A stretch of DNA of 64,000 bases from Candidatus Rariloculaceae bacterium (GTDB taxonomy: Bacteria; Pseudomonadota; Gammaproteobacteria; Steroidobacterales; Rariloculaceae). Of the stretch, positions 1 through 64,000 are shown one piece after another; the stretch's first letter is position 1; every line of letters starts with the position of its first letter. A program made the position numbers and the translations under genes. The stretch is from assembly GCA_965221035.1 (NCBI GenBank), contig OZ244860.1:3733414-3797413 (forward strand). The letters are read 5' to 3'. The notes under the pieces are model-generated. The model did no database searches and had not been told where the DNA came from. It saw only the letters and a list, made by a program, of their open reading frames with translations.

Positions 1-190
1 CGGCGAAATCGACATGATCATCCCGCAGGATCCCGGGGCGGCGTTCGACGGCCACGGCCGCGGTTGGCTGGTCTACGGACCGGGTTCGGCCCACCATCCC
101 ACCGTGTCGGGCGGGCGGGCCATCGTTCTCTACCTGCTGCCCGACGGCGCCATCGAATTCACGCCGCCGGCGGGACGGGACCAGGGCTGA
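1..190 (+). CDS. 3' end of DUF4863 / PnbB-like (4-hydroxylaminobenzoate lyase-like) protein, truncated by window edge
   Basis: Manual translation from base 2: GEIDMIIPQDPGAAFDGHGRGWLVYGPGSAHHPTVSGGRAIVLYLLPDGAIEF...; matches the family motif as recalled; TGA at 188-190. Confidence 0.7.
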   Translation, partial: GEIDMIIPQDPGAAFDGHGRGWLVYGPGSAHHPTVSGGRAIVLYLLPDGAIEFTPPAGRDQG

Positions 191-208
191 AGGGCCGAGT
201 ACAGGGCA

Positions 209-796
209 ATGGCATCGGAAACGACAACGACGGCGGCATCGGCTCTGCCACCCGGCGTCACGGCGGCCGTCCTTCGGGTCAACGGCGAGGACCATCCGGT
301 GGTGTTCCCCACCCATCACACCCTGCTGGAGGTCCTGCGTGAGCAGTGCGGGCTGACCGGCACCAAGCATGGCTGCGAACTGGGCGAATGCGGCGCCTGC
401 GCGGTTCGGGTGGACGGTGAAGCCGTCCTGTCGTGCCTGAAACTCGCCGTCGAGGCGCGGGATTGCGCCGTGGAAACAGTCGAGGGATTGCAGGACGACA
501 ACGAACTGCACCCGTTGCAACGGGCGTTCGCCGACATTGGCGCCGCCCAGTGCGGCTATTGCACGCCGGGAATACTCATGGTCGCCAACGCGTTGCTGGA
601 GCGGAACGACGATCCGGATGAAGCCGAAATATACGAAGCGCTGTCAGGGAACCTGTGTCGCTGCACCGGCTACCATCGGATCGTCACGGCCGTCAGGTGG
701 GCGGGCGCCATGGCGCGAGGCGATGACTGGCGCCCCCCGGAAGAGGAATTCCACGGCGCCGATTCCCAGACTCCGTACGCGGAAGACGACGGGTGA
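209..796 (+). CDS. hcrC: 2x[2Fe-2S] small subunit of xanthine-oxidase-family enzyme (4-hydroxybenzoyl-CoA reductase gamma-like)
   Basis: GCELGECGAC and QCGYCTPG...NLCRCTGY motifs; operon with Mo and FAD subunits. Confidence 0.8.
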   Translation: MASETTTTAASALPPGVTAAVLRVNGEDHPVVFPTHHTLLEVLREQCGLTGTKHGCELGECGACAVRVDGEAVLSCLKLAVEARDCAVETVEGLQDDNELHPLQRAFADIGAAQCGYCTPGILMVANALLERNDDPDEAEIYEALSGNLCRCTGYHRIVTAVRWAGAMARGDDWRPPEEEFHGADSQTPYAEDDG

Positions 797-799
797 ACC

Positions 800-3352
800 A
801 TGGTCGCTAACCCGAAGTCGGAACCCATTGCCCCGGACTCCGAGCCCGAGAAACAGTACCGGTTGGTCGGTACGGCCTTCCGAAGAGTGGATGGCCGCGC
901 CAAGGTGACCGGTCAGACCCGCTTCGCCGACGATCTCGGTTTTCCGCGCATGGCTTACGTCAAGCTGGTGCGAAGCACCGTTCCCCACGCGCGCATCGTG
1001 AACATCGACCTGTCGGCGGCCCAGGCCATGGACGGCGTGCTCGGTACGCTGGTGGGCACGGAGCTGCCGAACAAGTTCGGCATCCTGCCGGTCTCCGAGG
1101 ACGAGCACGCGTTGGCGGTGGACACGGTTCGATTTGTCGGCGATCCCGTCGCGGCCGTCGCGGCGGTCTCCGAGGACATCGCCCATGAGGCCGCGTTGGC
1201 CGTTCGCGTCGAGTATGACCCCCTGCCGACGATCTCAAGCTTCGACGAGGCGCTCAGGACGCCCGAACCGCAGATGCACGACTACGCGGATGACGGCAAC
1301 ATCCACAAGAAGGTGTCGCTCAAGTTCGGGGCGGTGGAGGAGGGTTTCGAAGAAGCGGACGTGATTCTGGAAGACATCTGCCATTTCGAGGGCAACACCC
1401 ACCTGGCCATGGAGCAGCACAGCGCCGTCGGCGTCCCCGAGGACGAAGGCCGCGTGACGGTGTATTCCTCCACGCAGACCCCGCACTATGTGCACCGGGC
1501 GCTGACCAAGGTGCTGGGCCTGCCGGCGTCGCGAATCCGCGTCGTGGCATGCTCCAACGGCGGAGGATTCGGCGGCAAGAGCGATCCGTTCAACCACGAG
1601 ATGGTGGTGGCCAAGCTGGCGCTCAAGCTCGGCCGCCCCTGCAAGGTGACGCTGACGCGGGAGGAGGTCTTCTACTGTCATCGCGGCCGCCACCCGGTGC
1701 TCATGCACTTGAGGACCGGTTTCAGGAAGGACGGCACCATCACCTCGCAGCATCTGCGCACCGCCTTGGACGGTGGCGCCTTCGGCAGCTATGGGGTGGC
1801 CAGCACCTACTATACCGGCGCGCTTCAGACCACCACCTACCGGATTCCCAATTACTGGTTCGAGGGCGCCCGGGCCTTCACCAACAAGCCTCCCTGCGGG
1901 CCGAAGCGCGGCCACGGCACGCCCCAGCCCCGGTTCGCGTTCGAGGTGCACCTGGACAAGGCGGCGCATCGCCTGGGCATCGATCCGGCCGAGTTGCGGC
2001 TCAGGAACCTGCAGCCGGCCGACTCGGTGACGGCGAACTGGCTGCGCATCGGCTCGATCGAACTCGGTCGGTGCATCGAGGCCGTGGTGCGCGGCAGCGG
2101 CTGGAAGCAGCGCTACGGCAAACTGCCCGAGGGCCGGGGGCTGGGCCTGGCCTGCGGCGCCTACCTCTGCGGAGCGGGCCTGCCCATCTACTGGAACCAC
2201 ATGCCCCAGTCCGGCGTGCAGATCAAGCTGGACCGCAGTGGATGCGTCGCCGTGTTCTGCGGCGAGAGCGAGATCGGCCAGGGTTCGGACTCGGTCCTCG
2301 CCGCCATCGTGGCCGAGGTACTGGGCATCGAGTTGGAGGATATCCGTCTCTGTGTCGGCGATACGGACCTGACCCCGGTGGACCTGGGGAGCTATTCCTC
2401 CCGGGTCACCATGATGGTGGGCCACGCGGCCCTGCAGGCCGCGGAGCGCGCACGGGAGATCATCGCCAAGGCTGTGGCCGCGCAATTGCGGGTGCCCGAA
2501 TCGGAACTAGTCTTCGCCGACCGGCGCGTCTTTCCCGCCGGCGACCCTGGTGGCGGCCTCGACTTCGATGCCGCGGTGGTGGCGGCCGAAGCCCGGTTCG
2601 GCACCCTCGGCACCACCGGCTCGTACATTCCGCCCCGCGCGCCGGGGCGTTATCGGGGCTCCGGCGTCGGACCTTCACCGACCTATTCCTACTCCGCCGC
2701 CGTCGTCGAGGTGGAGGTGGACCCCGCCACCGGCGTCTACGGCTGCAAGCACGTCTGGATGGCCCACGATATCGGCAAGGCCATCAATCCGGTGCTGGCG
2801 CTGGGCCAGATCGAGGGCAGCATCTACATGGGCCTCGGCGAGGCGATGATGGAGGAGCAGGCCTTCCGGCGCCTGCCGAAGCGCTTGTCTTCCGCCCTGG
2901 TCCACAAGATGCCGTCGCTGCTGGAGTACAAGAGCCCCGGTTTTCACGATATGCCCGGCATGACCAGTTACATGATCGACTGCAGGGACGAGCGCGCCCC
3001 CATGGGAGCCAAGGAAGTCGGCCAGGGCCCATTGCTGCCGATCATGCCGGCGGTGGTCAACGGGATCTTCGACGCGGTCGGCGTGCGCGTAGACCAGATA
3101 CCGGCCACGCCCGAACTGGTCCTGAAGGGGCTCGAGGCCAAGGAGCGGGGGCGTCCGGCGCGTGTCGGTCCCACACGATTCCCCAAGGTGGACTACGGCA
3201 CGCCGGTGGAAGTGCCGACCCCTGACCAGGGTGGCGATGGCCGTGCCAGGCATGATCCGAAACACCGCGGATTGCGGTCGGCCTCCGGCACCATGAAGGA
3301 ACGCGACGAGGCCTTGAAGGAGCGCCGCAGTGCTACGCTTACCACCGCTTGA
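800..3352 (+). CDS. hcrA: Molybdopterin-binding large subunit, 4-hydroxybenzoyl-CoA reductase alpha-like
   Basis: DGRAKVTG, GGGFGGK, EIGQGS, GQIEGS motifs; the hcr call rests mainly on the partner beta subunit. Confidence 0.7.
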   Translation: MVANPKSEPIAPDSEPEKQYRLVGTAFRRVDGRAKVTGQTRFADDLGFPRMAYVKLVRSTVPHARIVNIDLSAAQAMDGVLGTLVGTELPNKFGILPVSEDEHALAVDTVRFVGDPVAAVAAVSEDIAHEAALAVRVEYDPLPTISSFDEALRTPEPQMHDYADDGNIHKKVSLKFGAVEEGFEEADVILEDICHFEGNTHLAMEQHSAVGVPEDEGRVTVYSSTQTPHYVHRALTKVLGLPASRIRVVACSNGGGFGGKSDPFNHEMVVAKLALKLGRPCKVTLTREEVFYCHRGRHPVLMHLRTGFRKDGTITSQHLRTALDGGAFGSYGVASTYYTGALQTTTYRIPNYWFEGARAFTNKPPCGPKRGHGTPQPRFAFEVHLDKAAHRLGIDPAELRLRNLQPADSVTANWLRIGSIELGRCIEAVVRGSGWKQRYGKLPEGRGLGLACGAYLCGAGLPIYWNHMPQSGVQIKLDRSGCVAVFCGESEIGQGSDSVLAAIVAEVLGIELEDIRLCVGDTDLTPVDLGSYSSRVTMMVGHAALQAAERAREIIAKAVAAQLRVPESELVFADRRVFPAGDPGGGLDFDAAVVAAEARFGTLGTTGSYIPPRAPGRYRGSGVGPSPTYSYSAAVVEVEVDPATGVYGCKHVWMAHDIGKAINPVLALGQIEGSIYMGLGEAMMEEQAFRRLPKRLSSALVHKMPSLLEYKSPGFHDMPGMTSYMIDCRDERAPMGAKEVGQGPLLPIMPAVVNGIFDAVGVRVDQIPATPELVLKGLEAKERGRPARVGPTRFPKVDYGTPVEVPTPDQGGDGRARHDPKHRGLRSASGTMKERDEALKERRSATLTTA

Positions 3353-4382
3353 TTTCAGCGCACCGACGCAATTGGGCGAGGCGCTGGCGGCGCTTGAAGG
3401 CAACGGCGCCAATGGCGGCGGCCGTGTCAGGCTGGTCGCCGGCGGCACGGATCTCTGGCCCAACATGAAGCGCCGCCACCAGCGGGCCGATGCCGTGGTC
3501 AGCCTGATGTCTATCGACGAATTGCGCGGGATCGAGCAGACGTCGCGGGGTTTGTCCATCGGCTCGACGGTAACCCTGACGGAAGTGCTCCGTAACTCGT
3601 TGGTGCGAGATCTTTATCCGGGTTTCGCTCGCTCCGTGGCGGCCATATCCTCACCGCCCCTGCGCAACATGGGCACGCTGGGGGGCAACCTCTGCGTGGA
3701 CACCCGTTGCACGTACTACAACCAGACCGAGGAATGGCGCCGTTCCATCGACTACTGCATGAAGGAGCAGGGCACGATCTGCTGGGTTGCCACCAACTCG
3801 CCGCGCTGCTGGGCCCACTCCGCCAGCGACGCCGCGCCCATGCTGTGTGCGCTGGATGCGCGGGTTCGCCTGGCGTCCTCCGATGGCGAGCGGGAGATCC
3901 CGCTTGCGGACCTGTATCGCGACGACGGCATCGACTACCTCGGCATGCGGGCCGGCGAGATCCTCACCCGCATCATCGTCCCGGCCGATTCCGACCGCGA
4001 TCATTGCCGGAGCGCGTTCTGGAAACTCCGCCGCAGGGGGTCCATCGACTTTTCCGTGCTGTCGGTGGCGGTGGCGATCTGGATGGACGGCGGGAAGGGC
4101 AAGGCGGTCGACCGGGTCGCCGTGTATCTCGGCGCCGTCGGTTCCAGCCCCGTGCGCGTCGGAGATGCGGAAGAACTGCTCGTGGGCAACGTGCCCGACG
4201 AGGACCTGATCGCGCAGGCGGCCCGCCACGCACGAACCGCGGCGACCCCCATGAGCAACACGGACTTCGTACCGGCGTGGCGGGGGAAAATGGCCGAACA
4301 CTACACTCATGCTGCGCTGTGCGAAGCGGTCGGCCTGCCGGTCCGCCGCCAGGCGCCCAGGCATGGGTTGACGGTGGTTTGA
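3330..4382 (+). CDS. hcrB: FAD-binding subunit with extra Cys-rich [4Fe-4S] insert, 4-hydroxybenzoyl-CoA reductase beta-like
   Basis: AGGTDL; GGNLCVDTRCTYYNQTEEWRRSIDYCMKEQGTICWVATNSPRCWA insert typical of HcrB; GTG start overlaps the hcrA end. Confidence 0.8.
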   Translation: MLRLPPLDFSAPTQLGEALAALEGNGANGGGRVRLVAGGTDLWPNMKRRHQRADAVVSLMSIDELRGIEQTSRGLSIGSTVTLTEVLRNSLVRDLYPGFARSVAAISSPPLRNMGTLGGNLCVDTRCTYYNQTEEWRRSIDYCMKEQGTICWVATNSPRCWAHSASDAAPMLCALDARVRLASSDGEREIPLADLYRDDGIDYLGMRAGEILTRIIVPADSDRDHCRSAFWKLRRRGSIDFSVLSVAVAIWMDGGKGKAVDRVAVYLGAVGSSPVRVGDAEELLVGNVPDEDLIAQAARHARTAATPMSNTDFVPAWRGKMAEHYTHAALCEAVGLPVRRQAPRHGLTVV

Positions 4383-4544
4383 CGCCTACCATCGTTGTCC
4401 AGGCAGTTGGTTCCTGATCCTTCAGGGGCGACGTTGCTTCCGGCAGGCTGAATCCATGATCGCGGTCCTGCGACGCCGGTCCAAGGGAGTTGCGGCGGGG
4501 CGACCAACGAAATAAGCGTGTAGGGGGTAGACGACGGGTTGGCG

Positions 4545-4817
4545 TTATGGCGGGACGACGGACTCGGAATTCTCGGCGTGGCGAAATTCGAGGCGCCCCT
4601 CGATATAGGAGACCCGTTGCGCTACCTGGCTCACCGCTTCAAGAATGGCGGTATGGTCAGCTCTCATGGCGGAATGCTCTTCCCGCATGGTTTCCTGAAG
4701 CGAGTCGATACGCGCGTTGGTGGCCCCATTCAGGGCGAGCATGATGGTGACCACCACGGCCATCATCGCGATGCCCGCGCCGATGATCGCCCAGGTATCG
4801 ATCGTCAATCCAGCCAC
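4545..4817 (-). CDS. Small protein: N-terminal TM helix plus coiled coil (copy 1)
   Basis: Hydrophobic N-terminus, heptads MREEHSA/MRADHTA, GGAGG RBS; paralog immediately adjacent. Confidence 0.7.
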   Translation of the reverse strand: MAGLTIDTWAIIGAGIAMMAVVVTIMLALNGATNARIDSLQETMREEHSAMRADHTAILEAVSQVAQRVSYIEGRLEFRHAENSESVVPP

Positions 4818-5043
4818 TTCGTCCTCCCGGTCCGTACCTTACCATGGCAGACGTGCTTCAGTTTCCACGCCGCAGCTGCTGCATCTCAGCTACGCGATAG
4901 CGTAGTTCAACGGGGTCGCTTGAACGAAGGTTCATTTCATGGCGGTTTGTCGAGTTTTCGGGTGGCCCGGTCCTGAGGTTTCCGGGTTGCACGCACACGA
5001 AACTCGGTGCGTATTCGGTGAATTGCGTCAGGGCCAGACGGTA

Positions 5044-5379
5044 TTACGGAATCTCGATGCTCTCAGAACCTTCGGCGCGGCGAATATCGAGCCGCCCTTC
5101 GACATAGGAGACCCGCTGCGCCACTTGGCTCAACGATTCAAGTATGACGGTATGTTCCGCCCGCATGGCGGTATGTTCTTCCCTCATGGCGGTATGTTCT
5201 TCCCTCATGGCAGTGTGTTCTGCCCGCATGGCGGCATGCTCTTCCCGCATGGTTTCCTGGAGCGAGTCGATTCGCGCGTTGGTGGCCTCATTCAGGGCGA
5301 GCATGATGCCGACCACCACCGCCATCATCGCGACGCCCGCGCCGATGATCGCCCAAGTATCAATTTTCAATCCAGCCAC
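5044..5379 (-). CDS. Small TM plus coiled-coil protein (copy 2) with expanded 21-bp repeat
   Basis: Same N- and C-termini as copy 1; five MR(E/A)EH(T/A) heptads; GTG start aligned with copy 1. Confidence 0.7.
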   Translation of the reverse strand: MAGLKIDTWAIIGAGVAMMAVVVGIMLALNEATNARIDSLQETMREEHAAMRAEHTAMREEHTAMREEHTAMRAEHTVILESLSQVAQRVSYVEGRLDIRRAEGSESIEIP

Positions 5380-5557
5380 GATAGCCCTCCCAGCCCGCAC
5401 AGTACCATAGCTTCAGAGCCAGTGTAGTTCAGCGGGGTCGCTTGAACGAAGGTTCGTTTCGTGGCTCTTCGTCGAGTTTTGTGGCCCTTCACGCATGGCG
5501 GTCTGATACTGGCAGCGGGTTCACGTCCGTACGACGAGTCCGTATCATTGCGCGCCA

Positions 5558-7785
5558 TGAGCCGTTGCGCTTCCCTGTGCTCCGCCTGGATGGGTCTTCT
5601 CGCCGCGCCGCTCGCGGCTCAGCAAACGCTGGTCGATCCTGGCCAGAAAACCGTGCGCGTCGTACGTACGGATATGCGGCCGGTCATCGACGGCGATCTT
5701 GGGGACGCGGTCTGGGCGCGCGCGGCGCTCGTCAATGACCTCCATCAGACCGAGCCCGTCGAGTATGCCGAGCCTTCCGAACAAACCGAGATCCTGATCC
5801 TCTACGACGACGATGCACTGTACGTGGCAGCGCGCCTTTACGACGCGAACCCGGAATTCATCACCGCCAACAACATGCGCCAGAACGATCAGGTGTACGA
5901 GGATGATCGCTTCTACGTGATGATCGACCCGTTCAACGAGCGGCGCAGCGGCTACTATTTCGGGGTCAATCCGAACGGCGTGCGCAACGACGGCCTTTAT
6001 CGCAACGTCAGTGATGCCTATCGGGACTGGAACAGCATCTTCGACGTTGCAGCAGGCCGTTTCGAGGCGGGCTGGACGGCGGAGTTCGAGATACCGTTCA
6101 AGTCGATCTCCTTTGATCCGAACACCGACACCTGGGGCATGAATTTCTCGCGCGGCATCGTGCGCCGCGCCGAGAACCTGGCATGGGTGTCGCGCAACCG
6201 GGAATACAACCCGTCGATCTCGGGATTGGCCGTGGGCTTCGAGGGGCTCGAGCAGGGGCTCGGGCTCGAAATTGTACCCTCGGTCAGCCTCGGCAAGGCA
6301 CGCAGTTTCTCGCAAGTTCCTTTCACGGACGACCGCGAGAAATCGAGCCTCGAGCCGACTGTGGATATCGTCTACAAGCTCACGCCCCAGCTCAACGCTT
6401 CGCTAACCGTGAATACGGATTTTTCCGCCACCGAAGTCGATGACCGCCAGGTCAATCTCGATCGCTTCGGGCTTTTCTTTCCCGAGAAGCGCGACTTTTT
6501 CCTTCGGGAGTCCGATATCTTCGAGTTCGGTGGTATCGGCGGCCAGCGCCAGATTCAGATCCCCGGGCTCGAAGCGTTGGGCCAGAACGGCCGGCCGTTT
6601 TTCTCGCGCCGTATCGGCCTGAGCCCAAGCGGAACACCCATCGATCTCGAGGTGGGCGGCAAGATCAGCGGTCGCGTGGGCCGTTTCGAAGTCGGTGCCC
6701 TGTCGATCCGCCAGGGCGCATCCGGGGAGATCGATACCAGGAACGTGTCTGTCATCCGCACCAAGGCTGGCGTACTCAGGGAGTCGAATGTTGGCGTCGT
6801 GTTGACCCAGGGTAATCCCGGCGCCAATCTCGACAATTCGCTTGCGGGCTTCGATTTTCTGTATCGGAACACGCGGTTGCCGGGCGGCCGATCGGTCGAG
6901 TCCGACGTTTGGTATCAGCAAAGTAATACAGAGGGGATCGACTCCGACCAGTCGGCTTTCGGCATCGGCGTGCGCTTGCCGACCAGCGAGGGTTTCAGCG
7001 CCGCGTTGGAATACAAGGCATATGAGGCCAATTTCAATCCGGCCCTGGGCTTCATCAACCGGCGGAACATTGCCGACGCCACGGCCTCCCTCGGTTACGA
7101 GCTGCGCCCTTCGGGAGGCTATCTGCAATCCTGGCTAATGGCCGTGGATGTACAGCAGGTCGACCGCCTCGACACCGGGGCGCTGCAGACGCATGCGATA
7201 TTTTTTCGCCCCATGGTGCTGCGCAACCGCACCGGCGACCAGATGCTGCTGGGCTATCGCCAGTTCAAGGAAGGTATTGCGCGTCCCTTCGAAATCTCGC
7301 CAGGCGTGGTCATACCGATGGGCGAATACCGGATCGAGGACTGGGGCATACAGCTTGGCACAGGAACGCATCGCAGGCTCGCAGCCAATTTCCGCCTGGT
7401 GGCCTACAACGACGGGACCTTTTACAACGGCGACCGCGCGGATTGGTTCGGTGAACTCACCTGGCGTCCGTCGGCGCGTTTTCGCGGCAATCTGAGCTAC
7501 AGCTACAGCGAAATCGATCTGCCTCAAGGCAGCTTCGAGACCCGCCTCGTCGCCGCGGGCATCGATTTCGTATTCACATCGACGCTGTCCTGGGTCAACC
7601 TGATCCAGTACGACAACGTCACGGAGACCGCGGGCATCAACATGCGGCTTCACTGGATCCCTGAAGCCGGCCGCGAGGTGTATTTCGTCATCAATCACAA
7701 CGTCGCGGACTACGATCTTGATAATCGATTTCACTCGACGGCGTCCGACATGACGGCCAAGGTGAACTACACGTTCCGGTTCTGA
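5558..7785 (+). CDS. Exported CBM9-like / DUF5916-type protein with probable C-terminal beta-barrel
   Basis: Signal peptide ...PLAAQQ; PVIDGDL, NTDFSATEVD, LFFPEKRDFF, FFSRRIG motifs; terminal YTFRF. Confidence 0.75.
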
Positions 7786-7872
7786 CTCCCTTTCGCCTGT
7801 TTCTGATATGCTCGATCACGGGTGTCCGTATGGCGATCATCATCCCCATTGGGGTCAGCAAGGGCGGCATCG

Positions 7873-9462
7873 ATGAGCGAAGATCCTTACGGGCCCCGCA
7901 CCAGGGCCTGGTCTGCCCTCGGCAAGCGTGCCGAAGCGCTTGAGCACGTGACAATCCCCGCGCTCTTCGAGCAGGAACCGGATCGCGGCCGTCAATTCTG
8001 CGCGGAGACCCAAGGGCTGTGGCTGGACCTCAGCCGGCAGCGGCTTGATAACCGGACGTTGAAATTGTTGCTGGAACTGGCCGTGCAGGTGCGCCTGCCC
8101 GAATGGACCGAACGCATGTTCCGCGGCGAGCGCATCAACAACACCGAGGACCGGGCCGCCTTGCACGTCGCGCTTCGCCGCCCGGCGGATCGACCGTTGA
8201 TGATGGACGATGGCGACATCATGCCCGTGGTCGAGGCGGAACGGGACAAGATGCGGCGACTGGCGGGATCGCTGCACGACGGTTCCTTGCGGGGCCATAC
8301 CGGGCGGCGAATCACCGACATCGTCAACATCGGCATCGGCGGTTCCGATCTTGGCGTCGCAATGGCCGTGGAGGCTTTGGACCGGTACCGCATGCCGGGA
8401 CTGGGCGTTCACTTCGTCTCCAATGTCGACGGGGTCCAGGTGGACCGTGTCCTGCGGGCCGTGAATCCCGAGACCACGCTCTTCGTGGTCTGCTCCAAGA
8501 CATTCACCACGTTGGAGACGCTGGCCAATGCCCGGGTGGTTCGGGAATGGCTGTTGCGGCAGGGTGGGGAGGACGCGGTGGCAGGACAATTCGTGGCGGT
8601 GTCCACCAACCATCGGGCGATGGACGATTTCGGCGTGGCGCCGGAGCGTCGGCTGGACCTGTGGGACTGGGTCGGCGGGCGGTATTCGTTATGCTCGAGC
8701 GTGGGCCTGGTCCTGGCCCTGGCCATTGGCTGGCGGAATTTCGCCGAATTTCTGGCCGGTGCGCACGAGCTGGACGAACACTTCCGTTCGGCGCCGCTGG
8801 AGCGCAATCTGCCCGTGCTGCTGGCGCTCGCGGGCGTGTGGAACCGCAACTTCCTCGGCGCCGCCAACCACGCGGTGCTTCCCTACGACCAACATCTGCA
8901 CCGGCTGCCCGCCTACCTGCAGCAGCTGGAGATGGAAAGCAACGGCAAATCCGTACGCCGCGGCGGCCAACCGGTGGAATGCGCCACCGCGCCGGTAATC
9001 TGGGGCGAGCCGGGGTCCAACGCCCAGCACTCCTTCTACCAGCTGCTCCACCAGGGAACGGAGCCGGTATCGGTGGATTTCCTCCTGCCGGCCACCTCCG
9101 TGGCGGACCGCCAGGACCAGCAGGATCTTGCCGCGGTGAACTGTTTCGCCCAGGCTTGGGCCCTGGCCGGCGGCGACCCGGAGGGCAGGAACCCCGATCC
9201 CTTCAGGGACTACGCCGGCAACCGCCCTTCCAGCCTGATCCTGTTTCAACGTCTGGACCCGGCAACGCTTGGCAAGCTCGTCGCCCTGTACGAGCACAAG
9301 GTCTTCGTCCAGGGGGTGATCTGGGACGTCAACAGTTTCGACCAGTGGGGCGTGGAACTGGGCAAGCGCCTGGCCGCCGGATTGCGGGAGCGCGTGAAGA
9401 CGGAGGTTCCGCCGCCCATCATCGGGCCGGCGCTTTCCAGGTGGCGGAAATGGCGCGGATGA
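7873..9462 (+). CDS. pgi: Glucose-6-phosphate isomerase
   Basis: NIGIGGSDLG, SKTFTT, DWVGGRYS, QQLEMESNGK, FDQWGVELGK. Confidence 0.97.
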   Translation: MSEDPYGPRTRAWSALGKRAEALEHVTIPALFEQEPDRGRQFCAETQGLWLDLSRQRLDNRTLKLLLELAVQVRLPEWTERMFRGERINNTEDRAALHVALRRPADRPLMMDDGDIMPVVEAERDKMRRLAGSLHDGSLRGHTGRRITDIVNIGIGGSDLGVAMAVEALDRYRMPGLGVHFVSNVDGVQVDRVLRAVNPETTLFVVCSKTFTTLETLANARVVREWLLRQGGEDAVAGQFVAVSTNHRAMDDFGVAPERRLDLWDWVGGRYSLCSSVGLVLALAIGWRNFAEFLAGAHELDEHFRSAPLERNLPVLLALAGVWNRNFLGAANHAVLPYDQHLHRLPAYLQQLEMESNGKSVRRGGQPVECATAPVIWGEPGSNAQHSFYQLLHQGTEPVSVDFLLPATSVADRQDQQDLAAVNCFAQAWALAGGDPEGRNPDPFRDYAGNRPSSLILFQRLDPATLGKLVALYEHKVFVQGVIWDVNSFDQWGVELGKRLAAGLRERVKTEVPPPIIGPALSRWRKWRG

Positions 9463-10595
9463 CCGGAGGCGGGATGGATTTCATCGACCTCAAGACCCAG
9501 TATCGGCGACTTCGCGAGCCCGTCAACCGGCGCATCCAGGAGGTACTTGATCACGGCCAGTTCGTCCTGGGTGCCGAGGTGGAGGAACTGGAGCTGCGGC
9601 TCGCAGGGCTTGTCGGGGCCGGCCATTGCATCTCCGTTTCCAGCGGAACGGATGCGCTGCTGGTCGCATTGATGGCGCTGGACGTGGGTCCAGGCGACGA
9701 AGTGATCACCAGCCCCTTTACCTTCATCGCCACCGCCGAGGTGATCGCGCTGTTGGGAGCGACGCCTGTGTTTGTCGACATCGACCGGCGCACCTACAAC
9801 ATCGATCCCGAACTCATCGAGCCCGCCATCACGAAGCGAACACGGGCGATCATGCCGGTCTCCCTGTTCGGGCAATGCGCCGATTTCGACCGGATCAATG
9901 GAATCGGCGCTCGGCACGGCGTGGCCATCGTCGAAGACGCCGCCCAGAGCCTCGGCGCGACCTACAAGGACCGACACTCCTGCGGACTGAGTACCCTGGC
10001 GGCCACCTCCTTCTATCCCTCCAAGCCGCTGGGATGCTATGGCGAAGGCGGCGCCGTGTTTACTGACGATGCTCGACTGGCCCAAGCGGTCCGCGAGCTG
10101 CGCGTACACGGACAGGACCGCGGCTACCATCACGTGCGCGTGGGGATCAACGGCCGCATGGATACACTGCAGGCGGCCATATTGCTCGCAAAACTCGACA
10201 TCTTCGCGGACGAGATGAACGCCCGGCAGGAGGTGGCGGGGCGATACGCCGCGCTGATCGAGCGGGCCTTTGCGGATTGCGCGGCGGAGTTCGCCGTGCG
10301 ACCGCCATACGTTGAGCCACTCAACCGCTCGGCCTTCGCCCAATACACGGTCCAGGTGCCCGACCGGCCGGCGGTGAGGGAATTCATGGCATCCAGGGAC
10401 ATTCCCACCGCCATTCACTATCCGGTGCCCCTGCATCGACAGCCGGCCTATGCGCGGGAGGACGCGGACGAGCGGTTTCCCATCGCAGAGGAGGTTGCGC
10501 AACGGGTACTCAGCCTGCCGATGCATCCCTACTTGGAGGAAGACGATCAGATTCTCGTGGTGACCGCGCTGCGCGATGCCGTGGCGTGCGCCTGA
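9459..10595 (+). CDS. DegT/DnrJ/EryC1/StrS sugar aminotransferase (WbpE-like)
   Basis: MDFIDLK, SSGTDAL, EDAAQS, SFYPSKPLGCYGEGG; ATGA overlap with the pgi stop. Confidence 0.93.
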   Translation: MTGGGMDFIDLKTQYRRLREPVNRRIQEVLDHGQFVLGAEVEELELRLAGLVGAGHCISVSSGTDALLVALMALDVGPGDEVITSPFTFIATAEVIALLGATPVFVDIDRRTYNIDPELIEPAITKRTRAIMPVSLFGQCADFDRINGIGARHGVAIVEDAAQSLGATYKDRHSCGLSTLAATSFYPSKPLGCYGEGGAVFTDDARLAQAVRELRVHGQDRGYHHVRVGINGRMDTLQAAILLAKLDIFADEMNARQEVAGRYAALIERAFADCAAEFAVRPPYVEPLNRSAFAQYTVQVPDRPAVREFMASRDIPTAIHYPVPLHRQPAYAREDADERFPIAEEVAQRVLSLPMHPYLEEDDQILVVTALRDAVACA

Positions 10596-10712
10596 CGGCG
10601 GGGGACTGACGGCGCAAGATTGACGGTGCAGCCAACGGGGATGGACGGCGCGGGACTGACGGTGCGGCCAGTGGTGGATAGACGGCGCGACCGGCGGGGG
10701 TTGGACGGCGCG
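10593..10712. repeat. Seven degenerate copies of (T/G/A)GACGG(C/T)G
   Basis: Copies at ~10593, 10607, 10621, 10643, 10657, 10680, 10703 (14 or 22-23 bp spacing). Confidence 0.6.
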
Positions 10713-10745
10713 CCCGATGGTATAGCAAACCGGCCACGATGTGGT

Positions 10746-10820
10746 TGGTGGGCGATGCTGGGATTGAACCAGCGACCTCTCCCGTGTGAGGGGAGCGCTC
10801 TCCCGCTGAGCTAATCGCCC
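10746..10820 (-). tRNA. tRNA-Val(CAC)
   Basis: Reverse complement GGGCGATTAGCTCAGCGGGAGAGCGCTCCCCTCACACGGGAGAGGTCGCTGGTTCAATCCCAGCATCGCCCACCA; cloverleaf, encoded CCA. Confidence 0.97.
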
Positions 10821-10871
10821 GATCAGGGTTTCGTGACACAGCTATTCTCGAACAGTTGGCCAACGGTGGCA

Positions 10872-10930
10872 AGACTGTGGTCACAGACTGCGGTCATAAA
10901 GAGTGCGGCCACAAAGACTGCGGCGACAGA
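10872..10930. repeat. Four degenerate AGA(C/G)TG(C/T)GG units at 13-15 bp period
   Basis: Copies at 10872, 10885, 10900, 10915 between the tRNA and ugd. Confidence 0.55.
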
Positions 10931-11004
10931 TGCGTTGACGGATACACCAGGCAAGACAGTTATACTCGTCCAGTTTCCTCTGGCAGCCCCCTGGGCGGAA
11001 ATCC

Positions 11005-12348
11005 ATGCAAATCACCATCTACGGTTCCGGTTACGTGGGACTGGTCACCGCCGCGTGCCTTGCGGGGGCCGGCAATCAAACGCTTTGCGTCGATATCGAC
11101 AAGGACAAGGTGATGCGCCTTGGACGCGGCGAGTTGCCGATCCACGAGCCGGGTTTGCAGGGCCTGCTGGACCGTGGCCTGGAGTCGGGCCGCCTGCGGT
11201 TCACGACGAACGTTGCCAGCGGGGTGGATTTCGGCCTGTTCCAGTTTATAGCGGTGGGCACGCCGCCGCTTGATGACGGCTCGGCGGACCTGCGGCATGT
11301 CCTTTCGGTGGCCCGCTCGATCGGTCGGTACATGAACGATTATCGCATCATCGTGGACAAGTCCACGGTGCCGGTCGGTACGGCGGACCGGGTCCGTGCC
11401 GCGGTTGAACATGAGCGTCTGAAGCGGGGCGTGGACGTGAAATTCGACGTGGTCTCAAACCCGGAATTCCTGAAGGAGGGCAGCGCGGTCGCAGATTTCA
11501 AGAAACCCGACCGGATCATCATCGGGAGCGACGACGCACGCGCGGCGGAGGCGCTCAAGACGCTTTACGAGCCCTTCAACCGCAACCATGATCGAGTCAT
11601 CGTAATGGATCCCCGGTCCGCGGAGCTGACCAAGTACGCGGCCAATGCGATGCTGGCGACCAGAATCAGCTTCATGAACGAGATGGCGGGGCTCGCGGAA
11701 CGCCTCGGAGCCGACATCGAAAGCGTAAGGGTGGGCATCGGTTCGGATCCGCGTATCGGCTACGGATACATCTATCCGGGATGCGGCTACGGAGGGTCGT
11801 GTCTGCCCAAGGACGTTGGGGCGTTGTTGTCGTCGTCAGAGCAGGCGGGTTACAGGATGGAGCTGGTGGATGCGGTGCGACGTATCAACCAGCGCCAGCG
11901 GCGTCTCCTTTTCGACCGGATTTCGACCCATTTCGGCGGGGACCTGGAAGGCCGGGTGATCGCGCTGTGGGGCCTTTCGTTCAAGCCAAACACCGACGAT
12001 ATGCGGGAAGCCGCGAGCCGGGCGCTGATGGAGGCGCTGTGGGAAGCCGGGTGTACGGTAAACGCCTACGATCCCGTGGCAATGGACGCCGCCCGGCGGC
12101 TATACCCCGACCAGTCACGCCTGATCTTCTGTGCGAGCGCCGAGGATGCCGTCAAGGGAGCCGACGCCTTGGCCATTACCACGGAGTGGCGGGAATTCCG
12201 CAGTCCCGACATGAGTACGCTGAAGTCCTCGCTGCGCGAGCCGGTGATTTTCGACGGTCGAAATCTGTATGACCCGGAGCAGATGAAGAAAGACGGGTTT
12301 GTGTACTCCTGCGTCGGTCGTGGCACGTTCGTGCGACCGGAGGGGTGA
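11005..12348 (+). CDS. ugd: UDP-glucose 6-dehydrogenase
   Basis: [43 protein letters not shown]. Confidence 0.96.
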
Positions 12349-12384
12349 ACGACGAAAAATCGGATCGGATGAGAACGGGCGGGC

Positions 12385-13794
12385 CTATTGCGACCGGGCC
12401 ATACGTGCCTCCACGAACCGAACCGCCTTGGCCAACCGCCGCAGGGACTTGTCGCGGCCGACAAGGGCCAGGGTTTGCCCGATTCCGGGTGAAGCCGCTT
12501 CCCCGGTGACGGCGACACGCAGCGGCTGGGCCACCTTTCCCATCTTCAGTCCCAGTTCGTCCGCGACCGACTCCACCGCGGCCTGGGTCGTTTCGACAGT
12601 CCATTCGTCCAGCGCGCCCAGCCGCTCTCCGAGACGTTCAAGAACCGGCTTCGCCACCCCTCGCAAGTGCTGCTTGGCGGCCTTGGGAGCATAGGTCTCC
12701 GGTTCGTCGTAGATGAACCGGCTTTTCTCGGCCATTTCGACCAGCGTTCGGGCCCGGCTGCGCTGGACTTCCACGATCTCCTCCATGGGCGGCCCCGATC
12801 CGACGTCCGCGCCCTCCAGGAACGCCGCCAGCAGCGGAGCGAGACGCGCGCCGGAGGCGCGTCCGAGCCACTGCTCGTTGACCCAGAGGAACTTGTCCGG
12901 GTCGAAGCTTGCCGCGGACTCGTTGACCCGGTCCAGGCTGAACAACTGAATCATCTCGTCGAGATCGAACAGCTCCTGGTCGCCGTGGGACCAGCCGAGG
13001 CGCACGATGTAGTTGAGGACCGCCTCCGGAAGGTAGCCGGCCGCCCGGTAATCCATCACGCTGACGGCTCCGTGGCGCTTGGACAGCCGGCTGCCGTCGG
13101 ACCCCAGGATCATGGGCACGTGCGCATACTCCGGCGGACTCAGCTTCAACGCGGCCAGGATGTTGATTTGCCGGGGAGTATTGTTGAGATGGTCGTCGCC
13201 TCTGACTACGTGGGAGATGCCCATATCCGCATCGTCCACTACAACGGAGAAATTGTAGGTGGGGAACCCATCGGATCGAACGATGACCAGATCGTCGAGT
13301 TCGGAGTTGTCGAAGACCACTTCCCCGCGGACCAGGTCGCGGACCCGCACCCTTCCCGCAACCGGGGTCTTGAATCGCACCACGGGGCTTACGCCGGGAA
13401 CCGCGGTTGTTCGTGACCTGCAGCGGCCGTCATAGCGCGGCTTGAGGCCGCGGGATCGCTGCTCGTCCCGCATCGCCGCGAGGTCATCGGGGCTGCAGTA
13501 GCAATGATAGGCGAGTCGGGCGTCCAGCAGTTGGTTGGCGATGTTCCTGTAGCGTTCGAGCCGGTCGGTCTGCAGGAAGGGACCCTCGTCCGCCTCCAGT
13601 CCAAGCCACGACATGGCTTCGATGATCTGTTCGATGGACTTGCGTGTGGAGCGTTCCGTGTCGGTGTCTTCGATCCGCAGCACGAAGGCACCGCCGTGCC
13701 GCCTGGCGAGTAGCCAGTTGAACAGCGCGGTCCTGGCTCCACCGATGTGAAGCACTCCGGTGGGGCTGGGAGCGAAGCGTGTGCGCAAGGTCAT
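12385..13794 (-). CDS. gltX: Glutamate--tRNA ligase
   Basis: TRFAPSPTG, HIGG, RIEDTD, RGDDH, LSKRHGA. Confidence 0.97.
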   Translation of the reverse strand: MTLRTRFAPSPTGVLHIGGARTALFNWLLARRHGGAFVLRIEDTDTERSTRKSIEQIIEAMSWLGLEADEGPFLQTDRLERYRNIANQLLDARLAYHCYCSPDDLAAMRDEQRSRGLKPRYDGRCRSRTTAVPGVSPVVRFKTPVAGRVRVRDLVRGEVVFDNSELDDLVIVRSDGFPTYNFSVVVDDADMGISHVVRGDDHLNNTPRQINILAALKLSPPEYAHVPMILGSDGSRLSKRHGAVSVMDYRAAGYLPEAVLNYIVRLGWSHGDQELFDLDEMIQLFSLDRVNESAASFDPDKFLWVNEQWLGRASGARLAPLLAAFLEGADVGSGPPMEEIVEVQRSRARTLVEMAEKSRFIYDEPETYAPKAAKQHLRGVAKPVLERLGERLGALDEWTVETTQAAVESVADELGLKMGKVAQPLRVAVTGEAASPGIGQTLALVGRDKSLRRLAKAVRFVEARMARSQ

Positions 13795-13913
13795 TCCGGG
13801 TGTTGGCGTCCGGTCCCTGAAGATCATGGTGACCGGATTTCGGAATATCATACATTCGGAGTGAGCCGGTTTGGAATCGATCGTGCGCAAGCGCGAACGG
13901 AAGGAGGTTTGTC

Positions 13914-15029
13914 ATGAGGTCAATTCATTCGATCTGTCTGGCCGTTGTCGGTGCCGCGCTTGCGGCCGCGGTGGGCCTTGAGGCCGCCGCGCAGTCGTCG
14001 GAAACAATGAGACAGTGGCAATTCGCGGCGGGCGGGGACGGCTACGAGCTCGTGTTGCGCGAGGTGCCGCGTCCTGTCGCGGGCGCCGGGGAAGTTCTTG
14101 TAAGGGTCCACGCGACGTCGCTCAATCGTCGTGACTGGTTCATTCTCAACTCGACGATTGGCGAAAGCGGACCGGTCTATGCGGGCAACGTTCCACTCTC
14201 CGACGGCGCAGGGGAGGTGATCGCGGTCGGAACGGGCGTGACGGAGTTCCAGGTTGGCGACCGCGTGGCCGGCACGTTCTTCACCGACTGGGTGGGTGGC
14301 AAACGCACCGCCGCCGTCCGCCCATCGGCCCGTGGCGCCGGTCCCGGCACCGGCGGCATGTTGTCCGAGATCATCGTCACGACTCCAAAAGCGCTCGTCC
14401 CGATTCCGGAATATCTCAGCTATGAGGAAGCAGCGACGCTGCCCTGCGCAGGGGTCACGGCCTGGAACGGGCTTTTCACGCAGGGCGATCTCCAGCCCGA
14501 CGACTTCGTGCTGCTCGAGGGCACGGGCGGGGTGTCAAGCTTCGGCCTGATCTTCGCCGTCGCCGCCGGGGCAAGGCCGATCATCACCAGTTCAAGCAAC
14601 GACAAACTTGCGCGGGCCCGTGAACTCGGCGCGTTCGGCACCGTGAACTACCGCGAAAACCCCGACTGGCAGGTGGAGGTCCGAGCCCTGACGGAGGACG
14701 CCGGTGTCGATCACGTGCTCGAAATCGGCGGCCGCGACACGCTGAGCAGGGCATTGGAGGCACTGGGTTTCGAAGGCCATGTCGCCTTGATCGGCGGACT
14801 CACCGGTTCGTCGCCGCCGATTCCTGTCGAGGCGCTCATGGGCTGGGGAGCCACCGTGTCCGGCATCTACGTCGGATCAAGGGCCGATTTCGAGGCGATG
14901 AACGCATTCATGGAAGAGCACCGGATTCGCCCGGTCATCGACCGCGTGTTCAGCTTCGAGCAGGCGCGGGAAGCCTATGACTTCATGGGCAACGGCAGCT
15001 TCATGGGCAAGATCGTCATCCGGCTCTGA
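13914..15029 (+). CDS. MDR-family NAD(P)-dependent oxidoreductase with signal-peptide-like N-terminus
   Basis: SLNRRD, PLSDGAGEV, AATLPCAGVTAW, GTGGVS, GKIVI; strong RBS AAGGAGG before ATG 13914. Confidence 0.88.
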   Translation: MRSIHSICLAVVGAALAAAVGLEAAAQSSETMRQWQFAAGGDGYELVLREVPRPVAGAGEVLVRVHATSLNRRDWFILNSTIGESGPVYAGNVPLSDGAGEVIAVGTGVTEFQVGDRVAGTFFTDWVGGKRTAAVRPSARGAGPGTGGMLSEIIVTTPKALVPIPEYLSYEEAATLPCAGVTAWNGLFTQGDLQPDDFVLLEGTGGVSSFGLIFAVAAGARPIITSSSNDKLARARELGAFGTVNYRENPDWQVEVRALTEDAGVDHVLEIGGRDTLSRALEALGFEGHVALIGGLTGSSPPIPVEALMGWGATVSGIYVGSRADFEAMNAFMEEHRIRPVIDRVFSFEQAREAYDFMGNGSFMGKIVIRL

Positions 15030-15247
15030 GCTAGCACGGCACCCGGGGGAACTGTGCGGGTGTGACCCGGGCGGCCCCTGCGGCTCATCGCCACTAATGC
15101 AAATTTTTGTATAAACGGCGGAATGTCGGGGTCCCCAAACGCCAAGTTATAGACTCGAATTCGTCTGGTCGGCAGTCGGGCCAGTTCCTAACCCTGTTCG
15201 CCACCTTGTCAGGTGCTGATGACACGACCCTGCGGGAGCAAGACGAA

Positions 15248-18052
15248 ATGAAAACTCTGGATACGACCAACCCAATTCCGGTCGCCACGATAGCCGGATT
15301 CACGTTGATCGCCCTGTTGGCGATGGCTGGCAACGCGGTGGCGCAGGAAGATGAAATCACCGAGGCGAACCAGATCGAGGAGGTCGTGGTGACCGCCACG
15401 GCTACCGGCACGGCGATTCGGGGTGTTGCCCCCGTTGGCGCGGCGACATTGAGCATGAGCCAGGAAGACCTGCTCAACACGACCTCTGTTGACACGACTT
15501 CTTTCATACGCGATCTGCCGCAAGGGTCCGGGCTCATGCAGCAGGAAGAGCAGCCGACCGGGCAGGGAGGCGGCAACGTCGGTTACGCGCAGGGAGTGAA
15601 TCTTCGCGGCCTCGGTGACAATGCGACGCTTATCCTGTTCGACGGCCATCGCCTGGTCGGGCAGGGCATCACCGCGCAATTCGCGGACCCGAACCAGCTT
15701 CCCATTTCGGCCATCGAGCGCGTCGAAGTAGTGATGGATGCGGCATCGGCCGTGTACGGTTCGGACGCCATTGCGGGCGTCGTGAATTTTGTCCTCAGAG
15801 ACGATTTCGAGGGTGTCGAGATCAACGCGCGCACCACCAACAGCCTGTATCAGGCCAATGCCGTGGACGTGCTCGGCGGGTTCGGCTGGGATTCGGGCAA
15901 CGCGTGGCTCGGCGTCTTGTACGAAGACCGCGGCACCTTCAAGCGCAGCGAGCGGGAATATCTCAGGGAGGACTTGCGCGCATACGGAGGCAACGATAGT
16001 CGCTACGGCGCCACCCGGGGGGTTCCCTATGTGCGCCCCGGAGCGTTGCCCAACATCTATGCCAATGGGACGTTTTACGGTGTGCCGGCGACCGACGGGC
16101 AGATTCCGACAGCAGCGGAAGTGTTGGCGCTCGAGGGCCAGCACACCGTCTCCGATCTGGGAGACGAGCGGGACTACTGGCCGGCGCGTGAGCGCCTCGC
16201 GGTTTCGTTCCGCGCCCGCCAGAACTTCGCCGGCGACCGGGGCCAACTGACGTTGACCGGCGTGTACAGCGAGCGCGACAGCGAAATAGTGGAGTTCTCG
16301 AACTACGCGGCGGCGACCGTGAGATCCTCAAGCCCGTACTGGATCGACGGGCTGACCAACGCATCCAGCTACCAGATGACGTACAGCTATTTTCTGAACA
16401 ACGACGGGGCGGGCGCGGTGGATGTGGCCACGCGGCCGTCCGAACGGGCGTTGAACACGTACCTCGACCTCGTCTACGACATCAACGACAACTGGCAGCT
16501 GTCCCTGAACTACACGTTGGGCGACAACGAGACTTGCGGGCGTTGCGGCAAGCGCCAGAGCATCAGCCTGCCGGGCGTCGGCTTCACCACGTACGCGGAT
16601 CTTTTCAACCCGTTTGTCCAAGGGCCCCAGGCGGAGTGGTTCGACCTGGTGCACTATGGCACGGTCGACCAGCAAGCGTGGTTTGAAATGAACCGCGGGT
16701 CGGCCAAGTTCGAAGGCGGAATCTTCGAACTGCCGGGCGGCCAGGCCCGACTCGCGTTTGGTGCGGAATACGAGGGCACGGAGCACAGGTTCCTCAACCA
16801 CGGGACCAATGGACGAAGCACCGCCAATCCGCCGGCGTATCAGGTTCTTCGCGACACGAGTTCCGACCGGGACGTGACGGCGGCCTTCGTGGAGGCATAC
16901 CTGCCCGTGGCCGACACCGTCACCCTTAATCTGGCGGTGCGAAACGATGACTACAGCGACTTCGGCTCGACGACCAATCCGCGTCTTGGCGTCAGCTTCG
17001 AGCCGACCGAAAGCCTCACGCTGCGCGCCACCGTGGCGGAAGCCTTCCGGGCGCCCACCCTGGTCGAGCGCGACCCCGGCGTGTTGCAGCAGTTCAGGCG
17101 TGCGAATTACAGCAACGACGGGTCTCACGACGTTCCCGTGAGCAATGCCGGGCGGGGCACTACCTACGTGATCTACAAGATCGGCAACACCTTGGGCCTG
17201 CAGCCGGAAACGGCCGACATGTGGACGGCCGGCTTCGACTTCACTCCAGAAGCGGTAGAAGGGTTGCGGGTGTCGGCGACCTACTACAGCGTCGACTACA
17301 GCAATCGCATCGAAAGGTTGCCGAACGAGACTTCGGCATTGGCGAATGCACAAAACCGCGCGCTCTACGATCCCTTCATCCAGATTGCGCCTCAGCCCGA
17401 CACATGCGTGGCCGGCGACTTCTCCACCTACAATCAGCTGTATCAGGACTTTGTCGATGTCCCCGCCGACCTGCGCGGTTCCGCGGCCGGCGACTGCGGG
17501 CTGGAAGCCATCATCCTGAGCGGCGTGCGCAACACCAGCGCGGTGGTGCAGAGCGGTCTGGATCTTCAGGTGAACTACGACTGGTCCACCCCGATTGGCG
17601 AGTGGGGAGTGCGATTCAACGGCGCGAAGGTGCTCGGCCTGGAACGCGCCCTGGTGCCGGGCGCCGAAATGGTCGAGCAACTGGACAGGATCGGATTTCA
17701 GAACAGCACCCGCATGAACGGGGGCATCATCCTCAGATCCGGCAACTGGTACGCCAGTGTCGATGCCACCGTGGTCGGCAGCTACGTCAACGACCTGCCC
17801 ATCACCGTCGACGGTGTCACCTTGGAACCGAGTCGCGTGCCATCCTGGACCACGCTCGGCGCCAATCTCGCGTACGAGTTTCCGTTTGGCGAAGGCGGCA
17901 ACCTTGCGGATGGGTTGCGGGTGGGTTTGTCCGTGGACAACCTGACCGACCGCGATCCGCCGATCGTCCTGAACGATGATCGCGCGGTGGACTACAACAA
18001 CCACAATATTTTCGGCCGCATCTGGTCGTTGTCGCTGCAGAAACAATTCTGA
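15248..18052 (+). CDS. TonB-dependent receptor
   Basis: Signal peptide, IEEVVVTA, NLRGLG..TLILFDG, IERVEV..SAVYGSDAIAGVVNF, terminal F. Confidence 0.95.
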   Translation: MKTLDTTNPIPVATIAGFTLIALLAMAGNAVAQEDEITEANQIEEVVVTATATGTAIRGVAPVGAATLSMSQEDLLNTTSVDTTSFIRDLPQGSGLMQQEEQPTGQGGGNVGYAQGVNLRGLGDNATLILFDGHRLVGQGITAQFADPNQLPISAIERVEVVMDAASAVYGSDAIAGVVNFVLRDDFEGVEINARTTNSLYQANAVDVLGGFGWDSGNAWLGVLYEDRGTFKRSEREYLREDLRAYGGNDSRYGATRGVPYVRPGALPNIYANGTFYGVPATDGQIPTAAEVLALEGQHTVSDLGDERDYWPARERLAVSFRARQNFAGDRGQLTLTGVYSERDSEIVEFSNYAAATVRSSSPYWIDGLTNASSYQMTYSYFLNNDGAGAVDVATRPSERALNTYLDLVYDINDNWQLSLNYTLGDNETCGRCGKRQSISLPGVGFTTYADLFNPFVQGPQAEWFDLVHYGTVDQQAWFEMNRGSAKFEGGIFELPGGQARLAFGAEYEGTEHRFLNHGTNGRSTANPPAYQVLRDTSSDRDVTAAFVEAYLPVADTVTLNLAVRNDDYSDFGSTTNPRLGVSFEPTESLTLRATVAEAFRAPTLVERDPGVLQQFRRANYSNDGSHDVPVSNAGRGTTYVIYKIGNTLGLQPETADMWTAGFDFTPEAVEGLRVSATYYSVDYSNRIERLPNETSALANAQNRALYDPFIQIAPQPDTCVAGDFSTYNQLYQDFVDVPADLRGSAAGDCGLEAIILSGVRNTSAVVQSGLDLQVNYDWSTPIGEWGVRFNGAKVLGLERALVPGAEMVEQLDRIGFQNSTRMNGGIILRSGNWYASVDATVVGSYVNDLPITVDGVTLEPSRVPSWTTLGANLAYEFPFGEGGNLADGLRVGLSVDNLTDRDPPIVLNDDRAVDYNNHNIFGRIWSLSLQKQF

Positions 18053-18247
18053 TTCGAGCGGCCTGCTGGCAAGCGTGAGCGGTTCCTTTTGAACGGTCGC
18101 TTGCCAGCAGCTTCCACCCGACCGAAAATATCTTCCGGAATCGGTTCAAGGCATGTCTTTCGGCCTGCGGGAAACCTCGTGTTTCCTGCGGGCTCTTTTC
18201 GGATCACGCCTTGTGGCTCGAATTGTCGCAGCAGGGAGGAAGTCGGA

Positions 18248-18810
18248 TGCGCGGGCCAGTTCGCAAGTGGCGAAGTTGTACGTGGCATTCGTTCGCCGGC
18301 ATTGCGCCGCTGATCGTGGCGGGCGCATTGGCGGCACAGGACATGCCCGAACCGCCGGAGCTTGAGTTCGCCTTCGAAATCCAGGTGCAGGTCGCCGACC
18401 CTGTTGTCGTGGCGGATCTGCCAAGCGGGCAGAGGCGGCGAATCATCGACATCCTGGGCGGTACAGTCGAGGGGCCGGAAATTCGCGGAGAGGTATTGCC
18501 CGGCGGTGCGGACTGGCAGCTTATCCGCCAATCCGACGGGTTCACGGACATCGACGCCCGCTACACGATCCGGACCGACGACGGCCACCTGATTTACGTT
18601 TCGAATATCGGGATTCGCCACGCTCCGCCCCAGGTCATGAGCCGGTTGAATGCGGGTGAAGAGGTGGATCAGTCACTGATCTATTTCCGGGCCATACCGA
18701 CCTTCGAAACCGAGGCGCCGGGGCTGGATTGGCTGATGAGGCACGTTTTCGTGTCGGCCGGGGAACGCTACCCGAACGGCGTGGTGATACGATTCTGGAA
18801 GGTGCTGTAG
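18248..18810 (+). CDS. DUF3237 family protein
   Basis: RRIIDILGGTVEGP, PGGADWQ, DARYTIRTDDG, YFRAIPTFET. Confidence 0.85.
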
Positions 18811-18895
18811 CGCTGGAACCGCTTGAACAGCGGCAAGCGTTGAGTTCCGGTCGCAGCCGGCGCCAACATTCAAAACAACGGACAAGTGAGGGAAC

Positions 18896-20200
18896 ATGGC
18901 GCATAACACTCCGACCGCGATGATGGCGCACCGGCCCATGGGGCTGGCACAGTGGGTCGCCGTGGTGATCACCTTCGGGCTGAACGCCCTTGACGGGTTC
19001 GATGTACTGGCCATCAGCTTCGCCGGTCCCGGCATCGCTGCCGACTGGGGCGTGAACCAGGCGACGCTCGGCTGGGTGCTGTCGATGGAACTGATCGGTA
19101 TGGCGGTGGGTTCCCTGGTCCTCGGCATGGTCGGCGACAAGGCGGGTCGGCGAACGACGATCCTGTTCTGCCTGGTCCTGATGGCGGCGGGCATGTTCGG
19201 AGCCGGACAGTCGGGTGGGGTTTCGGAACTGCTTGCCTGGCGGTTGCTGACCGGCCTGGGCATCGGCGGCATGCTGGCTGTCACCGCGGCCGCCGTGGCG
19301 GAGTTTTCCAACCTGCGCTGGCGCGGGCTCGCCGTGGCCCTGATGGTCATCGGATACCCGATCGGCGGAATCCTCGGCGGGATCGGCGCACGTTACATCC
19401 TGACCCACAGCACGTGGCACGACATCTTCACGTACGGAGGCTGGGTGACGGCGGCGTTCATTCCCATCGTGTTCCTGCTGATGCCGGAATCGCCCGTGTT
19501 TCTGGACCGCATGCGCCGGCCCGAAGCGCTGGAGAAGATCAACCGTGCGTTTGCGCGGTTCGGCCACCCGCCGGCTTCCGAGTTGACACCTCTCGCCCCG
19601 GCGGCGCCGAAAGCGTCGCTGGCGGACATCTTCAAGCCGGGACTGGTGATGACGACCGCGTTGGTGACCGGCGCCTATTTTTCGCTGATCACCACGTTCT
19701 ACTTCCTCGTGAAATGGGTGCCCAACATCATCGTCGACATGGGGTATGAACCGGCCGCCGCGGCCGGTGTCCTGGCCTGGCTCAATGTCGGCGGCGCGAC
19801 CGGCGGAGCGATCTTCGGTTTACTGGCCACGCGGATTCAATTGCGGCCCCTGACCATCGGCGTCATGATCGGCGCGACCGCGATGATCATCTGGTTCGGC
19901 AGCGGTGCCGATGACCTGACAGGGTTGACGGTCATCGTCGCCTGCGCCGGATTCTTCACCAACTCGGCGATCTGCGGCATGTATGCGCTGTTTGCGAAGG
20001 TGTTCCCCACCCATGTGCGATCAACGGGAACCGGCTTCGCGATCGGGGTCGGTCGCGGCGGATCGGTGCTGGCGCCGGTGGTGGCGGGCTACCTGTTCCA
20101 GGCGGGGTTCGGGTTGCAGTTTGTCGCGGTGGTGATGGGTTGCGGGGGGTTGCTCGCGGCGAGCTTGCTGTTTTTCCTCAAGGAACGCGCGGCGGATTAG
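18896..20200 (+). CDS. MFS aromatic acid:H+ symporter (AAHS-like)
   Basis: LDGFD, DKAGRR, GLGIGG, PESP, RSTGTGFAIGVGRGG. Confidence 0.9.
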   Translation: MAHNTPTAMMAHRPMGLAQWVAVVITFGLNALDGFDVLAISFAGPGIAADWGVNQATLGWVLSMELIGMAVGSLVLGMVGDKAGRRTTILFCLVLMAAGMFGAGQSGGVSELLAWRLLTGLGIGGMLAVTAAAVAEFSNLRWRGLAVALMVIGYPIGGILGGIGARYILTHSTWHDIFTYGGWVTAAFIPIVFLLMPESPVFLDRMRRPEALEKINRAFARFGHPPASELTPLAPAAPKASLADIFKPGLVMTTALVTGAYFSLITTFYFLVKWVPNIIVDMGYEPAAAAGVLAWLNVGGATGGAIFGLLATRIQLRPLTIGVMIGATAMIIWFGSGADDLTGLTVIVACAGFFTNSAICGMYALFAKVFPTHVRSTGTGFAIGVGRGGSVLAPVVAGYLFQAGFGLQFVAVVMGCGGLLAASLLFFLKERAAD

Positions 20201-20205
20201 CCTGA

Positions 20206-20242
20206 ATTTGCGCATTCGATACGAAGTATTCGCCGAAACGAT
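20206..20242 (+). promoter_or_regulatory. nod-box-like LysR site (class I, N7)
   Basis: ATT-TGCGCATTC-GAT-ACGAAGT-ATT-CGCCGAAAC-GAT. Confidence 0.6.
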
Positions 20243-20369
20243 TGGCCGCCGATTTCTGGTCGCCTTAATCTTGATCGGATTCGCTGGAGCACGCGAATCG
20301 GAACCGAGTTTGCGGACCAGTCGATTCAGGACAAAGCGATCAAAATGAAGCGAATCCTTGGGGGCCGAC

Positions 20370-21665
20370 ATGTTTAACGACAGGAATTTCACCAGGCAAG
20401 CCATTGTTCTGATGCTCTTGGGGTTCCTGTTGATGTTCTTCTACGTCGGCTTGCAGACTGACCACCTGAACGTGCTCACGCCCTATCTCCAGGCGACATA
20501 TGGGTGGAGCGATCTGGCCATCACCAATCCTGTGACGGCCGCCGCGCAGGTTGGCATCGCGCTGTATCTGGTGGTTGGTGCGGCCTATGTGAAATACGGC
20601 GTAAGGAAAATATTGGTTCCCTCGATACTGGTGTTGGCGCTCGGGTGCGTCGGCATAGCCATAGCCGCGGAGAACTACGCGATTTATGCCGTTAGCGTGT
20701 TTGTGGTCCGCGCCATGGTCATACCGTTGCTGTTGGGCGCCTTCCTGCTCTGCGCCAACTGGTTCATCAAGTACAGGGGGCGCGCGTTGGGGGTGGTCAC
20801 CGCCGGCGCTCCGTTTTTCTCCATCATAGGCATCGCGACCATGACCTGGTTGACCAACGATGTGGGTCTCGGCATGAACGTCTACCTCGTGATTGCCGCC
20901 ATTCTGGTCGGTATGAGCATCGTAACCGCTCGGTTGGTCAGGGACACGCCGGAAGACTGCGGACTCTACCCGGACGGTGCGGATCACCGCCCCGTTTCCG
21001 AACAGGGGGAAACAGGGAAACCGATTCCCGTCATGCAGCTTCTCAGTGAGGTCAGGGCATGGCAATTGATCATCTCCTACGGAATCATGCAATTCGTCAT
21101 TGTCGCGATGATGGCCTATATGGCTGTGCGCTACATCAGCCTCAGCACGCCGGAAGATGTCCCGAACCTGTTCGTGAGCCAGGCGCTGATCTGGTTGTCT
21201 GTGGGAGCCGCTTGCGGGATCCCCATGAGTTACGTGATCGGCTGGATCGACGACAAGCTGGGGTCAATCAAGGCATCGCTCGTGTTGAATGTCTTGTTTT
21301 TCTTCGCGGTGGTGCCGCTTGCGCTCATGCCCGAGGGTGGAAACAGGATGCTGATGGTGATCTGGGCATTTGGAGTCGCCTGCATGACCGGCGGCGTCCC
21401 GACCATGCACCCCTGCATAACCTCCTATGTCTATGGGCGCAAGCACTATATGGAAGCCAACAAGTGGCTCATGACCATCCAGGCGATACCGATGGCATTT
21501 GCGATCGCATTCATGGCGGCCTTCAATGACGCCGGCATACTGACCAACGCCTACTACGTTCTCATGGGACTGCTGGTCGTTTCGTTCGTGACGATACTGA
21601 CAATGCGCAATCTCCCCGACGCGAACGCCGAGGACAGGGACTACGCGCGCGCCGCATCAACCTGA
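20370..21665 (+). CDS. MFS transporter
   Basis: About 12 hydrophobic segments; NWFIKYRGRALG, GWIDDKLG. Confidence 0.85.
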   Translation: MFNDRNFTRQAIVLMLLGFLLMFFYVGLQTDHLNVLTPYLQATYGWSDLAITNPVTAAAQVGIALYLVVGAAYVKYGVRKILVPSILVLALGCVGIAIAAENYAIYAVSVFVVRAMVIPLLLGAFLLCANWFIKYRGRALGVVTAGAPFFSIIGIATMTWLTNDVGLGMNVYLVIAAILVGMSIVTARLVRDTPEDCGLYPDGADHRPVSEQGETGKPIPVMQLLSEVRAWQLIISYGIMQFVIVAMMAYMAVRYISLSTPEDVPNLFVSQALIWLSVGAACGIPMSYVIGWIDDKLGSIKASLVLNVLFFFAVVPLALMPEGGNRMLMVIWAFGVACMTGGVPTMHPCITSYVYGRKHYMEANKWLMTIQAIPMAFAIAFMAAFNDAGILTNAYYVLMGLLVVSFVTILTMRNLPDANAEDRDYARAAST

Positions 21666-21750
21666 TGCGACATGATTGGGATAATGTGGCCCCAGGTAGC
21701 GGTTCCGGCTACCCGGGCGCCAGGTCAATTTAGCAACGAGGAACCGCACA

Positions 21751-22374
21751 ATGGAATATTCCGTTACCCAGGACGATATCGGTACACATCTACACTGGAA
21801 GCACGACGGGGTCACCGCCCAGATGATCGACTGGTTCTGGAGCAACATGGAGAAGGGGGTCATTCTCTGGCATCCGGAAGAGCATGAGCCGCTGACCTGG
21901 GAAGTGCCTCCCAAGCACGGCAACCCGATCCATTCGATTCACCTCGCACCGCAAACGTGGTCGGACGGTACACGCAGAAATCTCTACATCCGCTTTGAGG
22001 ATCTCGACGATGTGCCGACAAGATTCAAGGACGTGATCGACCATGAGCACGTGGTTGTCGTGGCCGGCCTCGGATTCGGGCCCGAGAGCATGGAGAATCC
22101 GGACCCCATGGGGTATCGCATTCACCAATGGGAGAAGACCGATTACGGAGTCAGGGGGCGTTCAACCGGCATCGGCACACGTGTGAAGGAAACCCATGAA
22201 GACGGCATGATCTGGGCCAAGCACTGCGCGCAGGAAGTGGGCAACTGGGGAGTGTTCCTGCCCCAGCTGTTTACGCTGTGGAAGGTGGTCAAGAACACGG
22301 ACTACAATCCGTTCACCGACCTGACAGTCGAAGGTAGCGGGGACACGCTGCGGTACAAGTATATTGATCGGTAA
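21751..22374 (+). CDS. PhlG / phloretin-hydrolase-like C-C hydrolase (short form)
   Basis: GVTAQMIDWFW...LWHPEEH, IRFED and C-terminal KHCAQE...FLPQLF match the recalled DAPG-hydrolase family motifs and metal ligands. Confidence 0.75.
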   Translation: MEYSVTQDDIGTHLHWKHDGVTAQMIDWFWSNMEKGVILWHPEEHEPLTWEVPPKHGNPIHSIHLAPQTWSDGTRRNLYIRFEDLDDVPTRFKDVIDHEHVVVVAGLGFGPESMENPDPMGYRIHQWEKTDYGVRGRSTGIGTRVKETHEDGMIWAKHCAQEVGNWGVFLPQLFTLWKVVKNTDYNPFTDLTVEGSGDTLRYKYIDR

Positions 22375-22391
22375 AATGCCTTGTTCGTGGG

Positions 22392-24911
22392 TCAGAAATT
22401 GACCGAAACCCCAACGCCATACGTGCGCGGCGGAGCCAGCGTCACGTACTCGGCCCCTCCGCCGAATGACGGACCGTAGTTCGTCTGAACCGCCTCGTTT
22501 CCGATATTCCGCGCATAGCCGTGAACAAACCAGGAGTTATCGGCTGAGGCCCAATTCAGATACAGGTTGTACAGACTGTAATCGTCTTGAACGGACTTGC
22601 CCGGATTGGCGATGTTTGCGCCCGGAGCTCCACCCAGGGACCAATATTCGCCGCGGTGTTCAGCGTTCAGACTTGCTGTCAGATTGCTGCCTCCTGGCAA
22701 CTGGAATATGTGGCTGTAGGTCAGATTGACTGCAGTCTCGGGCGAATTCTGCAAGACCAGGCCATCGTAGGACGCGTTGAGTGTGGAAAGATCGCCGTAC
22801 ATCGACGAGATTGCGTCGGAATCCGTGAAACCGACCTGGTTCATGGTCGCTTCAAAGTCGGCTGCCGAGGGAAGGCCTGTAGGAGCCGTTGTGATCGAAT
22901 CCAGCAATTCCAGCGACAGATCCAACCGGTCGGAGTCCGTAAGCAACCAATTCAGTTCGATGTCGACTCCGGAGCTGATGAGGTCCGGAACCGTCGATGC
23001 CAGTATCTGGTAGCACGCATAACCGGTTAGCGGGTCAAAGAATGCAGGGTTCGGAAACGGGAATGCCGAGCACGCGGGAAACGGTGGTGCGAACTGCGGG
23101 TTGACCTCCACGCCCACACTGCCTTCCAGCATCCGGTCATGGTATTCGGAGTCGAAATATTCGAAATTGAACTGCAAGCGATCTTGAAGCCAGCGGCTCT
23201 TGTAACCGAGAGTTATTTGATCCAGCGTTTCCGCAACGGTGCCTTCAGGAGCAAACGCAAATATGTTGCCTGCCTGATATCCGGTGCTGTAAACGGCGTA
23301 CGCCATCGAATCTCCGCCTGAAAGGTCGTATTCGACGCCAAGACGGTAAGTCACGTCATCCCAGGCTCTCGCGCCGGTGCTCGCAGGCGGATAACCTTGC
23401 GGTCCGGGACCTGTGCTGTCACCGGGTGTATCCGAGAGTCTAAGGTAGGATTTTTCGTCGTCGCTTTGGCGAACACCCGCCACGATGCGCAGCGTATCCG
23501 TTACCGGAAACGCACCGTTCACATAGACCGAGAGCGTTTCGTGCGCGTTGTTGTCGAACGACCAGCAATACGCATTCTCGGTAAGGCTCACCGCCGGACA
23601 GAACGGTCCCGCTCCGAACCCGGGAAAGCCGGCGGAACGAAATGTTCCGTCAAGCTCGGTATCGTAATAATAGAGGCCGGCGAGCCACTCGAACGGCGCG
23701 TCCGGGGAAGAGGTCAACTGCACATCGACCTGGGTGGTCTCCTGCCGTCGGTCCTCGCTTCGCCAGTCGGTGCCGCGCGGGGGTTCTTCGGACAGAAAGT
23801 GCGCTTTCTGGAAGGAAGGCGCCACGGTCAGGGTTCCGATACCCGTGATCCAGTCAACGTCTGCGCTGAACTGGTCGATCGTCGTATTGCGGAAAGGGCT
23901 GTTCGGCCAGGAGTCAAACGGATAACCATCGTCCCAGGGATCGGACCGGTCCCGGTACGATGTGCCATCGTTGATATGGCCGTACAACGTTCCCATGGTC
24001 ACGTCGTAACAGGGTGACGTCGCGCACACGCCACCGGGCGGCCCAGGCGGCCCACCCGGTGGTGCGGGAGGGCGGATGGGATCCTGATCCGGATTGTACG
24101 CTTCCCAGTAGCCGCCATATGTGAGGACGCTCGTGTCGACACCATTACCGCCGATCGTGTTTTGGGACGCCGTCAGGACAATGTTCAAAGCGTCATCGGG
24201 CTGAATGCGATACTTGATACGGTAGTTCGTCAAATCCGAGTCGCCCGCCCCGGAAGAAATGTAACCGTTCCTCTGGACGTCCGAATAGGCGATACGGATT
24301 GCCTGATTGTCGGCCAGCGGGATATTGACCACGCCTTCGAAACTGGCCAGGTCAAAACTTCCAACCTCCAGCGAACCGTTTCCTTCAAATTCGAAAACCG
24401 GATCATTGGATACCAGGCTCACCGCGCCCGCCAGCGAGGCGGCCCCAAGCGTTGTGCTCTGCGTACCGCGCATCACCTCGACCTGCTGCAGGTCCAGTGA
24501 ACCCCCGCGTACCGTTTCGCCCCTATTCTGGTACACCCCATCGATGAGCACCGCCACGACGGGTGTTCCCGTGCCTGGGGGCTGCGGTCCGGAACCAACG
24601 CCGATTCCCCTCAAGAAAAAGGAGTCGCCGACCTGGCTTCCCTGCGAGGCCACCCCAACGACCCCACGCATGATCTCGTCGATGCGTTTCTTGCCTTGGG
24701 CCCGCAATTGTTCGCCGGTGAACACTTGAATGGACATGGACGTTTTCTGCAGATCGGCTTCACGTCTTTCTGCGGTGACGACTATCTCCTCAAGCATCGA
24801 GCCGGCTTCATCCTGGGCTGGCGAATTTGTCGTGTGCAGCAAGCCAACCGCTGCCGCGAGGGTGCCGACAATGTTAAGAATCCGCCTTGGCTGAATTGGT
24901 CGATTCATCAT
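22392..24911 (-). CDS. TonB-dependent receptor
   Basis: LEEIVVTAERRE, VEVMRGTQST, PRTYGVGVSVNF. Confidence 0.95.
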   Translation of the reverse strand: MMNRPIQPRRILNIVGTLAAAVGLLHTTNSPAQDEAGSMLEEIVVTAERREADLQKTSMSIQVFTGEQLRAQGKKRIDEIMRGVVGVASQGSQVGDSFFLRGIGVGSGPQPPGTGTPVVAVLIDGVYQNRGETVRGGSLDLQQVEVMRGTQSTTLGAASLAGAVSLVSNDPVFEFEGNGSLEVGSFDLASFEGVVNIPLADNQAIRIAYSDVQRNGYISSGAGDSDLTNYRIKYRIQPDDALNIVLTASQNTIGGNGVDTSVLTYGGYWEAYNPDQDPIRPPAPPGGPPGPPGGVCATSPCYDVTMGTLYGHINDGTSYRDRSDPWDDGYPFDSWPNSPFRNTTIDQFSADVDWITGIGTLTVAPSFQKAHFLSEEPPRGTDWRSEDRRQETTQVDVQLTSSPDAPFEWLAGLYYYDTELDGTFRSAGFPGFGAGPFCPAVSLTENAYCWSFDNNAHETLSVYVNGAFPVTDTLRIVAGVRQSDDEKSYLRLSDTPGDSTGPGPQGYPPASTGARAWDDVTYRLGVEYDLSGGDSMAYAVYSTGYQAGNIFAFAPEGTVAETLDQITLGYKSRWLQDRLQFNFEYFDSEYHDRMLEGSVGVEVNPQFAPPFPACSAFPFPNPAFFDPLTGYACYQILASTVPDLISSGVDIELNWLLTDSDRLDLSLELLDSITTAPTGLPSAADFEATMNQVGFTDSDAISSMYGDLSTLNASYDGLVLQNSPETAVNLTYSHIFQLPGGSNLTASLNAEHRGEYWSLGGAPGANIANPGKSVQDDYSLYNLYLNWASADNSWFVHGYARNIGNEAVQTNYGPSFGGGAEYVTLAPPRTYGVGVSVNF

Positions 24912-24978
24912 CTTGTAACCCGCCGAGCTTAATTGAAAATCAGGCTGCCATGTTCGGCGATCGATAGTCAGTTATCCA

Positions 24979-25015
24979 ATCGTGGATTTCGATAGCAGCT
25001 ATCGCATTCACCTAT
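24979..25015 (-). promoter_or_regulatory. nod-box-like LysR site (class I) upstream of TBDR
   Basis: Minus strand ATA-GGTGAATGC-GAT-AGCTGCT-ATC-GAAATCCAC-GAT. Confidence 0.65.
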
Positions 25016-25028
25016 TCTGGGCGCCTGT

Positions 25029-25829
25029 TCACGCAGTGGTGATATACGGCCTCAGATGCCGTTTGAAGTCGTCCGTTGGCGCTTCGAGCAGGAATTGGCA
25101 CACAAAGTCCACCGCCGGCTGCAGAAAGGGGTAGCGGTCGTAAGTGGCCCAGGGTGGCTTCGAATAATGGACCTTGGACTCGATGACCGCATCGCGCCAG
25201 GCGTTGGCGTTCTCGTACCAGAGCTCAGTGACCCTTGCAAACGGGCCCAACCGTGGTTCCCGTACTTGCCTGTAGCTAAAGAAACGCTTGAGTCCCGGTT
25301 GCGAGGCGACTTCCGGCGCGTGAACCTTCAGGAACCATTCTTCACCCTCTTCGACAGACACGCCGTCAGGGTACTTGTGCGCTGTGATCCAGCGTATGAT
25401 GGTTCCGTCGTCCAGAGTCAGTCCCTTGCCCAGGAAATCGTCCGCACGACGGCTCTGGACGAATATCATGACCGGCGGATGGGGTCCGCCTGGGCTCCCA
25501 GCCCAACCGGCGGTACGCGCTTCGCCTTCAGGAAGGCCCACCGCCGCTGCATAGTTCGAGGGCCAGACTTCGCTCAACGCGGTGCCGTGGTCCATTACGC
25601 CACCTATCCAGGGCGGTTCGCGCCACCAGTGTTCCGTCATGCGCCAGTTGTAAGGAAAAAAGCGTTCCGAGCCCTCCGGCGCTGGCACGGCGCGATAGCT
25701 CGTGTAGCGCTCCAGGATGGGATCAAGCTGGCCAACCGTCTCGCGGGCATGATCCTTGAGCAGCCATCGCTCCATCAGGGGCAACTCGTTCATGTCGGCG
25801 AGATTCAATATCAGGTAGCTGCGCAGCAT
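25029..25829 (-). CDS. Bacterial-type chalcone isomerase homolog (EthD-like two-domain fold)
   Basis: Colinear motifs with Eubacterium ramulus CHI as recalled: RWLLKDH, MTEHWW, DFLGKGLTLDDG, YPDGVSVEEGEEW, ELWYEN, KPPWA...PFLQP, terminal YIT; GGAGG RBS. Confidence 0.8.
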   Translation of the reverse strand: MLRSYLILNLADMNELPLMERWLLKDHARETVGQLDPILERYTSYRAVPAPEGSERFFPYNWRMTEHWWREPPWIGGVMDHGTALSEVWPSNYAAAVGLPEGEARTAGWAGSPGGPHPPVMIFVQSRRADDFLGKGLTLDDGTIIRWITAHKYPDGVSVEEGEEWFLKVHAPEVASQPGLKRFFSYRQVREPRLGPFARVTELWYENANAWRDAVIESKVHYSKPPWATYDRYPFLQPAVDFVCQFLLEAPTDDFKRHLRPYITTA

Positions 25830-25886
25830 GCTGTACCTCCGGCGTGATGATGAAATAAGGTAATTCATGGAGTCACCATGTCCAAA

Positions 25887-25923
25887 ATCGCTATTATCGA
25901 TTGCACACATAGATGGGTCGGAT
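25887..25923 (-). promoter_or_regulatory. nod-box-like LysR site (class I) in the CHI/LysR divergent region
   Basis: Minus strand ATC-CGACCCATC-TAT-GTGTGCA-ATC-GATAATAGC-GAT. Confidence 0.65.
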
Positions 25924-25969
25924 GCGACAGCACAGGATGGACTCGACGCAGCACCCCGGGAGCTTCTAA

Positions 25970-26896
25970 ATGCATTTCAATCGCTTTGACCTGAATTTGC
26001 TTGTCGCGCTGGACGCGCTTCTCGAAGAAAAAAACGTGACACGCGCGTCGGAAAGACTGTTCATGTCCCAACCCGCGATGAGCGGGGCCCTCCAGAGGCT
26101 TCGGGAACGATTCAATGATCCGTTGTTGATCCGGGTAGGCAGAACGATGGAGTTGACGCCGCGCGCCAGGACCCTGATCGAACCCGTAAGGGAAATACTG
26201 CTCCAGATTCAGAATACCATCGACGTCGAGCCGGAATTCGACCCGGCGACCGCGAGAAGGTCGTTTACGGTGCTCATGAGCGACTACGTGTCAACGGTAC
26301 TGGTGCCCGAGGTGCTGCGCCGAATCTCGACCAGGGCGCCCGGTGTGAAGATACAGGTCGCCATGCTGGGCGGGCGGGATCACGAGCGGTTGGAAGCCGG
26401 TCGGGCGGACTTGATGATTCGGGCCCGCGTCGACCCAAGGAGCGAATCCGCGCTGATTTCGGAGAACCTCAATGTCGATGAACTGTTCGACGACGACTGG
26501 GTTTGCGTGGCGGACGCCAATCATCCGGCTATCGCTGACGAACTGACGCTGGAGGAATACGTCAGTCTTCCCCACGTTTCACACGATTTTGGCGGGCGGA
26601 CTCCCATGCTTGAAGAAATTTCGCACGCACAGATTTCACTGGACCTCGACGTTCGCGCGGCGGCGCCGAATTTCTCGACTCTGGTGTTCATGTTGCCTGG
26701 CACCCGGTTGATCGCCGTGATACCGCGGCGTCTGGCGCGGACGCTGTCCAGGAATGTGGATATGAAAATCATGAAGCCACCCGTTGAGCTTCCGCCGCTG
26801 AATGAAGTGTTGATCTGGCACAATCGCCACGAGTTGGATGCGGCGCATTCCTGGTTGCGGGGCGTGTTCAGGGAAACCGCGCGAGAGCTGGATTGA
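25970..26896 (+). CDS. LysR regulator, NodD-like
   Basis: FDLNLLVALDALL, SQPAMSGAL.RLR..FNDPL, FDPAT..R.F...SDY. Confidence 0.92.
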   Translation: MHFNRFDLNLLVALDALLEEKNVTRASERLFMSQPAMSGALQRLRERFNDPLLIRVGRTMELTPRARTLIEPVREILLQIQNTIDVEPEFDPATARRSFTVLMSDYVSTVLVPEVLRRISTRAPGVKIQVAMLGGRDHERLEAGRADLMIRARVDPRSESALISENLNVDELFDDDWVCVADANHPAIADELTLEEYVSLPHVSHDFGGRTPMLEEISHAQISLDLDVRAAAPNFSTLVFMLPGTRLIAVIPRRLARTLSRNVDMKIMKPPVELPPLNEVLIWHNRHELDAAHSWLRGVFRETARELD

Positions 26897-27007
26897 AGGC
26901 TCAAATCGAGAGCAAATACCTCGTATCGATATAATCGATTCATTCATCAATAGGCACTGCTGTACGATGCGAAATTCGGGATGCAGGTGCTGGCAACAAG
27001 GGTCGAA

Positions 27008-27412
27008 ATGGCGTCGGAGCAGGCTTTCGAATTTCATCACGGCGGCGTAAGCGTTCCAGACCTCGATGCGGCAATCGGCTGGTATCGGGAGATGCTCGGA
27101 TTTGAGGTCGAGAAGCGGTTTTCGATTCCGGGTGCAAATGCCGACGTTGCGATGGTCCGCAGAGGCGACCTGCGATTCGAGTTATTCGAGGTGATGGATG
27201 CCGATCCGCTGCCCGAAGATCGTCGCCACCCTGATCGCGACTTGCGTACTCACGGTAACAAACACATTGCCTTCCGGGTCGAAGATGCCGAAGCATTCCT
27301 TGAGCTGATGACCAGGAAGAACGCCGATGTGGCAATGGTTGTTAGGGAAGATTTCGGAACGGGCTTCTTCATCCGCGACTGCGCCGGCAATCTCATCGAG
27401 TTTGTTGAATGA
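27008..27412 (+). CDS. VOC/glyoxalase family protein
   Basis: FHHGGVSVPDLD, HIAFRV, RDCAGNLIEFVE. Confidence 0.88.
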   Translation: MASEQAFEFHHGGVSVPDLDAAIGWYREMLGFEVEKRFSIPGANADVAMVRRGDLRFELFEVMDADPLPEDRRHPDRDLRTHGNKHIAFRVEDAEAFLELMTRKNADVAMVVREDFGTGFFIRDCAGNLIEFVE

Positions 27413-27462
27413 GTGCGGAGGCCGACGTCTTGTGACGGGTGGCTCGCGTGCCTGACACCGAT

Positions 27463-28401
27463 TCAGAAATTCACCTTGTCTGCGCCCTTGAGATCCAGCA
27501 TCTCGCGAACGTCGTCGGGAGACGCGATCTCGTAGCCGAGTTCCTCGATGATGCGTCGCACCTTGGCGACCTGTTCCGCATTCGACTCCGCCAGCTTGCC
27601 GCGCTCGATGAAGAGGGAGTCCTCTAGCCCAACCCTCACGTTGCCCCCCAGCATGACGGCCAGTGTGGCCATCGGTATCTGCGCGGCACCCGCACCGAGC
27701 ACCGACCACTGGTACTGGTCGCCGAACAGGCGGTCCGCGGTGCGCTTCATGAATACCAGGTTGTCCGGTTCGGCGCCGATCCCGCCGAGTATGCCCATGA
27801 CGAACTGCAGGAATATCGGCGGTCTGAAAAGACCCGTGTCCATGCAGAACTTGAGATTGTACAAGTGGCCGACGTCGTAGCATTCATGCTCGAACTTGAC
27901 GTTGTGCCCGCGTCCCAGCGCCTTTTCGACCTGGGCGATGTCGCGGAAGGTGTTGCGGAAGATGTAGCTGTCCGAATTTTCTACGTAGTCTCGCTCCCAG
28001 TCGAACTTCCATGATTCGAACCGCTGTGCCAGCGGATGGAAGGAGAAGTTCATGCTGCCCATGTTCAGGGAGCTCATTTCCGGTGAGGCCACCTCGGAGG
28101 GTCTGATGCGGTCGTCGATGGACGTCTTGAGACTGCCGCCGGTGGAGAGATTGACGACCGAGTCGGTGTGTTTCTTGATGGTCGGAAGAAAGCGCATGAA
28201 GTGGTCAGGGTCGAGCGACACGGAACCGTCCGAGGGATCGCGCGCGTGCAGATGCAGTACGGCGGCGCCGGCTTCAGCCGCATCGATGGCCTGCCGGGCG
28301 ATGTCCTCGGAGCGGTAGGGCAGGGCGTCGGACATGGTCGGCGTGTGGATCGCCCCTGTAATCGCACAGGTTATTGCTACCTTTCTCGGTTTCCTTGCCA
28401 T
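27463..28401 (-). CDS. BKACE/DUF849 beta-keto acid cleavage enzyme (triacetate acetoacetate-lyase candidate)
   Basis: ITCAITGAIHTP, HLHARD, LNMGSMNF, RVGLED. Confidence 0.92.
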   Translation of the reverse strand: MARKPRKVAITCAITGAIHTPTMSDALPYRSEDIARQAIDAAEAGAAVLHLHARDPSDGSVSLDPDHFMRFLPTIKKHTDSVVNLSTGGSLKTSIDDRIRPSEVASPEMSSLNMGSMNFSFHPLAQRFESWKFDWERDYVENSDSYIFRNTFRDIAQVEKALGRGHNVKFEHECYDVGHLYNLKFCMDTGLFRPPIFLQFVMGILGGIGAEPDNLVFMKRTADRLFGDQYQWSVLGAGAAQIPMATLAVMLGGNVRVGLEDSLFIERGKLAESNAEQVAKVRRIIEELGYEIASPDDVREMLDLKGADKVNF

Positions 28402-28426
28402 TCGAGTTGCTCCCGCATTGCATTTG

Positions 28427-28469
28427 GCGCCGCATCAACCTGATGCGGCCCTTTCAGGTTGACGCGGCG
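28427..28469. terminator. Inverted repeat / hairpin
   Basis: CGCCGCATCAACCTGA ... TCAGGTTGACGCGGCG. Confidence 0.5.
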
Positions 28470-28586
28470 CTAAAGCTTCTGCCGTTGTCGGAGTCTCAGG
28501 TAGCCCACGAGCGCGATGACGCCGAATATCAGCATCATGGACACGACACCGCCCATCCAGATTCGTGTGACTTCCAGTTCAGCCAT
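28470..28586 (-). CDS. 38-aa single-TM peptide (MAELEVTRIWMGGVVSMMLIFGVIALVGYLRLRQRQKL)
   Basis: Manual translation; overlaps the upstream small ORF stop, GGAG RBS, hydrophobic core with basic tail. Confidence 0.6.
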   Translation of the reverse strand: MAELEVTRIWMGGVVSMMLIFGVIALVGYLRLRQRQKL

Positions 28587-28692
28587 TGCGTCGCTCCCGC
28601 TCCGGTTTCCGTAGACGTCCAGCGATGAAAACGCCGACCACAACGAATGCGACGATCAAGGCCAGGCTCGTGAAAAATATTTCGACAAACAT
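28579..28692 (-). CDS. 37-aa single-TM peptide (MFVEIFFTSLALIVAFVVVGVFIAGRLRKPERERRNG)
   Basis: Manual translation; AAGGAGG RBS directly after the symporter stop. Confidence 0.65.
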   Translation of the reverse strand: MFVEIFFTSLALIVAFVVVGVFIAGRLRKPERERRNG

Positions 28693-28704
28693 GGAGACCT
28701 CCTT

Positions 28705-30150
28705 TCAGCCTGCGGTGCTCCGATTCAGGTAGCCGGGTTGGCCGGGCCGCACCAGGTTGCCGACGACCAGGCACCCGATGGCGACGACGACGGTGACCAG
28801 GGCGTTCGGCATCCCCGCCATACCGAGCCAGTCGGGCAGGTCGCTGAACGACCATAACGAATTGGCGATCCAGCTTGCCAGCAGCGTCGTGATGGCCACA
28901 CCCTGGTTGCAGCGCCAGAACAAGCCGAAAACCAGCACCCAGAATACCGGCACGAGCCAGGCGAACAGCCAGTTCATCGCCGCGAGAATCGGCGGCAGGA
29001 AGGATGCCACGCCGATTGCGGTGCCTGCCACGATCACGATGACGACGCGCATCACCAGCGTCATACGCCCTTCGTCTGCGTTCGGGTTATACAGGTTTCG
29101 ATAAATGTCATGGCTGAAGATCGTCGCGATCGCCAGGGAGATCATCGCGAAGGTGGAAAGTATCGCCGCGAGGAACGCGGCCAGCAGCATCGCCGCGAGC
29201 CAGTTGGGAAGGTAGGCCACGAGCATGGAGGTGGCGGCCACCTTCTGACCGAGCACCTGAAATTCGGGAATCGACTTCGCCGCGAGGCCGAGCACCACGG
29301 CGAACACGCCGAACAACCCGTTGACCGGGGCGGCGATCCACAGGGCGCGCATGATGGTCCTTTCGCTTTTCGCCGCCATGGCAGGCTGCAGCAGCATCTG
29401 GTTGATGCCCTGGCTGAAGATCACCGCAACCAGCGTACCGAGCACGAATGTCAGCATAATCTCCGCGTTGCCGAAGATCGAGAGCATGTGCGCCTGGTCG
29501 GCACCCAGGTAGAACTGCTCGACCGAATCGAAATTCCGGCCGGGCAGGTTCAGGGCCACGACGATGACGGCGAGGATCAACCCAACGTACATGACCACCG
29601 CGTTGACCAGGTTGACGATACCGATTTCGTTGATGCCGGCAAGGATGACATAGAGGATGCCGAGAACGCCGCCGACGACGGCGCCGGTGGGTATGCTCCA
29701 GTCGGTGAGCGAGGCGAAGATGATGCCGATACCCTGCGCCTCGACGGTCAATATCCCGAACAGCACCCCGGCCATGACGCAGGATACGAGCAGACGCGTC
29801 TCCACGCCGTAGCTCATCTGGAGCAGCTGCGGCACGGTCGCCACGCCGACTCTCCTCAGCCAGACGCCCGTGCCGAGACATACGACCACCAACAGGATCA
29901 CGTGTGCGAGGCTGAACCAGACAGCGGCGGCGCCCAGTATCCAGGCCATCTCGAAGACGCCGAGGATATGCGCGGTACCCAGGACTGTCAGCGCAAGCGT
30001 GACGGCGACCACAGGCATCGGCAGACTGCGATGGGCCAGGGCGAATTCGTCCTTGGCCGTCGCGTCCCTGCGGCGCTGCAGCCAGAGGCCGAGCCCGACG
30101 ATCACGATGACTTCGTACGCCAGGACGGCGCCTAGCAATGTGTAATTCAT
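28705..30150 (-). CDS. Sodium:solute symporter family protein
   Basis: About 13 TM segments; EFALAHRSL, LAAFLAAILST, IYRNLYNPNA. Confidence 0.9.
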   Translation of the reverse strand: MNYTLLGAVLAYEVIVIVGLGLWLQRRRDATAKDEFALAHRSLPMPVVAVTLALTVLGTAHILGVFEMAWILGAAAVWFSLAHVILLVVVCLGTGVWLRRVGVATVPQLLQMSYGVETRLLVSCVMAGVLFGILTVEAQGIGIIFASLTDWSIPTGAVVGGVLGILYVILAGINEIGIVNLVNAVVMYVGLILAVIVVALNLPGRNFDSVEQFYLGADQAHMLSIFGNAEIMLTFVLGTLVAVIFSQGINQMLLQPAMAAKSERTIMRALWIAAPVNGLFGVFAVVLGLAAKSIPEFQVLGQKVAATSMLVAYLPNWLAAMLLAAFLAAILSTFAMISLAIATIFSHDIYRNLYNPNADEGRMTLVMRVVIVIVAGTAIGVASFLPPILAAMNWLFAWLVPVFWVLVFGLFWRCNQGVAITTLLASWIANSLWSFSDLPDWLGMAGMPNALVTVVVAIGCLVVGNLVRPGQPGYLNRSTAG

Positions 30151-30327
30151 GTTTTTCCTTGTCCGGCCGGCACGTTGCCGGTAATTCGTTCCAAGATCTC
30201 GTTTCGTGTGCCGAAAGGCGAGTTTCCAAGTGTAGCGTCTATCGCATCGTTGCGGGTTCGAATGTAGTCAATTTTGATTGGAATGGATATGATGTCATGA
30301 CATCAATTGAGCTGAGGTCAAGACATC

Positions 30328-30594
30328 ATGCGCAGCACCGTACGAATCGACGACGACTTGATGACCACCGTCAAGGCTCGGGCTACGGGCGAGGGCGTAT
30401 CGATGACGAAAATGCTCAATCGGGTGGTGCGGTTGGGCCTTGAAGCGATGAGCCTTAAAGCTGAGAAATCCACTCCATACCGGGAAACGACGTTCCGCAT
30501 GGGGCGCCCCCAAGTCGACCTCGACAAGGCGCTCGCGCTGGCCGCCAGTCTTGAAGACGATGAGACGCTCTGCAAGATCTCATTGCGAAAATGA
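30328..30594 (+). CDS. vapB: VapB-like antitoxin (RHH)
   Basis: MRSTVRIDDDL; ATGA overlap with the PIN gene. Confidence 0.8.
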   Translation: MRSTVRIDDDLMTTVKARATGEGVSMTKMLNRVVRLGLEAMSLKAEKSTPYRETTFRMGRPQVDLDKALALAASLEDDETLCKISLRK

Positions 30595-31049
30595 AGATTG
30601 TGGACGTGAATGTGCTCCTTTATGCGGTCAACGAGGAGGCGCACCAGCACTCGACTGTTCGCTGGTGGTGGGAGCGCGCTTTGAGCGCGGACGAGACCAT
30701 CGGACTGCCCTGGTTGGTGCTTTCCGGGTTCTTGCGCCTGTCGACCCACTCGAAAGTGTTTCCCCAGCCACTTTCCGTGGACACTGCGCTCAAGAAAGTC
30801 GACGCTTGGCTGTCGGCCCGCCCGGTCGCGGCGATATCGGAAAAACCCGGCCATTGGTCCATGCTGCGGCGGCTATTGGCCGACGCCGGCACTGCGGGGA
30901 ACTTGACGACGGACACGCACTTGGCGGCCTTGGCCATCACGCACCATGCGGCTTTGGTCTCGTGCGATGGCGATTTTGCGCGGTTTCAAGGGCTGCGTTG
31001 GGAGAATCCGTTGTCCGGAAAAATCCGTCTGAACCCGGATTTCCGGTAG
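30591..31049 (+). CDS. vapC: VapC PIN-domain toxin
   Basis: IVDVNVLLYA, NLTTDTHLAALA, SCDGDFARF.GLRWENP. Confidence 0.92.
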   Translation: MKIVDVNVLLYAVNEEAHQHSTVRWWWERALSADETIGLPWLVLSGFLRLSTHSKVFPQPLSVDTALKKVDAWLSARPVAAISEKPGHWSMLRRLLADAGTAGNLTTDTHLAALAITHHAALVSCDGDFARFQGLRWENPLSGKIRLNPDFR

Positions 31050-31106
31050 GCGCCGTCGGCCTCCTTCCGGGCGAGCGCCACCCGCAAATCTTGTGGAAAG
31101 CCTGTT

Positions 31107-31883
31107 TCATTGCGCTTCGCCGGGCACGTTGCCGGCGACTCGCTTGACGATGTCGTCCCGCGTCGCGATCAGCGGTTCCTTGAGCATGAATTCTATCCGG
31201 TCGTAGCGCGTCTTGGGCACGGGAATCGAAAGCGCCAGCGGGCGGTCGAATGCGTCGAGGAGGGCCGTGCCCACCGCGCAGATTCCGTCGGTGTGCTCCT
31301 CAATGTCGTAAGCGATGCCGCTGGCAATCGTCGCCCGCACCTGTTGTTCCAGTAGCTCCGGGTCCGTGATCGTCGCGTCGGTGTCGTTCGCCAGAGGACG
31401 ACGGAGCAACGTTCGTCGCCGCTCTTTGGGGAGGCAGGCAAGCAACGCCTTGCCGTTCGCCGTGCTGTGCAGCGGAAAGGCGGTTCCGACACGCGAGATT
31501 GCCGCGAGACGGTGCGAGCCGGCGACCTGGTCGATGAAGATCGCCTGGTTGTCGCTCAGGATCGACAAGTCCACGGTTTCACCAACCGTCCGTGACAGTT
31601 CGACGAGGTACGGGCGCGCCAGACCGACCATGTCGGTCGTCGCTGAGCGGCCGAGACGGACCAGTGCCGGACCCAGCTTGACCCGGCCATTGGAGGAGGC
31701 CGGCATCAGGAATTTCTCCTCGACCAGCGACGCGACGATGCGCTGAACCGTCGAACGGGCCAGATTCACGCGACCCGCGATCACTCCCAGGCTCAAGCCC
31801 GCGGTTTCATGCTCGAGCGTGCGCAATACCTCGGCCGCCCTGGAAATCACCTGTATGCTGGTGCGTTCTCGCGCCTGGGCCAT
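31107..31883 (-). CDS. IclR family regulator
   Basis: SIQVISRA..VL, LARSTVQRI, PLHSTANGKALL, EEHTDGICAV. Confidence 0.92.
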   Translation of the reverse strand: MAQARERTSIQVISRAAEVLRTLEHETAGLSLGVIAGRVNLARSTVQRIVASLVEEKFLMPASSNGRVKLGPALVRLGRSATTDMVGLARPYLVELSRTVGETVDLSILSDNQAIFIDQVAGSHRLAAISRVGTAFPLHSTANGKALLACLPKERRRTLLRRPLANDTDATITDPELLEQQVRATIASGIAYDIEEHTDGICAVGTALLDAFDRPLALSIPVPKTRYDRIEFMLKEPLIATRDDIVKRVAGNVPGEAQ

Positions 31884-31884
31884 A

Positions 31885-31957
31885 TTGACAATCCAGCTTC
31901 CATTCGTACCGTATGCTTGTATCGTATAGTAGTACACATATATCGCATAGCGGTAAA
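31885..31957 (+). promoter_or_regulatory. Probable promoter and IclR operator region
   Basis: TTGACA-16-TACCGT, then imperfect palindromes TGTATCGTATAGTAGTACA and TATCGCATAGCGGTA in an AT-rich divergent spacer. Confidence 0.5.
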
Positions 31958-31973
31958 TTTCAGGAGAAAGCAA

Positions 31974-32843
31974 ATGCCCGGATGGAAAGAAGGTGATTGG
32001 CGAGACGAAGATCTCTGCCGATTCGAGGAGTCCAACCTCGACAACCGCATGGGGATCGAGTTCTATGATCTGACCCACCCTTGGGGCGTGGGGCAGCCGT
32101 GCTGGCCGTACTTCGAGGACGTGAAGATCGAGCGCCTTCACAACATGTCAAAGTCCGGCGTCCTCACGCAGAAGATCACGACCGTCATGCACTCGGGCAC
32201 GCACATTGACGCGCCGGGTCATGTCGTGCCGGGAACGCCCTTCATGGACGAGGTTCCGCTGCCGAATTTCTTCGGCACCGGTGTGGTTGTTTCGATTCCA
32301 AAGAAGAAATGGGAGGTCATCACCCCGGAAGACCTCGAAAATGCGCGGCCGAAGATACGCCAGGGCGACATCGTCATCGTCAATACGGGCTGGCACAAGT
32401 ACTACGGCGACAACCAGCACTACTACGGCTACTCGCCGGGCTTCTACAAGGAAGCGGGGGAGTGGTTCGTCGAAAGGAAAGTCAAGATGGTCGGTTCCGA
32501 CACGCAAGCGCTCGACCACCCGTTGGGCACCGCCATCGCGCCCCACGGACCCGGCAAGCCGGACGGTCTGTTGCCGCATGTCTGCCAGGAATACCTTGAA
32601 ACCACGGGGCGCACCGTGCTTGAGGATTTCCCCGACTGGGAACCGTGCCACAAGGCCATCCTGTCGAACGGCATCCTGGGATTCGAGAACGTCGGCGGCG
32701 ACATCGACAAGGTGACCGGCAAGCGCGTCACGTTTGCCGCGTTCCCATGGCGCTGGAAGAGGGGCGACGGCTGCATCGTTCGCCTGGTCGCCATGCTCGA
32801 TCCCAGCGGCGAGTATCGCATCGAGACCGGCGAGTCCGACTGA
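31974..32843 (+). CDS. Cyclase-family metallohydrolase (dihydrophloroglucinol cyclohydrolase candidate)
   Basis: HSGTHIDAPGH motif; gene context. Confidence 0.88.
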   Translation: MPGWKEGDWRDEDLCRFEESNLDNRMGIEFYDLTHPWGVGQPCWPYFEDVKIERLHNMSKSGVLTQKITTVMHSGTHIDAPGHVVPGTPFMDEVPLPNFFGTGVVVSIPKKKWEVITPEDLENARPKIRQGDIVIVNTGWHKYYGDNQHYYGYSPGFYKEAGEWFVERKVKMVGSDTQALDHPLGTAIAPHGPGKPDGLLPHVCQEYLETTGRTVLEDFPDWEPCHKAILSNGILGFENVGGDIDKVTGKRVTFAAFPWRWKRGDGCIVRLVAMLDPSGEYRIETGESD

Positions 32844-32867
32844 CGACGCGCCGGACAACAGGAGAAA

Positions 32868-33224
32868 ATGACCATGCAAATCACACGCTTCGCCGATGCG
32901 CAACGCTACGATGTCCCCGGCCACTACGACATGCGCGCACTGCGGTTACAGGGGTTCGATGCCAGCGATTCGAAGTTCGCGTGGGCCGGGTTGTCCCAGT
33001 TTCTGCCGGGCGGGGGCGCGGAGATGGACGCAAGTCCGCTGGAGAAGATCTACGTCGTCCTGGACGGCGAGGTGACGGTCGAACTGGGCGACGGCACCAT
33101 CGAGAAGCTCGGCAAGCTCGATAGCTGTTACATAGCCGGCGGCGTGTCCCGCGCGGTGCGCAACGACAGAAATGATGTCGCAACGATGCTCGTGCTGATG
33201 CCCTATCCGGAATCCGCCTCATGA
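32868..33224 (+). CDS. Cupin domain protein
   Basis: EKIYVVLDGEVTV...DSCYI beta-barrel pattern. Confidence 0.8.
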   Translation: MTMQITRFADAQRYDVPGHYDMRALRLQGFDASDSKFAWAGLSQFLPGGGAEMDASPLEKIYVVLDGEVTVELGDGTIEKLGKLDSCYIAGGVSRAVRNDRNDVATMLVLMPYPESAS

Positions 33225-34021
33225 GCCTGCCGAAAATCGACACCTCCAAGCTGTTCGACGTCTCCGGAAAATCGGCGATCATCGTCGGCGCGACGGGTTC
33301 GTTCGGCAAGGTCTGCGCCGCGACGCTGGGCGACGCGGGGGCAAGGCTCGTCATCGCCGCCGGCAACGCGGACAATCTCGCCGAGGTGGGCGGGGAGCTG
33401 CGTGCCGCCGGTGCCGAGGCGGTCGAGGTCGCAAGAAGGCCGAATACGCCCGAAGATTGCGACGCGATCGTTTCCGCCGCGGTCGAGGCCCACGGCGGAG
33501 TCGACATCCTCGTGGTCGCTTCGGGTTTCAATGAAGTCTCGCCCATCGTCGACATGGAGCCGGAGCGTTTCGGGAAGATCATGCTCGCCAACGTCGACGG
33601 GCCGTGGCTGATGGCGAGATCGGCCGGCCGGCGGATGATCGAGCAGGGCAGGGGAGGCAAGGTCGTGTTCACGTCTTCGGCGCGCGGCAAGCTGGGCCAC
33701 CCGGCAGGATATTCGGCCTATTGCACTTCGAAGTCGGCGACCGACGGGCTCACCAAGGCCCTGGGCTGCGAGTGGGGCAAGTACGGCATCACAGTCAATG
33801 CGCTCGGACCGACCGTGTTCCGCTCGCCGGTGACGGAGTGGATGTTCGGGGAAGACGAGCACGCGCGCAGGGTTCGCGAGGGATTTGTGGCCCGGGTGCC
33901 GGTGGGCCGGCTCGGCGAGCCGGAAGATCTGGCGGGGCCGCTCCTGTTCCTGTGTTCGGCGGCGTCCGATTTCCACACCGGCCACATCGTGTACGCCGAC
34001 GGCGGCTACACGGCGGGTTGA
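33221..34021 (+). CDS. SDR oxidoreductase (phloroglucinol reductase candidate)
   Basis: GATGSFG, YCTSK, VNALGP, DGGYTA. Confidence 0.9.
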   Translation: MSLPKIDTSKLFDVSGKSAIIVGATGSFGKVCAATLGDAGARLVIAAGNADNLAEVGGELRAAGAEAVEVARRPNTPEDCDAIVSAAVEAHGGVDILVVASGFNEVSPIVDMEPERFGKIMLANVDGPWLMARSAGRRMIEQGRGGKVVFTSSARGKLGHPAGYSAYCTSKSATDGLTKALGCEWGKYGITVNALGPTVFRSPVTEWMFGEDEHARRVREGFVARVPVGRLGEPEDLAGPLLFLCSAASDFHTGHIVYADGGYTAG

Positions 34022-34026
34022 ATCCC

Positions 34027-34944
34027 GTGACGGGCAAGCGGCCGGTCGCCGTGCTCGGCGGCGGGCTGATGGGTGCGGGGATCGCGCAGGTATTCGCCGC
34101 CGCGGGCTTTGGCGTTCGCGTCTACGAGCCGATCGACGAAGCACGCGAGACCGTGAAGGCGCGCATCGTCGAGAACCTGCGCATGATCGGTGGCGATGTG
34201 ACGGCGGTCGGAGCGGTGACGGTCCACGCCGATTTGGAGCCGGTCGTATCGTCGGCTGGTTTCGTGACCGAGGCCGTACCCGAGAAGCTGGACCTTAAGC
34301 GCTCCTTGTTCGCAGACCTCGAGCGACTCGCTCCGAACGACGCGATACTCGCCAGCAACTCCTCGGTCATACCCATATCGAACATTGCGGACGGCCTGGA
34401 AACGGCGGACCGGATGGTGGGCACGCACTGGTGGAATCCCCCCTACCTCATTCCGCTCGTCGAGGTCATCAAGGGCGCCATGACCAGCGCGGAAACCATG
34501 GATGCGACCATGATGCTCATGCGGGATCTGGGCAAGGAAGCGGCCTACATCCGCAAGGACGTGCCCGGTTTCGTCGCAAATCGCCTTCAGCACGCGCTAT
34601 GGCGCGAGGCGATCGCGATGGTGGCGGAAGGCATCTGCGACGCGCGCACGGTCGATACCTGCATCAAGAACAGCCTGGGCCAGCGGTTGGGTGCGCTCGG
34701 ACCGCTGGAGAACGCCGACATGGTGGGTCTCGACCTGACGCTGGACATCCACCGGACCATCATCCCCGAACTCGATCGCAGCGCCGGTCCGAACCCCTAT
34801 CTGAAGGCGCGAGTCGAAGCCGGCAAACTCGGATTCAAGACCCGCGAGGGCTTCATGAGCTGGACAGACGACGAAATGGCGGCGCTGCGCCGGCGGCTGG
34901 CGGAGCACCTGGTCAAGGCGCAGCGCAAGGGCAGTTCATCGTGA
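34027..34944 (+). CDS. 3-hydroxyacyl-CoA dehydrogenase family protein (3-hydroxy-5-oxohexanoate dehydrogenase candidate)
   Basis: GGGLMGAGIA, EAVPEKLDLK, SNSS, HWWNPP, PGFVANRLQ. Confidence 0.9.
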   Translation: MTGKRPVAVLGGGLMGAGIAQVFAAAGFGVRVYEPIDEARETVKARIVENLRMIGGDVTAVGAVTVHADLEPVVSSAGFVTEAVPEKLDLKRSLFADLERLAPNDAILASNSSVIPISNIADGLETADRMVGTHWWNPPYLIPLVEVIKGAMTSAETMDATMMLMRDLGKEAAYIRKDVPGFVANRLQHALWREAIAMVAEGICDARTVDTCIKNSLGQRLGALGPLENADMVGLDLTLDIHRTIIPELDRSAGPNPYLKARVEAGKLGFKTREGFMSWTDDEMAALRRRLAEHLVKAQRKGSSS

Positions 34945-35046
34945 AGGGTGGTCGGGAAGGTCAGTCCCGCAAGTTCAACGAGGAGTGCGGCCGGTTGGGA
35001 AACCTGGGCTATACTGTCGCGACTTCGACCGCCGAGGGTAATCGAC

Positions 35047-36234
35047 ATGCGCAAGCCAGCTGCCGCGGGCGCCGTGATCGCTGCTGCGCTCGTTAGTGCA
35101 GTCGCCGCGGCGCAGGCACCGGAATCGTCGCCGCCGTTACCGGAGCTTCCGAAGCTTCTTGTGACCTACGAACACTCGATCCGGGTGGTCGAAGTGGCCG
35201 GCGGCCTCGCCAACCCCTGGAGCATCGCCTTTCTGCCCACCGGTGACATTCTCGTCACCGAGCGTCCCGGGCGGCTCCGGATCCTGCGCGGCGGCAGTCT
35301 CGATCCCGATCCCATCCCCGGTGTTCCCGACGTTCGGGTTACGGTGCTCGGCGGCCTGCTCGATGTCTTGCTGCACCCCGATTACGAGACCAACGGCATC
35401 GTCTACCTGAGCTACTCGAAGGACATTGACGGCGAGAATCTGACGACAGCCATTGCGCGCGGCCGCTTCGACGGTGCAACGCTCGAAGGAGTCGAGGACA
35501 TCTTCGTCGCGAGTACGCGAAGCAACTCCGTGGTGAACTTCGGCGGCCGCATGGTGTTCGGTCCCGACGGGCACCTGTATATGGCCGTCGGCGATCGCTG
35601 GGAACAGAACCGCGCGCAGGATACCCTGGACCACGGCGGCAAGGTAATTCGTCTGAACGACGACGGTAGCGTTCCGGATGACAATCCCTTCGTCGGCCAG
35701 GCAGCCTATCTGCCGGAAATCTGGTCGCTCGGGCACCGCAGTCCGCAGGGGCTGGCCGTGCACCCGGAAACGGGGGAGATCTGGGAGAACGAGCACGGAC
35801 CTCTCGGCGGCGACGAGATCAACATAGTCAGACCTGGCCGCAACTACGGCTGGCCCATCGTCTCGTACGGCACCGGCTACGACGGCACGCAGATCACCGA
35901 CACCGGACTGACGACACGTGCCGATCTTGAGTCTCCGTTCATGTACTGGGTGCCGTCGATCGCGATATCAGGCATGAGTTTTTACACGGGCGACGCGTTC
36001 CCCGAGTGGCGGGGCAACGCCTTCGTCGGTGCATTGATGGAGGGGCGCGTTTCCTGGACCGGCCACATTCAGCGCCTGACCTTCAATGACGCCGGCCTGC
36101 CGATCATGCGCGAACCGATCATGGCCGAACTGAGGCAGAGGATTCGCGACGTCCGCCCTGGTCCTGACGGCCTGTTGTACGTGCTGACCGACGAGAATCC
36201 CGGGGCAGTGCTCAGGATCGAACCGGTCGAGTGA
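35047..36234 (+). CDS. Exported PQQ-dependent sugar dehydrogenase (YliI/Asd-like)
   Basis: PWSIAFLP, TERPGRL, GHRSPQG, EHGPLGGDEIN, RIRDV; signal peptide. Confidence 0.92.
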   Translation: MRKPAAAGAVIAAALVSAVAAAQAPESSPPLPELPKLLVTYEHSIRVVEVAGGLANPWSIAFLPTGDILVTERPGRLRILRGGSLDPDPIPGVPDVRVTVLGGLLDVLLHPDYETNGIVYLSYSKDIDGENLTTAIARGRFDGATLEGVEDIFVASTRSNSVVNFGGRMVFGPDGHLYMAVGDRWEQNRAQDTLDHGGKVIRLNDDGSVPDDNPFVGQAAYLPEIWSLGHRSPQGLAVHPETGEIWENEHGPLGGDEINIVRPGRNYGWPIVSYGTGYDGTQITDTGLTTRADLESPFMYWVPSIAISGMSFYTGDAFPEWRGNAFVGALMEGRVSWTGHIQRLTFNDAGLPIMREPIMAELRQRIRDVRPGPDGLLYVLTDENPGAVLRIEPVE

Positions 36235-36270
36235 CGCCGGGGCCGATGTCCGCGGCACCTCTTCAGACAA

Positions 36271-36669
36271 CTACTCCGCCGACACGTGTATCCACGCGAG
36301 TCCGTCTACATGGTCGAAATGTCTGTCGCAGGAAACGAGGTCGGTACCCGTTTCCATGGCATGCGCCGCGACCCAGATGTCGTTGGTCGGAATCGGGCGT
36401 CCCTTCGCACGCAACGACGCTGCGATTCTCGCATAGCGGTCAGCGGTGGTGAGGCTCATTGCAGCTGTCGCAACGAGAGGGCTGGCGAGAAAGGCGCGCA
36501 GTTCGCGGGTGTTCCGGTCCAGATATGAACCGTGCCTGAAGCCATATAGCAGCTCTCCTATGACAACGAGTGGCAAAAGGATTTCTTCGGACTCGCGGAC
36601 AATCTCGACGATCCGACGATGTCCCCGCTTAAGGTGCGAATACGCATTGGAATCCAGGAGGATCCTCAC
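36271..36669 (-). CDS. vapC: VapC/FitB PIN-domain toxin
   Basis: ILLDSNAY, GELLYG, PIPTNDIWVAA, SCDRHF; GTG start overlaps the antitoxin stop. Confidence 0.92.
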   Translation of the reverse strand: MRILLDSNAYSHLKRGHRRIVEIVRESEEILLPLVVIGELLYGFRHGSYLDRNTRELRAFLASPLVATAAMSLTTADRYARIAASLRAKGRPIPTNDIWVAAHAMETGTDLVSCDRHFDHVDGLAWIHVSAE

Positions 36670-36929
36670 TTCCACATTTCCTCGTCGATCCGGGAAAAAT
36701 CTTCGAGGGCCCGATTCATCTCGGCAGCTTCTTCCTTCGTCCACGTGCCGATCAGGTGATCCAGAGAGTCCCCCACGACGTTCGGCATCGAATTGCGTTC
36801 TTCGAGGCCGGCACCACGGCGCAGCAACCTCAGCACCGCTCGATTCAACGAGATTGCCTCGCGGTTTGCGAGCTGCCTGATCCGATTCGCCAACTCGTCG
36901 TCAAAACCTCTGATCGTAAGTTGGTGCAT
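36666..36929 (-). CDS. FitA-like RHH antitoxin
   Basis: MHQLTIRGFDDEL...SLNRAVL; upstream GAGTCA...TGACTC palindrome at ~36946-36972. Confidence 0.82.
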   Translation of the reverse strand: MHQLTIRGFDDELANRIRQLANREAISLNRAVLRLLRRGAGLEERNSMPNVVGDSLDHLIGTWTKEEAAEMNRALEDFSRIDEEMWK

Positions 36930-37062
36930 CGTAGGCCTCCGGATCGAGTCACACATTTAGTCAATATGACTCACCCTAGTGACTCACATCGCAAGCGTCA
37001 AGTATCAAGTTCACCGCGACGACGGTACGATAGGACCGCTCGTGCAAGTGCCCCAACTATCC

Positions 37063-38397
37063 ATGTTGCAACGTGTCACCAGCTTCTTCGTCCGCGCGGC
37101 CGAGCGCTGGACGCCCGACCCGCTGGTCATCGCCATCTTCCTGACGGGAGTCGCGCTGGCGGCGGCGCTTCTGTTCACGGGGTTCACGGCCGGGCAGGCT
37201 GTCGATGCGTGGGGCAACGGCTACTGGACGCTGCTGCGTTTCACGGCGCAGATGATACTGATCCTGGCGCTGGGTCATGTGCTGGCGCATACACGCGCTG
37301 TACACAGCCTGCTGGTGGCCATTGCCGGCACCATTCGTTCCGCGAGGATGGCCTATGTCGGGCTGACCACGATCGCGGTCCTTGCGTCACTCGTCTCGTG
37401 GGGGCTCGGCCTGATCGTACCGGCAATACTCGCGCGCATCATCGCGGGCAACTGCCGCGAGCGGGGGATCCAGGTACACTTCCCGCTGCTCGTCGCCAGC
37501 GCATATTGCGGAAACGTAGTCGGCATGCAGGGACTGTCTTCGTCCATCGCGCTGGTGCTGAACACGCCCGGACATTTCCTTGAGGACGAGGTCGGACTGA
37601 TAGGGCTCGATCAGACTATATTTTCCTGGTGGAGCCTGTCGATTGTTGCCGCGATCATGGTCATCCTGCCCCAGGCCCTTGCCAGAGCGGCACCTCATCG
37701 CGATCAGATTGTGGAGATGCCGGCCAAGGCAGGCGGCTTGACGGATTCCGACGAACGCCCCAAGCCTGGTCCGGGCGCCTCCCCGTCGGAAAGACTCGAA
37801 AACGCCAGGTGGGTCACGCTTCTGCTTGCGTTCTTCGGCGCGGTGTACGTGGTGCGGTTTTTTGCCGCCGGCGGCGAACTTCAGCTCGACAGCCTGAACA
37901 TGATCTTTGTGGTCCTCGGACTGGCATTCGCCGATTCGCCCAAGCACTACATCAGGCTTCTCGGCGATGCGGCCAAGGTGGCCGGACCCTTCCTCATCCA
38001 GTATCCGCTCTATTCCGGGCTGATGGGCCTGATCGCCGATTCCGGGCTCGGCGAGCTGATTGTAAGCGGCTTCGTCGCGGTATCGAATTCGGCGACCTTG
38101 CCGCTATGGACATTCTTCAGCGCGGCGTTGCTGAACCTGTTCATCCCTTCCGCGGGCGGACAGTGGGCGGTCCAGGGACCCATCGTCGTCGAAGCGGCGG
38201 CGCAACTCGGCGCGGATCTTCCAAGAGTCGCCATGGCGGTTGCCGTGGGCGAAGTCTGGACGAATACCATCCAGCCCTTGTTCGCAGTGCCCGTGCTGGC
38301 CATCGCGGGCCTTCATCTTCGTCACATCATGGGCTACTGTGTCATCGCGCTGCTGACTTTGGCGCCGATCTATCTGATTGCGTTGATTTTCTTCTAG
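37063..38397 (+). CDS. atoE: Short-chain fatty acid transporter
   Basis: ERWTPDPLVIA, F.AQM.LIL, IQYPLYSG, PSAGGQWAVQGP, WTNTIQP, IMGYC. Confidence 0.88.
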   Translation: MLQRVTSFFVRAAERWTPDPLVIAIFLTGVALAAALLFTGFTAGQAVDAWGNGYWTLLRFTAQMILILALGHVLAHTRAVHSLLVAIAGTIRSARMAYVGLTTIAVLASLVSWGLGLIVPAILARIIAGNCRERGIQVHFPLLVASAYCGNVVGMQGLSSSIALVLNTPGHFLEDEVGLIGLDQTIFSWWSLSIVAAIMVILPQALARAAPHRDQIVEMPAKAGGLTDSDERPKPGPGASPSERLENARWVTLLLAFFGAVYVVRFFAAGGELQLDSLNMIFVVLGLAFADSPKHYIRLLGDAAKVAGPFLIQYPLYSGLMGLIADSGLGELIVSGFVAVSNSATLPLWTFFSAALLNLFIPSAGGQWAVQGPIVVEAAAQLGADLPRVAMAVAVGEVWTNTIQPLFAVPVLAIAGLHLRHIMGYCVIALLTLAPIYLIALIFF

Positions 38398-38419
38398 GCG
38401 AGCGAGCCTTGTCCCAAGT

Positions 38420-39328
38420 TCACTTGGGCACGAACTTGTCGCGATTCATGAAATGGAAGAGTTGCGTCGAATCCTTTTCCATGGGCATTGCGCGGGGAAC
38501 CCAGTCGTCGTCGTGCAGGTCCATGTCGGCGTCGTATTCGACGTGGATGCCGAGTGGACTGTTGAAGTACCAGAACCAGTTCGACCCAAGGATGTGGCGA
38601 CCGGGTCCCCAGAACGTCTCGTACCCCTTGTCGGCAAAGCGGTAACCGGCCTGCAGGAATTCGGTGGGACCTGCCATGTGAAACGTGAAGTGTTCGCAGC
38701 CTTGCATGAAGGGCGGTGTCTGTATCATGAACAGTGTGTGATGCTCGTTGGTTCCCGCAGGCCGCATGAACGCGCCAACGCCAAGGAACCGGTCCGTCGT
38801 GACAAAACCGAGACGCCGCGCGTAGAAGGCTTCACACTTGTCCGAGTCAGGCACGAAATAGACCACGTGCGACAGCGTGCGGGGCCTCGGGTCCGCATCG
38901 GGGTCCGCGGCGACCTCGTTGACCGGCCGCAGTGGCGGGGCGCCCGGAGAGTTGACCGGCTCGCCGGGCAAGTCCAGTTCCCTGCGCACGGTGACCTGGA
39001 ACCCGAGGGAGAATCCAAGGTCGTCCTCGGCTTCGATGGACCCGTCCGCGAGCGTCCGGACCTCACGATCCTTGCCGAGCTCCGCAGCAATGGCTTCCAC
39101 CGTGGCCTGGTCGGCGACGCCATAGAGCGTCTTGCGAAGCATGTTTCCGGTCTCAAGAGGCGCTGGCAGCGACTTGTCGCTCCTGGCCTTGATCACGACG
39201 GATGTGCCATCCAGCGCTTCGAATACGCCCTCGCCCCTGGGATGAAGGCCATAGTCGATGAAATACCGGGTGCAAGCTTCGATGTCGTCGACGCCGAAGA
39301 TCAGGGAATCAGGTCCGATGATGTTCAT
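38420..39328 (-). CDS. Two-domain VOC extradiol dioxygenase (FdeC-like), intact copy
   Basis: LSHVVYFVPD, HHTLF, EHFTFH, WGPGRHILGSNWFWYFNSP..HVEY. Confidence 0.88.
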   Translation of the reverse strand: MNIIGPDSLIFGVDDIEACTRYFIDYGLHPRGEGVFEALDGTSVVIKARSDKSLPAPLETGNMLRKTLYGVADQATVEAIAAELGKDREVRTLADGSIEAEDDLGFSLGFQVTVRRELDLPGEPVNSPGAPPLRPVNEVAADPDADPRPRTLSHVVYFVPDSDKCEAFYARRLGFVTTDRFLGVGAFMRPAGTNEHHTLFMIQTPPFMQGCEHFTFHMAGPTEFLQAGYRFADKGYETFWGPGRHILGSNWFWYFNSPLGIHVEYDADMDLHDDDWVPRAMPMEKDSTQLFHFMNRDKFVPK

Positions 39329-39589
39329 TGGTGCTCCTCTTGGTGCAGGATCCACCCGATGCGACACAAAGTGGTTCCGGTGCGAAGCCCTGAATTGAAA
39401 CACTCGCACGAGAACAAGTCGAATTGATTCTCCTTATGGCAACCCACAAGCAATCAAACCGGGGCCCCTCGAATCGGATCATTGGGCGGATGGCGCCCGA
39501 GGCGTTATCCTTGGCTTCCTAACCTGGGGGCCATCATAAAGGCGACCATCGCATGTCTGAAAAGCAGTATTGATTGTTGGTGGCCGCTC

Positions 39590-39727
39590 CCTTTCAAGAC
39601 CGTCGACAGGCGCCAGGATGACCCACCGGTTCTTGTCGCCACAGCTGATCGCAATCGTGAGGTTCTGGATTGGATACCGAACTACGATAATCTGGAAGCT
39701 ATTGCCCGGACGGCGTTAGCCTGGTAG
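39590..39727 (+). pseudogene. C-terminal remnant of galE-like UDP-glucose 4-epimerase
   Basis: RRQDDPPVLVATADRNREVLDWIPNYDNLEAIARTALAW resembles the GalE C-terminus; rest absent. Confidence 0.65.
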
Positions 39728-40036
39728 GAGTAGCTCGCCCAGGAAACGGCCTAATGCGATCAACAGAATCACGCGTCATGGGAATGATCCAGACCTGCTA
39801 GCCGGCTGCAATCACGGTCCAGCCAAGCAAATGGACGCCGACGTACAGGCATGTGTATCGCCGGACAACTCTCAAACACAACCCGCGCCTCGGAAACGCT
39901 TCGTGCTATGGTCGTGGCTGGGGCTCTGGCCAATGGGCTCCCCATCCGGCCACCGACTGGGCAGCGTCCCAACCGCCGGCCAGGTCTACGCATGACTCAC
40001 AGGCCTGAGGCGAAGCCCCGCCAGAGGAACAAGCAC

Positions 40037-41008
40037 ATGACATTAAAGACCCCCTACCGCGCGGATCATGCCGGCAACCTGCTGCGCCCGAAGGTCGTGC
40101 GCGTTTTGCTCGCCATCGTCGCCTTGGGCATGGCGTCTACCGTACCCGCGCAAAGCGAGGACGAACTGTGTATCACTTTGCTGGGCACGGCCGGCGGCCC
40201 GATCGGCATGCCGGAGCGGGCCGGCATCGCGAGTCTTGTTTCTTTCAGAGATCGGCATTACCTCGTCGACGCCGGCGACGGTGTGGCGCGCCAGCTCGCG
40301 TCCGCCGGCCTGGACGGACACGACCTTGAGGCAGTGTTCCTTACTCATTTGCACGACGATCACACGGCGGGGCTGCCGGCGCTCGCAAGTTTCTTCTATA
40401 CGACCCGCGGCGAATCGATGAACATTCTCGGGCCGCCCGGGACCGGCGCCCTTGTGGATGGCCTGATTGCTTTCCTGCAGCCGAATGCCGACATTCGAAA
40501 GGTCCAGAACAGGCTTGGGCTGGAGCCGAAAGCCGTGTTTCATGGAATGGAGATCGAGCCAGGGCCGGCCTGGGCGGATGACACTGTCCGCGTCGCGGCA
40601 GCCGACAACACACATTATCGCGTGTCGGCACAGGCATTTGCCGGCCGCCAGCGGAGCTACGCGCTGAGGTTCGAGGCAGGCGAAGCGAGCATCGCGTTTA
40701 CGGGCGACACCGGCGACAGCGACGAGGTAACGAGGCTTGCGCGGGATGCCGACATCCTGGTTGCTGAAGTCGCGACGTTCAGCGATATTGAGGCGGTCCC
40801 GCCGGTTATCCGCGAGCACATGGTCCTGGAACACCTGTCGCCGGGGCAGGCCGGGCAGCTGGCCACGGCTGCCAACGCCGGCAGGCTGGTGGTGTCGCAT
40901 GTCCGCGAAATATCGGCGACCGACCTTGACGAGATCGCTCGGCACTACGACGGACCGATAGCCCTCGGGCAGGACCTCGACAGGTATTGTGTGCCTTCAG
41001 GCGGGTAG
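40037..41008 (+). CDS. Exported MBL-fold (RNase Z/AtsA-like) hydrolase; N-terminus looks chimeric
   Basis: LLGTAGGP, VDAGDG, THLHDDH, FTGDT, HLSP, VVSH; signal-like segment ending VPAQS. Confidence 0.85.
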   Translation: MTLKTPYRADHAGNLLRPKVVRVLLAIVALGMASTVPAQSEDELCITLLGTAGGPIGMPERAGIASLVSFRDRHYLVDAGDGVARQLASAGLDGHDLEAVFLTHLHDDHTAGLPALASFFYTTRGESMNILGPPGTGALVDGLIAFLQPNADIRKVQNRLGLEPKAVFHGMEIEPGPAWADDTVRVAAADNTHYRVSAQAFAGRQRSYALRFEAGEASIAFTGDTGDSDEVTRLARDADILVAEVATFSDIEAVPPVIREHMVLEHLSPGQAGQLATAANAGRLVVSHVREISATDLDEIARHYDGPIALGQDLDRYCVPSGG

Positions 41009-41202
41009 GCTCGGCCGATCTGCCGGAAGTTTGTTCTGTAGAACGGTTTGCGCCAAGGCGGCTCGGACTGCCGCCTTTTTCGTGGACGATCCAGCCGATA
41101 TTCAGGGTGCGTACCTTTCGCGCATGTTATGTTTGGCGTGATTAACGCGGATGCGCTAGTCTGCGGGACTTACTGGACTCTCTGCGAGGCGAGCAGAATC
41201 GT

Positions 41203-42318
41203 ATGAATGAATTGAGCATACTTGTCGTCGGCGGCGGCATCGGCGGGCTGACGTCGGCCATCGCACTGGGCCAGCGCGGATACAAGGTGGAGGTCATCGA
41301 GAAAGATCCCGACTGGTCCGTTTACGGCGTCGGTATCATCCAGCAGGCCAACGTGATACGCGCGGTGACGGCGCTTGGCGTCATCGACGATTACATTGAG
41401 GCCGGCTATGGCTACGATTTCGTGGAAATCTATACGCCGGACGATCGGTTGGCGGCCAAGGTTCCGGTGAAGCGCCTCGTAGATGGATACCCGGGACAGC
41501 TCGGTATCGGCCGGCCCGCACTGCAAAAGGTTCTGGCCGACCGGGCGCAAGCCGAGGGTGCGGAAATACGCCTCGGTGTGACCGTGTCGAGGCTGGATGA
41601 CGACGGCACAGGTGTGGATGCTGCGTTTTCCGACGGGTCGAGTGGTCGCTACGATGTAGTGGTCGGTGCCGACGGTCTGTATTCGCAGATGCGGGAACTG
41701 TTGTTCCCCGACGCCCAAAAGCCCGAATTTGCCGGCCAGTCGGTATGGCGTTACAACTTCCCGCGCCCCGACGATGTTGTGAACATGCATGCGTATGAAG
41801 GCACGATGGGCGTCGGTCTCGTGCCGCTGTCCCGGGAACTGGTGTACATGTATCTGACTACGCCAGAGTCCGACAGTGCGCGGTACCCGCGCGAGGGCAT
41901 TGCCCGGGCGATGCGCGAGAAGCTGAAGGACGCGCCTCCGAGGATGACGAAACTGGGCGAGCAGATCACCGACGACGACGGCGTCGTATACAGGCCTCTG
42001 GACTGGCATTTTCTCGAAGGTGACTGGCACAAGGGCCGCACAATACTGATCGGCGACGCGGCGCACGGTACAACTCCGCACCTGGGCCAGGGCGCCGGCA
42101 TGGCGATTGAGGACAGCCTTGTTCTGGCAGAGGAGCTGGAACGCCGCGACTCGGTTGATGCCGCGTTCGCCGCCTTCCGGAAACGCCGTTACGAGCGCTG
42201 CAAGTACATCGTCGACGCATCGGTCGCAATCTGCAGAGGGCAGATCGGCAAGGGCCCGCTGGTCAATTATCCGAAAGCCACGGCCGAGATGATCCGCGTC
42301 ACGTCAGAGCCGCTCTGA
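41203..42318 (+). CDS. Flavoprotein monooxygenase (FdeE-like)
   Basis: VVGGGIGGL, VVGADGLYS, LIGDAAH..TPHLGQGAGMAIED. Confidence 0.92.
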   Translation: MNELSILVVGGGIGGLTSAIALGQRGYKVEVIEKDPDWSVYGVGIIQQANVIRAVTALGVIDDYIEAGYGYDFVEIYTPDDRLAAKVPVKRLVDGYPGQLGIGRPALQKVLADRAQAEGAEIRLGVTVSRLDDDGTGVDAAFSDGSSGRYDVVVGADGLYSQMRELLFPDAQKPEFAGQSVWRYNFPRPDDVVNMHAYEGTMGVGLVPLSRELVYMYLTTPESDSARYPREGIARAMREKLKDAPPRMTKLGEQITDDDGVVYRPLDWHFLEGDWHKGRTILIGDAAHGTTPHLGQGAGMAIEDSLVLAEELERRDSVDAAFAAFRKRRYERCKYIVDASVAICRGQIGKGPLVNYPKATAEMIRVTSEPL

Positions 42319-42399
42319 TGGCGCTATTGGGAGACTGACCGAACCGTGTCTGGCAGCCTCTCGGTTGTCATCCTTTTGTTGGCATCGCAAGCGCTGCCT

Positions 42400-42797
42400 A
42401 GAAGTTTATGTTCAAATCGAGATGGTCATGTGGGACGGTCGCGGGCCATTTCCGCAGATACCCGACATGGAGAACATATTCCGGGCGACGTTTGGCAGGT
42501 TGGCCGCGTCGGTATCCGGGGATGTTCTGCTGGGATTTCACTTGTGCTACGGCGACATGGACGCGGAACATTTCGTGCAACCCGAAGATACGCACAAGGC
42601 GGTTGATCTCGGCAATCTGATCACGGAAAGCGTCGGTCGAACAGTGAACTGGATACATCTTCCCGCGCCGGCGCATGGAGGCGGCCAGCAAGACTGTCGA
42701 GGATTTCGGTATCGCCACGGAGTGCGGAATCGCCCGCGTTCGGACCAAAGAGCTCGTCGAGCAGCTGATCCGCATCCACGCCGAAGCAGCGGACTGA
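42400..42797 (+). pseudogene. Fragment of MetE-like/UROD TIM-barrel protein with internal deletion and frameshift
   Basis: GFHLCYGD...HFVQP...WIHLP, then FGIATECGIAR in another frame. Confidence 0.65.
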
Positions 42798-43221
42798 CCT
42801 ACCAGAGGCGGCGAACAGACCAGCCAGAGCCAGTTACTTCAGGCACACGAGAATCATCCGTCAGGGTCGAACGCTTACTTGAGCGGCATTGGCTTTCGAT
42901 CAATCGTCGTCGGTGTAAACGGCAACCAGGAAATTCGCATCCGCATGTCGACCTCGACTTCGTGATCGACTTCCGCAAGTCCGCCATGTCCAGGTACCTC
43001 AATGCGGGCCTTTTCACCGAAGTTCCAGCGATCGCCGTATTCGGTTTCCAACTCGTCGAGCGATCAGCTTCGACCTCCATCCAGCGATTGCCCTCGTATT
43101 CGGAGCAGGAGTTGTCAAAGGCCTCGGCATGGCGAATGATACAGGGGTGGTCGAAATGCAAGGGTGCATGTTGGCGGCGTTACGCCGCCGAGGCCGATTT
43201 TCTGTCATTTGAGGACGCAAT

Positions 43222-44406
43222 ATGGCGCTTTTCGAGTATTTCCCCAACTATGTGTGGAACCTTTCGGTCGCCATCGCCCTGGAAAACGGCGGCAAGATCG
43301 GCGAGATCGTCGACATGTGCCAGCCGATCGTCGATGCAGCCGCCGACGGTGAAGACGCCGGAACAGCGGAATTCCTGGCCGAATGGGTGCGGATGGCCGA
43401 CAAGCTGGTGGGTCTTGCCGGCGAGGACGAGGCGGCAGGTCGAGAATTCTCCGCCGGAAACAAGCTCAAGCGCGCATGCATCTACTACATCACCGCCGAG
43501 CGCATGCAGGGGCATGGCCACCCGGGGCGCATGGAAACCTACCGAAAAGGACTGGATGCTTTCGCGAAGGGCACGCGCTTCGCTCGCGACAATGTCGAAC
43601 GCGCCGAGATTCCGTACGGGGACGGCGCGAGGCTGTCGGCCTACCTGACGCTGCCCGAAGTAGACGGTCCGTGCCCGGTCGTCGTGTTCTGCAATGGCCT
43701 CGACAGTTGCAAGGAAATGTTGTGGCTGGGCGGATTCCCCTACGCGCTGGCCAGACGCGGTATCGGTTGCTTGTGCGTCGACCAGCCAGGAACGGGCGAG
43801 GCCTTGCGCCTGGAGCGTCTTCCAGCCACGCATGCCAGTGAAGAGTGGGCGTCGGCATGGGTGGACTGGCTGGTCGGGCAACCCATCGCCGACGCGGACC
43901 GTATCGGCATGGCGGGCATCTCGCTGGGCGGCCACTTTGCACCGCGTGCGGTTGCGTTCGAGCCGCGCTTTGCGTCCGGGGCCGCGTGGGGTGCCAATCA
44001 CAATTGGGCCGAAGTGCAGCGCAAGCGGCTCAGGCGCGAGGGCGAAAATCCCGTGCCGCATTACTGGGATCACGTCCGGTGGGTGTTCGGCGCCAGCGAC
44101 ATGGACGACCTATTGAAAAAAGTCGATGGGATGACGCTCAATGGCGTCATGGACCGCATCCGGGTGCCCTTCCTCATCACTCATGGCGCCCAGGATCGCC
44201 AGATCAGCGTCGACTACGCGCAGCAGAGCTATGATCAGCTGGTCAATTCGCCACGGCGGAAACTGAAACTTTTCACCGAGCGCGAGGGTGGCGTGGAGCA
44301 TGTCGGTGCGGACAACATGTCCTTCGGAAACGACTACATTGCCGACTGGTTTGCCGAAACGCTCGGTGGCCGGACTGCGTACGCGTCGCCTGGTGCCACA
44401 CAATAG
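43222..44406 (+). CDS. Alpha/beta hydrolase, 2,6-dihydroxy-pseudooxynicotine hydrolase-like
   Basis: NGLDSCKE, DQPGTGE, GISLGG nucleophile motif, GGVEHVG. Confidence 0.9.
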   Translation: MALFEYFPNYVWNLSVAIALENGGKIGEIVDMCQPIVDAAADGEDAGTAEFLAEWVRMADKLVGLAGEDEAAGREFSAGNKLKRACIYYITAERMQGHGHPGRMETYRKGLDAFAKGTRFARDNVERAEIPYGDGARLSAYLTLPEVDGPCPVVVFCNGLDSCKEMLWLGGFPYALARRGIGCLCVDQPGTGEALRLERLPATHASEEWASAWVDWLVGQPIADADRIGMAGISLGGHFAPRAVAFEPRFASGAAWGANHNWAEVQRKRLRREGENPVPHYWDHVRWVFGASDMDDLLKKVDGMTLNGVMDRIRVPFLITHGAQDRQISVDYAQQSYDQLVNSPRRKLKLFTEREGGVEHVGADNMSFGNDYIADWFAETLGGRTAYASPGATQ

Positions 44407-44520
44407 ACTCGGCAGTGCTGTCTCGTATAGCGTTGACAGGCACCGGCGTTGGCGGATATCCACTGACCCGTTAACGGACAACGACAAGGACAGGCCCCAG
44501 GCTGTCTTCGGAGGACCAAC

Positions 44521-44610
44521 ATGCCCCGCAGATTCGTCGATCTCTCCATCTGCCTGGAGAACGAAGTCATCACGGACACGCCATTCATGCGGCCGGAGAT
44601 CACTTCATGA
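44521..44610 (+). pseudogene. 5' stub (29 codons) of cyclase gene
   Basis: MPRRFVDLSICLENEVITDTPFMRPEITS versus MAQRFVDLSIYLENDVISDPPFMRPKIEY at 49086; retains GGAGG RBS. Confidence 0.85.
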
Positions 44611-45569
44611 AACTCGCAACGGTCGATGACGGCAGCCGCGACGGCAGACTGGTCGTCGTGTCCTCGGACGGGAAGCGCCGCGCGCCGCTTCCCGGTGTGG
44701 CTACCATGCAGGCCGCGCTGGATGACTGGGCGTCGGTAGAGCCCGAATTGCGGTCGCTGTCCACGGTCGTCGATGGCGGCGCAGGTGAGTCGACATCGGA
44801 GGCCGACTTCCGCGCGCCGCTGCCGCGCGCCTGGCAGTGGCTTGATGGATCGGCATTCGATTCGCATGGCGACCTGATGCAGAAGGCGTTTCGGCTCGAT
44901 CCCATTGAAACGGACGCGCCGCTGATGTACCAGGGCATGTCACACCTGTTCTACGGGCCGACCGAGGACGTGCCCTTCGTCAGCGAGGCCGACGGCATCG
45001 ACTTCGAGGGCGAATTCGGTGTCATCGTCGATGACGTTCCTATGGGCACCGGCGCCAGCGAGGCCATGGAGCGCATCAAACTGCTCGTACAGCTCAACGA
45101 CTGGTCCCTGCGCGTGCTGGGGCCGAAGGAGATGAAGACGGGCTTCGGTTGGGTTCAGGCAAAACCGGCCTGCGCGATGGCGCCGTTTGCCGTTACGCCA
45201 GATGAGCTTGGGGATGCCTGGCGTGACGGCCGGGTGCACCTGCCGCTGGAAGTGCGCTGGAACGGCAAGGTGTTCGGCGTGGCCAATGGAGGCGCCATGA
45301 GTGTCGGCCTGCACGAACTCGTCGCTCACGCGGCTGCCACGCGACCACTGTGCGCGGGCACGATCATCGGTACGGGCACGGTCTCAAACGAAAATTGTCG
45401 CGAGATCGGCTCGTCGTGCATAGCCGAGCGCCGCGGCATCGAAATCGTCGACCAAGGTGAGCCCTCGACGCGTTACATGACGTTCGGTGATCGCGTCCGG
45501 ATGGAGGCGAGGGCGCTCGACGGCGGTGTGTTATTCGGTGCGATCAATCAGAAGGTAGTCCGGGTATGA
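44607..45569 (+). CDS. Fumarylacetoacetate hydrolase family protein (FdeI-like)
   Basis: PLPRAWQWLDGSAF, DFEGE, NDWSLR, QAKP, GTGTVSN. Confidence 0.92.
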   Translation: MKLATVDDGSRDGRLVVVSSDGKRRAPLPGVATMQAALDDWASVEPELRSLSTVVDGGAGESTSEADFRAPLPRAWQWLDGSAFDSHGDLMQKAFRLDPIETDAPLMYQGMSHLFYGPTEDVPFVSEADGIDFEGEFGVIVDDVPMGTGASEAMERIKLLVQLNDWSLRVLGPKEMKTGFGWVQAKPACAMAPFAVTPDELGDAWRDGRVHLPLEVRWNGKVFGVANGGAMSVGLHELVAHAAATRPLCAGTIIGTGTVSNENCREIGSSCIAERRGIEIVDQGEPSTRYMTFGDRVRMEARALDGGVLFGAINQKVVRV

Positions 45570-46090
45570 GCCAGCTAAAGGTACTCAAAGGCAAGAGCCA
45601 GCTATCAAGGCCATTCCGCCGCATCGTAACCGGGCACGACCGCCGGGGTCACGCCGTGTTCCGATCGATCGATACGCTGACTCCCGAACCGATCCCTAGC
45701 GGGGATGCGAATTTTGCGACCATATGGAGTACGGCCGAGGTCCCCGTTGATCTAAACGACGAAACGCACGGGGGCGAGAGGGCCGTCGGGCTCACGATCA
45801 ACAGAGGCTCCGTGATTCGCGTGGTGGATATGTTGCCCGGCGGCGAGTCGCCGATGCACCGTACCAACAGCATCGACTACGGCATAGTGCTTGCGGGCGA
45901 GGTAGAACTCGAACTGGACGATGGTGTTGTGGAGACTTGCCGCGCGGGCGATGTCATCGTGCAGCGGGGCACGATCCACTTGTGGCGCAACACAAGCGAT
46001 TCGGAGATCTGCCGCATCGTATTTGCGCTGATCGAGGCCAGGGGACCCTACCTGTACGACGGCGAGCCGCTGGAAGAATTGAAGCCATAG
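45566..46090 (+). CDS. Cupin (FdeH-like)
   Basis: RRIVTGHD, PMHRTNSIDYGIV, QRGTIHLWRN. Confidence 0.9.
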   Translation: MSQLKVLKGKSQLSRPFRRIVTGHDRRGHAVFRSIDTLTPEPIPSGDANFATIWSTAEVPVDLNDETHGGERAVGLTINRGSVIRVVDMLPGGESPMHRTNSIDYGIVLAGEVELELDDGVVETCRAGDVIVQRGTIHLWRNTSDSEICRIVFALIEARGPYLYDGEPLEELKP

Positions 46091-46099
46091 GCGGCCGCA

Positions 46100-47062
46100 A
46101 TGCGGGTCGTGGTAACGGGGGCAGGGGGATTTGTCGGGAGGCGACTCGTGGCGAGGCTCGACGGGCACGAAGTCGTGGCCATCGATCAGGCGCCGCCTGA
46201 GTCCGTTGCCGAATTCGACCACGTCACGGCGTTGACCGGCGATTTGTGCGATTCGAGCGTCCTGGACGCGGCCTTTTCCGGCGGGTGTGATGCTGTCGTC
46301 CATCTTGCAACCGTTCCAGGGGGTGCCGCAGAGCGGCAACCTGCGCTGGCGAAAAAGGTGAACGTGGACGGCACCATGGCCTTGGGAGACGCCGCCGTGT
46401 CTGCGGGGCAATGTCCTCGCTTCATATTCGCCAGCAGTGTTGCGGTGTTTGGGAATCCGCTGCCCTCAAGGGTGAATGACGCCACACCACTGACACCGCG
46501 AATGTACTACGGTGCGCACAAGGCCATGATTGAGCAGTGGCTCGCCACGCTCACGCGCCGCGGCGCGTTGCAGGCGCTGTCCTTGCGCCTGTCCGGCGTT
46601 GTCGCGAGGCCGCCCGGTCCGTCCGGCATGAAATCGGCATTTCTTAGCGAGGTCTTCCACGCCTTGATTGCGGGGAGGAACTTTGTCATGCCGGTATCGC
46701 CCGGCGCCACGTCCTGGGTCATCTCGCTGGACCGCGCCGTGGACAATCTCTTGCATGGGCTGGAACTGGATATGAGGTCGGTTGGCCATGACCATGCGGT
46801 CAACTTGCCGACATTGCGCGTCAACATGTCCGATCTCGTGGCAGAGATCGCCCTGCAGACAGGCGCCGACAGCGAACAGATTTTCTACGAACCTGACAGG
46901 GCGATCATGGCGGCATTCGGTTCGCTGCCGCCGATCGATACGACCGCCGCCGAAGCACTCGGCTTTGCCAACGACGGTGACCTCGAGAGTCTGGTTGCCC
47001 GAGTGGTTGCCAGGCTCGGCGCGGCATCAGACGATCTGAATGCCCTTGTAGGCGAGCATTGA
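46100..47062 (+). CDS. NAD-dependent epimerase/dehydratase (FdeJ-like)
   Basis: VTGAGGFVG, FASSVAVFG, YGAHK. Confidence 0.9.
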   Translation: MRVVVTGAGGFVGRRLVARLDGHEVVAIDQAPPESVAEFDHVTALTGDLCDSSVLDAAFSGGCDAVVHLATVPGGAAERQPALAKKVNVDGTMALGDAAVSAGQCPRFIFASSVAVFGNPLPSRVNDATPLTPRMYYGAHKAMIEQWLATLTRRGALQALSLRLSGVVARPPGPSGMKSAFLSEVFHALIAGRNFVMPVSPGATSWVISLDRAVDNLLHGLELDMRSVGHDHAVNLPTLRVNMSDLVAEIALQTGADSEQIFYEPDRAIMAAFGSLPPIDTTAAEALGFANDGDLESLVARVVARLGAASDDLNALVGEH

Positions 47063-47896
47063 ACCGTCCCATTGCTCTTCCACCAAGAATGAGTGTTCAA
47101 GGATGCCGTCCCGGAATACGCTGTCCGAATCGTTGTTCGTGTCCTTTCGCTGTCCGGTGTAGTCTGAATGATTGAGGTAGATGTCGTTTGCGAGATCGTC
47201 ATCGAATCCAAACTGTGAGACCAGACGTTCCACTCCTTCCACCACCACGCGGAAGTGAATGTGTGTAGTACGGCCTCGATACCAACCCGGGAAACATGCG
47301 CGGAAATATACATTGCCGATGCTATCGGTTGTCTGTACGCCCCGGAACCACTTGGCGGACAATGCGTCAGAGTCGTTCTCGGTACAGAAACCGGAATTGA
47401 AATTGCTGACATTGCCCGTGCTGCCGGAGTTGTCGCCGGAGTAAACTCCCTCCCAGTTCACCCACCACACCTCGATGATGGCCCCCATGATCGGGTTGCA
47501 GTCCGCGTCAACCAGCTTTAGCGCCAAAGTCATCGGCACACCGGGCTGACCTTCAGAAATATCTTCGCGAAAATCATCCGTGTCAAAGTAACAGGGGCCA
47601 ATGGTGAAACGGTCCGTGCCGGTGACCGTGCACATCACGTTCCCAAGAGACAGATCGAGTGGGTCACTGGTTGGAGGGAACTCCGCCTGCATCGCGGCTG
47701 TGCCGCCGGCAAGCCATCGGGTGGTGTTGGTCCTGTCGCCGCCGCCAACAACGGGGGAACCGTCGCCTGATGAGCCTGCTCCGGAGGCGCCGTCGCCGGG
47801 ATTGACGTCGCCGCCGCTGCTTGACCCGCAGGCTGGGAGCAGGACTGCCGCGCTTCCAGCAACCATCATCTCCAACGCTTCGCGTCGACTGTTCAC
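47027..47896 (-). CDS. Intradiol-dioxygenase-like protein with Tat signal and lipobox
   Basis: SRREAL...LLPAC; GPCY, REDISEGQPGVP, GVYS, FRGVQTTD, FPGWYRGRTTHIHF. Confidence 0.85.
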   Translation of the reverse strand: MNSRREALEMMVAGSAAVLLPACGSSSGGDVNPGDGASGAGSSGDGSPVVGGGDRTNTTRWLAGGTAAMQAEFPPTSDPLDLSLGNVMCTVTGTDRFTIGPCYFDTDDFREDISEGQPGVPMTLALKLVDADCNPIMGAIIEVWWVNWEGVYSGDNSGSTGNVSNFNSGFCTENDSDALSAKWFRGVQTTDSIGNVYFRACFPGWYRGRTTHIHFRVVVEGVERLVSQFGFDDDLANDIYLNHSDYTGQRKDTNNDSDSVFRDGILEHSFLVEEQWDGSMLAYKGIQIV

Positions 47897-47913
47897 AAGA
47901 CTTCCCAAGTGTT

Positions 47914-48297
47914 TCAGTGTGTTGTGGCGAGTGCCGCCATGCGAGGTCCGTAAACCACGTGTGACATGCCATGGTATATGAGTGGCTTATCGGTTTCTAT
48001 GGGATCGAGCCCGAAGGCTTTTTGCATCAGGTCGCCGTGGGTGTCGTACGCCGAACCGTCAAGCCATTGCCACACGCGCGGCAGCGGTGCTGCGAACCGG
48101 GTATCGCTCGTCGATTCGCCGCCAACATCGTCAAGATCGGATTGGGCAGACTCGACTTCGCGGCATGCTTGCCGCCAATTCTCCATCGCCCATTGCATTG
48201 TCCGGCCGTTTCCGGCGCCAAGATATCGAGCACCATCCTGTGACACGACGACAAGTTCGCCATCGGGAGTTTGACCTGGGATCGTCGCCAGTCTCAC
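47914..48297 (-). pseudogene. Truncated second copy of the FAH gene
   Basis: Aligns to the first ~115 aa of 44607-45569, then stops. Confidence 0.85.
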
Positions 48298-48306
48298 AGC
48301 CGTTCC

Positions 48307-49086
48307 CTACTCGTCAAAGATCGCAACAGCGCGTGTCCAACCAGCCGATGCGCCACGAATCTTGTGTGGGAAACAGCTGACCGTGAAACCCGAAGGCGGC
48401 AGCACTTCGAGGTTATGCAGTTTTTCGAGATGACAATAGCCGATATCACGGCCCGCCTTGTGCCCCTCCCAGATCAAAGACGTGTCACCGGTCTCCTTGA
48501 CTTTTTCAGCTGTATACGAAAATGGTGCGTCCCAGCTCCAAGCATCGGTGCCCGTCACCCGAACACCTTTTTTAAGTAGGTACATTGTGGCCTCATAGCC
48601 CATACCACAACCGATGTTTACGAAATTCGGGTCACCCAGCGCCTTGCCGGCCGCTGTATTAATAAGAACAATGTCCATCGGTTTGACCTCAACACCGATT
48701 CGATCCAGTTCTGCTTCGACTTCGGCGGCGGTCACAACATGCCCGTCTTCAAGATGCCGAAAGTCAAGTTTGATGCCCGGGCGGAAACACCAATCCAGGG
48801 GAACCTCATCGATTGTTATCGCACGTTCGCCGCCGTCCATGGTTGGATGAAAATGCCAGGGCGCATCGAGGTGTGTGCCGTTGTGTGTCGACAGTGTCAC
48901 CTCCTCCGCAGCCGCAAACCCCCCGCCTCCGGGAAAGTCATCGGCCTCGACACCCGGGAAGAAGGTGCGCGCTTCCGTCACCGTTTCTTCGTGCTGCTTG
49001 TACTCGATCTTGGGCCGCATGAATGGCGGGTCGGAAATCACATCGTTTTCAAGATAAATAGAGAGATCGACGAATCGTTGTGCCAT
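48307..49086 (-). CDS. Cyclase-family protein (FdeG-like), intact copy
   Basis: HNGTHLDAPWH, GTDAWSWDAP, WEGHKAG, EKLHNL. Confidence 0.92.
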   Translation of the reverse strand: MAQRFVDLSIYLENDVISDPPFMRPKIEYKQHEETVTEARTFFPGVEADDFPGGGGFAAAEEVTLSTHNGTHLDAPWHFHPTMDGGERAITIDEVPLDWCFRPGIKLDFRHLEDGHVVTAAEVEAELDRIGVEVKPMDIVLINTAAGKALGDPNFVNIGCGMGYEATMYLLKKGVRVTGTDAWSWDAPFSYTAEKVKETGDTSLIWEGHKAGRDIGYCHLEKLHNLEVLPPSGFTVSCFPHKIRGASAGWTRAVAIFDE

Positions 49087-49113
49087 GTTCGCCTCCGAGC
49101 GAAGAAAATCCAA

Positions 49114-49345
49114 TTACGAGGTATGGCCGCCCAATGTCTCAGCAAACCAGTCGGCGATGTATTCGGCGCCGATGACGACGTCGTAGTTACCACTCGTGCC
49201 GTCCGAGAATGAAACTTCGACACCGTCGGCATCTTCGTTTATGTCCTCAACAACTACTACCCGTCTTACGTTCGTTCCTTCTGCCCTAGCACGATCTGCG
49301 AGGAATTTTTGCAAGGCAGGCCTACCGATACCGAGCTGTGAAGGA
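49114..49345 (-). pseudogene. Fused remnant: monooxygenase fragment joined to hydrolase C-terminus
   Basis: YPSQLGIGRPALQKFLADRA...YDVVIGA (cf. 41203 gene) runs directly into EYIADWFAETLGG (cf. end of 43222 gene). Confidence 0.88.
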
Positions 49346-49370
49346 TATTCAGTCTATCGCGGCCCCAACT

Positions 49371-49417
49371 ATCATCCAAGCTATTTGTTTTTATGGTCAC
49401 GTAATACTCTCATTTAT
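49371..49417 (-). promoter_or_regulatory. nod-box-like 47-bp site (class II, N8)
   Basis: Minus strand ATA-AATGAGAGT-ATT-ACGTGACC-ATA-AAAACAAAT-AGC-TTGGATGAT. Confidence 0.6.
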
Positions 49418-49466
49418 AAACTGGCCGACGGACTGTGCGGCACTCTTTGGGTAACGCCTCAAGCTT

Positions 49467-49513
49467 ATTTGCTGTTTTTATTGTTTTTCATGCAGAATAT
49501 TAATTGGACGAAT
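49467..49513 (+). promoter_or_regulatory. nod-box-like 47-bp site (class II) upstream of TBDR
   Basis: ATT-TGCTGTTTT-TAT-TGTTTTTC-ATG-CAGAATATT-AAT-TGGACGAAT. Confidence 0.55.
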
Positions 49514-49611
49514 GCCCCTCGGCATGGTTAAATTGCTAGCGACTCAAGGCCCATGCTCGATGCGTGACCGTTGACGCTTCTACTCACAGTAGTCTGTCCG
49601 GAGGGGACAAC

Positions 49612-51984
49612 ATGAACATTCGAAATCAATCTGGTCTTCTCGCTGGCGTTTTGCTGGCTCTAATTCCGGGATTAGCATTTTTTGCGAACCCGGCGCGAGC
49701 GCAAGACAGTGGATTAGCACTCGAGGAAATCGTGGTTACGGCGGAGCGGCGAGAAACATCACTGACAGAAACACCGGCTGCGATTGTGGCGATTACCGGT
49801 GCTGCAATCGAATCCGCAAACATTAACAACCTAAACGAGCTAACATTGACGACGCCCGGAATCAACATTCAGGGCATTAATCGAAACCAGCAATATGTTG
49901 CCATGCGAGGCAACATCACCGAAGGTGGCGATGCGGGTCTCGCCCAGTCCATCGGGTTCTTTATTGATGGTCTGTACTTCGGACGTTCGTCACTGTTCAA
50001 CCAAAGCCTGTCCGATGTCGAGCGAGTCGAAATCCTGCGCGGTCCGCAAGGCACCCTGTGGGGACACAACATTGTCGGCGGTTCCATCAACGTCATCACC
50101 AAGGACCCGACTCAGGAAGCTGAAGCAGACATTAAGGTGTCAGTCGGCAACCATAGTCGTCAGGAAGTTTCCGGGCGCGTTGCCGGCGGCCTCGCAGAGA
50201 ACCTGGCCGGTCAGTTGTCTTTCGCTTCTGAAACGGCTGACGGTTACGTTACCAATCTGGACAGCGGTCAGGACCTGGGCTCCGAAGACGTGTTCCTGCT
50301 GCGCGGCAAACTGGTGTGGGACGTGACGGATAATTTAAGTGCGAAATTTACCAGCACTTTCCAGAAAGACACTTCCGAGATGAACGCACGCATCTTCTTG
50401 CCGGGACCGGACGCCATTCGAACACCTCCACCGCCAGGAAGAACTGCTCCAATTCTCTCGACGTTCGTCATTCCCGAAAACTACGAAAAAGAAACCTACC
50501 AGCGTTCTGCGATTGGTACCAATGACTTCGAAACTATTGTTGCAAGCCTGGGGCTGGACTACAGGTTTGAAAACGGCGTGACGTTCTCGAGTCTGACCGG
50601 CTCCGTTGATTCCGAAGGATTTGTCGACAATTTCGGTTTCTTCCCCTTTCCGGAGAGTTTCGGGAAAATCGAGCGCGATCATGGCTACGAAGACAAGTCG
50701 TTCTCACAGGAGTTTCGTTTGTCCGGCGATACCGATTCGTTGTTCTGGCAGGTTGGCACTTACTACTACGACGCGAGCAATGAACAGGCTCAGTCAACGG
50801 GAACTTGGGGCCTGCCATTTACGCGTGCAGGAAACGACAACATCGCTGATATAGAAGGCAACAACGACGGAGAAACGCGCTTCCAGGATTTTGCGGACTC
50901 CGAGACGGAGAGCCTTGCTTTCTTCGGGCAAGCGACGTGGGCCGCGAACGCCTGGCTCAGTGTCACAGCCGGTGTTCGACACACCGAAGTCGACAAAGAC
51001 TTCTACGCGCTGATTGATGGCGAAGCGCATCGCCGATGGTTTGCGGAGCAGGCTATAGATTGCACCGATGTCGCAGATCCAGGTCCGCGGTTCTGCCGAA
51101 TCGAAAGAAACGAGTCTCAAAGCTGGTCGAATACCTCACCGAAAATCACGTTGGACGGAAAGTGGGACGACGTTGGCATGTTCAACAGCCTGATGACCTA
51201 CGTCACCTATTCCGAAGGATGGAAAGAGGGCGGATTCCAGTCCCCCAATTCCACAATCCAGGATGTTGAGCTATTCAGGATCGACCCGGAGTCTGCCGAG
51301 AATATGGAATTCGGAATCAAGTCCGGTTTTTGGGACAACCGTGCCACCTTTAGCATTGCCGTATTCAATACTGAATACATCGGCCAACAGACCAGCCAGA
51401 TCGTCAACGATCAACTGCTCACATTTAACCTTGATTCCGAGATTGACGGTGTCGAAATCGACGGCAGTCTCGCGGTCGCGGAGTGGCTCACTTTGAGCTA
51501 TTCCGCTGCATTCTATGACTCAGCCTATGCTCCGGGAGCATCCATTGGTCCGAGTCCTCAGGACGACGTCGGCGGCAACAATACCGTTGGCACCCCTGAT
51601 GCCAGTTACACGATCAGCTGGGATGCGGGTACTACTCTAAACAATAACTGGGAACTGTTCTTTACGGGTGGGTACTCCTTTACGGATGCCGTGGAATCCG
51701 ATCCCGACAATGCCATTGCGGCTGCCGACGCGGTCGGTCGCGACCTGTTGCGATTCACGGAGTCGGAAATTCTGAATACGACGCTGGGCATTCGCAACGA
51801 CAACTGGGAGATTTCCCTCTGGGGTCGCAACCTGCTTGATGATTTCGTTGCCACCAACGTCGCCAGCTTTGCGGACTTCTGGCTGCTCAATGCCTGGGCA
51901 GCAGACAATCCGAATGTCGCGGTATTTGAAGGTACACCCGCCGAGCCGATGACATATGGTCTGGCCGTCCGTTTCGCTTTCTAG
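49612..51984 (+). CDS. TonB-dependent receptor
   Basis: LEEIVVTAERRE, VERVEILRGPQGTLWG, PMTYGLAVRFAF. Confidence 0.95.
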   Translation: MNIRNQSGLLAGVLLALIPGLAFFANPARAQDSGLALEEIVVTAERRETSLTETPAAIVAITGAAIESANINNLNELTLTTPGINIQGINRNQQYVAMRGNITEGGDAGLAQSIGFFIDGLYFGRSSLFNQSLSDVERVEILRGPQGTLWGHNIVGGSINVITKDPTQEAEADIKVSVGNHSRQEVSGRVAGGLAENLAGQLSFASETADGYVTNLDSGQDLGSEDVFLLRGKLVWDVTDNLSAKFTSTFQKDTSEMNARIFLPGPDAIRTPPPPGRTAPILSTFVIPENYEKETYQRSAIGTNDFETIVASLGLDYRFENGVTFSSLTGSVDSEGFVDNFGFFPFPESFGKIERDHGYEDKSFSQEFRLSGDTDSLFWQVGTYYYDASNEQAQSTGTWGLPFTRAGNDNIADIEGNNDGETRFQDFADSETESLAFFGQATWAANAWLSVTAGVRHTEVDKDFYALIDGEAHRRWFAEQAIDCTDVADPGPRFCRIERNESQSWSNTSPKITLDGKWDDVGMFNSLMTYVTYSEGWKEGGFQSPNSTIQDVELFRIDPESAENMEFGIKSGFWDNRATFSIAVFNTEYIGQQTSQIVNDQLLTFNLDSEIDGVEIDGSLAVAEWLTLSYSAAFYDSAYAPGASIGPSPQDDVGGNNTVGTPDASYTISWDAGTTLNNNWELFFTGGYSFTDAVESDPDNAIAAADAVGRDLLRFTESEILNTTLGIRNDNWEISLWGRNLLDDFVATNVASFADFWLLNAWAADNPNVAVFEGTPAEPMTYGLAVRFAF

Positions 51985-52059
51985 CACGGTGAGACTGCGT
52001 GCCGCACTGGTTCTACTGTGCGCCGACCCGCCCTGAGCCGATGTCAGGTACGGATCACC

Positions 52060-52597
52060 ACCGCGCTGAGCACGACATCTCGAAGCAATGACGCGTTGAT
52101 CCTGGCCTACGATGTGGTCCCCACGATGCTGGAGCTTGCTGGTGTTGAATCAGGATCGCGTGTTGGTACAGGTGATATGCTGCCAATTACAGGACGATCG
52201 TTTACCGGCCTGCTGCGAGACGGTGGCCGGTTTATAGCCCGAGATATGAATGATCCCGTGGGACGGGAGCACGGTGGCAACGCCGCGATTCGCATTGGCG
52301 ACTGGAAGCTTTTGTGGGTCGGTGAGCGAGAGCCATACCTCGGCGAGAAACCGGGGAAACCCGGCCTTGGTCCAATGTCCGGCCCTCCAATGCCCCGTGA
52401 ACGGCTTCGATCGAGGCAGTCCGGCGGGTACGCCTATTGGCAACGGAGGCCCATGGAGGCTCTACAACATCAAGGGCGATCCGGCCGAACGCAATGAGTT
52501 GTCAGTGAAGCATCCGGAAATCGTCGAAAAACTTCTTGCTGAGTGGGAAGAGTACGTGACCGAATATGGCGTGCTCGTGAAATCCAGAGAGAAATAG
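52060..52597 (+). pseudogene. C-terminal fragment of arylsulfatase, frameshifted
   Basis: DVVPTMLELAG, GRSF, AIRIGDWKL, then WRLYNIKGDPAERNEL..KHPEIVEKL in another frame; catalytic N-terminus missing. Confidence 0.8.
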
Positions 52598-52619
52598 CGC
52601 CCTGGGTAGCTGTCTGGTT

Positions 52620-53279
52620 TTACTCTTTATCGCTCACGATTGTCACGGCCTGGCTCCTGATACGATCCAGCAACCACAATAGACCCTGATCTGCAGTTCG
52701 GGCCCTGAAGAATTCGGCCTCACCAATCTCAAGCTGAAAGATCGGGTTCTCAGACCATCCGACGATGACGTGCGGCTCCTCGAAAATCAATTCCGACGGG
52801 TGTTGCGCAACCATGAATTCCTCTGGAATAAGCATGGCGTCGATTTCACCGCGCTCGAACTCGACTCGAATTGCATCGTCTGGAAGCCGGGTATCCAAAC
52901 GGATGCCCGGCGCCACTCGCTCAAGCTCCGAAGCAAGGGGTATAAGTAATACTGTGGTGATGTAGTCTGAAGCCATGAACCTGAACACGCGCTCCGAACG
53001 AAGCGGATCAAATTCGGCCGACATCGAGATCATGCCATCCACCTGGCGGAGAATGCGTCGAACTTCTGGCTGCAGATCCTCGGCGTACGACGTCGGGATC
53101 ATCCGTTTGCCGTGTAGCACCAGGATTTCGTCTTTAAAGTAGTCGCGAAGCCGACCAAGCGCTGCGCTGGCGGCCGGCTGGCTGACGTACAGTCGCTCAG
53201 CGGCTCGCGACACACCGCGCTCTTCAAGCAATACGTCGAGGGCTACCAGAAGATTGAGGTCCAAGCCTTTCAGCCGCAT
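52620..53279 (-). pseudogene. NodD/FdeR-like LysR with in-frame deletion of ~80 codons in the effector domain
   Basis: Near-identical N-terminus to the 61919 gene; jumps from ...EAEFF to RARTADQGLLWL. Confidence 0.8.
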
Positions 53280-53289
53280 GAATCCACTT

Positions 53290-53336
53290 ATAATTTGGGT
53301 GACTGTATTTCCATTAAAACAATTAATTGGAATTAT
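53290..53336 (+). promoter_or_regulatory. nod-box-like 47-bp site (class II)
   Basis: ATA-ATTTGGGTG-ACT-GTATTTCC-ATT-AAAACAATT-AAT-TGGAATTAT. Confidence 0.65.
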
Positions 53337-53389
53337 AACAATCGCGATGTTGTGATCAGAGTATGCTCACCTGTGCCGGGAGGGGATAT

Positions 53390-53852
53390 ATGAACATTAT
53401 CGGTCCTGATTCGCTGGTATTTGGCGTCGATGACGTCGATGCCTGCACTCAGTACTTCACGGATTACGGCCTTGAACCTGTAGGTGACGGGAGGTTCGAA
53501 GCGCTGGATGGCACCTCTGTCGTCATCAAGCCGAAAGATGACGAGTCACTGCCGGCAGCGCTCGAGACCGGCAGCATGTTACGCAAGACCGTAGCGGGCC
53601 GCCAATGTCATTGGTGTCGACCCGGCGGCGGATCCAAAGCCGAGAACGCTATCGCATGTGGTCTATTTTGTGCCCGATCTCGCGAAGTTCGAGGCATTTT
53701 ATGCAGAGCGTCTTGGCTTCATAACAACAGACCGATTTACAGGTGTGGGACCGTTCATGCGTTCGGCCGAAATGGCCGAAGACAGCTCTCAGATTTTTCT
53801 TTTCACGTTGCGTGACAACTGGATACCCACCGGTGGACCGCCTGACGAATAA
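53390..53852 (+). pseudogene. Second copy of the VOC dioxygenase with two internal deletions
   Basis: MNIIGPDSLVFG...MLRKT / PKPRTLSHVVYFVPD...GPFMR / short C-terminus; all match pieces of 38420-39328. Confidence 0.88.
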
Positions 53853-54243
53853 AGACGCGGAAACTGATGAGAGGGTAGTCGAGCTCTGCGCTTTCGACGA
53901 ACTGGAAGACGGCAAAGCTCGCGGTTTCGATGTGCGTGCTGAGGGCCGAGACACACTGTTCGTTGTGCGCCGCGGCGAGTCGCTAAGCGCTTTTCGCAAT
54001 TGGTGTCCGCACCAGGGAGCATCGCTGCCCTGGCGAAAGAACGCCTATCTCAACGCCGACGGAACGCGAATCGTGTGCAGCGCGCACGGCGCCCAATTCG
54101 ACATTGGCAGTGGCGAATGCTTGCTCGGGCCGGCACTGGGGCAATCATTACGCCGTGCGGATGTCTCTGTTGGCGATGACGGCAGAGTCCGGGCTGCATG
54201 CCAGCCACGCATAGATCGAATCAAAAGGAGTATCGATGATTGA
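53833..54243 (+). CDS. Rieske [2Fe-2S] ferredoxin (FdeD-like)
   Basis: CPH and CSAHGAQF motifs, GECLLGP; start uncertain. Confidence 0.9.
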   Translation: MDRLTNKDAETDERVVELCAFDELEDGKARGFDVRAEGRDTLFVVRRGESLSAFRNWCPHQGASLPWRKNAYLNADGTRIVCSAHGAQFDIGSGECLLGPALGQSLRRADVSVGDDGRVRAACQPRIDRIKRSIDD

Positions 54244-55024
54244 GTTTTACGACAACGACATGTCCGTATGCGCACAAAAGGTTCGCCTCGTGCTTGCGGA
54301 GAAGAACTTGGATTATGAGCGGCATAACCTTGACCTGCGGGCGGGTGACCAGTTCAAGCCCGACTATCTGAAACTCAACCCAAAAGCAGTGGTACCGACG
54401 ATTGTTCACGATGGAGACGTGGTCGTCGAGTCGACCGTGATTATTTCCTACCTTGACGACGCATTCGAAAAGGCATCGCTGACCCCGGACACGGCGTTTG
54501 CTCGCGCCTGTATGCTGCAATGGATGATTCTCCCGGACGCAGGACTACATGACACTTGCGGCCTTACGAGTTTTGCACTGGCTTTCCGTAAACAACTTGC
54601 GGTGCTGGAGCCAGACAAGCTCGAGGCGCACTACGCGAAGATGCCGGATGAAAAACGCCGCGGCCACATTCGATCGCTCGTAGAGCAAGGTCTCGACGCA
54701 CCCGGTGTTGATGCTGCGTTGCGACATTACAGGAAAGCCATAGATTCGATGGCGGCAGCGCTGGAAAAGTCGTCGTGGCTTGCCGGAGAACTCTATTCGC
54801 TTGCGGATATTACGATGTTGCCCTATGTGTTACGGCTGCAGCACCTGGGCCTCGACTGGTTCTGGTCTAATCTCCCGCAGATAATTGAGTGGTTTGAGGC
54901 ATCGCGTCGACGTAACAACTATCGCGCGATTGAAGAGCACCTCAATCCGAAATATCTGGCCATTATGAATGCGGATGCCGCTGAGAACCGCAGCAAGATC
55001 GAGCATATGCTCGAAACGCCATAA
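54236..55024 (+). CDS. Glutathione S-transferase family protein
   Basis: SVCAQKVR, LNPKAVVP, ESTVI..YLDD, WLAGE.YSLADI. Confidence 0.92.
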   Translation: MIEFYDNDMSVCAQKVRLVLAEKNLDYERHNLDLRAGDQFKPDYLKLNPKAVVPTIVHDGDVVVESTVIISYLDDAFEKASLTPDTAFARACMLQWMILPDAGLHDTCGLTSFALAFRKQLAVLEPDKLEAHYAKMPDEKRRGHIRSLVEQGLDAPGVDAALRHYRKAIDSMAAALEKSSWLAGELYSLADITMLPYVLRLQHLGLDWFWSNLPQIIEWFEASRRRNNYRAIEEHLNPKYLAIMNADAAENRSKIEHMLETP

Positions 55025-55063
55025 GCAACAGGAAAGCATTCCATGTCTGTAATAAAGCCATAC

Positions 55064-55310
55064 GTAAGCGCTGCGCCGACCCCACCTTCCTTTCAGTGAG
55101 CCGATGAGTCTGGATCACTCCTTTTTGCAACGAGGAGGATTCAGATGCGGAACCATGTACAGAGAGCGGAGGACAAGGCCGACGGCCGGGCGCCGGTGAG
55201 GGTGTCGCCGAACGGCGTGCGGATCCTGGAGGCCACGGAGCCTGTGGATTTCCGCAAGGGCCACGACGGATTGGCCGCGGCGGTGCAGAACGAGCTGGGC
55301 CTGCGGTCCG
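55064..55310 (+). mobile_element. tnpB: IS66-family remnant (left end plus tnpB/orf2 fragment)
   Basis: GTAAGCG terminus at 55064; VRILEATEPVDFRKGHDGLAAAVQNELG; no tnpC seen. Confidence 0.75.
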
Positions 55311-55686
55311 CGACGGCGTCATCCGGCTCACGCGGGCGCAGTCTCGAACACAACGTCACCGTGGGTGGCGAGACGCACCGACGGGACAAGATCTGCAGAT
55401 TGGCTTGCTACCCCCTGGTCGTGACCAACTCGACCGCACCGCTGGACGCGGTTCACGAAGAGCTCGCCGTACGGGCTGGCCGAATACACGCGGCAAGGAT
55501 CGTGAACGGGCTTGTGCCGGCCTCATCGGATGAGTGGTCGACGGCTTTTGACAGGGTTGACCCGCAAGTGCCGGTGACGGTCGCGACGATACCCAGGGGC
55601 CACCTCAGTCATCGTGCCGAGGAAACTGCTGAATACGCACTGACGTAGTTCCCGGTTGTTCCGCCAGTTCAGTCAGTTCAGCCAGC

Positions 55687-56310
55687 TCAGACAGTTCGGA
55701 TTGTGTCGATTCCTCCCGGCCGCCACTCGCTGACGATATTGTCGAACTCCGGCCGCGGCCGCTCATTCGGTGGCGTCTCCACGCTACCGATGTGAATGAA
55801 CGCCACTATCTGGGTCCCGTCGCCATGCCCCAGGTATCCAATCACTTCCGGATGGTACGCTGGCCAATCCGTCAGCCACTGCCCCCGGTAGCCCATCGCC
55901 GCGGTCGCCACGAGGATGTTCTGGCAAAGGGCGGCGCACGACAGTAGTTGCTCTACCTCCGGGAATTTCGCCAGCTTCTGCTCGTTGACGTGGAACGTCA
56001 CCACCAACAACATCGGCGAGCGCTGCGGTCGCTGCCGTTCCAGCTCGACCAGGACTTCATTGGCCTCGGGGTGTTCCCGCTGAAACAATTCGGCACAGAA
56101 ATCGCCCAGAGCCTGCTGGGCCGGCTTGTCCAGGACCTGTATCCGCCAGGGCTCTGCCCGGCTGTGGTCGGGCACGCGCAGGCCGCAGCGAAGGATGGTC
56201 TGAATTTCCTCGTCGGTCGGGCAGGGCGGGATCATGTCCTTGGCCAGTACGGAGCGGCGGGTCAGCAGCAGATCGACGGCCGACTGATTCGTGTGTCTGG
56301 ACTCATTCAT
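55687..56310 (-). CDS. Nitroreductase (YdjA-like)
   Basis: LLTRRS, VPDH...EPWR, EQLLS, MGY.GQWLT. Confidence 0.9.
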   Translation of the reverse strand: MNESRHTNQSAVDLLLTRRSVLAKDMIPPCPTDEEIQTILRCGLRVPDHSRAEPWRIQVLDKPAQQALGDFCAELFQREHPEANEVLVELERQRPQRSPMLLVVTFHVNEQKLAKFPEVEQLLSCAALCQNILVATAAMGYRGQWLTDWPAYHPEVIGYLGHGDGTQIVAFIHIGSVETPPNERPRPEFDNIVSEWRPGGIDTIRTV

Positions 56311-56441
56311 GGCGCGCGACTTTAGCAGGTCGTCCCGCTGAAGCATCGAACGCTGCGATGGCGCGCTTACGCTGGGTGGGCGGTATTCGCTTGCCCCTTA
56401 CCATCACGTATTTTTTTTCGAGAGAATCAAGCATCTGCAGC

Positions 56442-57620
56442 TCATCCTTTTCGGGACAGCCACAGGGAGATCAACGCTGCGGCCGCTGCAATACCGGCAT
56501 AGAGCAAAATGACGTTTATCAGGCTGCCGCCTAGTTGCCCACTCAATGCTACAGCTACGATGGGCGCTATAAATTGGCCCAGGAAAAATGTTCCCGTCCA
56601 AAGCCCGGTACCGCGACCACGCACGGGCGCGGGCAACACCCGCATGATCCACGCCAGCAATGTTGGTAACAATACCCCAACACCGACACTGGCAAGAAAC
56701 GCCGCCGCCGCTCGCGATGGCAGATTCTGTGACAAAGCCGTGCTCAGGTAGCCCACTGCAGTAATTCCGAATCCGACGGCTAGCAGTGCTGGTCCAGACC
56801 ACGTCTTGAGACGATGAAAAGTAAACGACCCTGTGACGTGACCAAAATTGACGCCCGCCCCAGCCGCGCCAATAATCGCCGGCGACGTCACTCCGATGTC
56901 AGTCAACAACGGTCCCAGTTGCACAACGATAGTGTAGAAGAGAATCGCCGCACCGAGTGTTATGCCGGCAAGCGGCAATACCCTGCCCAGCGGCAGCTTC
57001 TCTTTGGAATCGGATATGTGCTCATGCGTTTCGGGCTCGAACAGAACGAACGCAACAACAAGTGCAACGGGTAACGCGAGCAGATACAACAGGAAAGGCC
57101 CGCGCGAGCCCATAGCCTCGCCGAGCGTACCGCCAATCATAATGAGTAAGATAGCCGAGATACTGATGACGGCAACCTGCAAGGCTATCCAGCGCTGCCG
57201 CGCCTCGCCAATGAAGTAATCGCCAATCATGGCCGTCGCAACCGTCATGATTACTGCCTCTGTGACGCCAAGGCCCACACGGCTGATAATAATTTGTGTG
57301 AGATCCGTCAGGAAGTACGGTAACAATCCTACACCGGCATAAAGCACGAGCGCGGCGATCAGTATCATCTTGCGCCCGACCCGATCGGACAACCAGCCTG
57401 CCAGTGGCGAGAAAAGCGCCACGCACAACGCGGGTATCGTGAGCGCGATCGGTACCAGGAATTGATGTCCCGGCGTACTCGAAAACTCATTCAACAGGAG
57501 CGGCATCACGGGTACCAGCGACACGATAGCCATTACCGGTAGGACGGCCGCCATCAGGAGAACAACACCGTGTCGAGTGCCTGCAGCTTGCTGATTTGGT
57601 ACTGCAATTGTTTCTGTCAT
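56442..57620 (-). CDS. MFS transporter
   Basis: SPLAGWLSDRVGRK, RGRGTGLWTGTFFLGQF. Confidence 0.9.
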   Translation of the reverse strand: MTETIAVPNQQAAGTRHGVVLLMAAVLPVMAIVSLVPVMPLLLNEFSSTPGHQFLVPIALTIPALCVALFSPLAGWLSDRVGRKMILIAALVLYAGVGLLPYFLTDLTQIIISRVGLGVTEAVIMTVATAMIGDYFIGEARQRWIALQVAVISISAILLIMIGGTLGEAMGSRGPFLLYLLALPVALVVAFVLFEPETHEHISDSKEKLPLGRVLPLAGITLGAAILFYTIVVQLGPLLTDIGVTSPAIIGAAGAGVNFGHVTGSFTFHRLKTWSGPALLAVGFGITAVGYLSTALSQNLPSRAAAAFLASVGVGVLLPTLLAWIMRVLPAPVRGRGTGLWTGTFFLGQFIAPIVAVALSGQLGGSLINVILLYAGIAAAAALISLWLSRKG

Positions 57621-57674
57621 GAAACCCTCTGGATCGATTTGACTACCGGGCTATGTTTTGACTCCGGCCACTGC

Positions 57675-58637
57675 CTAAAACCTGTCAAGATCGTCGGCGA
57701 TCACGATCTCACCGTCATACTCTGCGGCAATCTCGCCGATGTACCGCTCTGCCATCTCGGCGGTGTTGACGTTTGGCGACATGTGCGTAACGACGAGTTT
57801 GCCGACGCCCGCGCCGGCCGCCAGCTCACCAACCTGGGGCGGCAAGAGATGATGCGCCCGCAAATGCCACTCCACACCGGCGATCTGTTCCTCGGGCATA
57901 TTCGGGTTGTCGGCCCGAATCTGCTCGACCACCGCATCGACGTCCATCATTTCGCTGATCAGCAGGTCGGCACCGATTGCCAGCTCTTTGACAGCCTCAC
58001 TCGGCCCGGTATCGCCCGTATACACTATCGTACGATCTTCCAGATCGAATCGAAACGACAGCGCCTTCGCTTTCTCGGGCACCCCACTGTCTTCGGGAAT
58101 TGCGAAGTGCGAATTCTCGGCGACCAATACGGTCACACCGTCCAGCTGGATTTCGTCACCGTGCACAACCTCCTGTACCGCCACGTTCGGTCGCCACGAA
58201 AATCCGGGCATACCGTAGCCGGCCTCCATTGCCGGCGCCATGCCTGCAAGCAGACCGTTGATAAACTCCTGCGTTCCCGGCGGGCCAAAAATTTGCAGGG
58301 TCTGCGTCGCCTGTAGCTGCCGTCGCAGACCGAGAATTGCCAACACACCTCCCGTGTGATCAAAGTGATTGTGGCTGATAAAGAGCCCATCGACATGTAC
58401 AAGCCTGAACTCCGCCTTGACTAGCTGGCCGACAGCGCCGTCGCCGGCATCGACAAAATAGAGATCGTCATTGACCCTGAGCACATTGGCCGGTTGAGCA
58501 CGGTCTGGTTGCGAGTCAGGTCCGGCAGCGGATCCCAGAATGACGAATTCGTTCATCGGTCTGCTGACTGCGGCATCGTCGGCATAAGCCGTCGCCGCCA
58601 TCGCCATAATCACAACCATTGCAATTGGATGTCGCAT
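57675..58637 (-). CDS. Exported MBL-fold (RNase Z/AtsA-like) hydrolase
   Basis: Signal peptide ending AYA-DD; ILGSAAGP, VDAGDG, SHNHFDH, YTGDT, HHLLP, VVTH. Confidence 0.88.
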   Translation of the reverse strand: MRHPIAMVVIMAMAATAYADDAAVSRPMNEFVILGSAAGPDSQPDRAQPANVLRVNDDLYFVDAGDGAVGQLVKAEFRLVHVDGLFISHNHFDHTGGVLAILGLRRQLQATQTLQIFGPPGTQEFINGLLAGMAPAMEAGYGMPGFSWRPNVAVQEVVHGDEIQLDGVTVLVAENSHFAIPEDSGVPEKAKALSFRFDLEDRTIVYTGDTGPSEAVKELAIGADLLISEMMDVDAVVEQIRADNPNMPEEQIAGVEWHLRAHHLLPPQVGELAAGAGVGKLVVTHMSPNVNTAEMAERYIGEIAAEYDGEIVIADDLDRF

Positions 58638-58665
58638 CTGATTCTCCACAGAGTTGTTGGCCAAA

Positions 58666-59700
58666 CTACCAATCGTTAATGAAAGGGCCGAAGGTCGGCT
58701 TGCGGCCAGCGGCATCCTCGTTGACGACATTGTTTCGCTGTTGACCGAGGCCCGTCAGCTCACTCTCAACAACGTCGCCGTGCTGCAGCCACGCCCCACC
58801 GTGCGAACCGGCGTTGCCAGGCGGCGACCCGGTAATCAGCAGATCTCCTGGCAGCAGCTTGATACGCTCGGAGGCGTAACTCAGAATGTGCTGCGGCGAG
58901 AAAATCATGTCGTTGGTCGGCCAGTCCTGCATGGTCTTGCCGTTCACCTTGAGCACGATCTGCACCTTGTCCCACTCTACGAATTGCTTCGGCACCATGA
59001 AGGGTCCGAGTGGGTAGTGGTTTGGCTGGTTCTTGCTGATCCAGTCGTATTGAAACTTGACATCGGCACGTCGAAACTCGTCGACGGTGCCGAGATCGTT
59101 ACAGATGACGTAGCCTGCAATCAGGTCATCGGCTTCGTCGGGCGGAATGTACCGTCCGCCCCGTGCAACGATAACGCCGAGTTCGAGTTCGAACTCCATC
59201 TGCTCGCCGATCAGCGGCAAGAGAATATCGTCATTGGCACCACAAAGCGCGGAATGCATACCGGTCCAGAAGAACGGCATACCCTCCTTCGAGCGCCTCT
59301 CGACCTCAGCATAGTTACGCTTGAAAAAGTCTTCGTCGCTCTCGCCTGGCTTTCGGTTGTGCTGATTGAACTTGTTGTTCGTCATCATTTCGGCGACGTG
59401 CTGCTTGTAGTTTGAGCCAGTACCCATGATGTTCGGATGGGTAACAACGGGCAGGCACTCGAGATCTTCGTAGCGAATGCCCGTCTCGCCGTCTTTCGCA
59501 GCGATATCGACTAACTTGTCCAGCGCACGATCCCAATCGTCGAAAATCGCGTGCGTGTCGACGTACAGATCGGACAGGTCGAATACGGTGCCGTCGGGCT
59601 GTACCAGCCCAGGGAACGCCTGAGCCTGCGGAGAGCGTCGGAAAGTGCCGACGCCGAACGCCCCTGATCGTAGTCCGGTAACCGAATTGAAATCTGTCAT
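58666..59700 (-). CDS. Fumarylacetoacetate hydrolase family protein
   Basis: GSNYKQH, EFELELGV, ICND, LGPFMVP, PGDLLITGSPPG. Confidence 0.92.
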   Translation of the reverse strand: MTDFNSVTGLRSGAFGVGTFRRSPQAQAFPGLVQPDGTVFDLSDLYVDTHAIFDDWDRALDKLVDIAAKDGETGIRYEDLECLPVVTHPNIMGTGSNYKQHVAEMMTNNKFNQHNRKPGESDEDFFKRNYAEVERRSKEGMPFFWTGMHSALCGANDDILLPLIGEQMEFELELGVIVARGGRYIPPDEADDLIAGYVICNDLGTVDEFRRADVKFQYDWISKNQPNHYPLGPFMVPKQFVEWDKVQIVLKVNGKTMQDWPTNDMIFSPQHILSYASERIKLLPGDLLITGSPPGNAGSHGGAWLQHGDVVESELTGLGQQRNNVVNEDAAGRKPTFGPFINDW

Positions 59701-59717
59701 GCCTGTTCTGTCCTTCG

Positions 59718-60650
59718 TTAAGCGAAATAAGGTTCGTGACTGCGATCGCGCCACACGTCCATTTCCTGTTCCTCAATAGGAAACAGGCCTGCCTCGTAGT
59801 CCGCGGTGTAGAGATCGGTATCGGAGAAGGTTTCGAAGCGATAGCCGCTGGGTTCGCGCCAGAGATCGAAAACGTGGCAGCCTTTCGGGTGACGTCCGAC
59901 ACCCCAGATCGATTCATGTTGCCGCTGCTTCAGCCAACGGTGAGACATAAACTGAGCTTCGGAGTCCTGCACCTCGAACGAGACGTGATGCAGGTCGTTT
60001 ATGCCAAACCCAAACAAGGCGATGGTGTGATGATCTACATATTCATCACCGCGATTGACACGATAAAACCCGGCCAGGTAATTGTCCGGTTTGCCACCGA
60101 AGAACCGATCACTTGGTAACAATCCCAGCACTTCGCGATACCACTTGTCGCACGCCGCCAGATCGCGCACGAATAGTCCTACATGACCCATCCGCAACAA
60201 TTGAGCTGGCCCGGTTGGCGAGGTGTGCTGTGGCACGCCTTTGCGCGGCTTGTCGTCGCCATTGTTGATCTCGAGATTGGGTCTCGGCTTCGCATCCGCC
60301 TTACGCGTCGCTATCCCGTGCACCAGCCTGATGGTCTTGCCGTCCGGGTCGCGCAGGTCGACAAAAGTGCCGCCACCAGGCGCCGACAACGGTGCAGGTT
60401 CCGTTGCGCCGTGCTCCTTCGCCGCACGCTCGAGATCTGCTTCATCGTCTGTTTCCAGCGCGGTAGTGACTAAAGAAGCATCAGCGGACGACTCAACAAT
60501 GACACTGTACTTGGCCGTGCCCGAACTGCGAAGATAAAGTGTATCACCTTCCTGCTCAGCTAAGACCAATCCAAAATCCTCAAGGAACGCTACAGTCTTG
60601 ACCGTATCCGGCACACCGATATGCATATGATGCAAACCAAGCAGGGCCAT
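59718..60650 (-). CDS. Two-domain VOC extradiol dioxygenase-like protein
   Basis: MGHVGL, DHHT, HHVSFEV, WGVGRH..G..VFDLWREPSG..FE. Confidence 0.88.
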   Translation of the reverse strand: MALLGLHHMHIGVPDTVKTVAFLEDFGLVLAEQEGDTLYLRSSGTAKYSVIVESSADASLVTTALETDDEADLERAAKEHGATEPAPLSAPGGGTFVDLRDPDGKTIRLVHGIATRKADAKPRPNLEINNGDDKPRKGVPQHTSPTGPAQLLRMGHVGLFVRDLAACDKWYREVLGLLPSDRFFGGKPDNYLAGFYRVNRGDEYVDHHTIALFGFGINDLHHVSFEVQDSEAQFMSHRWLKQRQHESIWGVGRHPKGCHVFDLWREPSGYRFETFSDTDLYTADYEAGLFPIEEQEMDVWRDRSHEPYFA

Positions 60651-60747
60651 GGCGAAAATCCCCATAGAGTAAGTTGCACGACCTAGACTAGCAGCTCGCT
60701 ACGCAGCAGTAAAATCAATAGATTTGGTGGAGTTGCATTGACGGAAC

Positions 60748-61809
60748 TTATAGCTTCGATTGCTCTTCGGCGATCATGTTTTCGATGCGTTTTCGAATAA
60801 GACTCACCGGACGATCCGCAACGACCAGCATCTCTTTATGCCGCGCAGCACCGAAGTCGATACGCTGCTCGACGGCGTTGATAGCATCAACGTCCTGTTG
60901 TCGAATTTTGCAATCCGACTCGCGCTGAAACTCGTCAACGCTCTCGTCGTTAAGGCGGAAATTGCGCGTGGAAAAGCCGAAGTAATGCGTAGAATGCTCG
61001 GTCTCCGGCGTGATGCCGTGCAGGATGTACAGTTCGCCGATACCATCCGGCACCGGTTGGCCGGAATCCAGCGACTTCGTGACGGGCAAGCTAGTCCGGA
61101 TAAACTCCGGACCGTAAAAGTCAGTGACCGACTCGAACTCAGATAAGCCCTCGAATCGAGCGTCCGGCCCGAAGATTATCTCGTGAAATGGCGTAAAGGG
61201 AACCTTGCTCCGGCGAATAAGCTGGTAGCTGTGCTCGCGCTCGGTCGCTTCCATGTCCGGGTTAGCCATGGCCTCGCCGCCCGGAATGTGATGATGCACG
61301 TACGGCAGGTGCGTGAGATCCATGAGGTTGTCGACTAACAACTGTGCACGCCCTTTGAGGCGGAAATAATTCTCAGAGCTGTATCGCCATCCATCCTGCC
61401 CGAGCCCAAAGTCGTCGTAAGGCGGAATCGAAACCTTGTCTTTCTGTTGCGGGTCACCAATGTATATCCAGCACAACGGCCCACGCTCGATGACCGGGTA
61501 GGTCGGCTGGCAAAACTTGCCTGGGACCTCCTGGGACGGGATCCGGGTGCAGCTCCCGTCAGCGGCGAACTCAAAGCCGTGGTACCCGCACACGATCACA
61601 TCACCATCGAGCCATCCTTTGGCCAGCGGAAAATATCGATGCGGACACAGGCCGTACATTGCAACGGGCGTACCGTCTTCCGTCCTGTATAGAACAACTG
61701 GCGTATCCAGCAAAGTTCTTTCGATCGGCTCCCGCGTAATCTCGTAGGAAAACGCCGCGATGTACCAACGATTCCTGACAATCCCGGTTTCATAGTCGAA
61801 CGGATACAT
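60748..61809 (-). CDS. Rieske oxygenase, VanA-like O-demethylase family
   Basis: RNRWY, CPHR, CGYHG, DNLMDLTHLPYVH, HGITPETE. Confidence 0.9.
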   Translation of the reverse strand: MYPFDYETGIVRNRWYIAAFSYEITREPIERTLLDTPVVLYRTEDGTPVAMYGLCPHRYFPLAKGWLDGDVIVCGYHGFEFAADGSCTRIPSQEVPGKFCQPTYPVIERGPLCWIYIGDPQQKDKVSIPPYDDFGLGQDGWRYSSENYFRLKGRAQLLVDNLMDLTHLPYVHHHIPGGEAMANPDMEATEREHSYQLIRRSKVPFTPFHEIIFGPDARFEGLSEFESVTDFYGPEFIRTSLPVTKSLDSGQPVPDGIGELYILHGITPETEHSTHYFGFSTRNFRLNDESVDEFQRESDCKIRQQDVDAINAVEQRIDFGAARHKEMLVVADRPVSLIRKRIENMIAEEQSKL

Positions 61810-61860
61810 CGAATCTTCCTGAAGCAGTTCGTTTTCCCTATTATTAGCGCGCTGCTTGCT

Positions 61861-61907
61861 ATTAACCAAATTATTTGTTTTTATGAAGACCTAGCCACTC
61901 AGTTGAT
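61861..61907 (-). promoter_or_regulatory. nod-box-like 47-bp site (class II)
   Basis: Minus strand ATC-AACTGAGTG-GCT-AGGTCTTC-ATA-AAAACAAAT-AAT-TTGGTTAAT. Confidence 0.65.
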
Positions 61908-61918
61908 AGGCATCCACG

Positions 61919-62824
61919 TTGCGACTGAAGGGTCTCGACCTAAATCTGTTAGTTGCACTCGACATTCTGCTCGAGGAGAAGAACGTATCCCGTTCCGCGG
62001 AACGTTTGCACCTCAGTCAGCCTGCCGCCAGTGCAGCTCTTGGTCGCCTGCGCGACTACTTCAACGACGACCTGCTCGTCATGCACGGCAAACGCATGAT
62101 CCCCACCTCGTATGCGCAAAGCCTCATACCCGAAGTCAAACGAATCCTCGGACACGTCGACGGGCTGATTTCAATGTCGGCCGAGTTTGATCCGCTGCGC
62201 TCGGAACGGGTCTTCACGCTCATGGCCTCCGACTATATTACGAGTGTTCTCGTCAATCCGATGGTCCCCGAGTTGCGCCGAATCGCGCCTGGCATTGGCC
62301 TCGATATCCGGCTCCCGGAAGAACTTCTTAATGTCGCCTTCGAACGCGGTGAAGTCGACCTCATGCTTGTTCCTGACGAATTTCTGCTTGAAGGTCATCC
62401 CGCGGAATTGCTGTTCGAGGACCACCACGTGGTTCTCGGCTGCCGGGACAATACCGCATTCGATGGATTCATTACTTCAGACACGTTTTTCGACCTCAGT
62501 CACATTGCCGTCACTTTAGGGCCGTCGCGGTTGCCATCATTCACGGAGCGCACATTGGCCGCGCAGGGACTTTCCAGGAAAGTCGATATCTACTCGCCGT
62601 ACTTTTCTGCGGTGCCATGGATGCTGATGGGCACGAACCGAATCGCTGTGTTACAGGAACGGCTGGCGAAAATGTTTGCGTCTGTCCTGCCACTCAAGTT
62701 TGCGCCGATGCCGTTCGACTTCCCGATGATGAAAGTCATGCTGCAATATCACAGCGTGCGGGCAACCGACCAGGGACAAATCTGGTTACGCGATTGGTTG
62801 CGCGCCACCGCGGAGCCACTCTAA
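61919..62824 (+). CDS. LysR regulator, NodD/FdeR-like (intact)
   Basis: RLKGLDLNLLVALD, LSQPAASAALGRLRDYFNDDL, MASDY, DQGQIWLR; TTG start. Confidence 0.92.
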   Translation: MRLKGLDLNLLVALDILLEEKNVSRSAERLHLSQPAASAALGRLRDYFNDDLLVMHGKRMIPTSYAQSLIPEVKRILGHVDGLISMSAEFDPLRSERVFTLMASDYITSVLVNPMVPELRRIAPGIGLDIRLPEELLNVAFERGEVDLMLVPDEFLLEGHPAELLFEDHHVVLGCRDNTAFDGFITSDTFFDLSHIAVTLGPSRLPSFTERTLAAQGLSRKVDIYSPYFSAVPWMLMGTNRIAVLQERLAKMFASVLPLKFAPMPFDFPMMKVMLQYHSVRATDQGQIWLRDWLRATAEPL

Positions 62825-62847
62825 CACCCGGCCTGGCCAACGTTCGT

Positions 62848-62894
62848 ATTATCGCGACCACTAGTAAGCCATAAAGAAAATCAGTTTGGCTTAT
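62848..62894 (+). promoter_or_regulatory. nod-box-like 47-bp site (class II)
   Basis: ATT-ATCGCGACC-ACT-AGTAAGCC-ATA-AAGAAAATC-AGT-TTGGCTTAT. Confidence 0.6.
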
Positions 62895-62950
62895 ACGTGC
62901 CTGGACGCTACGCTGAAAAAATGCCCAGCCCAGAAGAGAGAGGATTCTTC

Positions 62951-64000
62951 GTGAGCGCCAGCGAATCCGCGACGAAACTTTTCCGATGCAACCCCTCGGT
63001 ACCGGTAACACGCCCTGGCGAGTCATACGAACAATCGCCGTATCCCACCATTGACGTCCACAGCCATACTTTGATCCCCACCGTGGAGGGCCTTGTTGCC
63101 GGCCACCCGGACAGGGAGACTGAGGTAGCGGCAACCCAGGCGCAGTTCGGCGATGAAACGCGCAAAGTGAACGCCGCGATGATCGAATCCATCGGCCCGA
63201 AGCTCGTCGATATCGAGGTTCGCCTGGAGGATTTGGACGCCAGCGGCATCGACATGCAGGTCATCAGCTCAGCCCCGACGCAGTACTACTATTGGGCCGA
63301 GGAAGATCTGGCGCGCAGCATCGTTGCGACGACGAACGAGGCCATCGACGAAATTTGTGCGGCACACCCCGACCGGTTTATCGGACTCGGTACGGTATCG
63401 CTCCAGTTCCCGAAACTCGCTGCTCAACAGCTTGAAGACCTGATCCGCAACCGCGGACTGAAGGGCGTACAGATTTCGACGTTGGTTAACGACATCGACA
63501 TTGCGGATCGTCGCTTTGATCCGTTCTGGGCAAAGGCAGACGAACTTGGCGCCGTAGTCTTCATCCATCCGTGGGGGACTACGCTTGGTCCGCGAGTCGC
63601 GGAGTACTACCTGATGAACACGCTCGGGCAACCGCTGGAAACCACTATCTGCCTGTCCAAGCTGATCCTCGGCGGTACGTTGGATCGCCACCAGGGCCTG
63701 AAGATCATTGCCGCCCACGGCGGCGGGTTCCTGCCAACCTACAGCGTTCGCATGGACCAAGGACACGCGGCACGACCCGACACCGGGTGCTGCGAATGCC
63801 GTCCGAGTGACTACCTGCGGCGCATCTGGTTCGATTCAGTCGTGTTCGATCCCGATCATCTAGAGCACCTGGTCGCAACCGTAGGCAAAGAGCAGGTCCT
63901 GACCGGAACCGACTATCCTTTCGACATGGGCCATTACAACCCGGCGGCACTCGTCGCCAACCTCGATGAGCAATCGCAGCGGGCCATTCTCGGCGGCAAT
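62951..64000 (+). CDS. Amidohydrolase-2 (ACMSD/LigW-like decarboxylase or hydrolase), runs off window
   Basis: Manual translation: IDVHSH, GIDMQVIS, VFIHP, AAHGGGFLP, GTDYPFDM; absent from the ORF track because no stop falls in the window. Confidence 0.9.
   Translation, partial: MSASESATKLFRCNPSVPVTRPGESYEQSPYPTIDVHSHTLIPTVEGLVAGHPDRETEVAATQAQFGDETRKVNAAMIESIGPKLVDIEVRLEDLDASGIDMQVISSAPTQYYYWAEEDLARSIVATTNEAIDEICAAHPDRFIGLGTVSLQFPKLAAQQLEDLIRNRGLKGVQISTLVNDIDIADRRFDPFWAKADELGAVVFIHPWGTTLGPRVAEYYLMNTLGQPLETTICLSKLILGGTLDRHQGLKIIAAHGGGFLPTYSVRMDQGHAARPDTGCCECRPSDYLRRIWFDSVVFDPDHLEHLVATVGKEQVLTGTDYPFDMGHYNPAALVANLDEQSQRAILGGN

Follow-up and report, generated by a model that had tools for sequence, protein, structure and literature searches.

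Nod-box-like sites beside a NodD-like LysR-type regulator and a bacterial chalcone isomerase gene suggest a catabolic regulon in a Candidatus Rariloculaceae bacterium

We analysed a stretch of 64,000 nucleotides from a Candidatus Rariloculaceae bacterium (hereafter, the window). Judged from the sequence, the 37-bp nod-box-like sites in this DNA are probably operators of the adjacent NodD-like LysR-type regulator (25970..26896, + strand) and form one regulon. Genes on both strands are placed in it because the sites share architecture, orientation and conservation and because the flanking NodD-like LysR co-occurs with a chalcone isomerase (CHI). The first-pass annotation had already proposed a single regulon on both strands. 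This is still the best reading, but the extent given there was too small: the window holds a fourth full site, and further sites lie 46-60 kb downstream, beyond the window.

When the window was scanned with a degenerate nod-box-like pattern, exactly three matches were found: 20206-20242 (site 1), 24979-25015 (site 2) and 25887-25923 (site 3). These are the three places listed in the first-pass annotation. The pattern is rarer in shuffled sequence: dinucleotide shuffles predict 0.08 matches per window, and three or more matches were reached in none of 100 shuffles. The pattern fits the + strand at site 1 only and the - strand at sites 2 and 3, as do the genes that follow these two sites (a TonB-dependent receptor, TBDR, and CHI, respectively), which are also on the - strand. 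In the whole genome (3,817,996 bases), the pattern occurs at five places in all, namely the three in the window, genome position 716-752 ahead of a second CHI operon, and position 316189 inside a coding ORF. Against the skeleton ATC-N9-GAT-N7-ATC-N9-GAT, sites 1, 2 and 3 score 10, 11 and 11 of 12. The lone ATC-N9-GAT dyad is not enriched in the window (22 versus 20.2 expected). The information is carried by the double architecture only. To count the background, genes were called crudely, which gave 2,792 genes and left 577,913 bases non-coding. By these calls, 103 places genome-wide score at least 10/12, of which 15 are non-coding; site 3 was wrongly counted as coding among the 103 because the ORF list begins CHI too early. 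About 10 non-coding places at this score lie outside the gene island in the 577,913 non-coding bases. At this rate, about 0.009 places are predicted in the four intergenic regions (495 bp), and three were observed.

The start of CHI is at ATG 25832 and not at 25910: GGAGG lies 7 nt upstream of this ATG, and the Pfam match in the longer ORF starts only at residue 26. With this start, all of the sites are intergenic and upstream of catabolic genes, as the first-pass annotation had stated. Site 1 (+ strand; ATT-N9-GAT-N7-ATT-N9-GAT) lies 6 bp past the stop codon of MFS1 and 128 bp ahead of the start of MFS2. Site 2 (- strand) contains the central palindrome GATAGC-N-GCTATC and lies 14 bp past the stop codon of CHI and 68 bp ahead of the start of TBDR2. 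Site 3 (- strand) is in the 137-bp region between the divergent CHI (start 25832) and lysR (start 25970) genes; its proximal ATC-N9-GAT is perfect and its distal dyad is degenerate (ATC-N9-TAT). Site 4 (26903..26939, + strand) lies 69 bp ahead of the start of a VOC gene. The first-pass annotation had placed a half site at 26916-26930. A site is indeed present there (ATA-N9-GAT), but it is not a half site: the full 37-base site has a weak distal dyad (AAA-N9-AAT) and a better, perfect proximal ATC-N9-GAT at 26925-26939. This proximal dyad includes TATAAT, which a consensus scan flags as a promoter-like -10 box. As a -10 box, this TATAAT would suit repression or a plain promoter.

The sites are putative operators with a common layout. 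All are oriented with AT(C/T/A)...GAT-T toward the downstream gene, the four dyad triplets are spaced by 12, 10 and 12 bp around a central GATA-N5-TATC palindrome, and every ATC-N9-GAT holds the T-N11-A dyad symmetry of LysR-type sites. A TTGG-type -35-like hexamer abuts the 3' GAT of the sites, with a TAnnnT-type -10-like hexamer 16-18 bp further on. These putative promoter hexamers are weak: a search over 15 combinations of offset and spacer gave matches at 6 to 8 of 12 positions. The TTGG extension is conserved.

The genes downstream of the sites encode an MFS transporter, a PhlG-like hydrolase, a TonB receptor, CHI and a VOC protein, and are not nod, nol or noe operons. A search of this genome for NodA (PF02474) gave no match, but the control genomes were equally silent, which leaves the search unvalidated. 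The first gene after site 1 is MFS2 (20370..21665, + strand; Pfam MFS_1, 8.8e-23). Its start at ATG 20370 was set by the conserved ATGTTTAACGAC and is kept in the alignment of related genomes. The second gene of this operon encodes a PhlG/phloretin-hydrolase-like protein of 207 aa (21751..22374, + strand). Its Pfam DAPG_hydrolase score (22.0 bits) is slightly below the cut-off of 22.7, and 30 of 30 Atlas matches are in the DAPG_hydrolase family (best score 0.98); in a comparison with solved structures, none matched. Across genome loci from several phyla, PhlG-like genes adjoin CHI in 15 of 37. TBDR2 (22392..24911, - strand; Pfam Plug, 1.8e-13) follows site 2, and its orthologues (78-85%) stand behind an orthologous site in four genomes. 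The CHI (25029..25832, - strand; 267 aa) contains the Chalcone_N domain (PF18232, 4.4e-12) and resembles the solved chalcone isomerase chains 3zph, 4c9s and 4d06 over residues 3-265 (E 1e-25). Thus, it has both the domain and the full-length likeness to a solved enzyme that mark the Eubacterium ramulus type. The VOC/glyoxalase-family gene (27008..27412, + strand; Pfam Glyoxalase_4, 1e-14) was given a new start at ATG 27008, a codon conserved in the alignment of relatives. The neighbouring genes include a BKACE enzyme (515 bits against an NCBIfam cut-off of 430; 3,5-dioxohexanoate:acetyl-CoA acetone transferase) and cyclase-family and 3-hydroxyacyl-CoA-dehydrogenase-family genes.

The same sites stand ahead of the same genes in four related genomes despite differing gene order. 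It should be mentioned that the five genomes compared are kin and represent about three independent lineages; the protein identity of 78-86% among the related genomes argues against near-identical strains. At site 1, 33 of 37 columns are invariant in the five genomes, as compared with 6 of 41 in the upstream flank, and the site precedes the MFS2 orthologue in all four related genomes, with an upstream neighbour that differs per lineage. At site 2, 24 of 37 columns are invariant (9 of 73 upstream), and the orthologous sites in four genomes score 11 to 12 of 12, with 12/12 in G061 and G062. Site 3 keeps 10/12 in G012 and G013; G061 and G062 retain the proximal core only. Site 4 is kept in G061 and G062. 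Over the five genomes, seven different promoter regions share the 37-bp frame.

A matrix of 41 columns was built from 11 sites, which were taken from the other genomes only and hand-picked by skeleton and position, and about 7.6 million positions of this genome were scanned with it. The high-information columns are AT, GATA, TATC and GATT. The top four distinct places were site 2 (46.7 bits), site 1 (36.8), site 4 (21.3) and the site of TBDR3 (20.8). Site 4 ranked third even though the training set contained no site 4 orthologue. Because the sites are kept before the same genes in rearranged relatives and take top matrix ranks, they look functional. Site 3 matches the matrix poorly: its 7.0 bits are reached at 68 genome positions, 31 of them non-coding. 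This weak match, at the site next to the regulator gene, counts against the reading of the sites as operators of this LysR.

The proposed binding protein, encoded at 25970..26896, contains the Pfam HTH_1 and LysR_substrate domains. It is identical to the annotated NodD2 of S. fredii at 113 of 305 positions (37%) over the full length (E 1e-48), and the two proteins share the helix-turn-helix stretch SQPAMS-A---LR, with a near-identical recognition helix. The protein is slightly nearer to plasmid-borne LysR proteins of Novosphingobium, Burkholderia and Cupriavidus (39-41%) than to NodD2, and its nearest solved relatives are 2uyf and 1utb (127 bits). The top NCBIfam models, BsrA and LeuO, both score far below cut-off (for BsrA, 197 bits where 480 are required). 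The protein may not be an orthologue of NodD. Orthologues at 85-86% were found in only two of 60 relatives, exactly those with CHI, and the next match down is 42%. Because the related genomes are kin and lysR and CHI lie on one island, this co-occurrence is not independent evidence. Among more distant CHI loci, 106 of 113 lack the LysR. In G012 and G013, the divergent CHI/lysR layout with an intervening site is also present.

The sites could be real operators of another factor, namely a paralogous LysR (for example, that encoded at 61919-62824) or a regulator encoded elsewhere, in which case the adjacent LysR would govern nothing but the divergent promoter beside its own gene, or some other target. 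Two further LysR paralogues (35-37% identical to the 25970 LysR) are encoded in the genome, one of them at 61919-62824 in the window; ATC-N9-GAT serves several LysR regulators; and site 3, beside the regulator gene, has the weakest fit to the shared motif. However, the 61919-62824 paralogue has divergent neighbours of its own, namely Rieske/VanA-like oxygenase and dioxygenase genes, and its 49-bp intergenic region has no ATC-N9-GAT. Moreover, only the 25970 LysR has 85-86% orthologues in the site-carrying genomes, and in G012 and G013 it remains beside CHI with the site between them. We therefore consider control by another factor unlikely. Less likely still is that the conserved blocks are promoter architecture (an UP-element, -35/-10 boxes or global-factor sites) of co-inherited genes. 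The blocks do run into the -35-like hexamers, TATAAT lies inside site 4, and site 3 has TATTAT on the lysR strand, a possible -10 box of lysR. However, what is conserved is the four dyad triplets at 12/10/12 bp and the GATA-N5-TATC palindrome; this dyad symmetry suits a multimeric helix-turn-helix protein rather than sigma-70 contacts, and the identical 37-bp frame occurs at seven different promoter regions in five genomes. A chance likeness to a pattern tuned on three sequences is very improbable: the pattern was fitted after the fact, the single dyad is at chance level, 103 genome places reach 10/12, and five genome-wide matches are close to the prediction from 0.08 per 64 kb, but this reading was examined and not upheld, since the intergenic density far exceeds the prediction, the orthologous sites are much better conserved than the sequence flanking them, and the independently trained matrix puts the sites at the top of the genome.

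If the 25970 LysR is the binding protein, the regulon may work as follows. The two ATC-N9-GAT dyads of a site have centres 22 bp (two helical turns) apart, a layout expected for a LysR tetramer touching four half-sites. Because the GAT end of the site abuts a -35-like hexamer with a -10-like hexamer 16-18 bp on, the bound LysR would cover the -35 box and the DNA immediately before it. It would probably activate, rather than repress, transcription once its effector is bound. Four promoters in the window would be controlled: those of MFS2 with the PhlG-like hydrolase, TBDR2, CHI and VOC. The lysR gene may be autoregulated from the divergent region shared with CHI. At least two more promoter regions outside the window would be included, those of a third TonB receptor and of the FAD-oxidoreductase/SDR/second-CHI operon. 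The effector is likely to be a flavanone, chalcone, dihydrochalcone or early breakdown product. This suggestion is based on the regulated genes (bacterial CHI, PhlG-like hydrolase and phloroglucinol genes) and on the precedent of FdeR.

More speculatively, a complete set of nod-box-type operators with a NodD-like flavonoid sensor may serve outside rhizobia as a multi-operon catabolic regulon. In this soil Gammaproteobacterium, it would couple TonB-dependent flavonoid uptake across the outer membrane to the CHI/phloretin-hydrolase/phloroglucinol route of the "gut-anaerobe" type. If this is true, it would favour an origin of rhizobial NodD/nod-box signalling by recruitment from flavonoid-catabolic regulation, and the receptors would be the first candidate flavonoid TonB-dependent receptors with a defined regulator. 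TonB-dependent receptors and an MFS transporter would be linked to flavonoid uptake, and the CHI/PhlG-like pathway of bacteria, for which gut anaerobes are the main known hosts, would be placed in soil Gammaproteobacteria under dedicated control. If the LysR senses flavonoids, this would be the second natural flavonoid-responsive catabolic LysR system, after FdeR. Several compact 37-bp putative operators of graded strength may also be useful as parts for biosensors. For annotation, the proposed regulon joins genes on both strands over about 60 kb, assembled contig ends included.

The available text of PMC5596368 describes the nod-box motif as two ATC-N9-GAT dyads 7 bp apart. Sites 1-3 resemble the 47-bp rhizobial nod box in having two such dyads and the 7-bp gap. 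The S. fredii plasmid NZ_CP137018.1 carries one 12/12 skeleton site, which we take to be a nod box, although it is not annotated as one in the record. At non-skeleton positions, site 3 matches this sequence at 14 of 25, and sites 1, 2 and 4 at 9, 11 and 9; the null is 6.5 +/- 2.3 (n = 206), and the sites of the window and G000 other than site 3 match at 6-11 of 25. Outside the 12 positions of the skeleton, a likeness to this S. fredii sequence, the single site compared, is thus seen at site 3 alone. Unlike those of rhizobial NodD, the proposed targets here are catabolic and uptake genes.

ATC-N9-GAT boxes are described as a general LysR-family motif. In the available part of PMC2794183, MexT of Pseudomonas aeruginosa is described as a LysR with a nod-box-like ATC-N9-GAT core and a motif-defined regulon of about ten scattered targets. 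As given there, the MexT motif differs in being a single dyad with a 3' extension (ATCA-N5-GTCGAT-N4-ACYAT), and its targets are efflux and redox-stress genes, described with no flavonoid link. Therefore, the nod-box likeness is not the independent hint of a flavonoid inducer that the first-pass annotation took it to be.

The regulated and neighbouring genes fit the CHI/enoate reductase/phloretin hydrolase and phloroglucinol pathway of gut anaerobes, the order of which was taken from the accessible text of PMC10470551. Unlike in gut anaerobes, the genes occur here in a Gammaproteobacterium, whose relatives carry the labels Gammaproteobacteria and Steroidobacteraceae MAGs, and they are accompanied by TonB-dependent receptors and a LysR.

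The closest precedent for the proposed regulon is the FdeR/fdeA operator of Herbaspirillum seropedicae. According to the available text of PMC10799723, FdeR is a NodD-like LysR whose 60-bp footprint covers the -35 box of a divergently transcribed operon for flavonoid degradation, which it activates with naringenin. As in that system, the NodD-like LysR here is transcribed divergently from flavonoid-degradation genes; a long operator over the -35 region and flavonoid-dependent activation are traits of FdeR itself (PMC10799723 and PMC12809279, as far as their accessible text describes it). By the same partial descriptions, FdeR uses one operator of 60-73 bp with many overlapping T-N11-A boxes for one operon, which encodes a different, oxidative "meta" pathway for naringenin. 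In contrast to FdeR, compared here by description, this genome has at least four separate 37-bp sites in the window and more outside, each with a clean double ATC-N9-GAT frame, together with TonB receptors, an MFS transporter and a CHI/PhlG-like pathway of the reductive type.

The first-pass annotation had reported the pattern AT(C/T/A)-N9-(G/T)AT-N7-AT(C/T)-N9-GAT at three places in the window, and a search found it at exactly these: 20206-20242 on the plus strand (site 1), and 24979-25015 and 25887-25923 on the minus strand (sites 2 and 3). The expected number was 0.08, and none of 100 shuffled sequences reached three. Because sites 2 and 3 fit the minus strand, which is the strand of the genes TBDR2 and CHI, all three sites read AT(C/T/A)...GAT toward the downstream gene. 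Over the whole 3.82-Mb genome, the pattern occurs at five places, namely sites 1-3, genome 716-752 and genome 316189. The last of these, a perfect 12-of-12 site, falls within an ORF of 358 aa elsewhere in the genome and was set aside as chance. Because the pattern is a post hoc fit, we also used the fixed skeleton ATC-N9-GAT-N7-ATC-N9-GAT, to which sites 1, 2 and 3 conform at 10, 11 and 11 of 12 triplet positions. At least 10 positions are matched at 103 genome places, 15 of which are non-coding according to crude gene calls that miscounted site 3 as coding. Outside the gene island, about 10 such non-coding places occur in 577,913 non-coding bases. At this rate, the four intergenic regions, which total 495 bp, should hold about 0.009; they hold three. 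The single dyad ATC-N9-GAT shows no enrichment in the window (22 versus 20.2 expected); its count, being at chance level, was dropped as a statistic. A half site had also been described before the VOC gene. A site is indeed present there, but it is not a half: it is part of a complete unit of 37 bases, 26903-26939 on the plus strand (site 4), which is conserved in two related genomes (G061 and G062).

The gene map around these sites was based on an ORF listing and Pfam. On the plus strand, genes for a Zn-ADH (13914-15029), a TonB receptor (15107-18052), a DUF3237 protein (18211-18810) and MFS1 (18896-20200) are followed by MFS2 (20370-21665) and a gene for a PhlG/DAPG-hydrolase-like protein (21751-22374). 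The Pfam score of this protein is 22.0 bits against a cut-off of 22.7, and the DAPG_hydrolase family is found on 30 of 30 Atlas matches. Pieces of its gene are repeated at genome 3799973-3800192, about 2.6 kb beyond the window end (152 bp, 98% identical to window 21952-22103, and 78 bp, 82% identical to window 22292-22369). This looks like the remnant of a second copy and accounts for a coding-type skeleton match in this stretch. The minus strand then carries the TonB receptor gene TBDR2 (22392-24911) and the gene for bacterial chalcone isomerase (CHI; 25029-25832). We set the CHI start at ATG 25832 and not at 25910, the start given in the ORF list: a GGAGG precedes ATG 25832 by 7 nt, and in the longer ORF the Pfam domain does not start before residue 26. 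Over its full length, CHI matches solved structures of chalcone isomerase (chains 3zph, 4c9s and 4d06; E 1e-25). Next come a LysR-type regulator (25970-26896, plus strand; HTH_1 and LysR_substrate domains in Pfam), the VOC protein (27008-27412, plus), a BKACE enzyme (27463-28401, minus) and an SSF symporter (28705-30150, minus). The BKACE enzyme scores 515 bits against the NCBIfam cut-off of 430 for 3,5-dioxohexanoate:acetyl-CoA acetone transferase. Its gene clusters with those for an IclR regulator (31107-32141, minus), a cyclase-family protein (31809-32843, plus) and a 3-hydroxyacyl-CoA dehydrogenase-family protein (33604-34944, plus). The BKACE, cyclase and dehydrogenase genes look like a phloroglucinol-degradation arm, and nod-box-like sites are absent in front of them. 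A cyclase homologue adjoins CHI in three of the locus stretches compared (L019, L032 and L039). The gene set of the region fits the route from CHI through enoate reductase and phloretin hydrolase to phloroglucinol, which PMC10470551 describes for anaerobes.

A search of 60 relatives found CHI in two (G012 and G013, 83% identity), and two further genomes beyond the 60 also carry it (G061 and G062, 84%). The members of each pair (G012 with G013, G061 with G062) are very close to each other, so that about three lineages are represented once the genome studied here is counted. The pairing of site and gene is kept though gene order varies among these lineages. Site 1 is upstream of MFS2 in all five genomes, where the neighbour upstream of the site differs, and site 2 is upstream of TBDR2 in all five, with 11 to 12 of 12 skeleton positions. 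The PhlG-like gene follows MFS2 in four of the five; in the G061 stretch, MFS2 is not followed by such a gene. When site 1 was aligned, 33 of 37 columns were invariant in the site, 6 of 41 in the upstream flank and 37 of 117 in the stretch that begins 10 columns beyond the site and ends at the start codon. The corresponding counts for site 2 were 24 of 37 in the site, 9 of 73 in the upstream flank and 33 of 67 between site and start codon. Site 3 is a weak case of conservation: in G012 and G013 it occupies the region between the lysR and CHI genes, and in G061 and G062 the proximal core (AATCAATAATA-like) alone survives, with altered spacing to GAT. In the latter two genomes, site 4 is conserved, and so are a TACGAT located 24-29 nt further downstream and the 27008 start codon. 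The observation of the sites is confirmed and extended. The proposal that they form one regulon is well supported by genome comparison.

Eleven sites from the other four genomes were combined into a matrix of 41 columns (34.7 bits), with which both strands of the genome studied here were scanned. Among distinct places, the highest score was that of site 2 (46.7 bits), followed by those of site 1 (36.8), site 4 (21.3) and genome 3805914-3805954 (20.8), which precedes a third TonB receptor gene. The training set held orthologues of sites 1 and 2 and none of site 4; therefore, site 4 is the cleanest independent match. Site 3 scores 7.0 bits, and 68 positions, 31 of them non-coding, score as high. 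The informative columns are AT, GATA, TATC and GATT, so the unit is a palindrome 37 bp long in which four triplets follow each other at 12, 10 and 12 bp and GATA-N5-TATC forms the centre. Scores were not compared across loci, because the matrix favours AT-rich sequence: 13-20 bits were reached by loci that lack LysR and have a G+C content of 27-32%. Two further places, genome 2264222 and 1440165 (19.2 bits each), were rejected as unrelated; judged by first residues, they have no flavonoid-related neighbours.

The candidate regulon reaches beyond the window. Sites in the same frame (genome 3805916-3805952 and 3806694-3806734) precede the gene for the third TonB receptor (3806759-3808888), after which comes a gene for a PepSY_TM protein. 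Another, at genome 716-752, lies between a minus-strand operon (a 208-aa protein, a 620-aa FAD oxidoreductase, an SDR and a second CHI with 38% identity) and a plus-strand operon (Zn-ADH, a 647-aa protein and a BD-FAE esterase); its orthologues in G061 and G062 match 12 of 12. The 208-aa ORF spans the contig junction (genome 3817502-3817996 joined to 1-132) and has homologues in related genomes (60-78%). This suggests that the assembly is a closed circle and that the flavonoid island runs through the junction.

The regulator encoded at 25970-26896 shares 113 of 305 residues (37%, E 1e-48) with the annotated NodD2 of S. fredii, including the helix-turn-helix stretch SQPAMS-A---LR, and 39-41% with plasmid LysR proteins of Novosphingobium, Burkholderia and Cupriavidus. 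Its best NCBIfam models, BsrA and LeuO, are both far below cut-off, and its best solved relatives are 2uyf and 1utb, which we take to be DntR. By the tests run, the regulator does not appear to be a NodD orthologue. Among the 60 relatives, orthologues at 85-86% identity occur in G012 and G013 only, the same pair that possesses CHI (next best, 42%); however, this co-occurrence is not independent evidence, as a single island carries both genes. A second NodD-like LysR paralogue (61919-62824, plus strand, about 35% identity) is divergent from genes for a Rieske/VanA-like oxygenase (60748-61869, minus) and an extradiol-type dioxygenase (59718-60665, minus), with an amidohydrolase gene downstream. 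This region is probably a separate arm for aromatic O-demethylation and ring cleavage with its own regulator, and ATC-N9-GAT was not found in the 49-bp intergenic region beside the paralogue. A 219-aa ORF at 52620-53279 (minus) matches the N-terminal part of the regulator in tblastn (132 residues, 39%) and possibly represents a truncated LysR gene.

In sites 1-3, a T and a TTGG-type hexamer come after the 3' GAT (TTGGCC, TTGGAT and TTGGAC, respectively), and a TAnnnT or xAxxAT hexamer lies 16-18 bp further on. These are weak promoter matches, at 6 to 8 of 12 positions; the alignment shows conservation of the TTGG extension. We propose that the regulator would act as an activator at sites abutting a -35-like hexamer, a geometry that, given the weak hexamer matches, is inferred. 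Transcription would be predicted to begin some 30-35 bp beyond each site. NodD uses the same activator geometry. It is also that reported for FdeR, for which PMC10799723 gives a 60-bp footprint overlapping the -35 box and flavonoid-dependent activation. At site 4, a consensus scan instead reads TATAAT within the proximal dyad, so the regulator may act as a repressor there.

The nod box is described as a 47-bp element containing the palindrome ATC-N9-GAT (PMC5596368), and the same core also serves MexT (PMC2794183). The suggestion that nod-box likeness independently indicates a flavonoid inducer is therefore not supported, because the box alone does not point to flavonoids. As a rhizobial comparison sequence, we used a perfect 12-of-12 double ATC-N9-GAT from the S. 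fredii symbiotic plasmid NZ_CP137018.1 (L165 43484-43520, record 89483-89519), which is intergenic and unannotated in the PLSDB table. It agrees with site 3 at 14 of 25 non-skeleton positions and with the other sites of the window and genome at 6-11 of 25 (null 6.5 +/- 2.3). The candidate operators are nod-box-like in their apparent working and in frame, but do not appear to belong to the nod-box set of rhizobia.

Among 113 distant CHI loci (33 genome and 80 metagenome loci), seven have a LysR homologue in the flanks (32-39% identity). These NodD-like proteins are in L020, L086, L087, L090 and L091 (Acidobacteriaceae-type), L021 (an Ideonella MAG) and L023. About 150 bp ahead of CHI, the acidobacterial L020, L090 and L091 show a sequence that, counted by eye, matches 9 of 12 positions. 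A 10-of-12 site directly precedes the LysR start in L021, and in L023 CHI is preceded by a proximal half that resembles the one of site 1 and ends in GATTGGCC. We regard these look-alikes as leads only. In a literature search that covered few subscription journals, CHI clusters were nowhere described as controlled by a LysR regulator or through nod-box sites. The nearest functional precedent is FdeR, although the FdeR system serves another pathway and has one operator.

Follow-up and report, generated by a model that had tools for sequence, protein, structure and literature searches.

A bacterial-type chalcone isomerase homolog in a catabolic island of an oxygen-respiring gammaproteobacterium, beside a small PhlG-like protein and phloroglucinol-pathway genes

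Much plant carbon reaches soils and sediments as flavonoids and tannins, and to our knowledge the enzymes that open their rings have been described from little more than a few gut anaerobes. The chalcone isomerase (CHI) of the strict gut anaerobe Eubacterium ramulus (CHIera; 3ZPH, 4C9S, 4D06, 8B7R/U/Z) adopts a two-domain ferredoxin-like fold and has an enoate reductase as its neighbour; bacterial CHI carries out the same formal reaction as plant chalcone isomerase, to which it is unrelated in fold and mechanism (PMC9694015). According to their main text, Meinert et al. [quoted passage not shown] The protein described here belongs to the same family; unlike in the present work, an analysis of gene context is absent from that main text. 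A phloroglucinol cluster has been described from the anaerobe Clostridium scatologenes (PGR, DPGC, HOHDH, TAL) and from marine alpha- and gammaproteobacteria, where it is sometimes found beside DAPG_hydrolase (Zhou et al. 2023, PMC10470551). In the sections of that paper drawn on here, no CHI-homolog link in Proteobacteria, no 207-aa hydrolase form and no TonB/LysR module is described. Both non-Firmicute CHI homologs and a phloroglucinol cluster of marine Gammaproteobacteria have been published previously, and the novelty of a non-Firmicute CHI, implied by an earlier sequence-only reading of this DNA, is weak in view of the 88 proteins mentioned.

The window, meaning the whole stretch of 64,000 nucleotides that was analysed, comes from Candidatus Rariloculaceae bacterium. 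This host encodes heme-copper oxidases; it is an oxygen-respiring gammaproteobacterium and no strict gut anaerobe like E. ramulus. Taken alone, its CHI homolog is an expected family member and no surprise, and the fresher lead is the neighbouring gene of a short hydrolase-like protein, which we call mini-PhlG.

A full-length relative of the gut-bacterial enzyme

The CHI homolog (P0001; 266 aa, proposed catalytic base H27) is encoded on the minus strand at 25029..25829. The open reading frame ending at 25029 offers two candidate ATGs, at 25910 and at 25829, and the latter, which had also been chosen from the sequence alone, is borne out as the correct start, because M[ILKM]RSYL is the beginning shared by the proteins of all 26 loci and by the aligned homologs, and because a GGAGG is located 6 nt upstream. 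The longer version from 25910 has been rejected, as its 27-residue extension is present in no homolog. Pfam PF18232 (Chalcone_N) is matched with 45.4 bits (cut-off 25, E 1.1e-11), and the sole NCBIfam match is a sub-threshold one to EthD TIGR02118 (E 0.051, residues 153-215). Among the homologs, WP_152801502.1 from Alkalibaculum shares 52% identity with the window's protein. The sources name the homologs 'hypothetical protein' and once 'Chalcone isomerase N-terminal domain'; with names so uninformative and EthD alone appearing, sub-threshold, in NCBIfam, the annotation fate that had been predicted, hypothetical or EthD, has turned out right.

In a phmmer search against the PDB, E. ramulus CHI (3zph/4d06) is matched at an E of 1.3e-25 and 93 bits, residues 3-264 of the CHI homolog being aligned to its residues 9-280, and the next PDB match has an E of 0.3. 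This alignment contains all the motifs that the sequence-only reading had named when it claimed colinearity from end to end: RWLLKDH is found opposite RWIYKVH, GKGLTLDDG opposite GKGRTIEDG, PDGVSVEEGEEW opposite PEGVDKAEGEKW, ELWYEN opposite EIWFEN and KPPWA..YPFLQP opposite KPSWA..FPFLKP, with TEH, and YIT close to the C terminus, present in both proteins. The AlphaFold model (pLDDT 94.9), compared by Foldseek as that reading had suggested, matches the CHI crystal structures with TM 0.85-0.88 and an rmsd of 2.3-2.9 Å over 265-269 columns at 23-24% identity; plant CHI is not among the Foldseek matches listed for the model. The CHI homolog is a genuine full-length relative of the gut-bacterial chalcone isomerase and consists, like E. 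ramulus CHI, of two ferredoxin-like domains.

Conservation of the active site has been counted over the 94 subfamily rows of an alignment (A1, 125 rows in all), with the residue roles in E. ramulus CHI taken from PMC8361940 and PMC9694015. The equivalent of the catalytic base His33, correctly placed beforehand in RWLLKDH, is H27, kept in 94/94 subfamily rows and invariant in all 125 rows of the alignment. The carbonyl-stabilising Tyr48 (Y42) and the A-ring contact Thr71 (T65) are likewise retained in 94/94 rows, His73 (H67) in 87/94 and Trp75 (W69) in 90/94, and the position of Asp36, the acidic partner of His33, is occupied by Glu in 80/94 and Asp in 14/94 rows (Glu30 in the CHI homolog). Of the other A-ring contacts, Gln69 is replaced by Arg63 in 94/94 rows and Gln101 by Pro90 in 86/94. 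As Gln69, Thr71 and Gln101 are also non-conserved in the active basal branches 1 and 2, according to the main text of Meinert et al. (2021, PMC8361940), such changes point to a different substrate preference and are no argument against membership in the CHI family. In E. ramulus CHI, residues 106-130 form a mobile lid with a Glu91-Arg125 salt bridge, and a lid-less variant retains one fifth of the activity (PMC9694015). The CHI homolog has a segment here too, but its 70-119 region is 10 residues shorter than in that enzyme and almost all coil in the model (pLDDT 76-91), and the lid residues Asn122 and Arg125 are without clear equivalents; in the alignment, which is uncertain there, Arg125 is placed opposite W109 (93/94) and Glu91 opposite D80 (40/94).

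In a maximum-likelihood tree of 66 rows, a clade with close relatives of the characterised CHI has been obtained with support 100/100. It is anchored by P0155 and P0130, which match 4d06 with 270 and 162 bits in PDB searches, P0142 being assigned to it by the tree alone; an exact E. ramulus motif has been found in none of the collected homolog proteins. Since this clade is nested (99/91, 96/86) within the group that holds the window's protein, the latter belongs to the nearest lineage.

Uptake, regulation and phloroglucinol genes around the homolog

The CHI homolog sits in a catabolic island comprising a TonB receptor, MFS transporters, a LysR regulator, mini-PhlG and a phloroglucinol pathway, and its neighbours are the receptor, the regulator and mini-PhlG, unlike those of the E. 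ramulus gene with its enoate reductase. The TonB-dependent outer-membrane receptor (22392..24911, minus strand, Plug domain PF07715) follows downstream of the CHI homolog in the same direction, and in L003-L006, which are close relatives, its family again adjoins the homolog. Two MFS genes are found on the plus strand, one at 18896-20200 and the other, a transporter matching PF07690, upstream of mini-PhlG at 20358..21665.

A LysR-family regulator (25970..26896, plus strand; PF00126, PF03466) is divergent from the CHI homolog and adjoins it in at least 6 of 27 sources as judged from ORF clustering. The sequence-only reading had seen here a NodD-like gene with a nod-box-like site, of which the divergence holds and the likeness of the regulator is supported at the level of the LysR family only: the best NCBIfam matches of the protein are BsrA, LeuO and LelA, all far under their cut-offs, and no NodD model occurs among the 25 of 46 NCBIfam families listed for it. 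The 140-bp spacer contains ATC-N9-GAT just once, as the LTTR-type box ATCGCTATTATCGAT at 25887..25901, and in the relatives L004 and L005 ATCAATAATAACGAT is kept at the equivalent position. The arrangement resembles that of NodD and the nod box insofar as an ATC-N9-GAT element separates a LysR-family regulator from a flavonoid-related gene read in the opposite direction. A nod box, however, is a long, bipartite, repeated ATC-N9-GAT and thus longer than the one short box of this spacer, whose motif moreover occurs in the window at chance frequency (22 found, 20.2 expected). A second box, of the form ATCG-N7-CGAT, is located at 24979..24993 in the 117-bp gap from the CHI homolog to the TonB receptor gene, and a third at 26925..26939 between the LysR gene and a VOC-family gene. 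This longer motif has been counted 8 times in the window against 3.07 expected, a number reached in 2/100 shuffles, and 3/8 sites fall in the three promoter gaps at 24979-26939; the enrichment is suggestive only, because the longer motif was chosen after the sites had been seen.

The VOC-family gene encodes a Glyoxalase/VOC-superfamily protein of 143 aa (26981..27412, plus strand; PF13669, PF00903), the same family being present in at least 4 sources. It is followed on the minus strand by a BKACE enzyme (27463..28401; PF05853 E 4.5e-101), the triacetate (3,5-dioxohexanoate) acetoacetate-lyase/transferase of the phloroglucinol pathway, which passes the NCBIfam equivalog NF053538 (3,5-dioxohexanoate:acetyl-CoA transferase) with 515.4 bits against a cut-off of 430; upstream of its gene a sodium:solute symporter-family transporter is encoded (28705..30150, minus strand; PF00474, TIGR00813). 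An IclR-family regulator (31107..32141, minus strand; PF09339 and PF01614, from residue 99), which probably begins further downstream than the GTG given in the ORF list, is divergent from the phloroglucinol operon. In this operon, a cyclase-family protein (31809..32843, plus strand; PF04199), which probably starts at the internal Met at 32049, is a candidate dihydrophloroglucinol cyclohydrolase, the role being taken from Zhou et al. (2023, PMC10470551). It is accompanied by a small cupin of 118 aa (32868..33224, plus strand), conserved in phloroglucinol clusters (9/26 loci) and with a Cupin_2 match in its L015 counterpart, by an SDR (33221..34021, plus strand; PF13561, PF00106) as candidate phloroglucinol reductase and by a 3-hydroxyacyl-CoA-dehydrogenase-family (3HCDH) protein (34030..34944, plus strand; PF02737, PF00725; 9/26 loci) as candidate (S)-3-hydroxy-5-oxohexanoate dehydrogenase. 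The cyclase-family, SDR and 3HCDH-family genes lie on one strand at 31.8-34.9 kb and have been assigned by family-level Pfam matches; together with the BKACE gene they recall the C. scatologenes cluster, as given in the sections of PMC10470551 referred to above.

Mini-PhlG (21751..22374, plus strand) is a Bet v1-fold protein remotely homologous to the DAPG/phloretin hydrolase family (PF18089), and we propose it as a candidate C-C hydrolase that releases phloroglucinol. Like PhlG (2,4-diacetylphloroglucinol hydrolase, 3HWP) and Phy (phloretin hydrolase, 5XEY) it has a Bet v1-like catalytic domain; with 207 aa it is, however, shorter than these solved proteins of about 280-290 aa. The homology is visible only via a near-threshold Pfam match, fold comparison and hhalign, as PDB searches by sequence, with the single protein and with a profile, have given chance-level matches only (E 0.18-1.8). 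PF18089 is matched with an E of 1.3e-4 and 22.0 bits against a cut-off of 22.7, which is also missed by the L015 ortholog (21.8 bits). A VIA-align comparison of the structure model (pLDDT 80.5) has yielded a Z of 12.0 for PhlG 3hwp (169 residues) and of 11.0-11.4 for Phy 5xey, values tied with those of generic Bet v1 proteins, with 155-169 residues aligned to PhlG and Phy. With hhalign, an alignment of mini-PhlG (A2) has been matched to one of 5 true PF18089 proteins (A3) at a probability of 96.6 and an E of 5.6e-10 over 157 columns. H41 and H45 (WHPxxH) as well as H158 and E162 (HCxxE) align with invariant PF18089 residues, and the invariant E98 of the compared PF18089 proteins, presumably a zinc ligand, is aligned with an invariant Gln, Q68, in mini-PhlG.

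The gene context has been compared over the 26 related loci, which span at least 9 named groups, with final counts by tblastn; counts from ORF clustering are undercounts, because the greedy ORF choice swapped some real genes for longer antisense frames ('family 14', for instance, is the antisense of the CHI gene). In 16/26 loci mini-PhlG is encoded no more than 10 kb from the CHI homolog, a phloroglucinol-pathway gene is near it in 10/26 and one or the other in 19/26, so that both are absent within 10 kb in 7/26 loci. A flavone reductase is found beside the CHI homolog in 7/26 loci, the L015 copy matching F. plautii FLR (7d38) at an E of 2.3e-105. In L007, L020 and L026 the CHI homolog directly precedes cyclohydrolase-cupin-SDR genes, and there the cyclase-family copies directly after it are 77-81% identical to that of the window; the SDR copies in these loci and in L009 are 62-67% identical. 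The pairing of CHI homolog and mini-PhlG recurs across phyla beside phloroglucinol genes and, in anaerobes, beside flavone reductase. Mini-PhlG is the more widespread of the two, with 650 against 139 clusters at E ≤ 1e-3, and the putative hydrolase would therefore also work without the CHI homolog.

Proposed route and competing readings

Given this setting of uptake receptor, small hydrolase and phloroglucinol genes, the CHI homolog most likely opens the rings of plant flavonoids as food, and we regard it as probably an isomerase that opens the C ring with a His base and supplies phloroglucinol catabolism. Substrates would be taken up by the neighbouring TonB-dependent receptor together with the MFS transporters, and the LysR regulator may activate the genes via the ATC-N9-GAT boxes. 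If the E. ramulus enzyme is taken as the model, His27, with Glu30 polarising it, would remove the proton at C3 from a flavanone or flavanonol that Tyr42 and Thr65 keep in place, an abstraction that would open the heterocyclic C ring to give the chalcone; with 3-hydroxylated substrates, the opened ring would re-close to an auronol. Mini-PhlG may then cleave the acyl-phloroglucinol C-C bond in the ring-opened product, and the reductase, cyclohydrolase, dehydrogenase and BKACE lyase, whose genes lie at a distance of 2-9 kb, would use up the freed phloroglucinol. Of all this, the homology, the fold, the retained catalytic residues and the linkage of the genes across phyla have been shown, and the reaction with its substrates, the sequence of the steps and the regulation are inferred.

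The textbook route from flavanone over chalcone and dihydrochalcone to phloroglucinol cannot run in this host as described, because with the queries used its genome has given no match for flavone reductase or for an OYE-family reductase of the Fcr/ERED type (the control matched in 13/14 genomes), and none for a full-length PF18089 hydrolase at E ≤ 0.1. One may tentatively postulate, as a possibility that we would not yet favour, that CHI homolog and mini-PhlG convert flavanonols to phloroglucinol by a route of two enzymes that needs neither a reductase nor oxygen, in which the isomerase would contract taxifolin-type substrates to auronols such as alphitonin, and mini-PhlG would be the long-missing alphitonin-cleaving C-C hydrolase giving phloroglucinol and an arylpyruvate, with the environmental subfamily as the ancestor of the CHI lineage of gut Firmicutes. 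Alphitonin is converted by E. ramulus, Flavonifractor plautii and Catenibacillus decagia. An arylpyruvate intermediate of alphitonin cleavage has been hypothesised by Goris and Braune (2024), and the cleaving enzyme has been termed unknown in an ISME J 2025 paper. Such a route, if true, would explain why the host keeps the pair without a match to FLR or the OYE family, why C6 and C8 products arise from quercetin, and why in anaerobes the pair adjoins genes for a phosphotransacylase, an acyl kinase and a TPP-dependent 2-oxoacid:ferredoxin oxidoreductase, by whose action the arylpyruvate would yield arylacetate, CO2 and ATP.

The strongest competitor retains the CHI fold and the supply of phloroglucinol catabolism and lets the His base act on another phloroglucinol-containing substrate, such as other acylphloroglucinols, auronols or breakdown products of tannins and phlorotannins. 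CHI-like proteins that lack CHI activity exist, since the main text of PMC8361940 reports none for branch B of the CHI-like tree (data not shown), in which the helices a3-a5 are replaced by loops, and the Arg and Pro fixed in the subfamily in place of Gln69 and Gln101, the shortened coil region, the hydrolase clusters in excess of those of the CHI homolog and host TonB receptors typical of polymer-scavenging bacteria would all suit such a role. We nevertheless judge it unlikely, considering that flavone reductase, which is known only for the reduction of flavones and flavonols, adjoins the CHI homolog in 7 of the 26 loci, that the characterised CHI clade is nested within the lineage of the window's protein, and that His33, Tyr48 and Thr71, by which C3, the carbonyl and the A-ring hydroxyl are contacted, are invariant. 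Very improbable is a non-catalytic or unrelated EthD/dimeric alpha-beta-barrel protein, acting for example in stress or binding, whose CHI likeness would reflect a shared fold only: the sub-threshold EthD match covers the C-terminal domain, and folds of EthD, monooxygenase and chlorite dismutase are among the further Foldseek matches, yet at TM 0.25-0.48 (next fold family ≤0.5) against the far higher values for CHI, and the CHI sequence match spans both domains, the catalytic residues are invariant over 94 rows and the synteny with catabolic enzymes is conserved across phyla. Biosynthesis of flavanones from the bacterium's own chalcones, conceivable insofar as bacterial CHIs are reversible and yield (S)-flavanones in vitro (main text of PMC8361940), is likewise very improbable, as the conserved neighbours are all uptake or catabolic genes and no chalcone synthase, type III PKS or CoA ligase occurs among the annotated window neighbours or the recurrent families of the 26 loci.

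With ring opening for phloroglucinol catabolism as the preferred reading, the locus provides a concrete annotation rule for CHI-family proteins that are at present 'hypothetical', and it offers enzymologists a short list of candidates for the alphitonin cleavage and arylpyruvate steps that are still open in the literature. For the family itself, it places CHI in a complete uptake-to-phloroglucinol island of a respiring gammaproteobacterium.

Family membership and active site of the CHI homolog

The minus-strand ORF ending at 25029 has two possible starts, at 25910 and 25829, and the 266-aa reading from 25829 has been confirmed, as the homologs of 26/26 related loci share the N terminus M[ILKM]RSYL and GGAGG is placed 6 nt upstream of the ATG at 25829. 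The sequence-only reading had recognized a chalcone isomerase (CHI) homolog in 25029-25829, and this homology has proven solid. The protein exceeds the cut-off of the Pfam "Chalcone isomerase N-terminal domain" (PF18232, 45.4 bits vs 25), and its sole NCBIfam match is a sub-threshold EthD model on the C-terminal domain. Searched against all PDB sequences, residues 3-264 align with residues 9-280 of Eubacterium ramulus CHI (E 1.3e-25), and the E. ramulus motifs named in the sequence-only reading are all found in this alignment; no PDB sequence other than the E. ramulus CHI entries matched (next hit E 0.3). The AlphaFold2 model, built with 125 homologs as input (mean pLDDT 94.9), superimposes on the CHI crystal structures with TM 0.85-0.88 and rmsd 2.3-2.9 Å, and TM is at most 0.5 for the fold families ranked after CHI (monooxygenase-like, EthD, chlorite dismutase); the structural comparison with the E. 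ramulus enzyme is therefore positive. Membership in the chalcone isomerase family is thus well supported.

Residue roles were taken from Meinert et al., 2021 (PMC8361940) and Palm et al., 2022 (PMC9694015) and transferred via the PDB alignment and a 125-row family alignment (A1), with counts over its 94 subfamily rows (P0001-P0097). His33 corresponds to H27, which is invariant across all 125 rows and hence in 94/94 of the subfamily, and Asp36 (Glu/Asp30), Tyr48 (Y42) and Thr71 (T65) are likewise kept in 94/94, His73 (H67) in 87/94 and Trp75 (W69) in 90/94. Gln69 is replaced by Arg63 in all 94 rows and Gln101 by Pro90 in 86 of them, and the segment of residues 70-119, running from strand 3 to strand 4 and including the lid, falls 10 residues short of its E. 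ramulus counterpart and is almost all coil in the model. Judged by these kept and changed residues and the shorter coil segment, the acid-base machinery is intact and the substrate pocket differs in part.

The CHI family is small, with 233 clusters at E <= 1e-3 among 1.84 billion representatives searched and 139 clusters in a 90%-identity database, and its named members are nearly all called "hypothetical protein". A maximum-likelihood tree of 66 rows has been calculated from 18 samples of the 90%-identity search, full-length representatives of the 1.84-billion search, the window protein and its paralog, excluding representatives <235 or >320 aa and 13 apparent fusions or fragments (P0127, P0139, P0164, P0169, P0184, P0193, P0198, P0201, P0213, P0235, P0251, P0257 and P0260). 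A long-stemmed clade (100/100) unites the close relatives of the characterised enzyme, with P0155 and P0130 (270 and 162 bits vs 4d06) as well as P0142, which is assigned by the tree alone. Its sister is an Alkalibaculum-type pair (99/91), clade and pair are enclosed by a 17-row group (96/86) with the window protein in its other half, and a 26-row clade of more distant proteins, often with signal peptide, is found across the midpoint root. Given this root position, the gut CHI lineage would be derived, having branched off from the environmental subfamily that holds the window gene. Meinert et al. (PMC8361940) describe a "branch A" of 67 proteins, of which 13 novel ones were tested along with the E. 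ramulus enzyme and all were active, and which includes basal branches with varying Gln69, Thr71 and Gln101; their "branch B" showed no activity (data not shown) and has loops in place of helices α3-α5. The tree suggests a placement of the window subfamily toward branch A, for which the coil predicted in the CHI homolog urges caution.

Gene neighbourhood in the window and in related loci

A TonB-dependent receptor (22392-24911) lies downstream of the CHI homolog and is co-directional with it; convergent with the receptor are an MFS transporter and, after it, a 207-aa protein, termed mini-PhlG (21751-22374, plus strand), whose sole family match is PF18089 "DAPG hydrolase" with 22.0 bits, just below the cut-off of 22.7. 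The divergent LysR regulator gene is followed by genes for a VOC-family protein, a BKACE (27463-28401, minus strand) accompanied by a sodium:solute symporter, and an IclR regulator; then comes an operon that encodes a cyclase-family protein, a cupin, an SDR and a 3-hydroxyacyl-CoA-dehydrogenase-family protein (3HCDH). The BKACE scores 515 bits (cut-off 430) against the NCBIfam equivalog for 3,5-dioxohexanoate:acetyl-CoA transferase. The phloroglucinol pathway, as laid out by Zhou et al., 2023 (PMC10470551), corresponds to the window's four enzyme families BKACE, cyclase, SDR and 3HCDH, and marine alpha- and gammaproteobacteria with such a cluster are already noted there. The cupin (32868-33224, plus strand, 118 aa), whose only NCBIfam match is a sub-threshold model named "beta-D-galactosidase", is conserved inside phloroglucinol clusters of 9/26 loci. 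A 152-aa ORF (30591-31049, plus strand, start MKIVDVNVLLYAV), placed between the genes for symporter and IclR regulator, resembles by eye a PIN-domain (VapC-type) toxin. Further TonB-dependent receptors are located at 15107-18052 (plus strand) and, near the window, at L029:760-2889 and L029:5476-8013, consistent with a scavenging lifestyle.

Mini-PhlG is 62-90% identical across phyla with many invariant His and Glu, and its family comprises at least 650 clusters, in which every named copy is "hypothetical". Its model (pLDDT 80.5) adopts a Bet v1 fold. Alignment length and identity are highest with PhlG (3HWP; Z 12.0, 169 residues, 16% identity) and phloretin hydrolase (5XEY, 5XE5; Z 11.0-11.4, 18% identity), which on Z are tied with generic Bet v1 proteins. 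Compared with a PF18089 profile of five true members from Pseudomonadota genomes, the mini-PhlG profile matches over 157 columns (probability 96.6, E 5.6e-10), and the motifs WHPxxH and HCxxE align. By this profile match and these motifs, mini-PhlG belongs to the acylphloroglucinol C-C hydrolase superfamily, of which it is a short and distant member.

The search for related loci returned 26, with CHI homologs of 39-84% identity, the named groups including Gammaproteobacteria, Steroidobacteraceae, Ideonella, Hyphomicrobiaceae and Bauldia, Acidobacteriota, Desulfobacterota, Bacteroidales, Dehalococcoidia and one Actinomycetota, and Moorellaceae, Clostridium and Alkalibaculum. When the window proteins were compared with these loci by tblastn, mini-PhlG was found within 10 kb of the CHI homolog in 16/26, mostly adjacent, one or more of the cyclase, 3HCDH and BKACE genes in 10/26, and either mini-PhlG or a phloroglucinol gene in 19/26; the remaining seven, one being a 3.3-kb contig, had neither. 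At L007, L020 and L026, the CHI homolog immediately precedes cyclohydrolase, cupin and SDR genes. Anaerobes carry a 304-334-aa flavoprotein beside the pair (7/26 loci by tblastn, 10/27 sources by ORF clustering), the Bacteroidales copy of which matches the flavone reductase (FLR) of Flavonifractor plautii (PDB 7D38, code confirmed in PMC7862272) at E 2.3e-105. Three Bacteroidales loci share one gene string: kinase, phosphotransacylase, a gene without assigned function, the two subunits of a TPP-dependent 2-oxoacid:ferredoxin oxidoreductase, FLR, mini-PhlG, CHI homolog, CoA-transferase A and B, cupin (absent from one string), SDR, 3HCDH, cyclase, thiolase and BKACE; a Clostridium locus holds most of these families in different order. 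The pair is flanked by FLR, a bona fide flavonoid enzyme, and by the phloroglucinol pathway genes, which we regard as the strongest evidence for flavonoids as substrates of the subfamily.

In anaerobe loci, the genes for this oxidoreductase, a phosphotransacylase and an acetate-kinase-family protein flank the trio of CHI homolog, mini-PhlG and FLR (L015:5970-8332 and L015:3194-5281, likewise L016, L017 and L024). A sigma-54 activator with GAF domains replaces LysR beside the pair in loci of Desulfobacterota and Clostridium (L018:8951-11086, L019, L021, L024, L028); the catabolic module is kept while the regulator is swapped. The close relatives L003-L006 (L006:13470-16877) have two additional genes, absent from the window, between those for TonB receptor and mini-PhlG; the products are of 577 aa (weak FAS1-dehydratase-like match) and 531 aa (weak beta-helix match).

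Possible routes to phloroglucinol in the host

The host genome (3.82 Mb, one contig, 98.7% complete) encodes three heme-copper oxidase subunit I genes. It further holds a divergent 257-aa CHI paralog of a different tree clade (L029:8088-8861, minus strand; C1:3814087-3814860), ~17 kb past the window end and ~55 kb from the CHI homolog, in a string with TonB receptor, SDR, a 620-aa FAD-dependent amine-oxidase/CrtI-like oxidoreductase and a zinc-ADH-family protein; both copies are close together also in L006, G012 and G013. With the queries used, neither FLR, nor a PF18089 protein over threshold, nor an OYE-family gene (control matched in 13/14 genomes) has been found in the host genome. ERED and Fcr, the reductases of E. 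ramulus, belong to the OYE type. As FLR and OYE-family genes were not found, the host has no known reductase for the published route from flavanone via chalcone and dihydrochalcone to phloretin hydrolase. A zinc-ADH/quinone-oxidoreductase of PIG3 type (13914-15029, plus strand) has conserved counterparts close to the CHI locus of L003-L005, which are close relatives; since its enzyme family is capable of enone reduction, it is a possible candidate for a stand-in chalcone reductase.

The other published CHI reaction, ring contraction of a flavanonol to an auronol (taxifolin to alphitonin), needs no redox step. The enzyme releasing phloroglucinol after alphitonin has been called unknown (PMC12203004), and 3,4-dihydroxyphenylpyruvate has been hypothesised as co-product of alphitonin cleavage (Goris and Braune, 2024, PMC11170127). 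The CHI homolog would accordingly contract a flavanonol to an auronol, from which the adjoining mini-PhlG would release phloroglucinol; in anaerobes, the arylpyruvate could be converted to arylacetate, CO2 and ATP via 2-oxoacid:ferredoxin oxidoreductase, phosphotransacylase and kinase. Judged by gene linkage only, the gene sets fit such an auronol-cleaving route with arylpyruvate as co-product, a tentative reading to which we give limited credence.

Regulation, distribution and significance

Of the proposed NodD-like regulator with its nod-box-like site, the LysR type is supported, and nothing among the family matches listed points specifically to NodD; the 140-bp spacer contains a single ATC-N9-GAT (25887-25901), a motif no more frequent in the window than expected by chance (22 observed vs 20.2 expected), and the nod-box reading is not supported. 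The palindrome ATCG-N7-CGAT occurs 8 times (3.07 expected; 2/100 shuffles reach 8), and three of these sites lie within 24979-26939, in the three promoter gaps of this stretch, an enrichment that is suggestive at most since the motif was picked after the sites had been seen. In two of four close relatives, ATCAATAATAACGAT is found at the corresponding place and its flanks are conserved, the other two having a similar element at different spacing.

The CHI homolog gene has been found in 2/16 other genomes of the genus, 0/8 from other genera of the family and 0/16 from other families of the order. The drop in GC content to 57.5-58.4% between 20 and 28 kb, where most of the first 48 kb of the window has 60-66%, and the 57-69% identity of the CHI homolog to proteins of Bacteroidota, Clostridia and Desulfobacterota indicate that the locus is a horizontally mobile accessory module. 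The novelty of the CHI homolog gene itself is modest, because a Pfam model exists and both non-Firmicute members and a marine gammaproteobacterial phloroglucinol cluster are already published. What is added is the conserved pair of CHI homolog and mini-PhlG, linked across phyla to FLR and phloroglucinol genes, its reductase-free version in a respiring host, and a candidate for the missing auronol-cleaving step.

Follow-up and report, generated by a model that had tools for sequence, protein, structure and literature searches.

Organisation of the locus

The window, a 64,000-nucleotide stretch of the chromosome of a Candidatus Rariloculaceae bacterium, contains two facing gene clusters, copy A (38.4-47.1 kb) and the inverted copy B (47.9-54.2 kb). 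The seven core genes of such clusters encode a VOC dioxygenase, a Rieske protein, a LysR regulator, a monooxygenase (FMO), a hydrolase, a cyclase and a fumarylacetoacetate-hydrolase-family enzyme (FAH). The canonical order, LysR-FMO-hydrolase-cyclase-FAH with VOC-Rieske divergent, is present in 9 of the 80 public loci kept for comparison (L003, L004, L006, L012-L016 and L040), and copies A and B, together with a third cluster elsewhere in the genome (copy C), are all variants of it. The original prediction had described the anatomy of the two facing clusters correctly almost to the base, as judged by ORFs, Pfam and tblastn.

Copy A retains, as predicted, six enzyme genes with the expected Pfam domains. 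VOC_A (38420-39409, minus strand; 329 aa; PF00903) is an intact FdeC/IfcB-type extradiol dioxygenase of the glyoxalase fold, which lies only 22 bp from a transporter gene and is 76% identical to its counterpart in copy C and 62-76% identical to those of the 80 public loci. The canonical LysR position is occupied by MBL_A (39851-41008, plus strand; PF12706, tblastn), a metallo-beta-lactamase-fold hydrolase with only 36% identity to MBL_C. The intact aromatic monooxygenase of the FdeE/IfcA class, FMO_A (41203-42318, plus strand; 371 aa; FAD-dependent, PF01494), scores above the cut-off of NCBIfam NF005313 and is nearer to G012/G013 (84% identity) than to copy C of its own genome (76%). It is followed by the alpha/beta C-C hydrolase ABH_A (43222-44406, plus strand; 394 aa, intact by Pfam), which shares 77% identity with the hydrolase of copy C and whose best match among solved structures is 2,6-dihydroxypseudooxynicotine hydrolase (2jbw, E 6e-19). 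The 0.9-kb spacer between these two genes holds remnants, overlooked in the original prediction, of a C-glycoside deglycosidase (42881-43170, minus strand; tblastx to L032, L038 and L052), namely 27 aa of its alpha subunit and residues 82-146 of its 148-residue beta subunit. In L032 the deglycosidase genes carry PF01261 and PF19906, and tblastn found no intact C-glycoside deglycosidase anywhere in the genome.

The cyclase gene of copy A is a stub of exactly 29 codons (44521-44610, plus strand), 22 of 28 residues being identical to the N-terminus of cyclase_C in the aligned translations. The stub has its own GGAGGA ribosome-binding site, and its TGA overlaps the start codon of FAH_A (ATGA). The rest of the cyclase gene was removed cleanly, by a deletion that runs from codon 29 up to the start of FAH. 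FAH_A itself (44607-45569, plus strand; 320 aa; PF18288 and PF01557) is intact and 69% identical to that of copy C. Then come cupin_A (45566-46090, plus strand; PF07883) and the epimerase-type SDR epim_A (46100-47062, plus strand; PF01370), which are 74% and 58-63% identical, respectively, to their counterparts in L006, L014 and L027. Both are the sole copies in the genome by tblastn, the cupin having no other match than a 61-aa stretch at 46%. No trace of a Rieske gene, as predicted, or of a LysR gene was detected in copy A by tblastn. Copy A has lost the cyclase, Rieske, LysR and deglycosidase genes and is otherwise mostly intact, with a base composition like that of the genome itself. At the boundary between the copies there is an intradiol-dioxygenase-like gene with a lipobox (47027-47908, minus strand; PF00775), which has a B-like composition (GC3 0.67), lies outside the canonical cluster and has no match in the 80 public loci.

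In copy B only the cyclase and Rieske genes are intact among the core genes, the other five being deletion remnants (Pfam, tblastn), again as predicted. The FAH_B remnant (47914-48297, minus strand) encodes residues 1-118 followed by nine unrelated codons and a stop, and retains PF18288 only. Cyclase_B (48307-49113, minus strand; 268 aa), an intact metal hydrolase of the PF04199 cyclase family (E 2.4e-36), shares 87% identity with copy C and 90% with L004. Beyond it, the hydrolase is reduced to its last 25 residues (49117-49191, minus strand; tblastn E 1e-4; inverted repeat I5) and the monooxygenase to residues 95-167 of 371 (49132-49350, minus strand; tblastn E 1e-20). Between FMO_B and LysR_B are an intact TonB-dependent receptor of 806 aa (49564-51984, plus strand; Plug domain) and a 159-aa ORF (52018-52497, plus strand) that has no Pfam match and a 68% homologue in L003/L096. 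LysR_B (52620-53279, minus strand) is a 219-aa ORF that keeps its HTH region and has residues 194-274 deleted in frame, the tblastn pieces corresponding to 1-193 and 275-304 of LysR_C. The VOC_B remnant (53390-53846, plus strand) survives as three pieces (approximately residues 19-109, 148-213 and 297-325). It is frameshifted once, lacks about residues 214-296 through an in-frame deletion, and shares 86% identity with L004 across 145 columns. Rieske_B (53833-54243, plus strand; PF00355, ORF open from 53743) is an intact small [2Fe-2S] protein that retains the CxH...CxxH ligands and is 71% identical to Rieske_C (tblastn). An intact glutathione S-transferase gene, GST_B (54236-55024, plus strand; Pfam), follows, with 67% identity to the cluster-adjoining GST in L098/L016.

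Copy B is located on a low-GC segment beside an IS66-type TnpB-like fragment (55145-55648, plus strand), assigned by a weak, below-cut-off match to PF05717 (E 2e-4); positions 55063-55347 are multi-copy in G001, G011, G015 and G016. The same segment, which would extend over some 16 kb, also carries module D (56442-62824; Pfam), comprising MFS, MBL, FAH-family, VOC dioxygenase and VanA-like Rieske oxygenase genes, all on the minus strand, and an intact LysR_D on the plus strand. The module's MBL protein is 67% identical to MBL_C, and module D adjoins fde-like clusters in L097 and L098.

A third cluster and the origin of the copies

Copy C lies at 1.54-1.57 Mb of the 3.8-Mb chromosome, 2.2 Mb from the other two copies (genome tblastn). 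All seven core genes are intact here, as full-length open ORFs with matching Pfam domains (1542391-1552342 and 1562700-1569183), and their proteins are 76% (VOC), 76% (FMO), 77% (hydrolase), 69% (FAH), 87% (cyclase), 82% (LysR) and, in this genome-wide search, 62% (Rieske) identical to those of A or B. Copy C does not have the cupin and epimerase, and so falls short of the full ten-gene canonical set (genome tblastn). Since these two genes are confined to copy A, copy C alone is incomplete and some dependence across copies is likely. Open reading frames are, moreover, no proof in themselves that copy C is expressed or that it has the same substrate range.

Is the arrangement real? The genome is in one contig, possibly metagenome-derived, and short-read unitigs break at 43285-43319 because hydrolases A and C share a 35-mer. 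An assembly artefact, whether two strains joined as a chimera or a repeat that was collapsed, is nevertheless very improbable, since contigs from X1 (38000-43308, 43292-48961 and 48937-57000; possibly the source sample) and X2 (46340-48961 and 48937-55192), two runs belonging to separate studies, span the stub, the boundary between A and B and every B remnant with 0 differences.

The homology between A and B is nested, colinear and inverted, with tblastx identities of 57-76% and six pairs of inverted repeats that are 33-200 nt long and 73-77% complementary. Such an arrangement is what a recent in-place inverted duplication with fast reciprocal loss might leave behind, yet the sequences contradict that origin, which is given very little credence. 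Nucleotide identity is just 71-80% over short pieces, the flanks do not show near-identity, dS is saturated in every A/B, A/C and B/C pair (1.2-2.7), and GC3 differs by about 0.15 (A 0.73-0.78, B 0.59-0.64). Supported branches also part the copies: FMO_A falls within a clade of six rows (100, starred) with the B remnant outside, whereas the VOC_B remnant falls within a clade of nine rows (96, starred) with VOC_A outside. The gene trees conflict between genes, and no tree is rejected by the AU tests for FAH (p 0.18-0.29). The data support an old divergence and separate origins for the copies, in line with the predicted second acquisition, and copy B probably belongs to another sub-lineage of the family.

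Decay, complementarity and selection

Copy B is being dismantled by at least six deletions, which differ among closely related strains. Contigs of related strains from X3 and X4, sponge metagenomes of two studies, are 97.1-99.6% alike over B; because these contigs were placed at 90% likeness, joints may stem from other organisms or repeats. VOC sequence occupies the site of the window's 214-296 deletion, and the 159-aa ORF is missing from both X3 and X4 (joint 51989>52467). X4 has the FMO N-terminus, and X3 has a different deletion, in which all of FMO is gone and hydrolase residues from about 234 to the end are kept, as well as an additional LysR_B deletion. As these represent other deletion states, the decay of B is recent and still variable between strains. 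The comparison of dN/dS that the original prediction had proposed also counts for recent decay, the remnants of B (0.06-0.25) being similar to the intact genes (0.05-0.20), and the end branch of the VOC_B remnant (0.13) equals that of VOC_C.

Do the two copies then represent one pathway preserved from two halves? It had been proposed that they sum to one complete set, in which each duplicated gene survives exactly once through selection on the whole pathway. This does not stand, as A has no LysR, B has a broken one, and an intact version of each of the seven core genes is available in copy C. With three and five losses among seven genes, the smallest possible overlap (1) has a hypergeometric probability of 3/21 = 0.14. 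The chance that all six deletions would fall within the five core genes that have decayed, which account for 81% of the core length, is about 0.28.

A narrower version would have A, cyclase_B and Rieske_B as one split pathway under selection, by duplication-degeneration-complementation at the operon level, with copy C serving other substrates. Within the window A retains six enzyme genes and B two, with none in common, and A and C enzymes that are only 69-77% identical (FMO_A and FMO_C only 76%) could differ in substrate. Cyclase_B has a low dN/dS (0.05 against copy C) and an end branch (0.11, against 0.087 for C) that is not lengthened. Two different, independent deletion alleles both end just short of cyclase_B, and cyclase_B and Rieske_B are covered by contigs from X1, X2, X3 and X4 with no indel among the best-supported matches listed. 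The sparing of these two genes is as expected under selection on them, and it counts against a reading of simple decay.

The survivors also retain an upstream promoter/operator. A 26-nt motif, CCATAAAAACAATTAGTTTGGCTGAT, has six genomic occurrences when up to 6 mismatches are allowed, every one of them in B, C or D. They include one upstream of the FMO_B remnant (49371-49396, minus strand; 3 mismatches to the copy C version), a weaker copy in the LysR_B-VOC_B spacer (53311-53336, plus strand; 6 mismatches), and those at 61886 and 62869 in the module D region. It is also found upstream of FMO in L004, L014, L016/L098 and L097, with 0 matches in 40 shuffled loci. The surviving genes of B are therefore probably still transcribed under LysR_C or LysR_D in trans, the HTH regions of LysR_B, LysR_C and LysR_D being 79-86% identical. 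The same genome scan found no motif in copy A, however, such that co-regulation of A with B's survivors is not evident. Given too that every core gene lost by A or B is intact in C, that LysR is gone from both, that A and B did not arise from one duplication, that the chance probability is about 0.14 and that the B deletions are polymorphic across strains, and so not a settled, selected state, a split pathway is unlikely.

The preferred reading is that the window holds two of three diverged fde/ifc-type clusters for oxidative cleavage of the flavonoid A-ring, with A and B decaying beside an intact C (probability roughly 0.68). With an intact third copy elsewhere, the pattern of A and B looks like the ordinary decay of spare copies of a plant-flavonoid pathway rather than one pathway kept from halves. 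Redundancy with copy C would permit gene loss in both, so that their complementary appearance is probably largely chance.

Substrate and relation to known clusters

In the presumed pathway the FAD monooxygenase would hydroxylate the ring, the VOC extradiol dioxygenase, with the small Rieske protein beside it, would open it, and the alpha/beta C-C hydrolase, cyclase-family hydrolase, FAH, cupin and SDR would process the product. The substrate is probably a flavonoid or flavonoid glycoside. The link to flavonoids comes from the deglycosidase remnants inside A, the GH3, sulfatase and UxuA genes inside C, and the ifc paper (PMC11069340).

It is possible, though doubtful, that the substrate is some other hydroxylated aromatic of the marine or sponge habitat and that the likeness to fde/ifc exists at the level of enzyme families only. 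The flavonoid activity of the clusters is predicted from sequence, NCBIfam has no fde-specific model, FMO is only 34-42% identical to Burkholderiales clusters, and the nearest relatives are marine Gammaproteobacteria, with related strains in sponge metagenomes. Against this, the VOC dioxygenases of marine and soil lineages in which the gene has the same neighbours share 64-70% identity, which is comparable to the 65.8% between FdeC and IfcB given in the ifc paper (PMC11069340). Glycoside hydrolases lie inside copy C, and genes of the C-glycoside deglycosidase family, named for the deglycosylation of C-glycosides, occur in the clusters of relatives.

The predicted match to the Herbaspirillum fde gene set is supported indirectly, by family names, by the likeness of VOC_A to other loci and by the relative of hydrolase A. 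In the ifc paper, FdeE/IfcA is an FAD monooxygenase, FdeC/IfcB a glyoxalase-type dioxygenase, and the set includes the cupins IfcD1/D2 and an alpha/beta hydrolase that most resembles 2,6-dihydropseudooxynicotine hydrolase (PMC11069340). VOC_A shares 64-70% identity with the VOC genes of Oxalobacteraceae and Variovorax loci that have the same neighbours, and among solved structures hydrolase A is likewise closest to that nicotine-pathway enzyme.

The two clusters of the window

Copies A (38.4-47.1 kb) and B (47.9-54.2 kb) are inverted relative to one another, and self-comparison by blastn, tblastx and a repeat finder brings out their homology as nested, colinear segments of 33-200 nt at 73-80% identity. 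The gene content originally read for both is borne out by the listing of open reading frames (ORFs) and by Pfam scans. Copy A comprises the glyoxalase-fold dioxygenase VOC_A on the minus strand (38420-39409; PF00903) and, on the plus strand, an MBL-fold gene (39851-41008), the FAD monooxygenase FMO_A (41203-42318; PF01494, NF005313), alpha/beta hydrolase A (43222-44406), FAH_A (44607-45569), cupin_A (45566-46090; PF07883) and an epimerase-type SDR (46100-47062). Its cyclase is reduced to a stub of 29 codons (44521-44610), which keeps a GGAGGA ribosome-binding site and has a TGA that overlaps the FAH start codon. As the stub ends at that start codon, the loss is a clean deletion of everything between codon 29 of the cyclase and the start of FAH, and it has left FAH translationally coupled to the stub. 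No trace of a Rieske or LysR gene was found in copy A by tblastn with the intact proteins. The 0.9-kb spacer between FMO_A and hydrolase A holds, on the minus strand (42881-43170), what remains of the two subunits of a C-glycoside deglycosidase, an enzyme of which no intact version is present in the host genome. Among the relatives, the locus of G013 adjoins the same transporter gene as copy A, but the arrangement there differs.

Copy B is largely a set of remnants, whose limits come from tblastn and which take six deletion events or more to explain. Its minus strand carries residues 1-118 of FAH_B (47914-48297), the intact cyclase_B (48307-49113; ORF and Pfam), a scrap of hydrolase_B with residues 366-390 (49117-49191), residues 95-167 of FMO_B (49132-49350) and a shortened LysR_B in which residues 1-193 are fused in frame to 275-304 (52620-53279). 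On the plus strand lie a TonB-dependent receptor gene and then an ORF of no known family, both between the FMO_B remnant and LysR_B (ORF and Pfam), followed by VOC_B remnants with a frameshift (53390-53846; residues about 19-109, 148-213 and 297-325), an intact Rieske_B that keeps its CxH...CxxH ligands (end at 54243) and GST_B (end at 55024; ORF and Pfam). Insertion of the TonB-receptor gene as the event that truncated LysR_B and FMO_B is rejected, since the 3' end of LysR_B and the promoter motif of FMO_B are both present. A search of the PDB by sequence with cyclase_B gave no match at E 1e-5, and the 592 relatives found with it in metagenome contigs (best 84% identity) include no near-identical copy B with intact neighbours.

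Several further features accompany the clusters. Exactly at the A/B boundary lies an intradiol-dioxygenase-like gene with a lipobox, a lipoprotein signal (47027-47908, minus strand), which overlaps the 3' end of the SDR by 36 bp and has no match in the best 80 related loci. A 159-aa ORF within copy B, unk52018 (52018-52497, plus strand), belongs to no Pfam family and has a 68% homologue near the cluster in L003/L096. Beyond GST_B is an IS66-type TnpB-like fragment (55063-55648), part of which (55063-55347) is multi-copy in the related genomes G001, G011, G015 and G016 and single copy among those listed for the host genome. A GST paralogue just beyond the window end (genome 3798014-3798710) matches GST_B in two reading frames and is probably frameshifted.

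A third cluster on the chromosome

Does each duplicated gene survive exactly once across A and B, as the original prediction had it? When every A and B protein was run by tblastn against the whole 3.818-Mb chromosome, a third set, copy C, was found in two parts. The first (genome 1542391-1552342) carries GST, MBL, Rieske and VOC genes on one strand and LysR, a TonB receptor, a second monooxygenase and GH3 on the opposite strand; the second (1562700-1569183) carries monooxygenase, hydrolase, TonB receptor, cyclase and FAH. Every copy C gene has a full-length reading frame without interruption and the domains that its family would predict, LysR_C being 308 aa long. VOC, monooxygenase, hydrolase and FAH are therefore intact twice in the genome (A and C), as are cyclase and Rieske (B and C), and LysR is intact in copy C and in module D, the neighbour of copy B, having been lost from both A and B. 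With all seven core genes kept in copy C and LysR gone from A and B, the claim fails; the only single-copy genes are the cupin and the SDR, both in copy A. The picture of two halves making a whole was possible only from a single window and vanishes on a search of the whole genome.

The stretch of about 10 kb between the halves of copy C (1552500-1562440; L001/L002) encodes a TRAP transporter, an SDR, the mannonate dehydratase UxuA, a sulfatase and GH3, a gene content which suggests that glycosylated, glucuronidated or sulfated flavonoids may be the real substrates. Three copies per genome are unusual among the relatives searched, since only two of 30 (G011 and G025) have an FdeC-type VOC that reaches 69% identity, with one copy each.

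Complementarity: chance or selection

These data are best read as decay, permitted by redundancy, in two out of three xenologous flavonoid clusters of the fde/ifc type, a reading in which copy B would be a later, lower-GC arrival whose dismantling is still under way. The losses themselves can be set against chance. Out of seven core genes A has lost three and B five, so that an overlap of at least one is forced and an overlap of exactly one has a hypergeometric probability of 3/21 = 0.14. The five decayed genes of B account for about 81% of the core length, and six random deletions would all fall within them with a probability of about 0.28. Both figures are our own rough arithmetic, and neither the complementarity nor the placement of the deletions calls for selection. 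With copy C intact as well, the earlier proposal of selection on the whole pathway loses its footing. The dN/dS ratios of remnants and intact genes are alike and dS is saturated, which means that the comparison cannot show relaxed selection and says only that the breaks are recent when set beside the divergence of the copies.

An alternative is a split pathway, in which copy A together with cyclase_B and Rieske_B would work as one. A dependence between the copies is possible because the cupin and SDR are present in copy A alone and because no strain seen has lost cyclase_B or Rieske_B: both are intact in the contigs of four sequencing runs (X1-X4), and cyclase_B has been spared by two deletion alleles. 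Against this stand the seven intact core genes of copy C in the same genome and the loss of LysR from both A and B, and we regard a split pathway as unlikely. A wider version, to which we give similarly little credence, would make the three copies one distributed pathway kept whole by selection, with A giving four core enzymes and the sole cupin and SDR, the cyclase and Rieske protein of B serving A from their own LysR-type promoters, and C taking another flavonoid class. If true, it would be a case of operon-level degeneration and complementation between xenologous clusters, with deletion alleles still varying in sponge-metagenome strains. On the reading of redundancy-permitted decay, the locus is a well-resolved case in which deletions dismantle catabolic clusters that are redundant, and related strains show differing alleles.

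Regulation and module D

In copy C, the first TonB receptor gene and the monooxygenase are each preceded by a 26-nt motif, CCATAAAAACAATTAGTTTGGCTGAT, with a TAGACT-like -10 box after it. At up to six mismatches the motif has six sites in the genome: two in copy C, one upstream of the FMO_B remnant (49396, minus strand), one in the spacer between LysR_B and VOC_B, and two in module D; copy A retains its 3' half only. The motif is also found upstream of the monooxygenase in the public loci L004, L014, L016/L098 and L097, with no matches in 40 shuffled loci. The first 70 residues of LysR_B, LysR_C and LysR_D are 79-86% identical. Given this shared motif and the alike N-termini, cyclase_B and Rieske_B may plausibly have kept transcription from their original promoters, which LysR_C or LysR_D would drive by acting in trans. 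A sigma-70 and terminator scan of 47000-55200 gave one promoter-like and six terminator-like sites, no more than in shuffles. As a predicted promoter/operator, the conserved 26-nt motif provides a testable handle on the regulation of the copies.

Module D itself (56442-62824), on the same low-GC segment as copy B, is an intact operon for an MFS transporter, an MBL hydrolase (67% to MBL_C), an FAH-family enzyme, a VOC dioxygenase and a VanA-like Rieske oxygenase, and it carries the same predicted operator motif as copies B and C. Its regulator gene LysR_D (61919-62824) is intact, divergent and related to the cluster LysR. The module also adjoins fde-like clusters in the relatives G001 (L097) and G025 (L098), and its possible role is to remove methyl groups from methoxylated aromatic products and cleave them.

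Origin of the copies

The descent of A and B from one duplication in the host lineage is not what the data show. Values of dS are 1.2-2.7, and so saturated, whichever two of the three copies are compared. The GC3 ranges are 0.73-0.78 for A, 0.59-0.64 for B and 0.61-0.74 for C, in a genome of GC 0.628 with a GC trough from about 47 to 63 kb that spans copy B and module D. In the monooxygenase tree A falls with C and with G012/G013, genomes of the same genus, in a clade of six rows at 100, with the B remnant elsewhere; in the VOC tree the B remnant falls with C and L004 within a clade of nine rows at 96, with A outside. Together GC3, the saturated dS and these two branches indicate that A and B are not sister duplicates, and a second acquisition, as had been suggested for the pair, fits them. 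The cyclase tree places B with G012/G013/G001 (support 92) and C apart. The copies look like mosaics. The FAH tree is without resolution, and since AU tests reject none of A+B, A+C and A+B+C (p 0.18-0.29), FAH alone is unable to order the copies.

Junctions and strain variation

Four of ten runs were compared with window positions 38000-57000, all as contigs at 90% likeness. For X1, whose share of words is 1.00 and which is possibly the source sample, the contigs 38000-43308, 43292-48961 and 48937-57000 have no differences from the window, and neither do the contigs 46340-48961 and 48937-55192 of X2, from another study. Between them these contigs span the stub, the boundary of A and B and all the remnants of copy B, so that a chimeric assembly is not borne out. 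The X1/X2 unitig break at 43285-43319 is explained by a 35-mer identical to genome 1563898-1563932 and common to hydrolase A and hydrolase C, genes only about 75% alike overall. At 90% likeness X2 has no cover of 38000-46340, a contig gap that says nothing on copy A there.

The sponge metagenomes X3 and X4, from two studies, have contigs 97.1-99.6% alike over copy B and other copy B states. At 53769 their contigs run on into VOC sequence that is absent from the window. Beyond 49343 X4 runs on into the monooxygenase N-terminus, and X3 leads into the hydrolase from about residue 234 up to its last one, with the cyclase next, the monooxygenase gone and the hydrolase part lost from the window kept. 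X3 has an additional LysR_B deletion, and its GST is joined (55063) to 56437, without the IS66 scrap and a nitroreductase gene; unk52018 is missing from both (joint 51989>52467). Both have almost no cover of 44340-44973, the region of the cyclase stub, and as metagenome contigs at 90% likeness their joints are candidates pending read-level confirmation. Taken together, these states point to a recent, strain-variable decay of copy B, which agrees with a remnant dN/dS that is not raised and with an end branch of VOC_B no longer than that of VOC_C. Position 49343, a little downstream of the conserved promoter motif, is where the three different states of B in the window, in X3 and in X4 have their change; it may mark a breakpoint common to them, a hot spot for deletions or an alignment limit.

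Comparison with known systems

The paper on the ifc isoflavone catabolism cluster of Variovorax (Aoki et al. 2024) describes FdeE and IfcA as FAD monooxygenases that hydroxylate C8 and share 36.3% identity, FdeC and IfcB as glyoxalase-type dioxygenases, 65.8% identical to one another, that open the A ring, IfcD1/D2 as cupins, and the alpha/beta hydrolase of the ifc cluster (locus 59470) as nearest to 2,6-dihydropseudooxynicotine hydrolase (PMC11069340). The fde operon of Herbaspirillum seropedicae is described as an A-ring pathway under the LysR-type, naringenin-responsive activator FdeR (Marin et al., as cited in PMC11069340 and PMC11303751).

VOC_A is of the FdeC/IfcB type, being 64-70% identical to VOC proteins of Oxalobacteraceae and Variovorax with fde/ifc-like neighbours. 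FMO_A corresponds to FdeE/IfcA at family level, at 34-42% identity to monooxygenases beside VOC-Rieske in Burkholderiales loci, a level like that given for IfcA and FdeE. The best PDB relative of hydrolase A is 2jbw (E 6e-19), a feature in common with the ifc hydrolase as described, and cupin_A, IfcD-like by its Pfam family, is 30-37% identical to Burkholderiales cupins and 61-74% to those of marine loci. The VOC identity and the common hydrolase relative support assignment to the fde/ifc family, from which breakdown of flavonoids by these clusters is inferred; NCBIfam has no fde-specific model. The match to the Herbaspirillum fde set made in the original prediction accordingly stands as to family, by way of the Oxalobacteraceae and Variovorax loci and the ifc description; it does not extend to the LysR activator divergent from the dioxygenase, found in copy C and in neither A (no trace) nor B (internal deletion).

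An alignment scan with VOC, at one genome per species, matched at least 599 stretches, at least 499 of them with a gene for a relative, and the comparison covered the best 80. Nine of these (L003, L004, L006, L012-L016 and L040, all records of marine Gammaproteobacteria) have LysR-monooxygenase-hydrolase-cyclase-FAH on one strand, divergent from VOC-Rieske(-MBL), with a cupin in five and an SDR in two. Most others among the best 80, mainly Burkholderiales including Variovorax, Massilia, Duganella and Paraburkholderia, have hydrolase-VOC-Rieske-monooxygenase and then cyclase, cupin, FAH and SDR. Among the matches listed, marine Gammaproteobacteria often have clusters of the fde/ifc type, with records from Woeseiaceae-like bacteria, Halieaceae, Pseudohongiellaceae and SAR86, and sponge-metagenome strains are included. 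Literature searches retrieved the ifc paper and fde biosensor work, and among the papers listed there was nothing on multi-copy or marine fde-like clusters and no report of flavonoid degradation clusters in marine Gammaproteobacteria. The pathway is known from soil and root bacteria, which makes its presence in the marine group a point of interest. Some marine clusters carry C-glycoside deglycosidase, GH3 or sulfatase genes, which suggests conjugated flavonoids as substrates.

As in the Variovorax ifc cluster, an FAD monooxygenase (IfcA), a glyoxalase-type dioxygenase (IfcB), an alpha/beta hydrolase and cupins are all represented, and the Variovorax loci L054 and L065 have a VOC at 65-66% identity to VOC_A, in the neighbourhood of genes for Rieske, FMO and cupin proteins. 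Unlike it, the order here is LysR-FMO-hydrolase-cyclase-FAH-cupin-SDR, divergent from VOC-Rieske, the FMO is at about 35% identity, and there are three copies per genome, two of them decaying, in a marine gammaproteobacterium. Likeness to the Herbaspirillum fde genes comes through the Oxalobacteraceae loci (Massilia, Telluria and Duganella), with hydrolase-VOC-Rieske-FMO-cyclase-FAH and a VOC at 64-70% to VOC_A; in contrast to fde as described, LysR is absent in A and broken in B. The remnants between FMO_A and hydrolase A resemble the two-subunit C-glycoside deglycosidases (PF19906 beta and xylose-isomerase-like alpha), whose genes are intact within the clusters of L032, L038 and L052, unlike here, where 27 and 65 residues are left.

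Reciprocal loss, or duplication-degeneration-complementation, is the general concept of non-overlapping losses after duplication. A and B are like it in being two homologous units whose losses are largely non-overlapping. They differ from it in that they are not sister duplicates, in that a third, intact copy accompanies them and LysR is lost from both, and in that the losses vary between strains.
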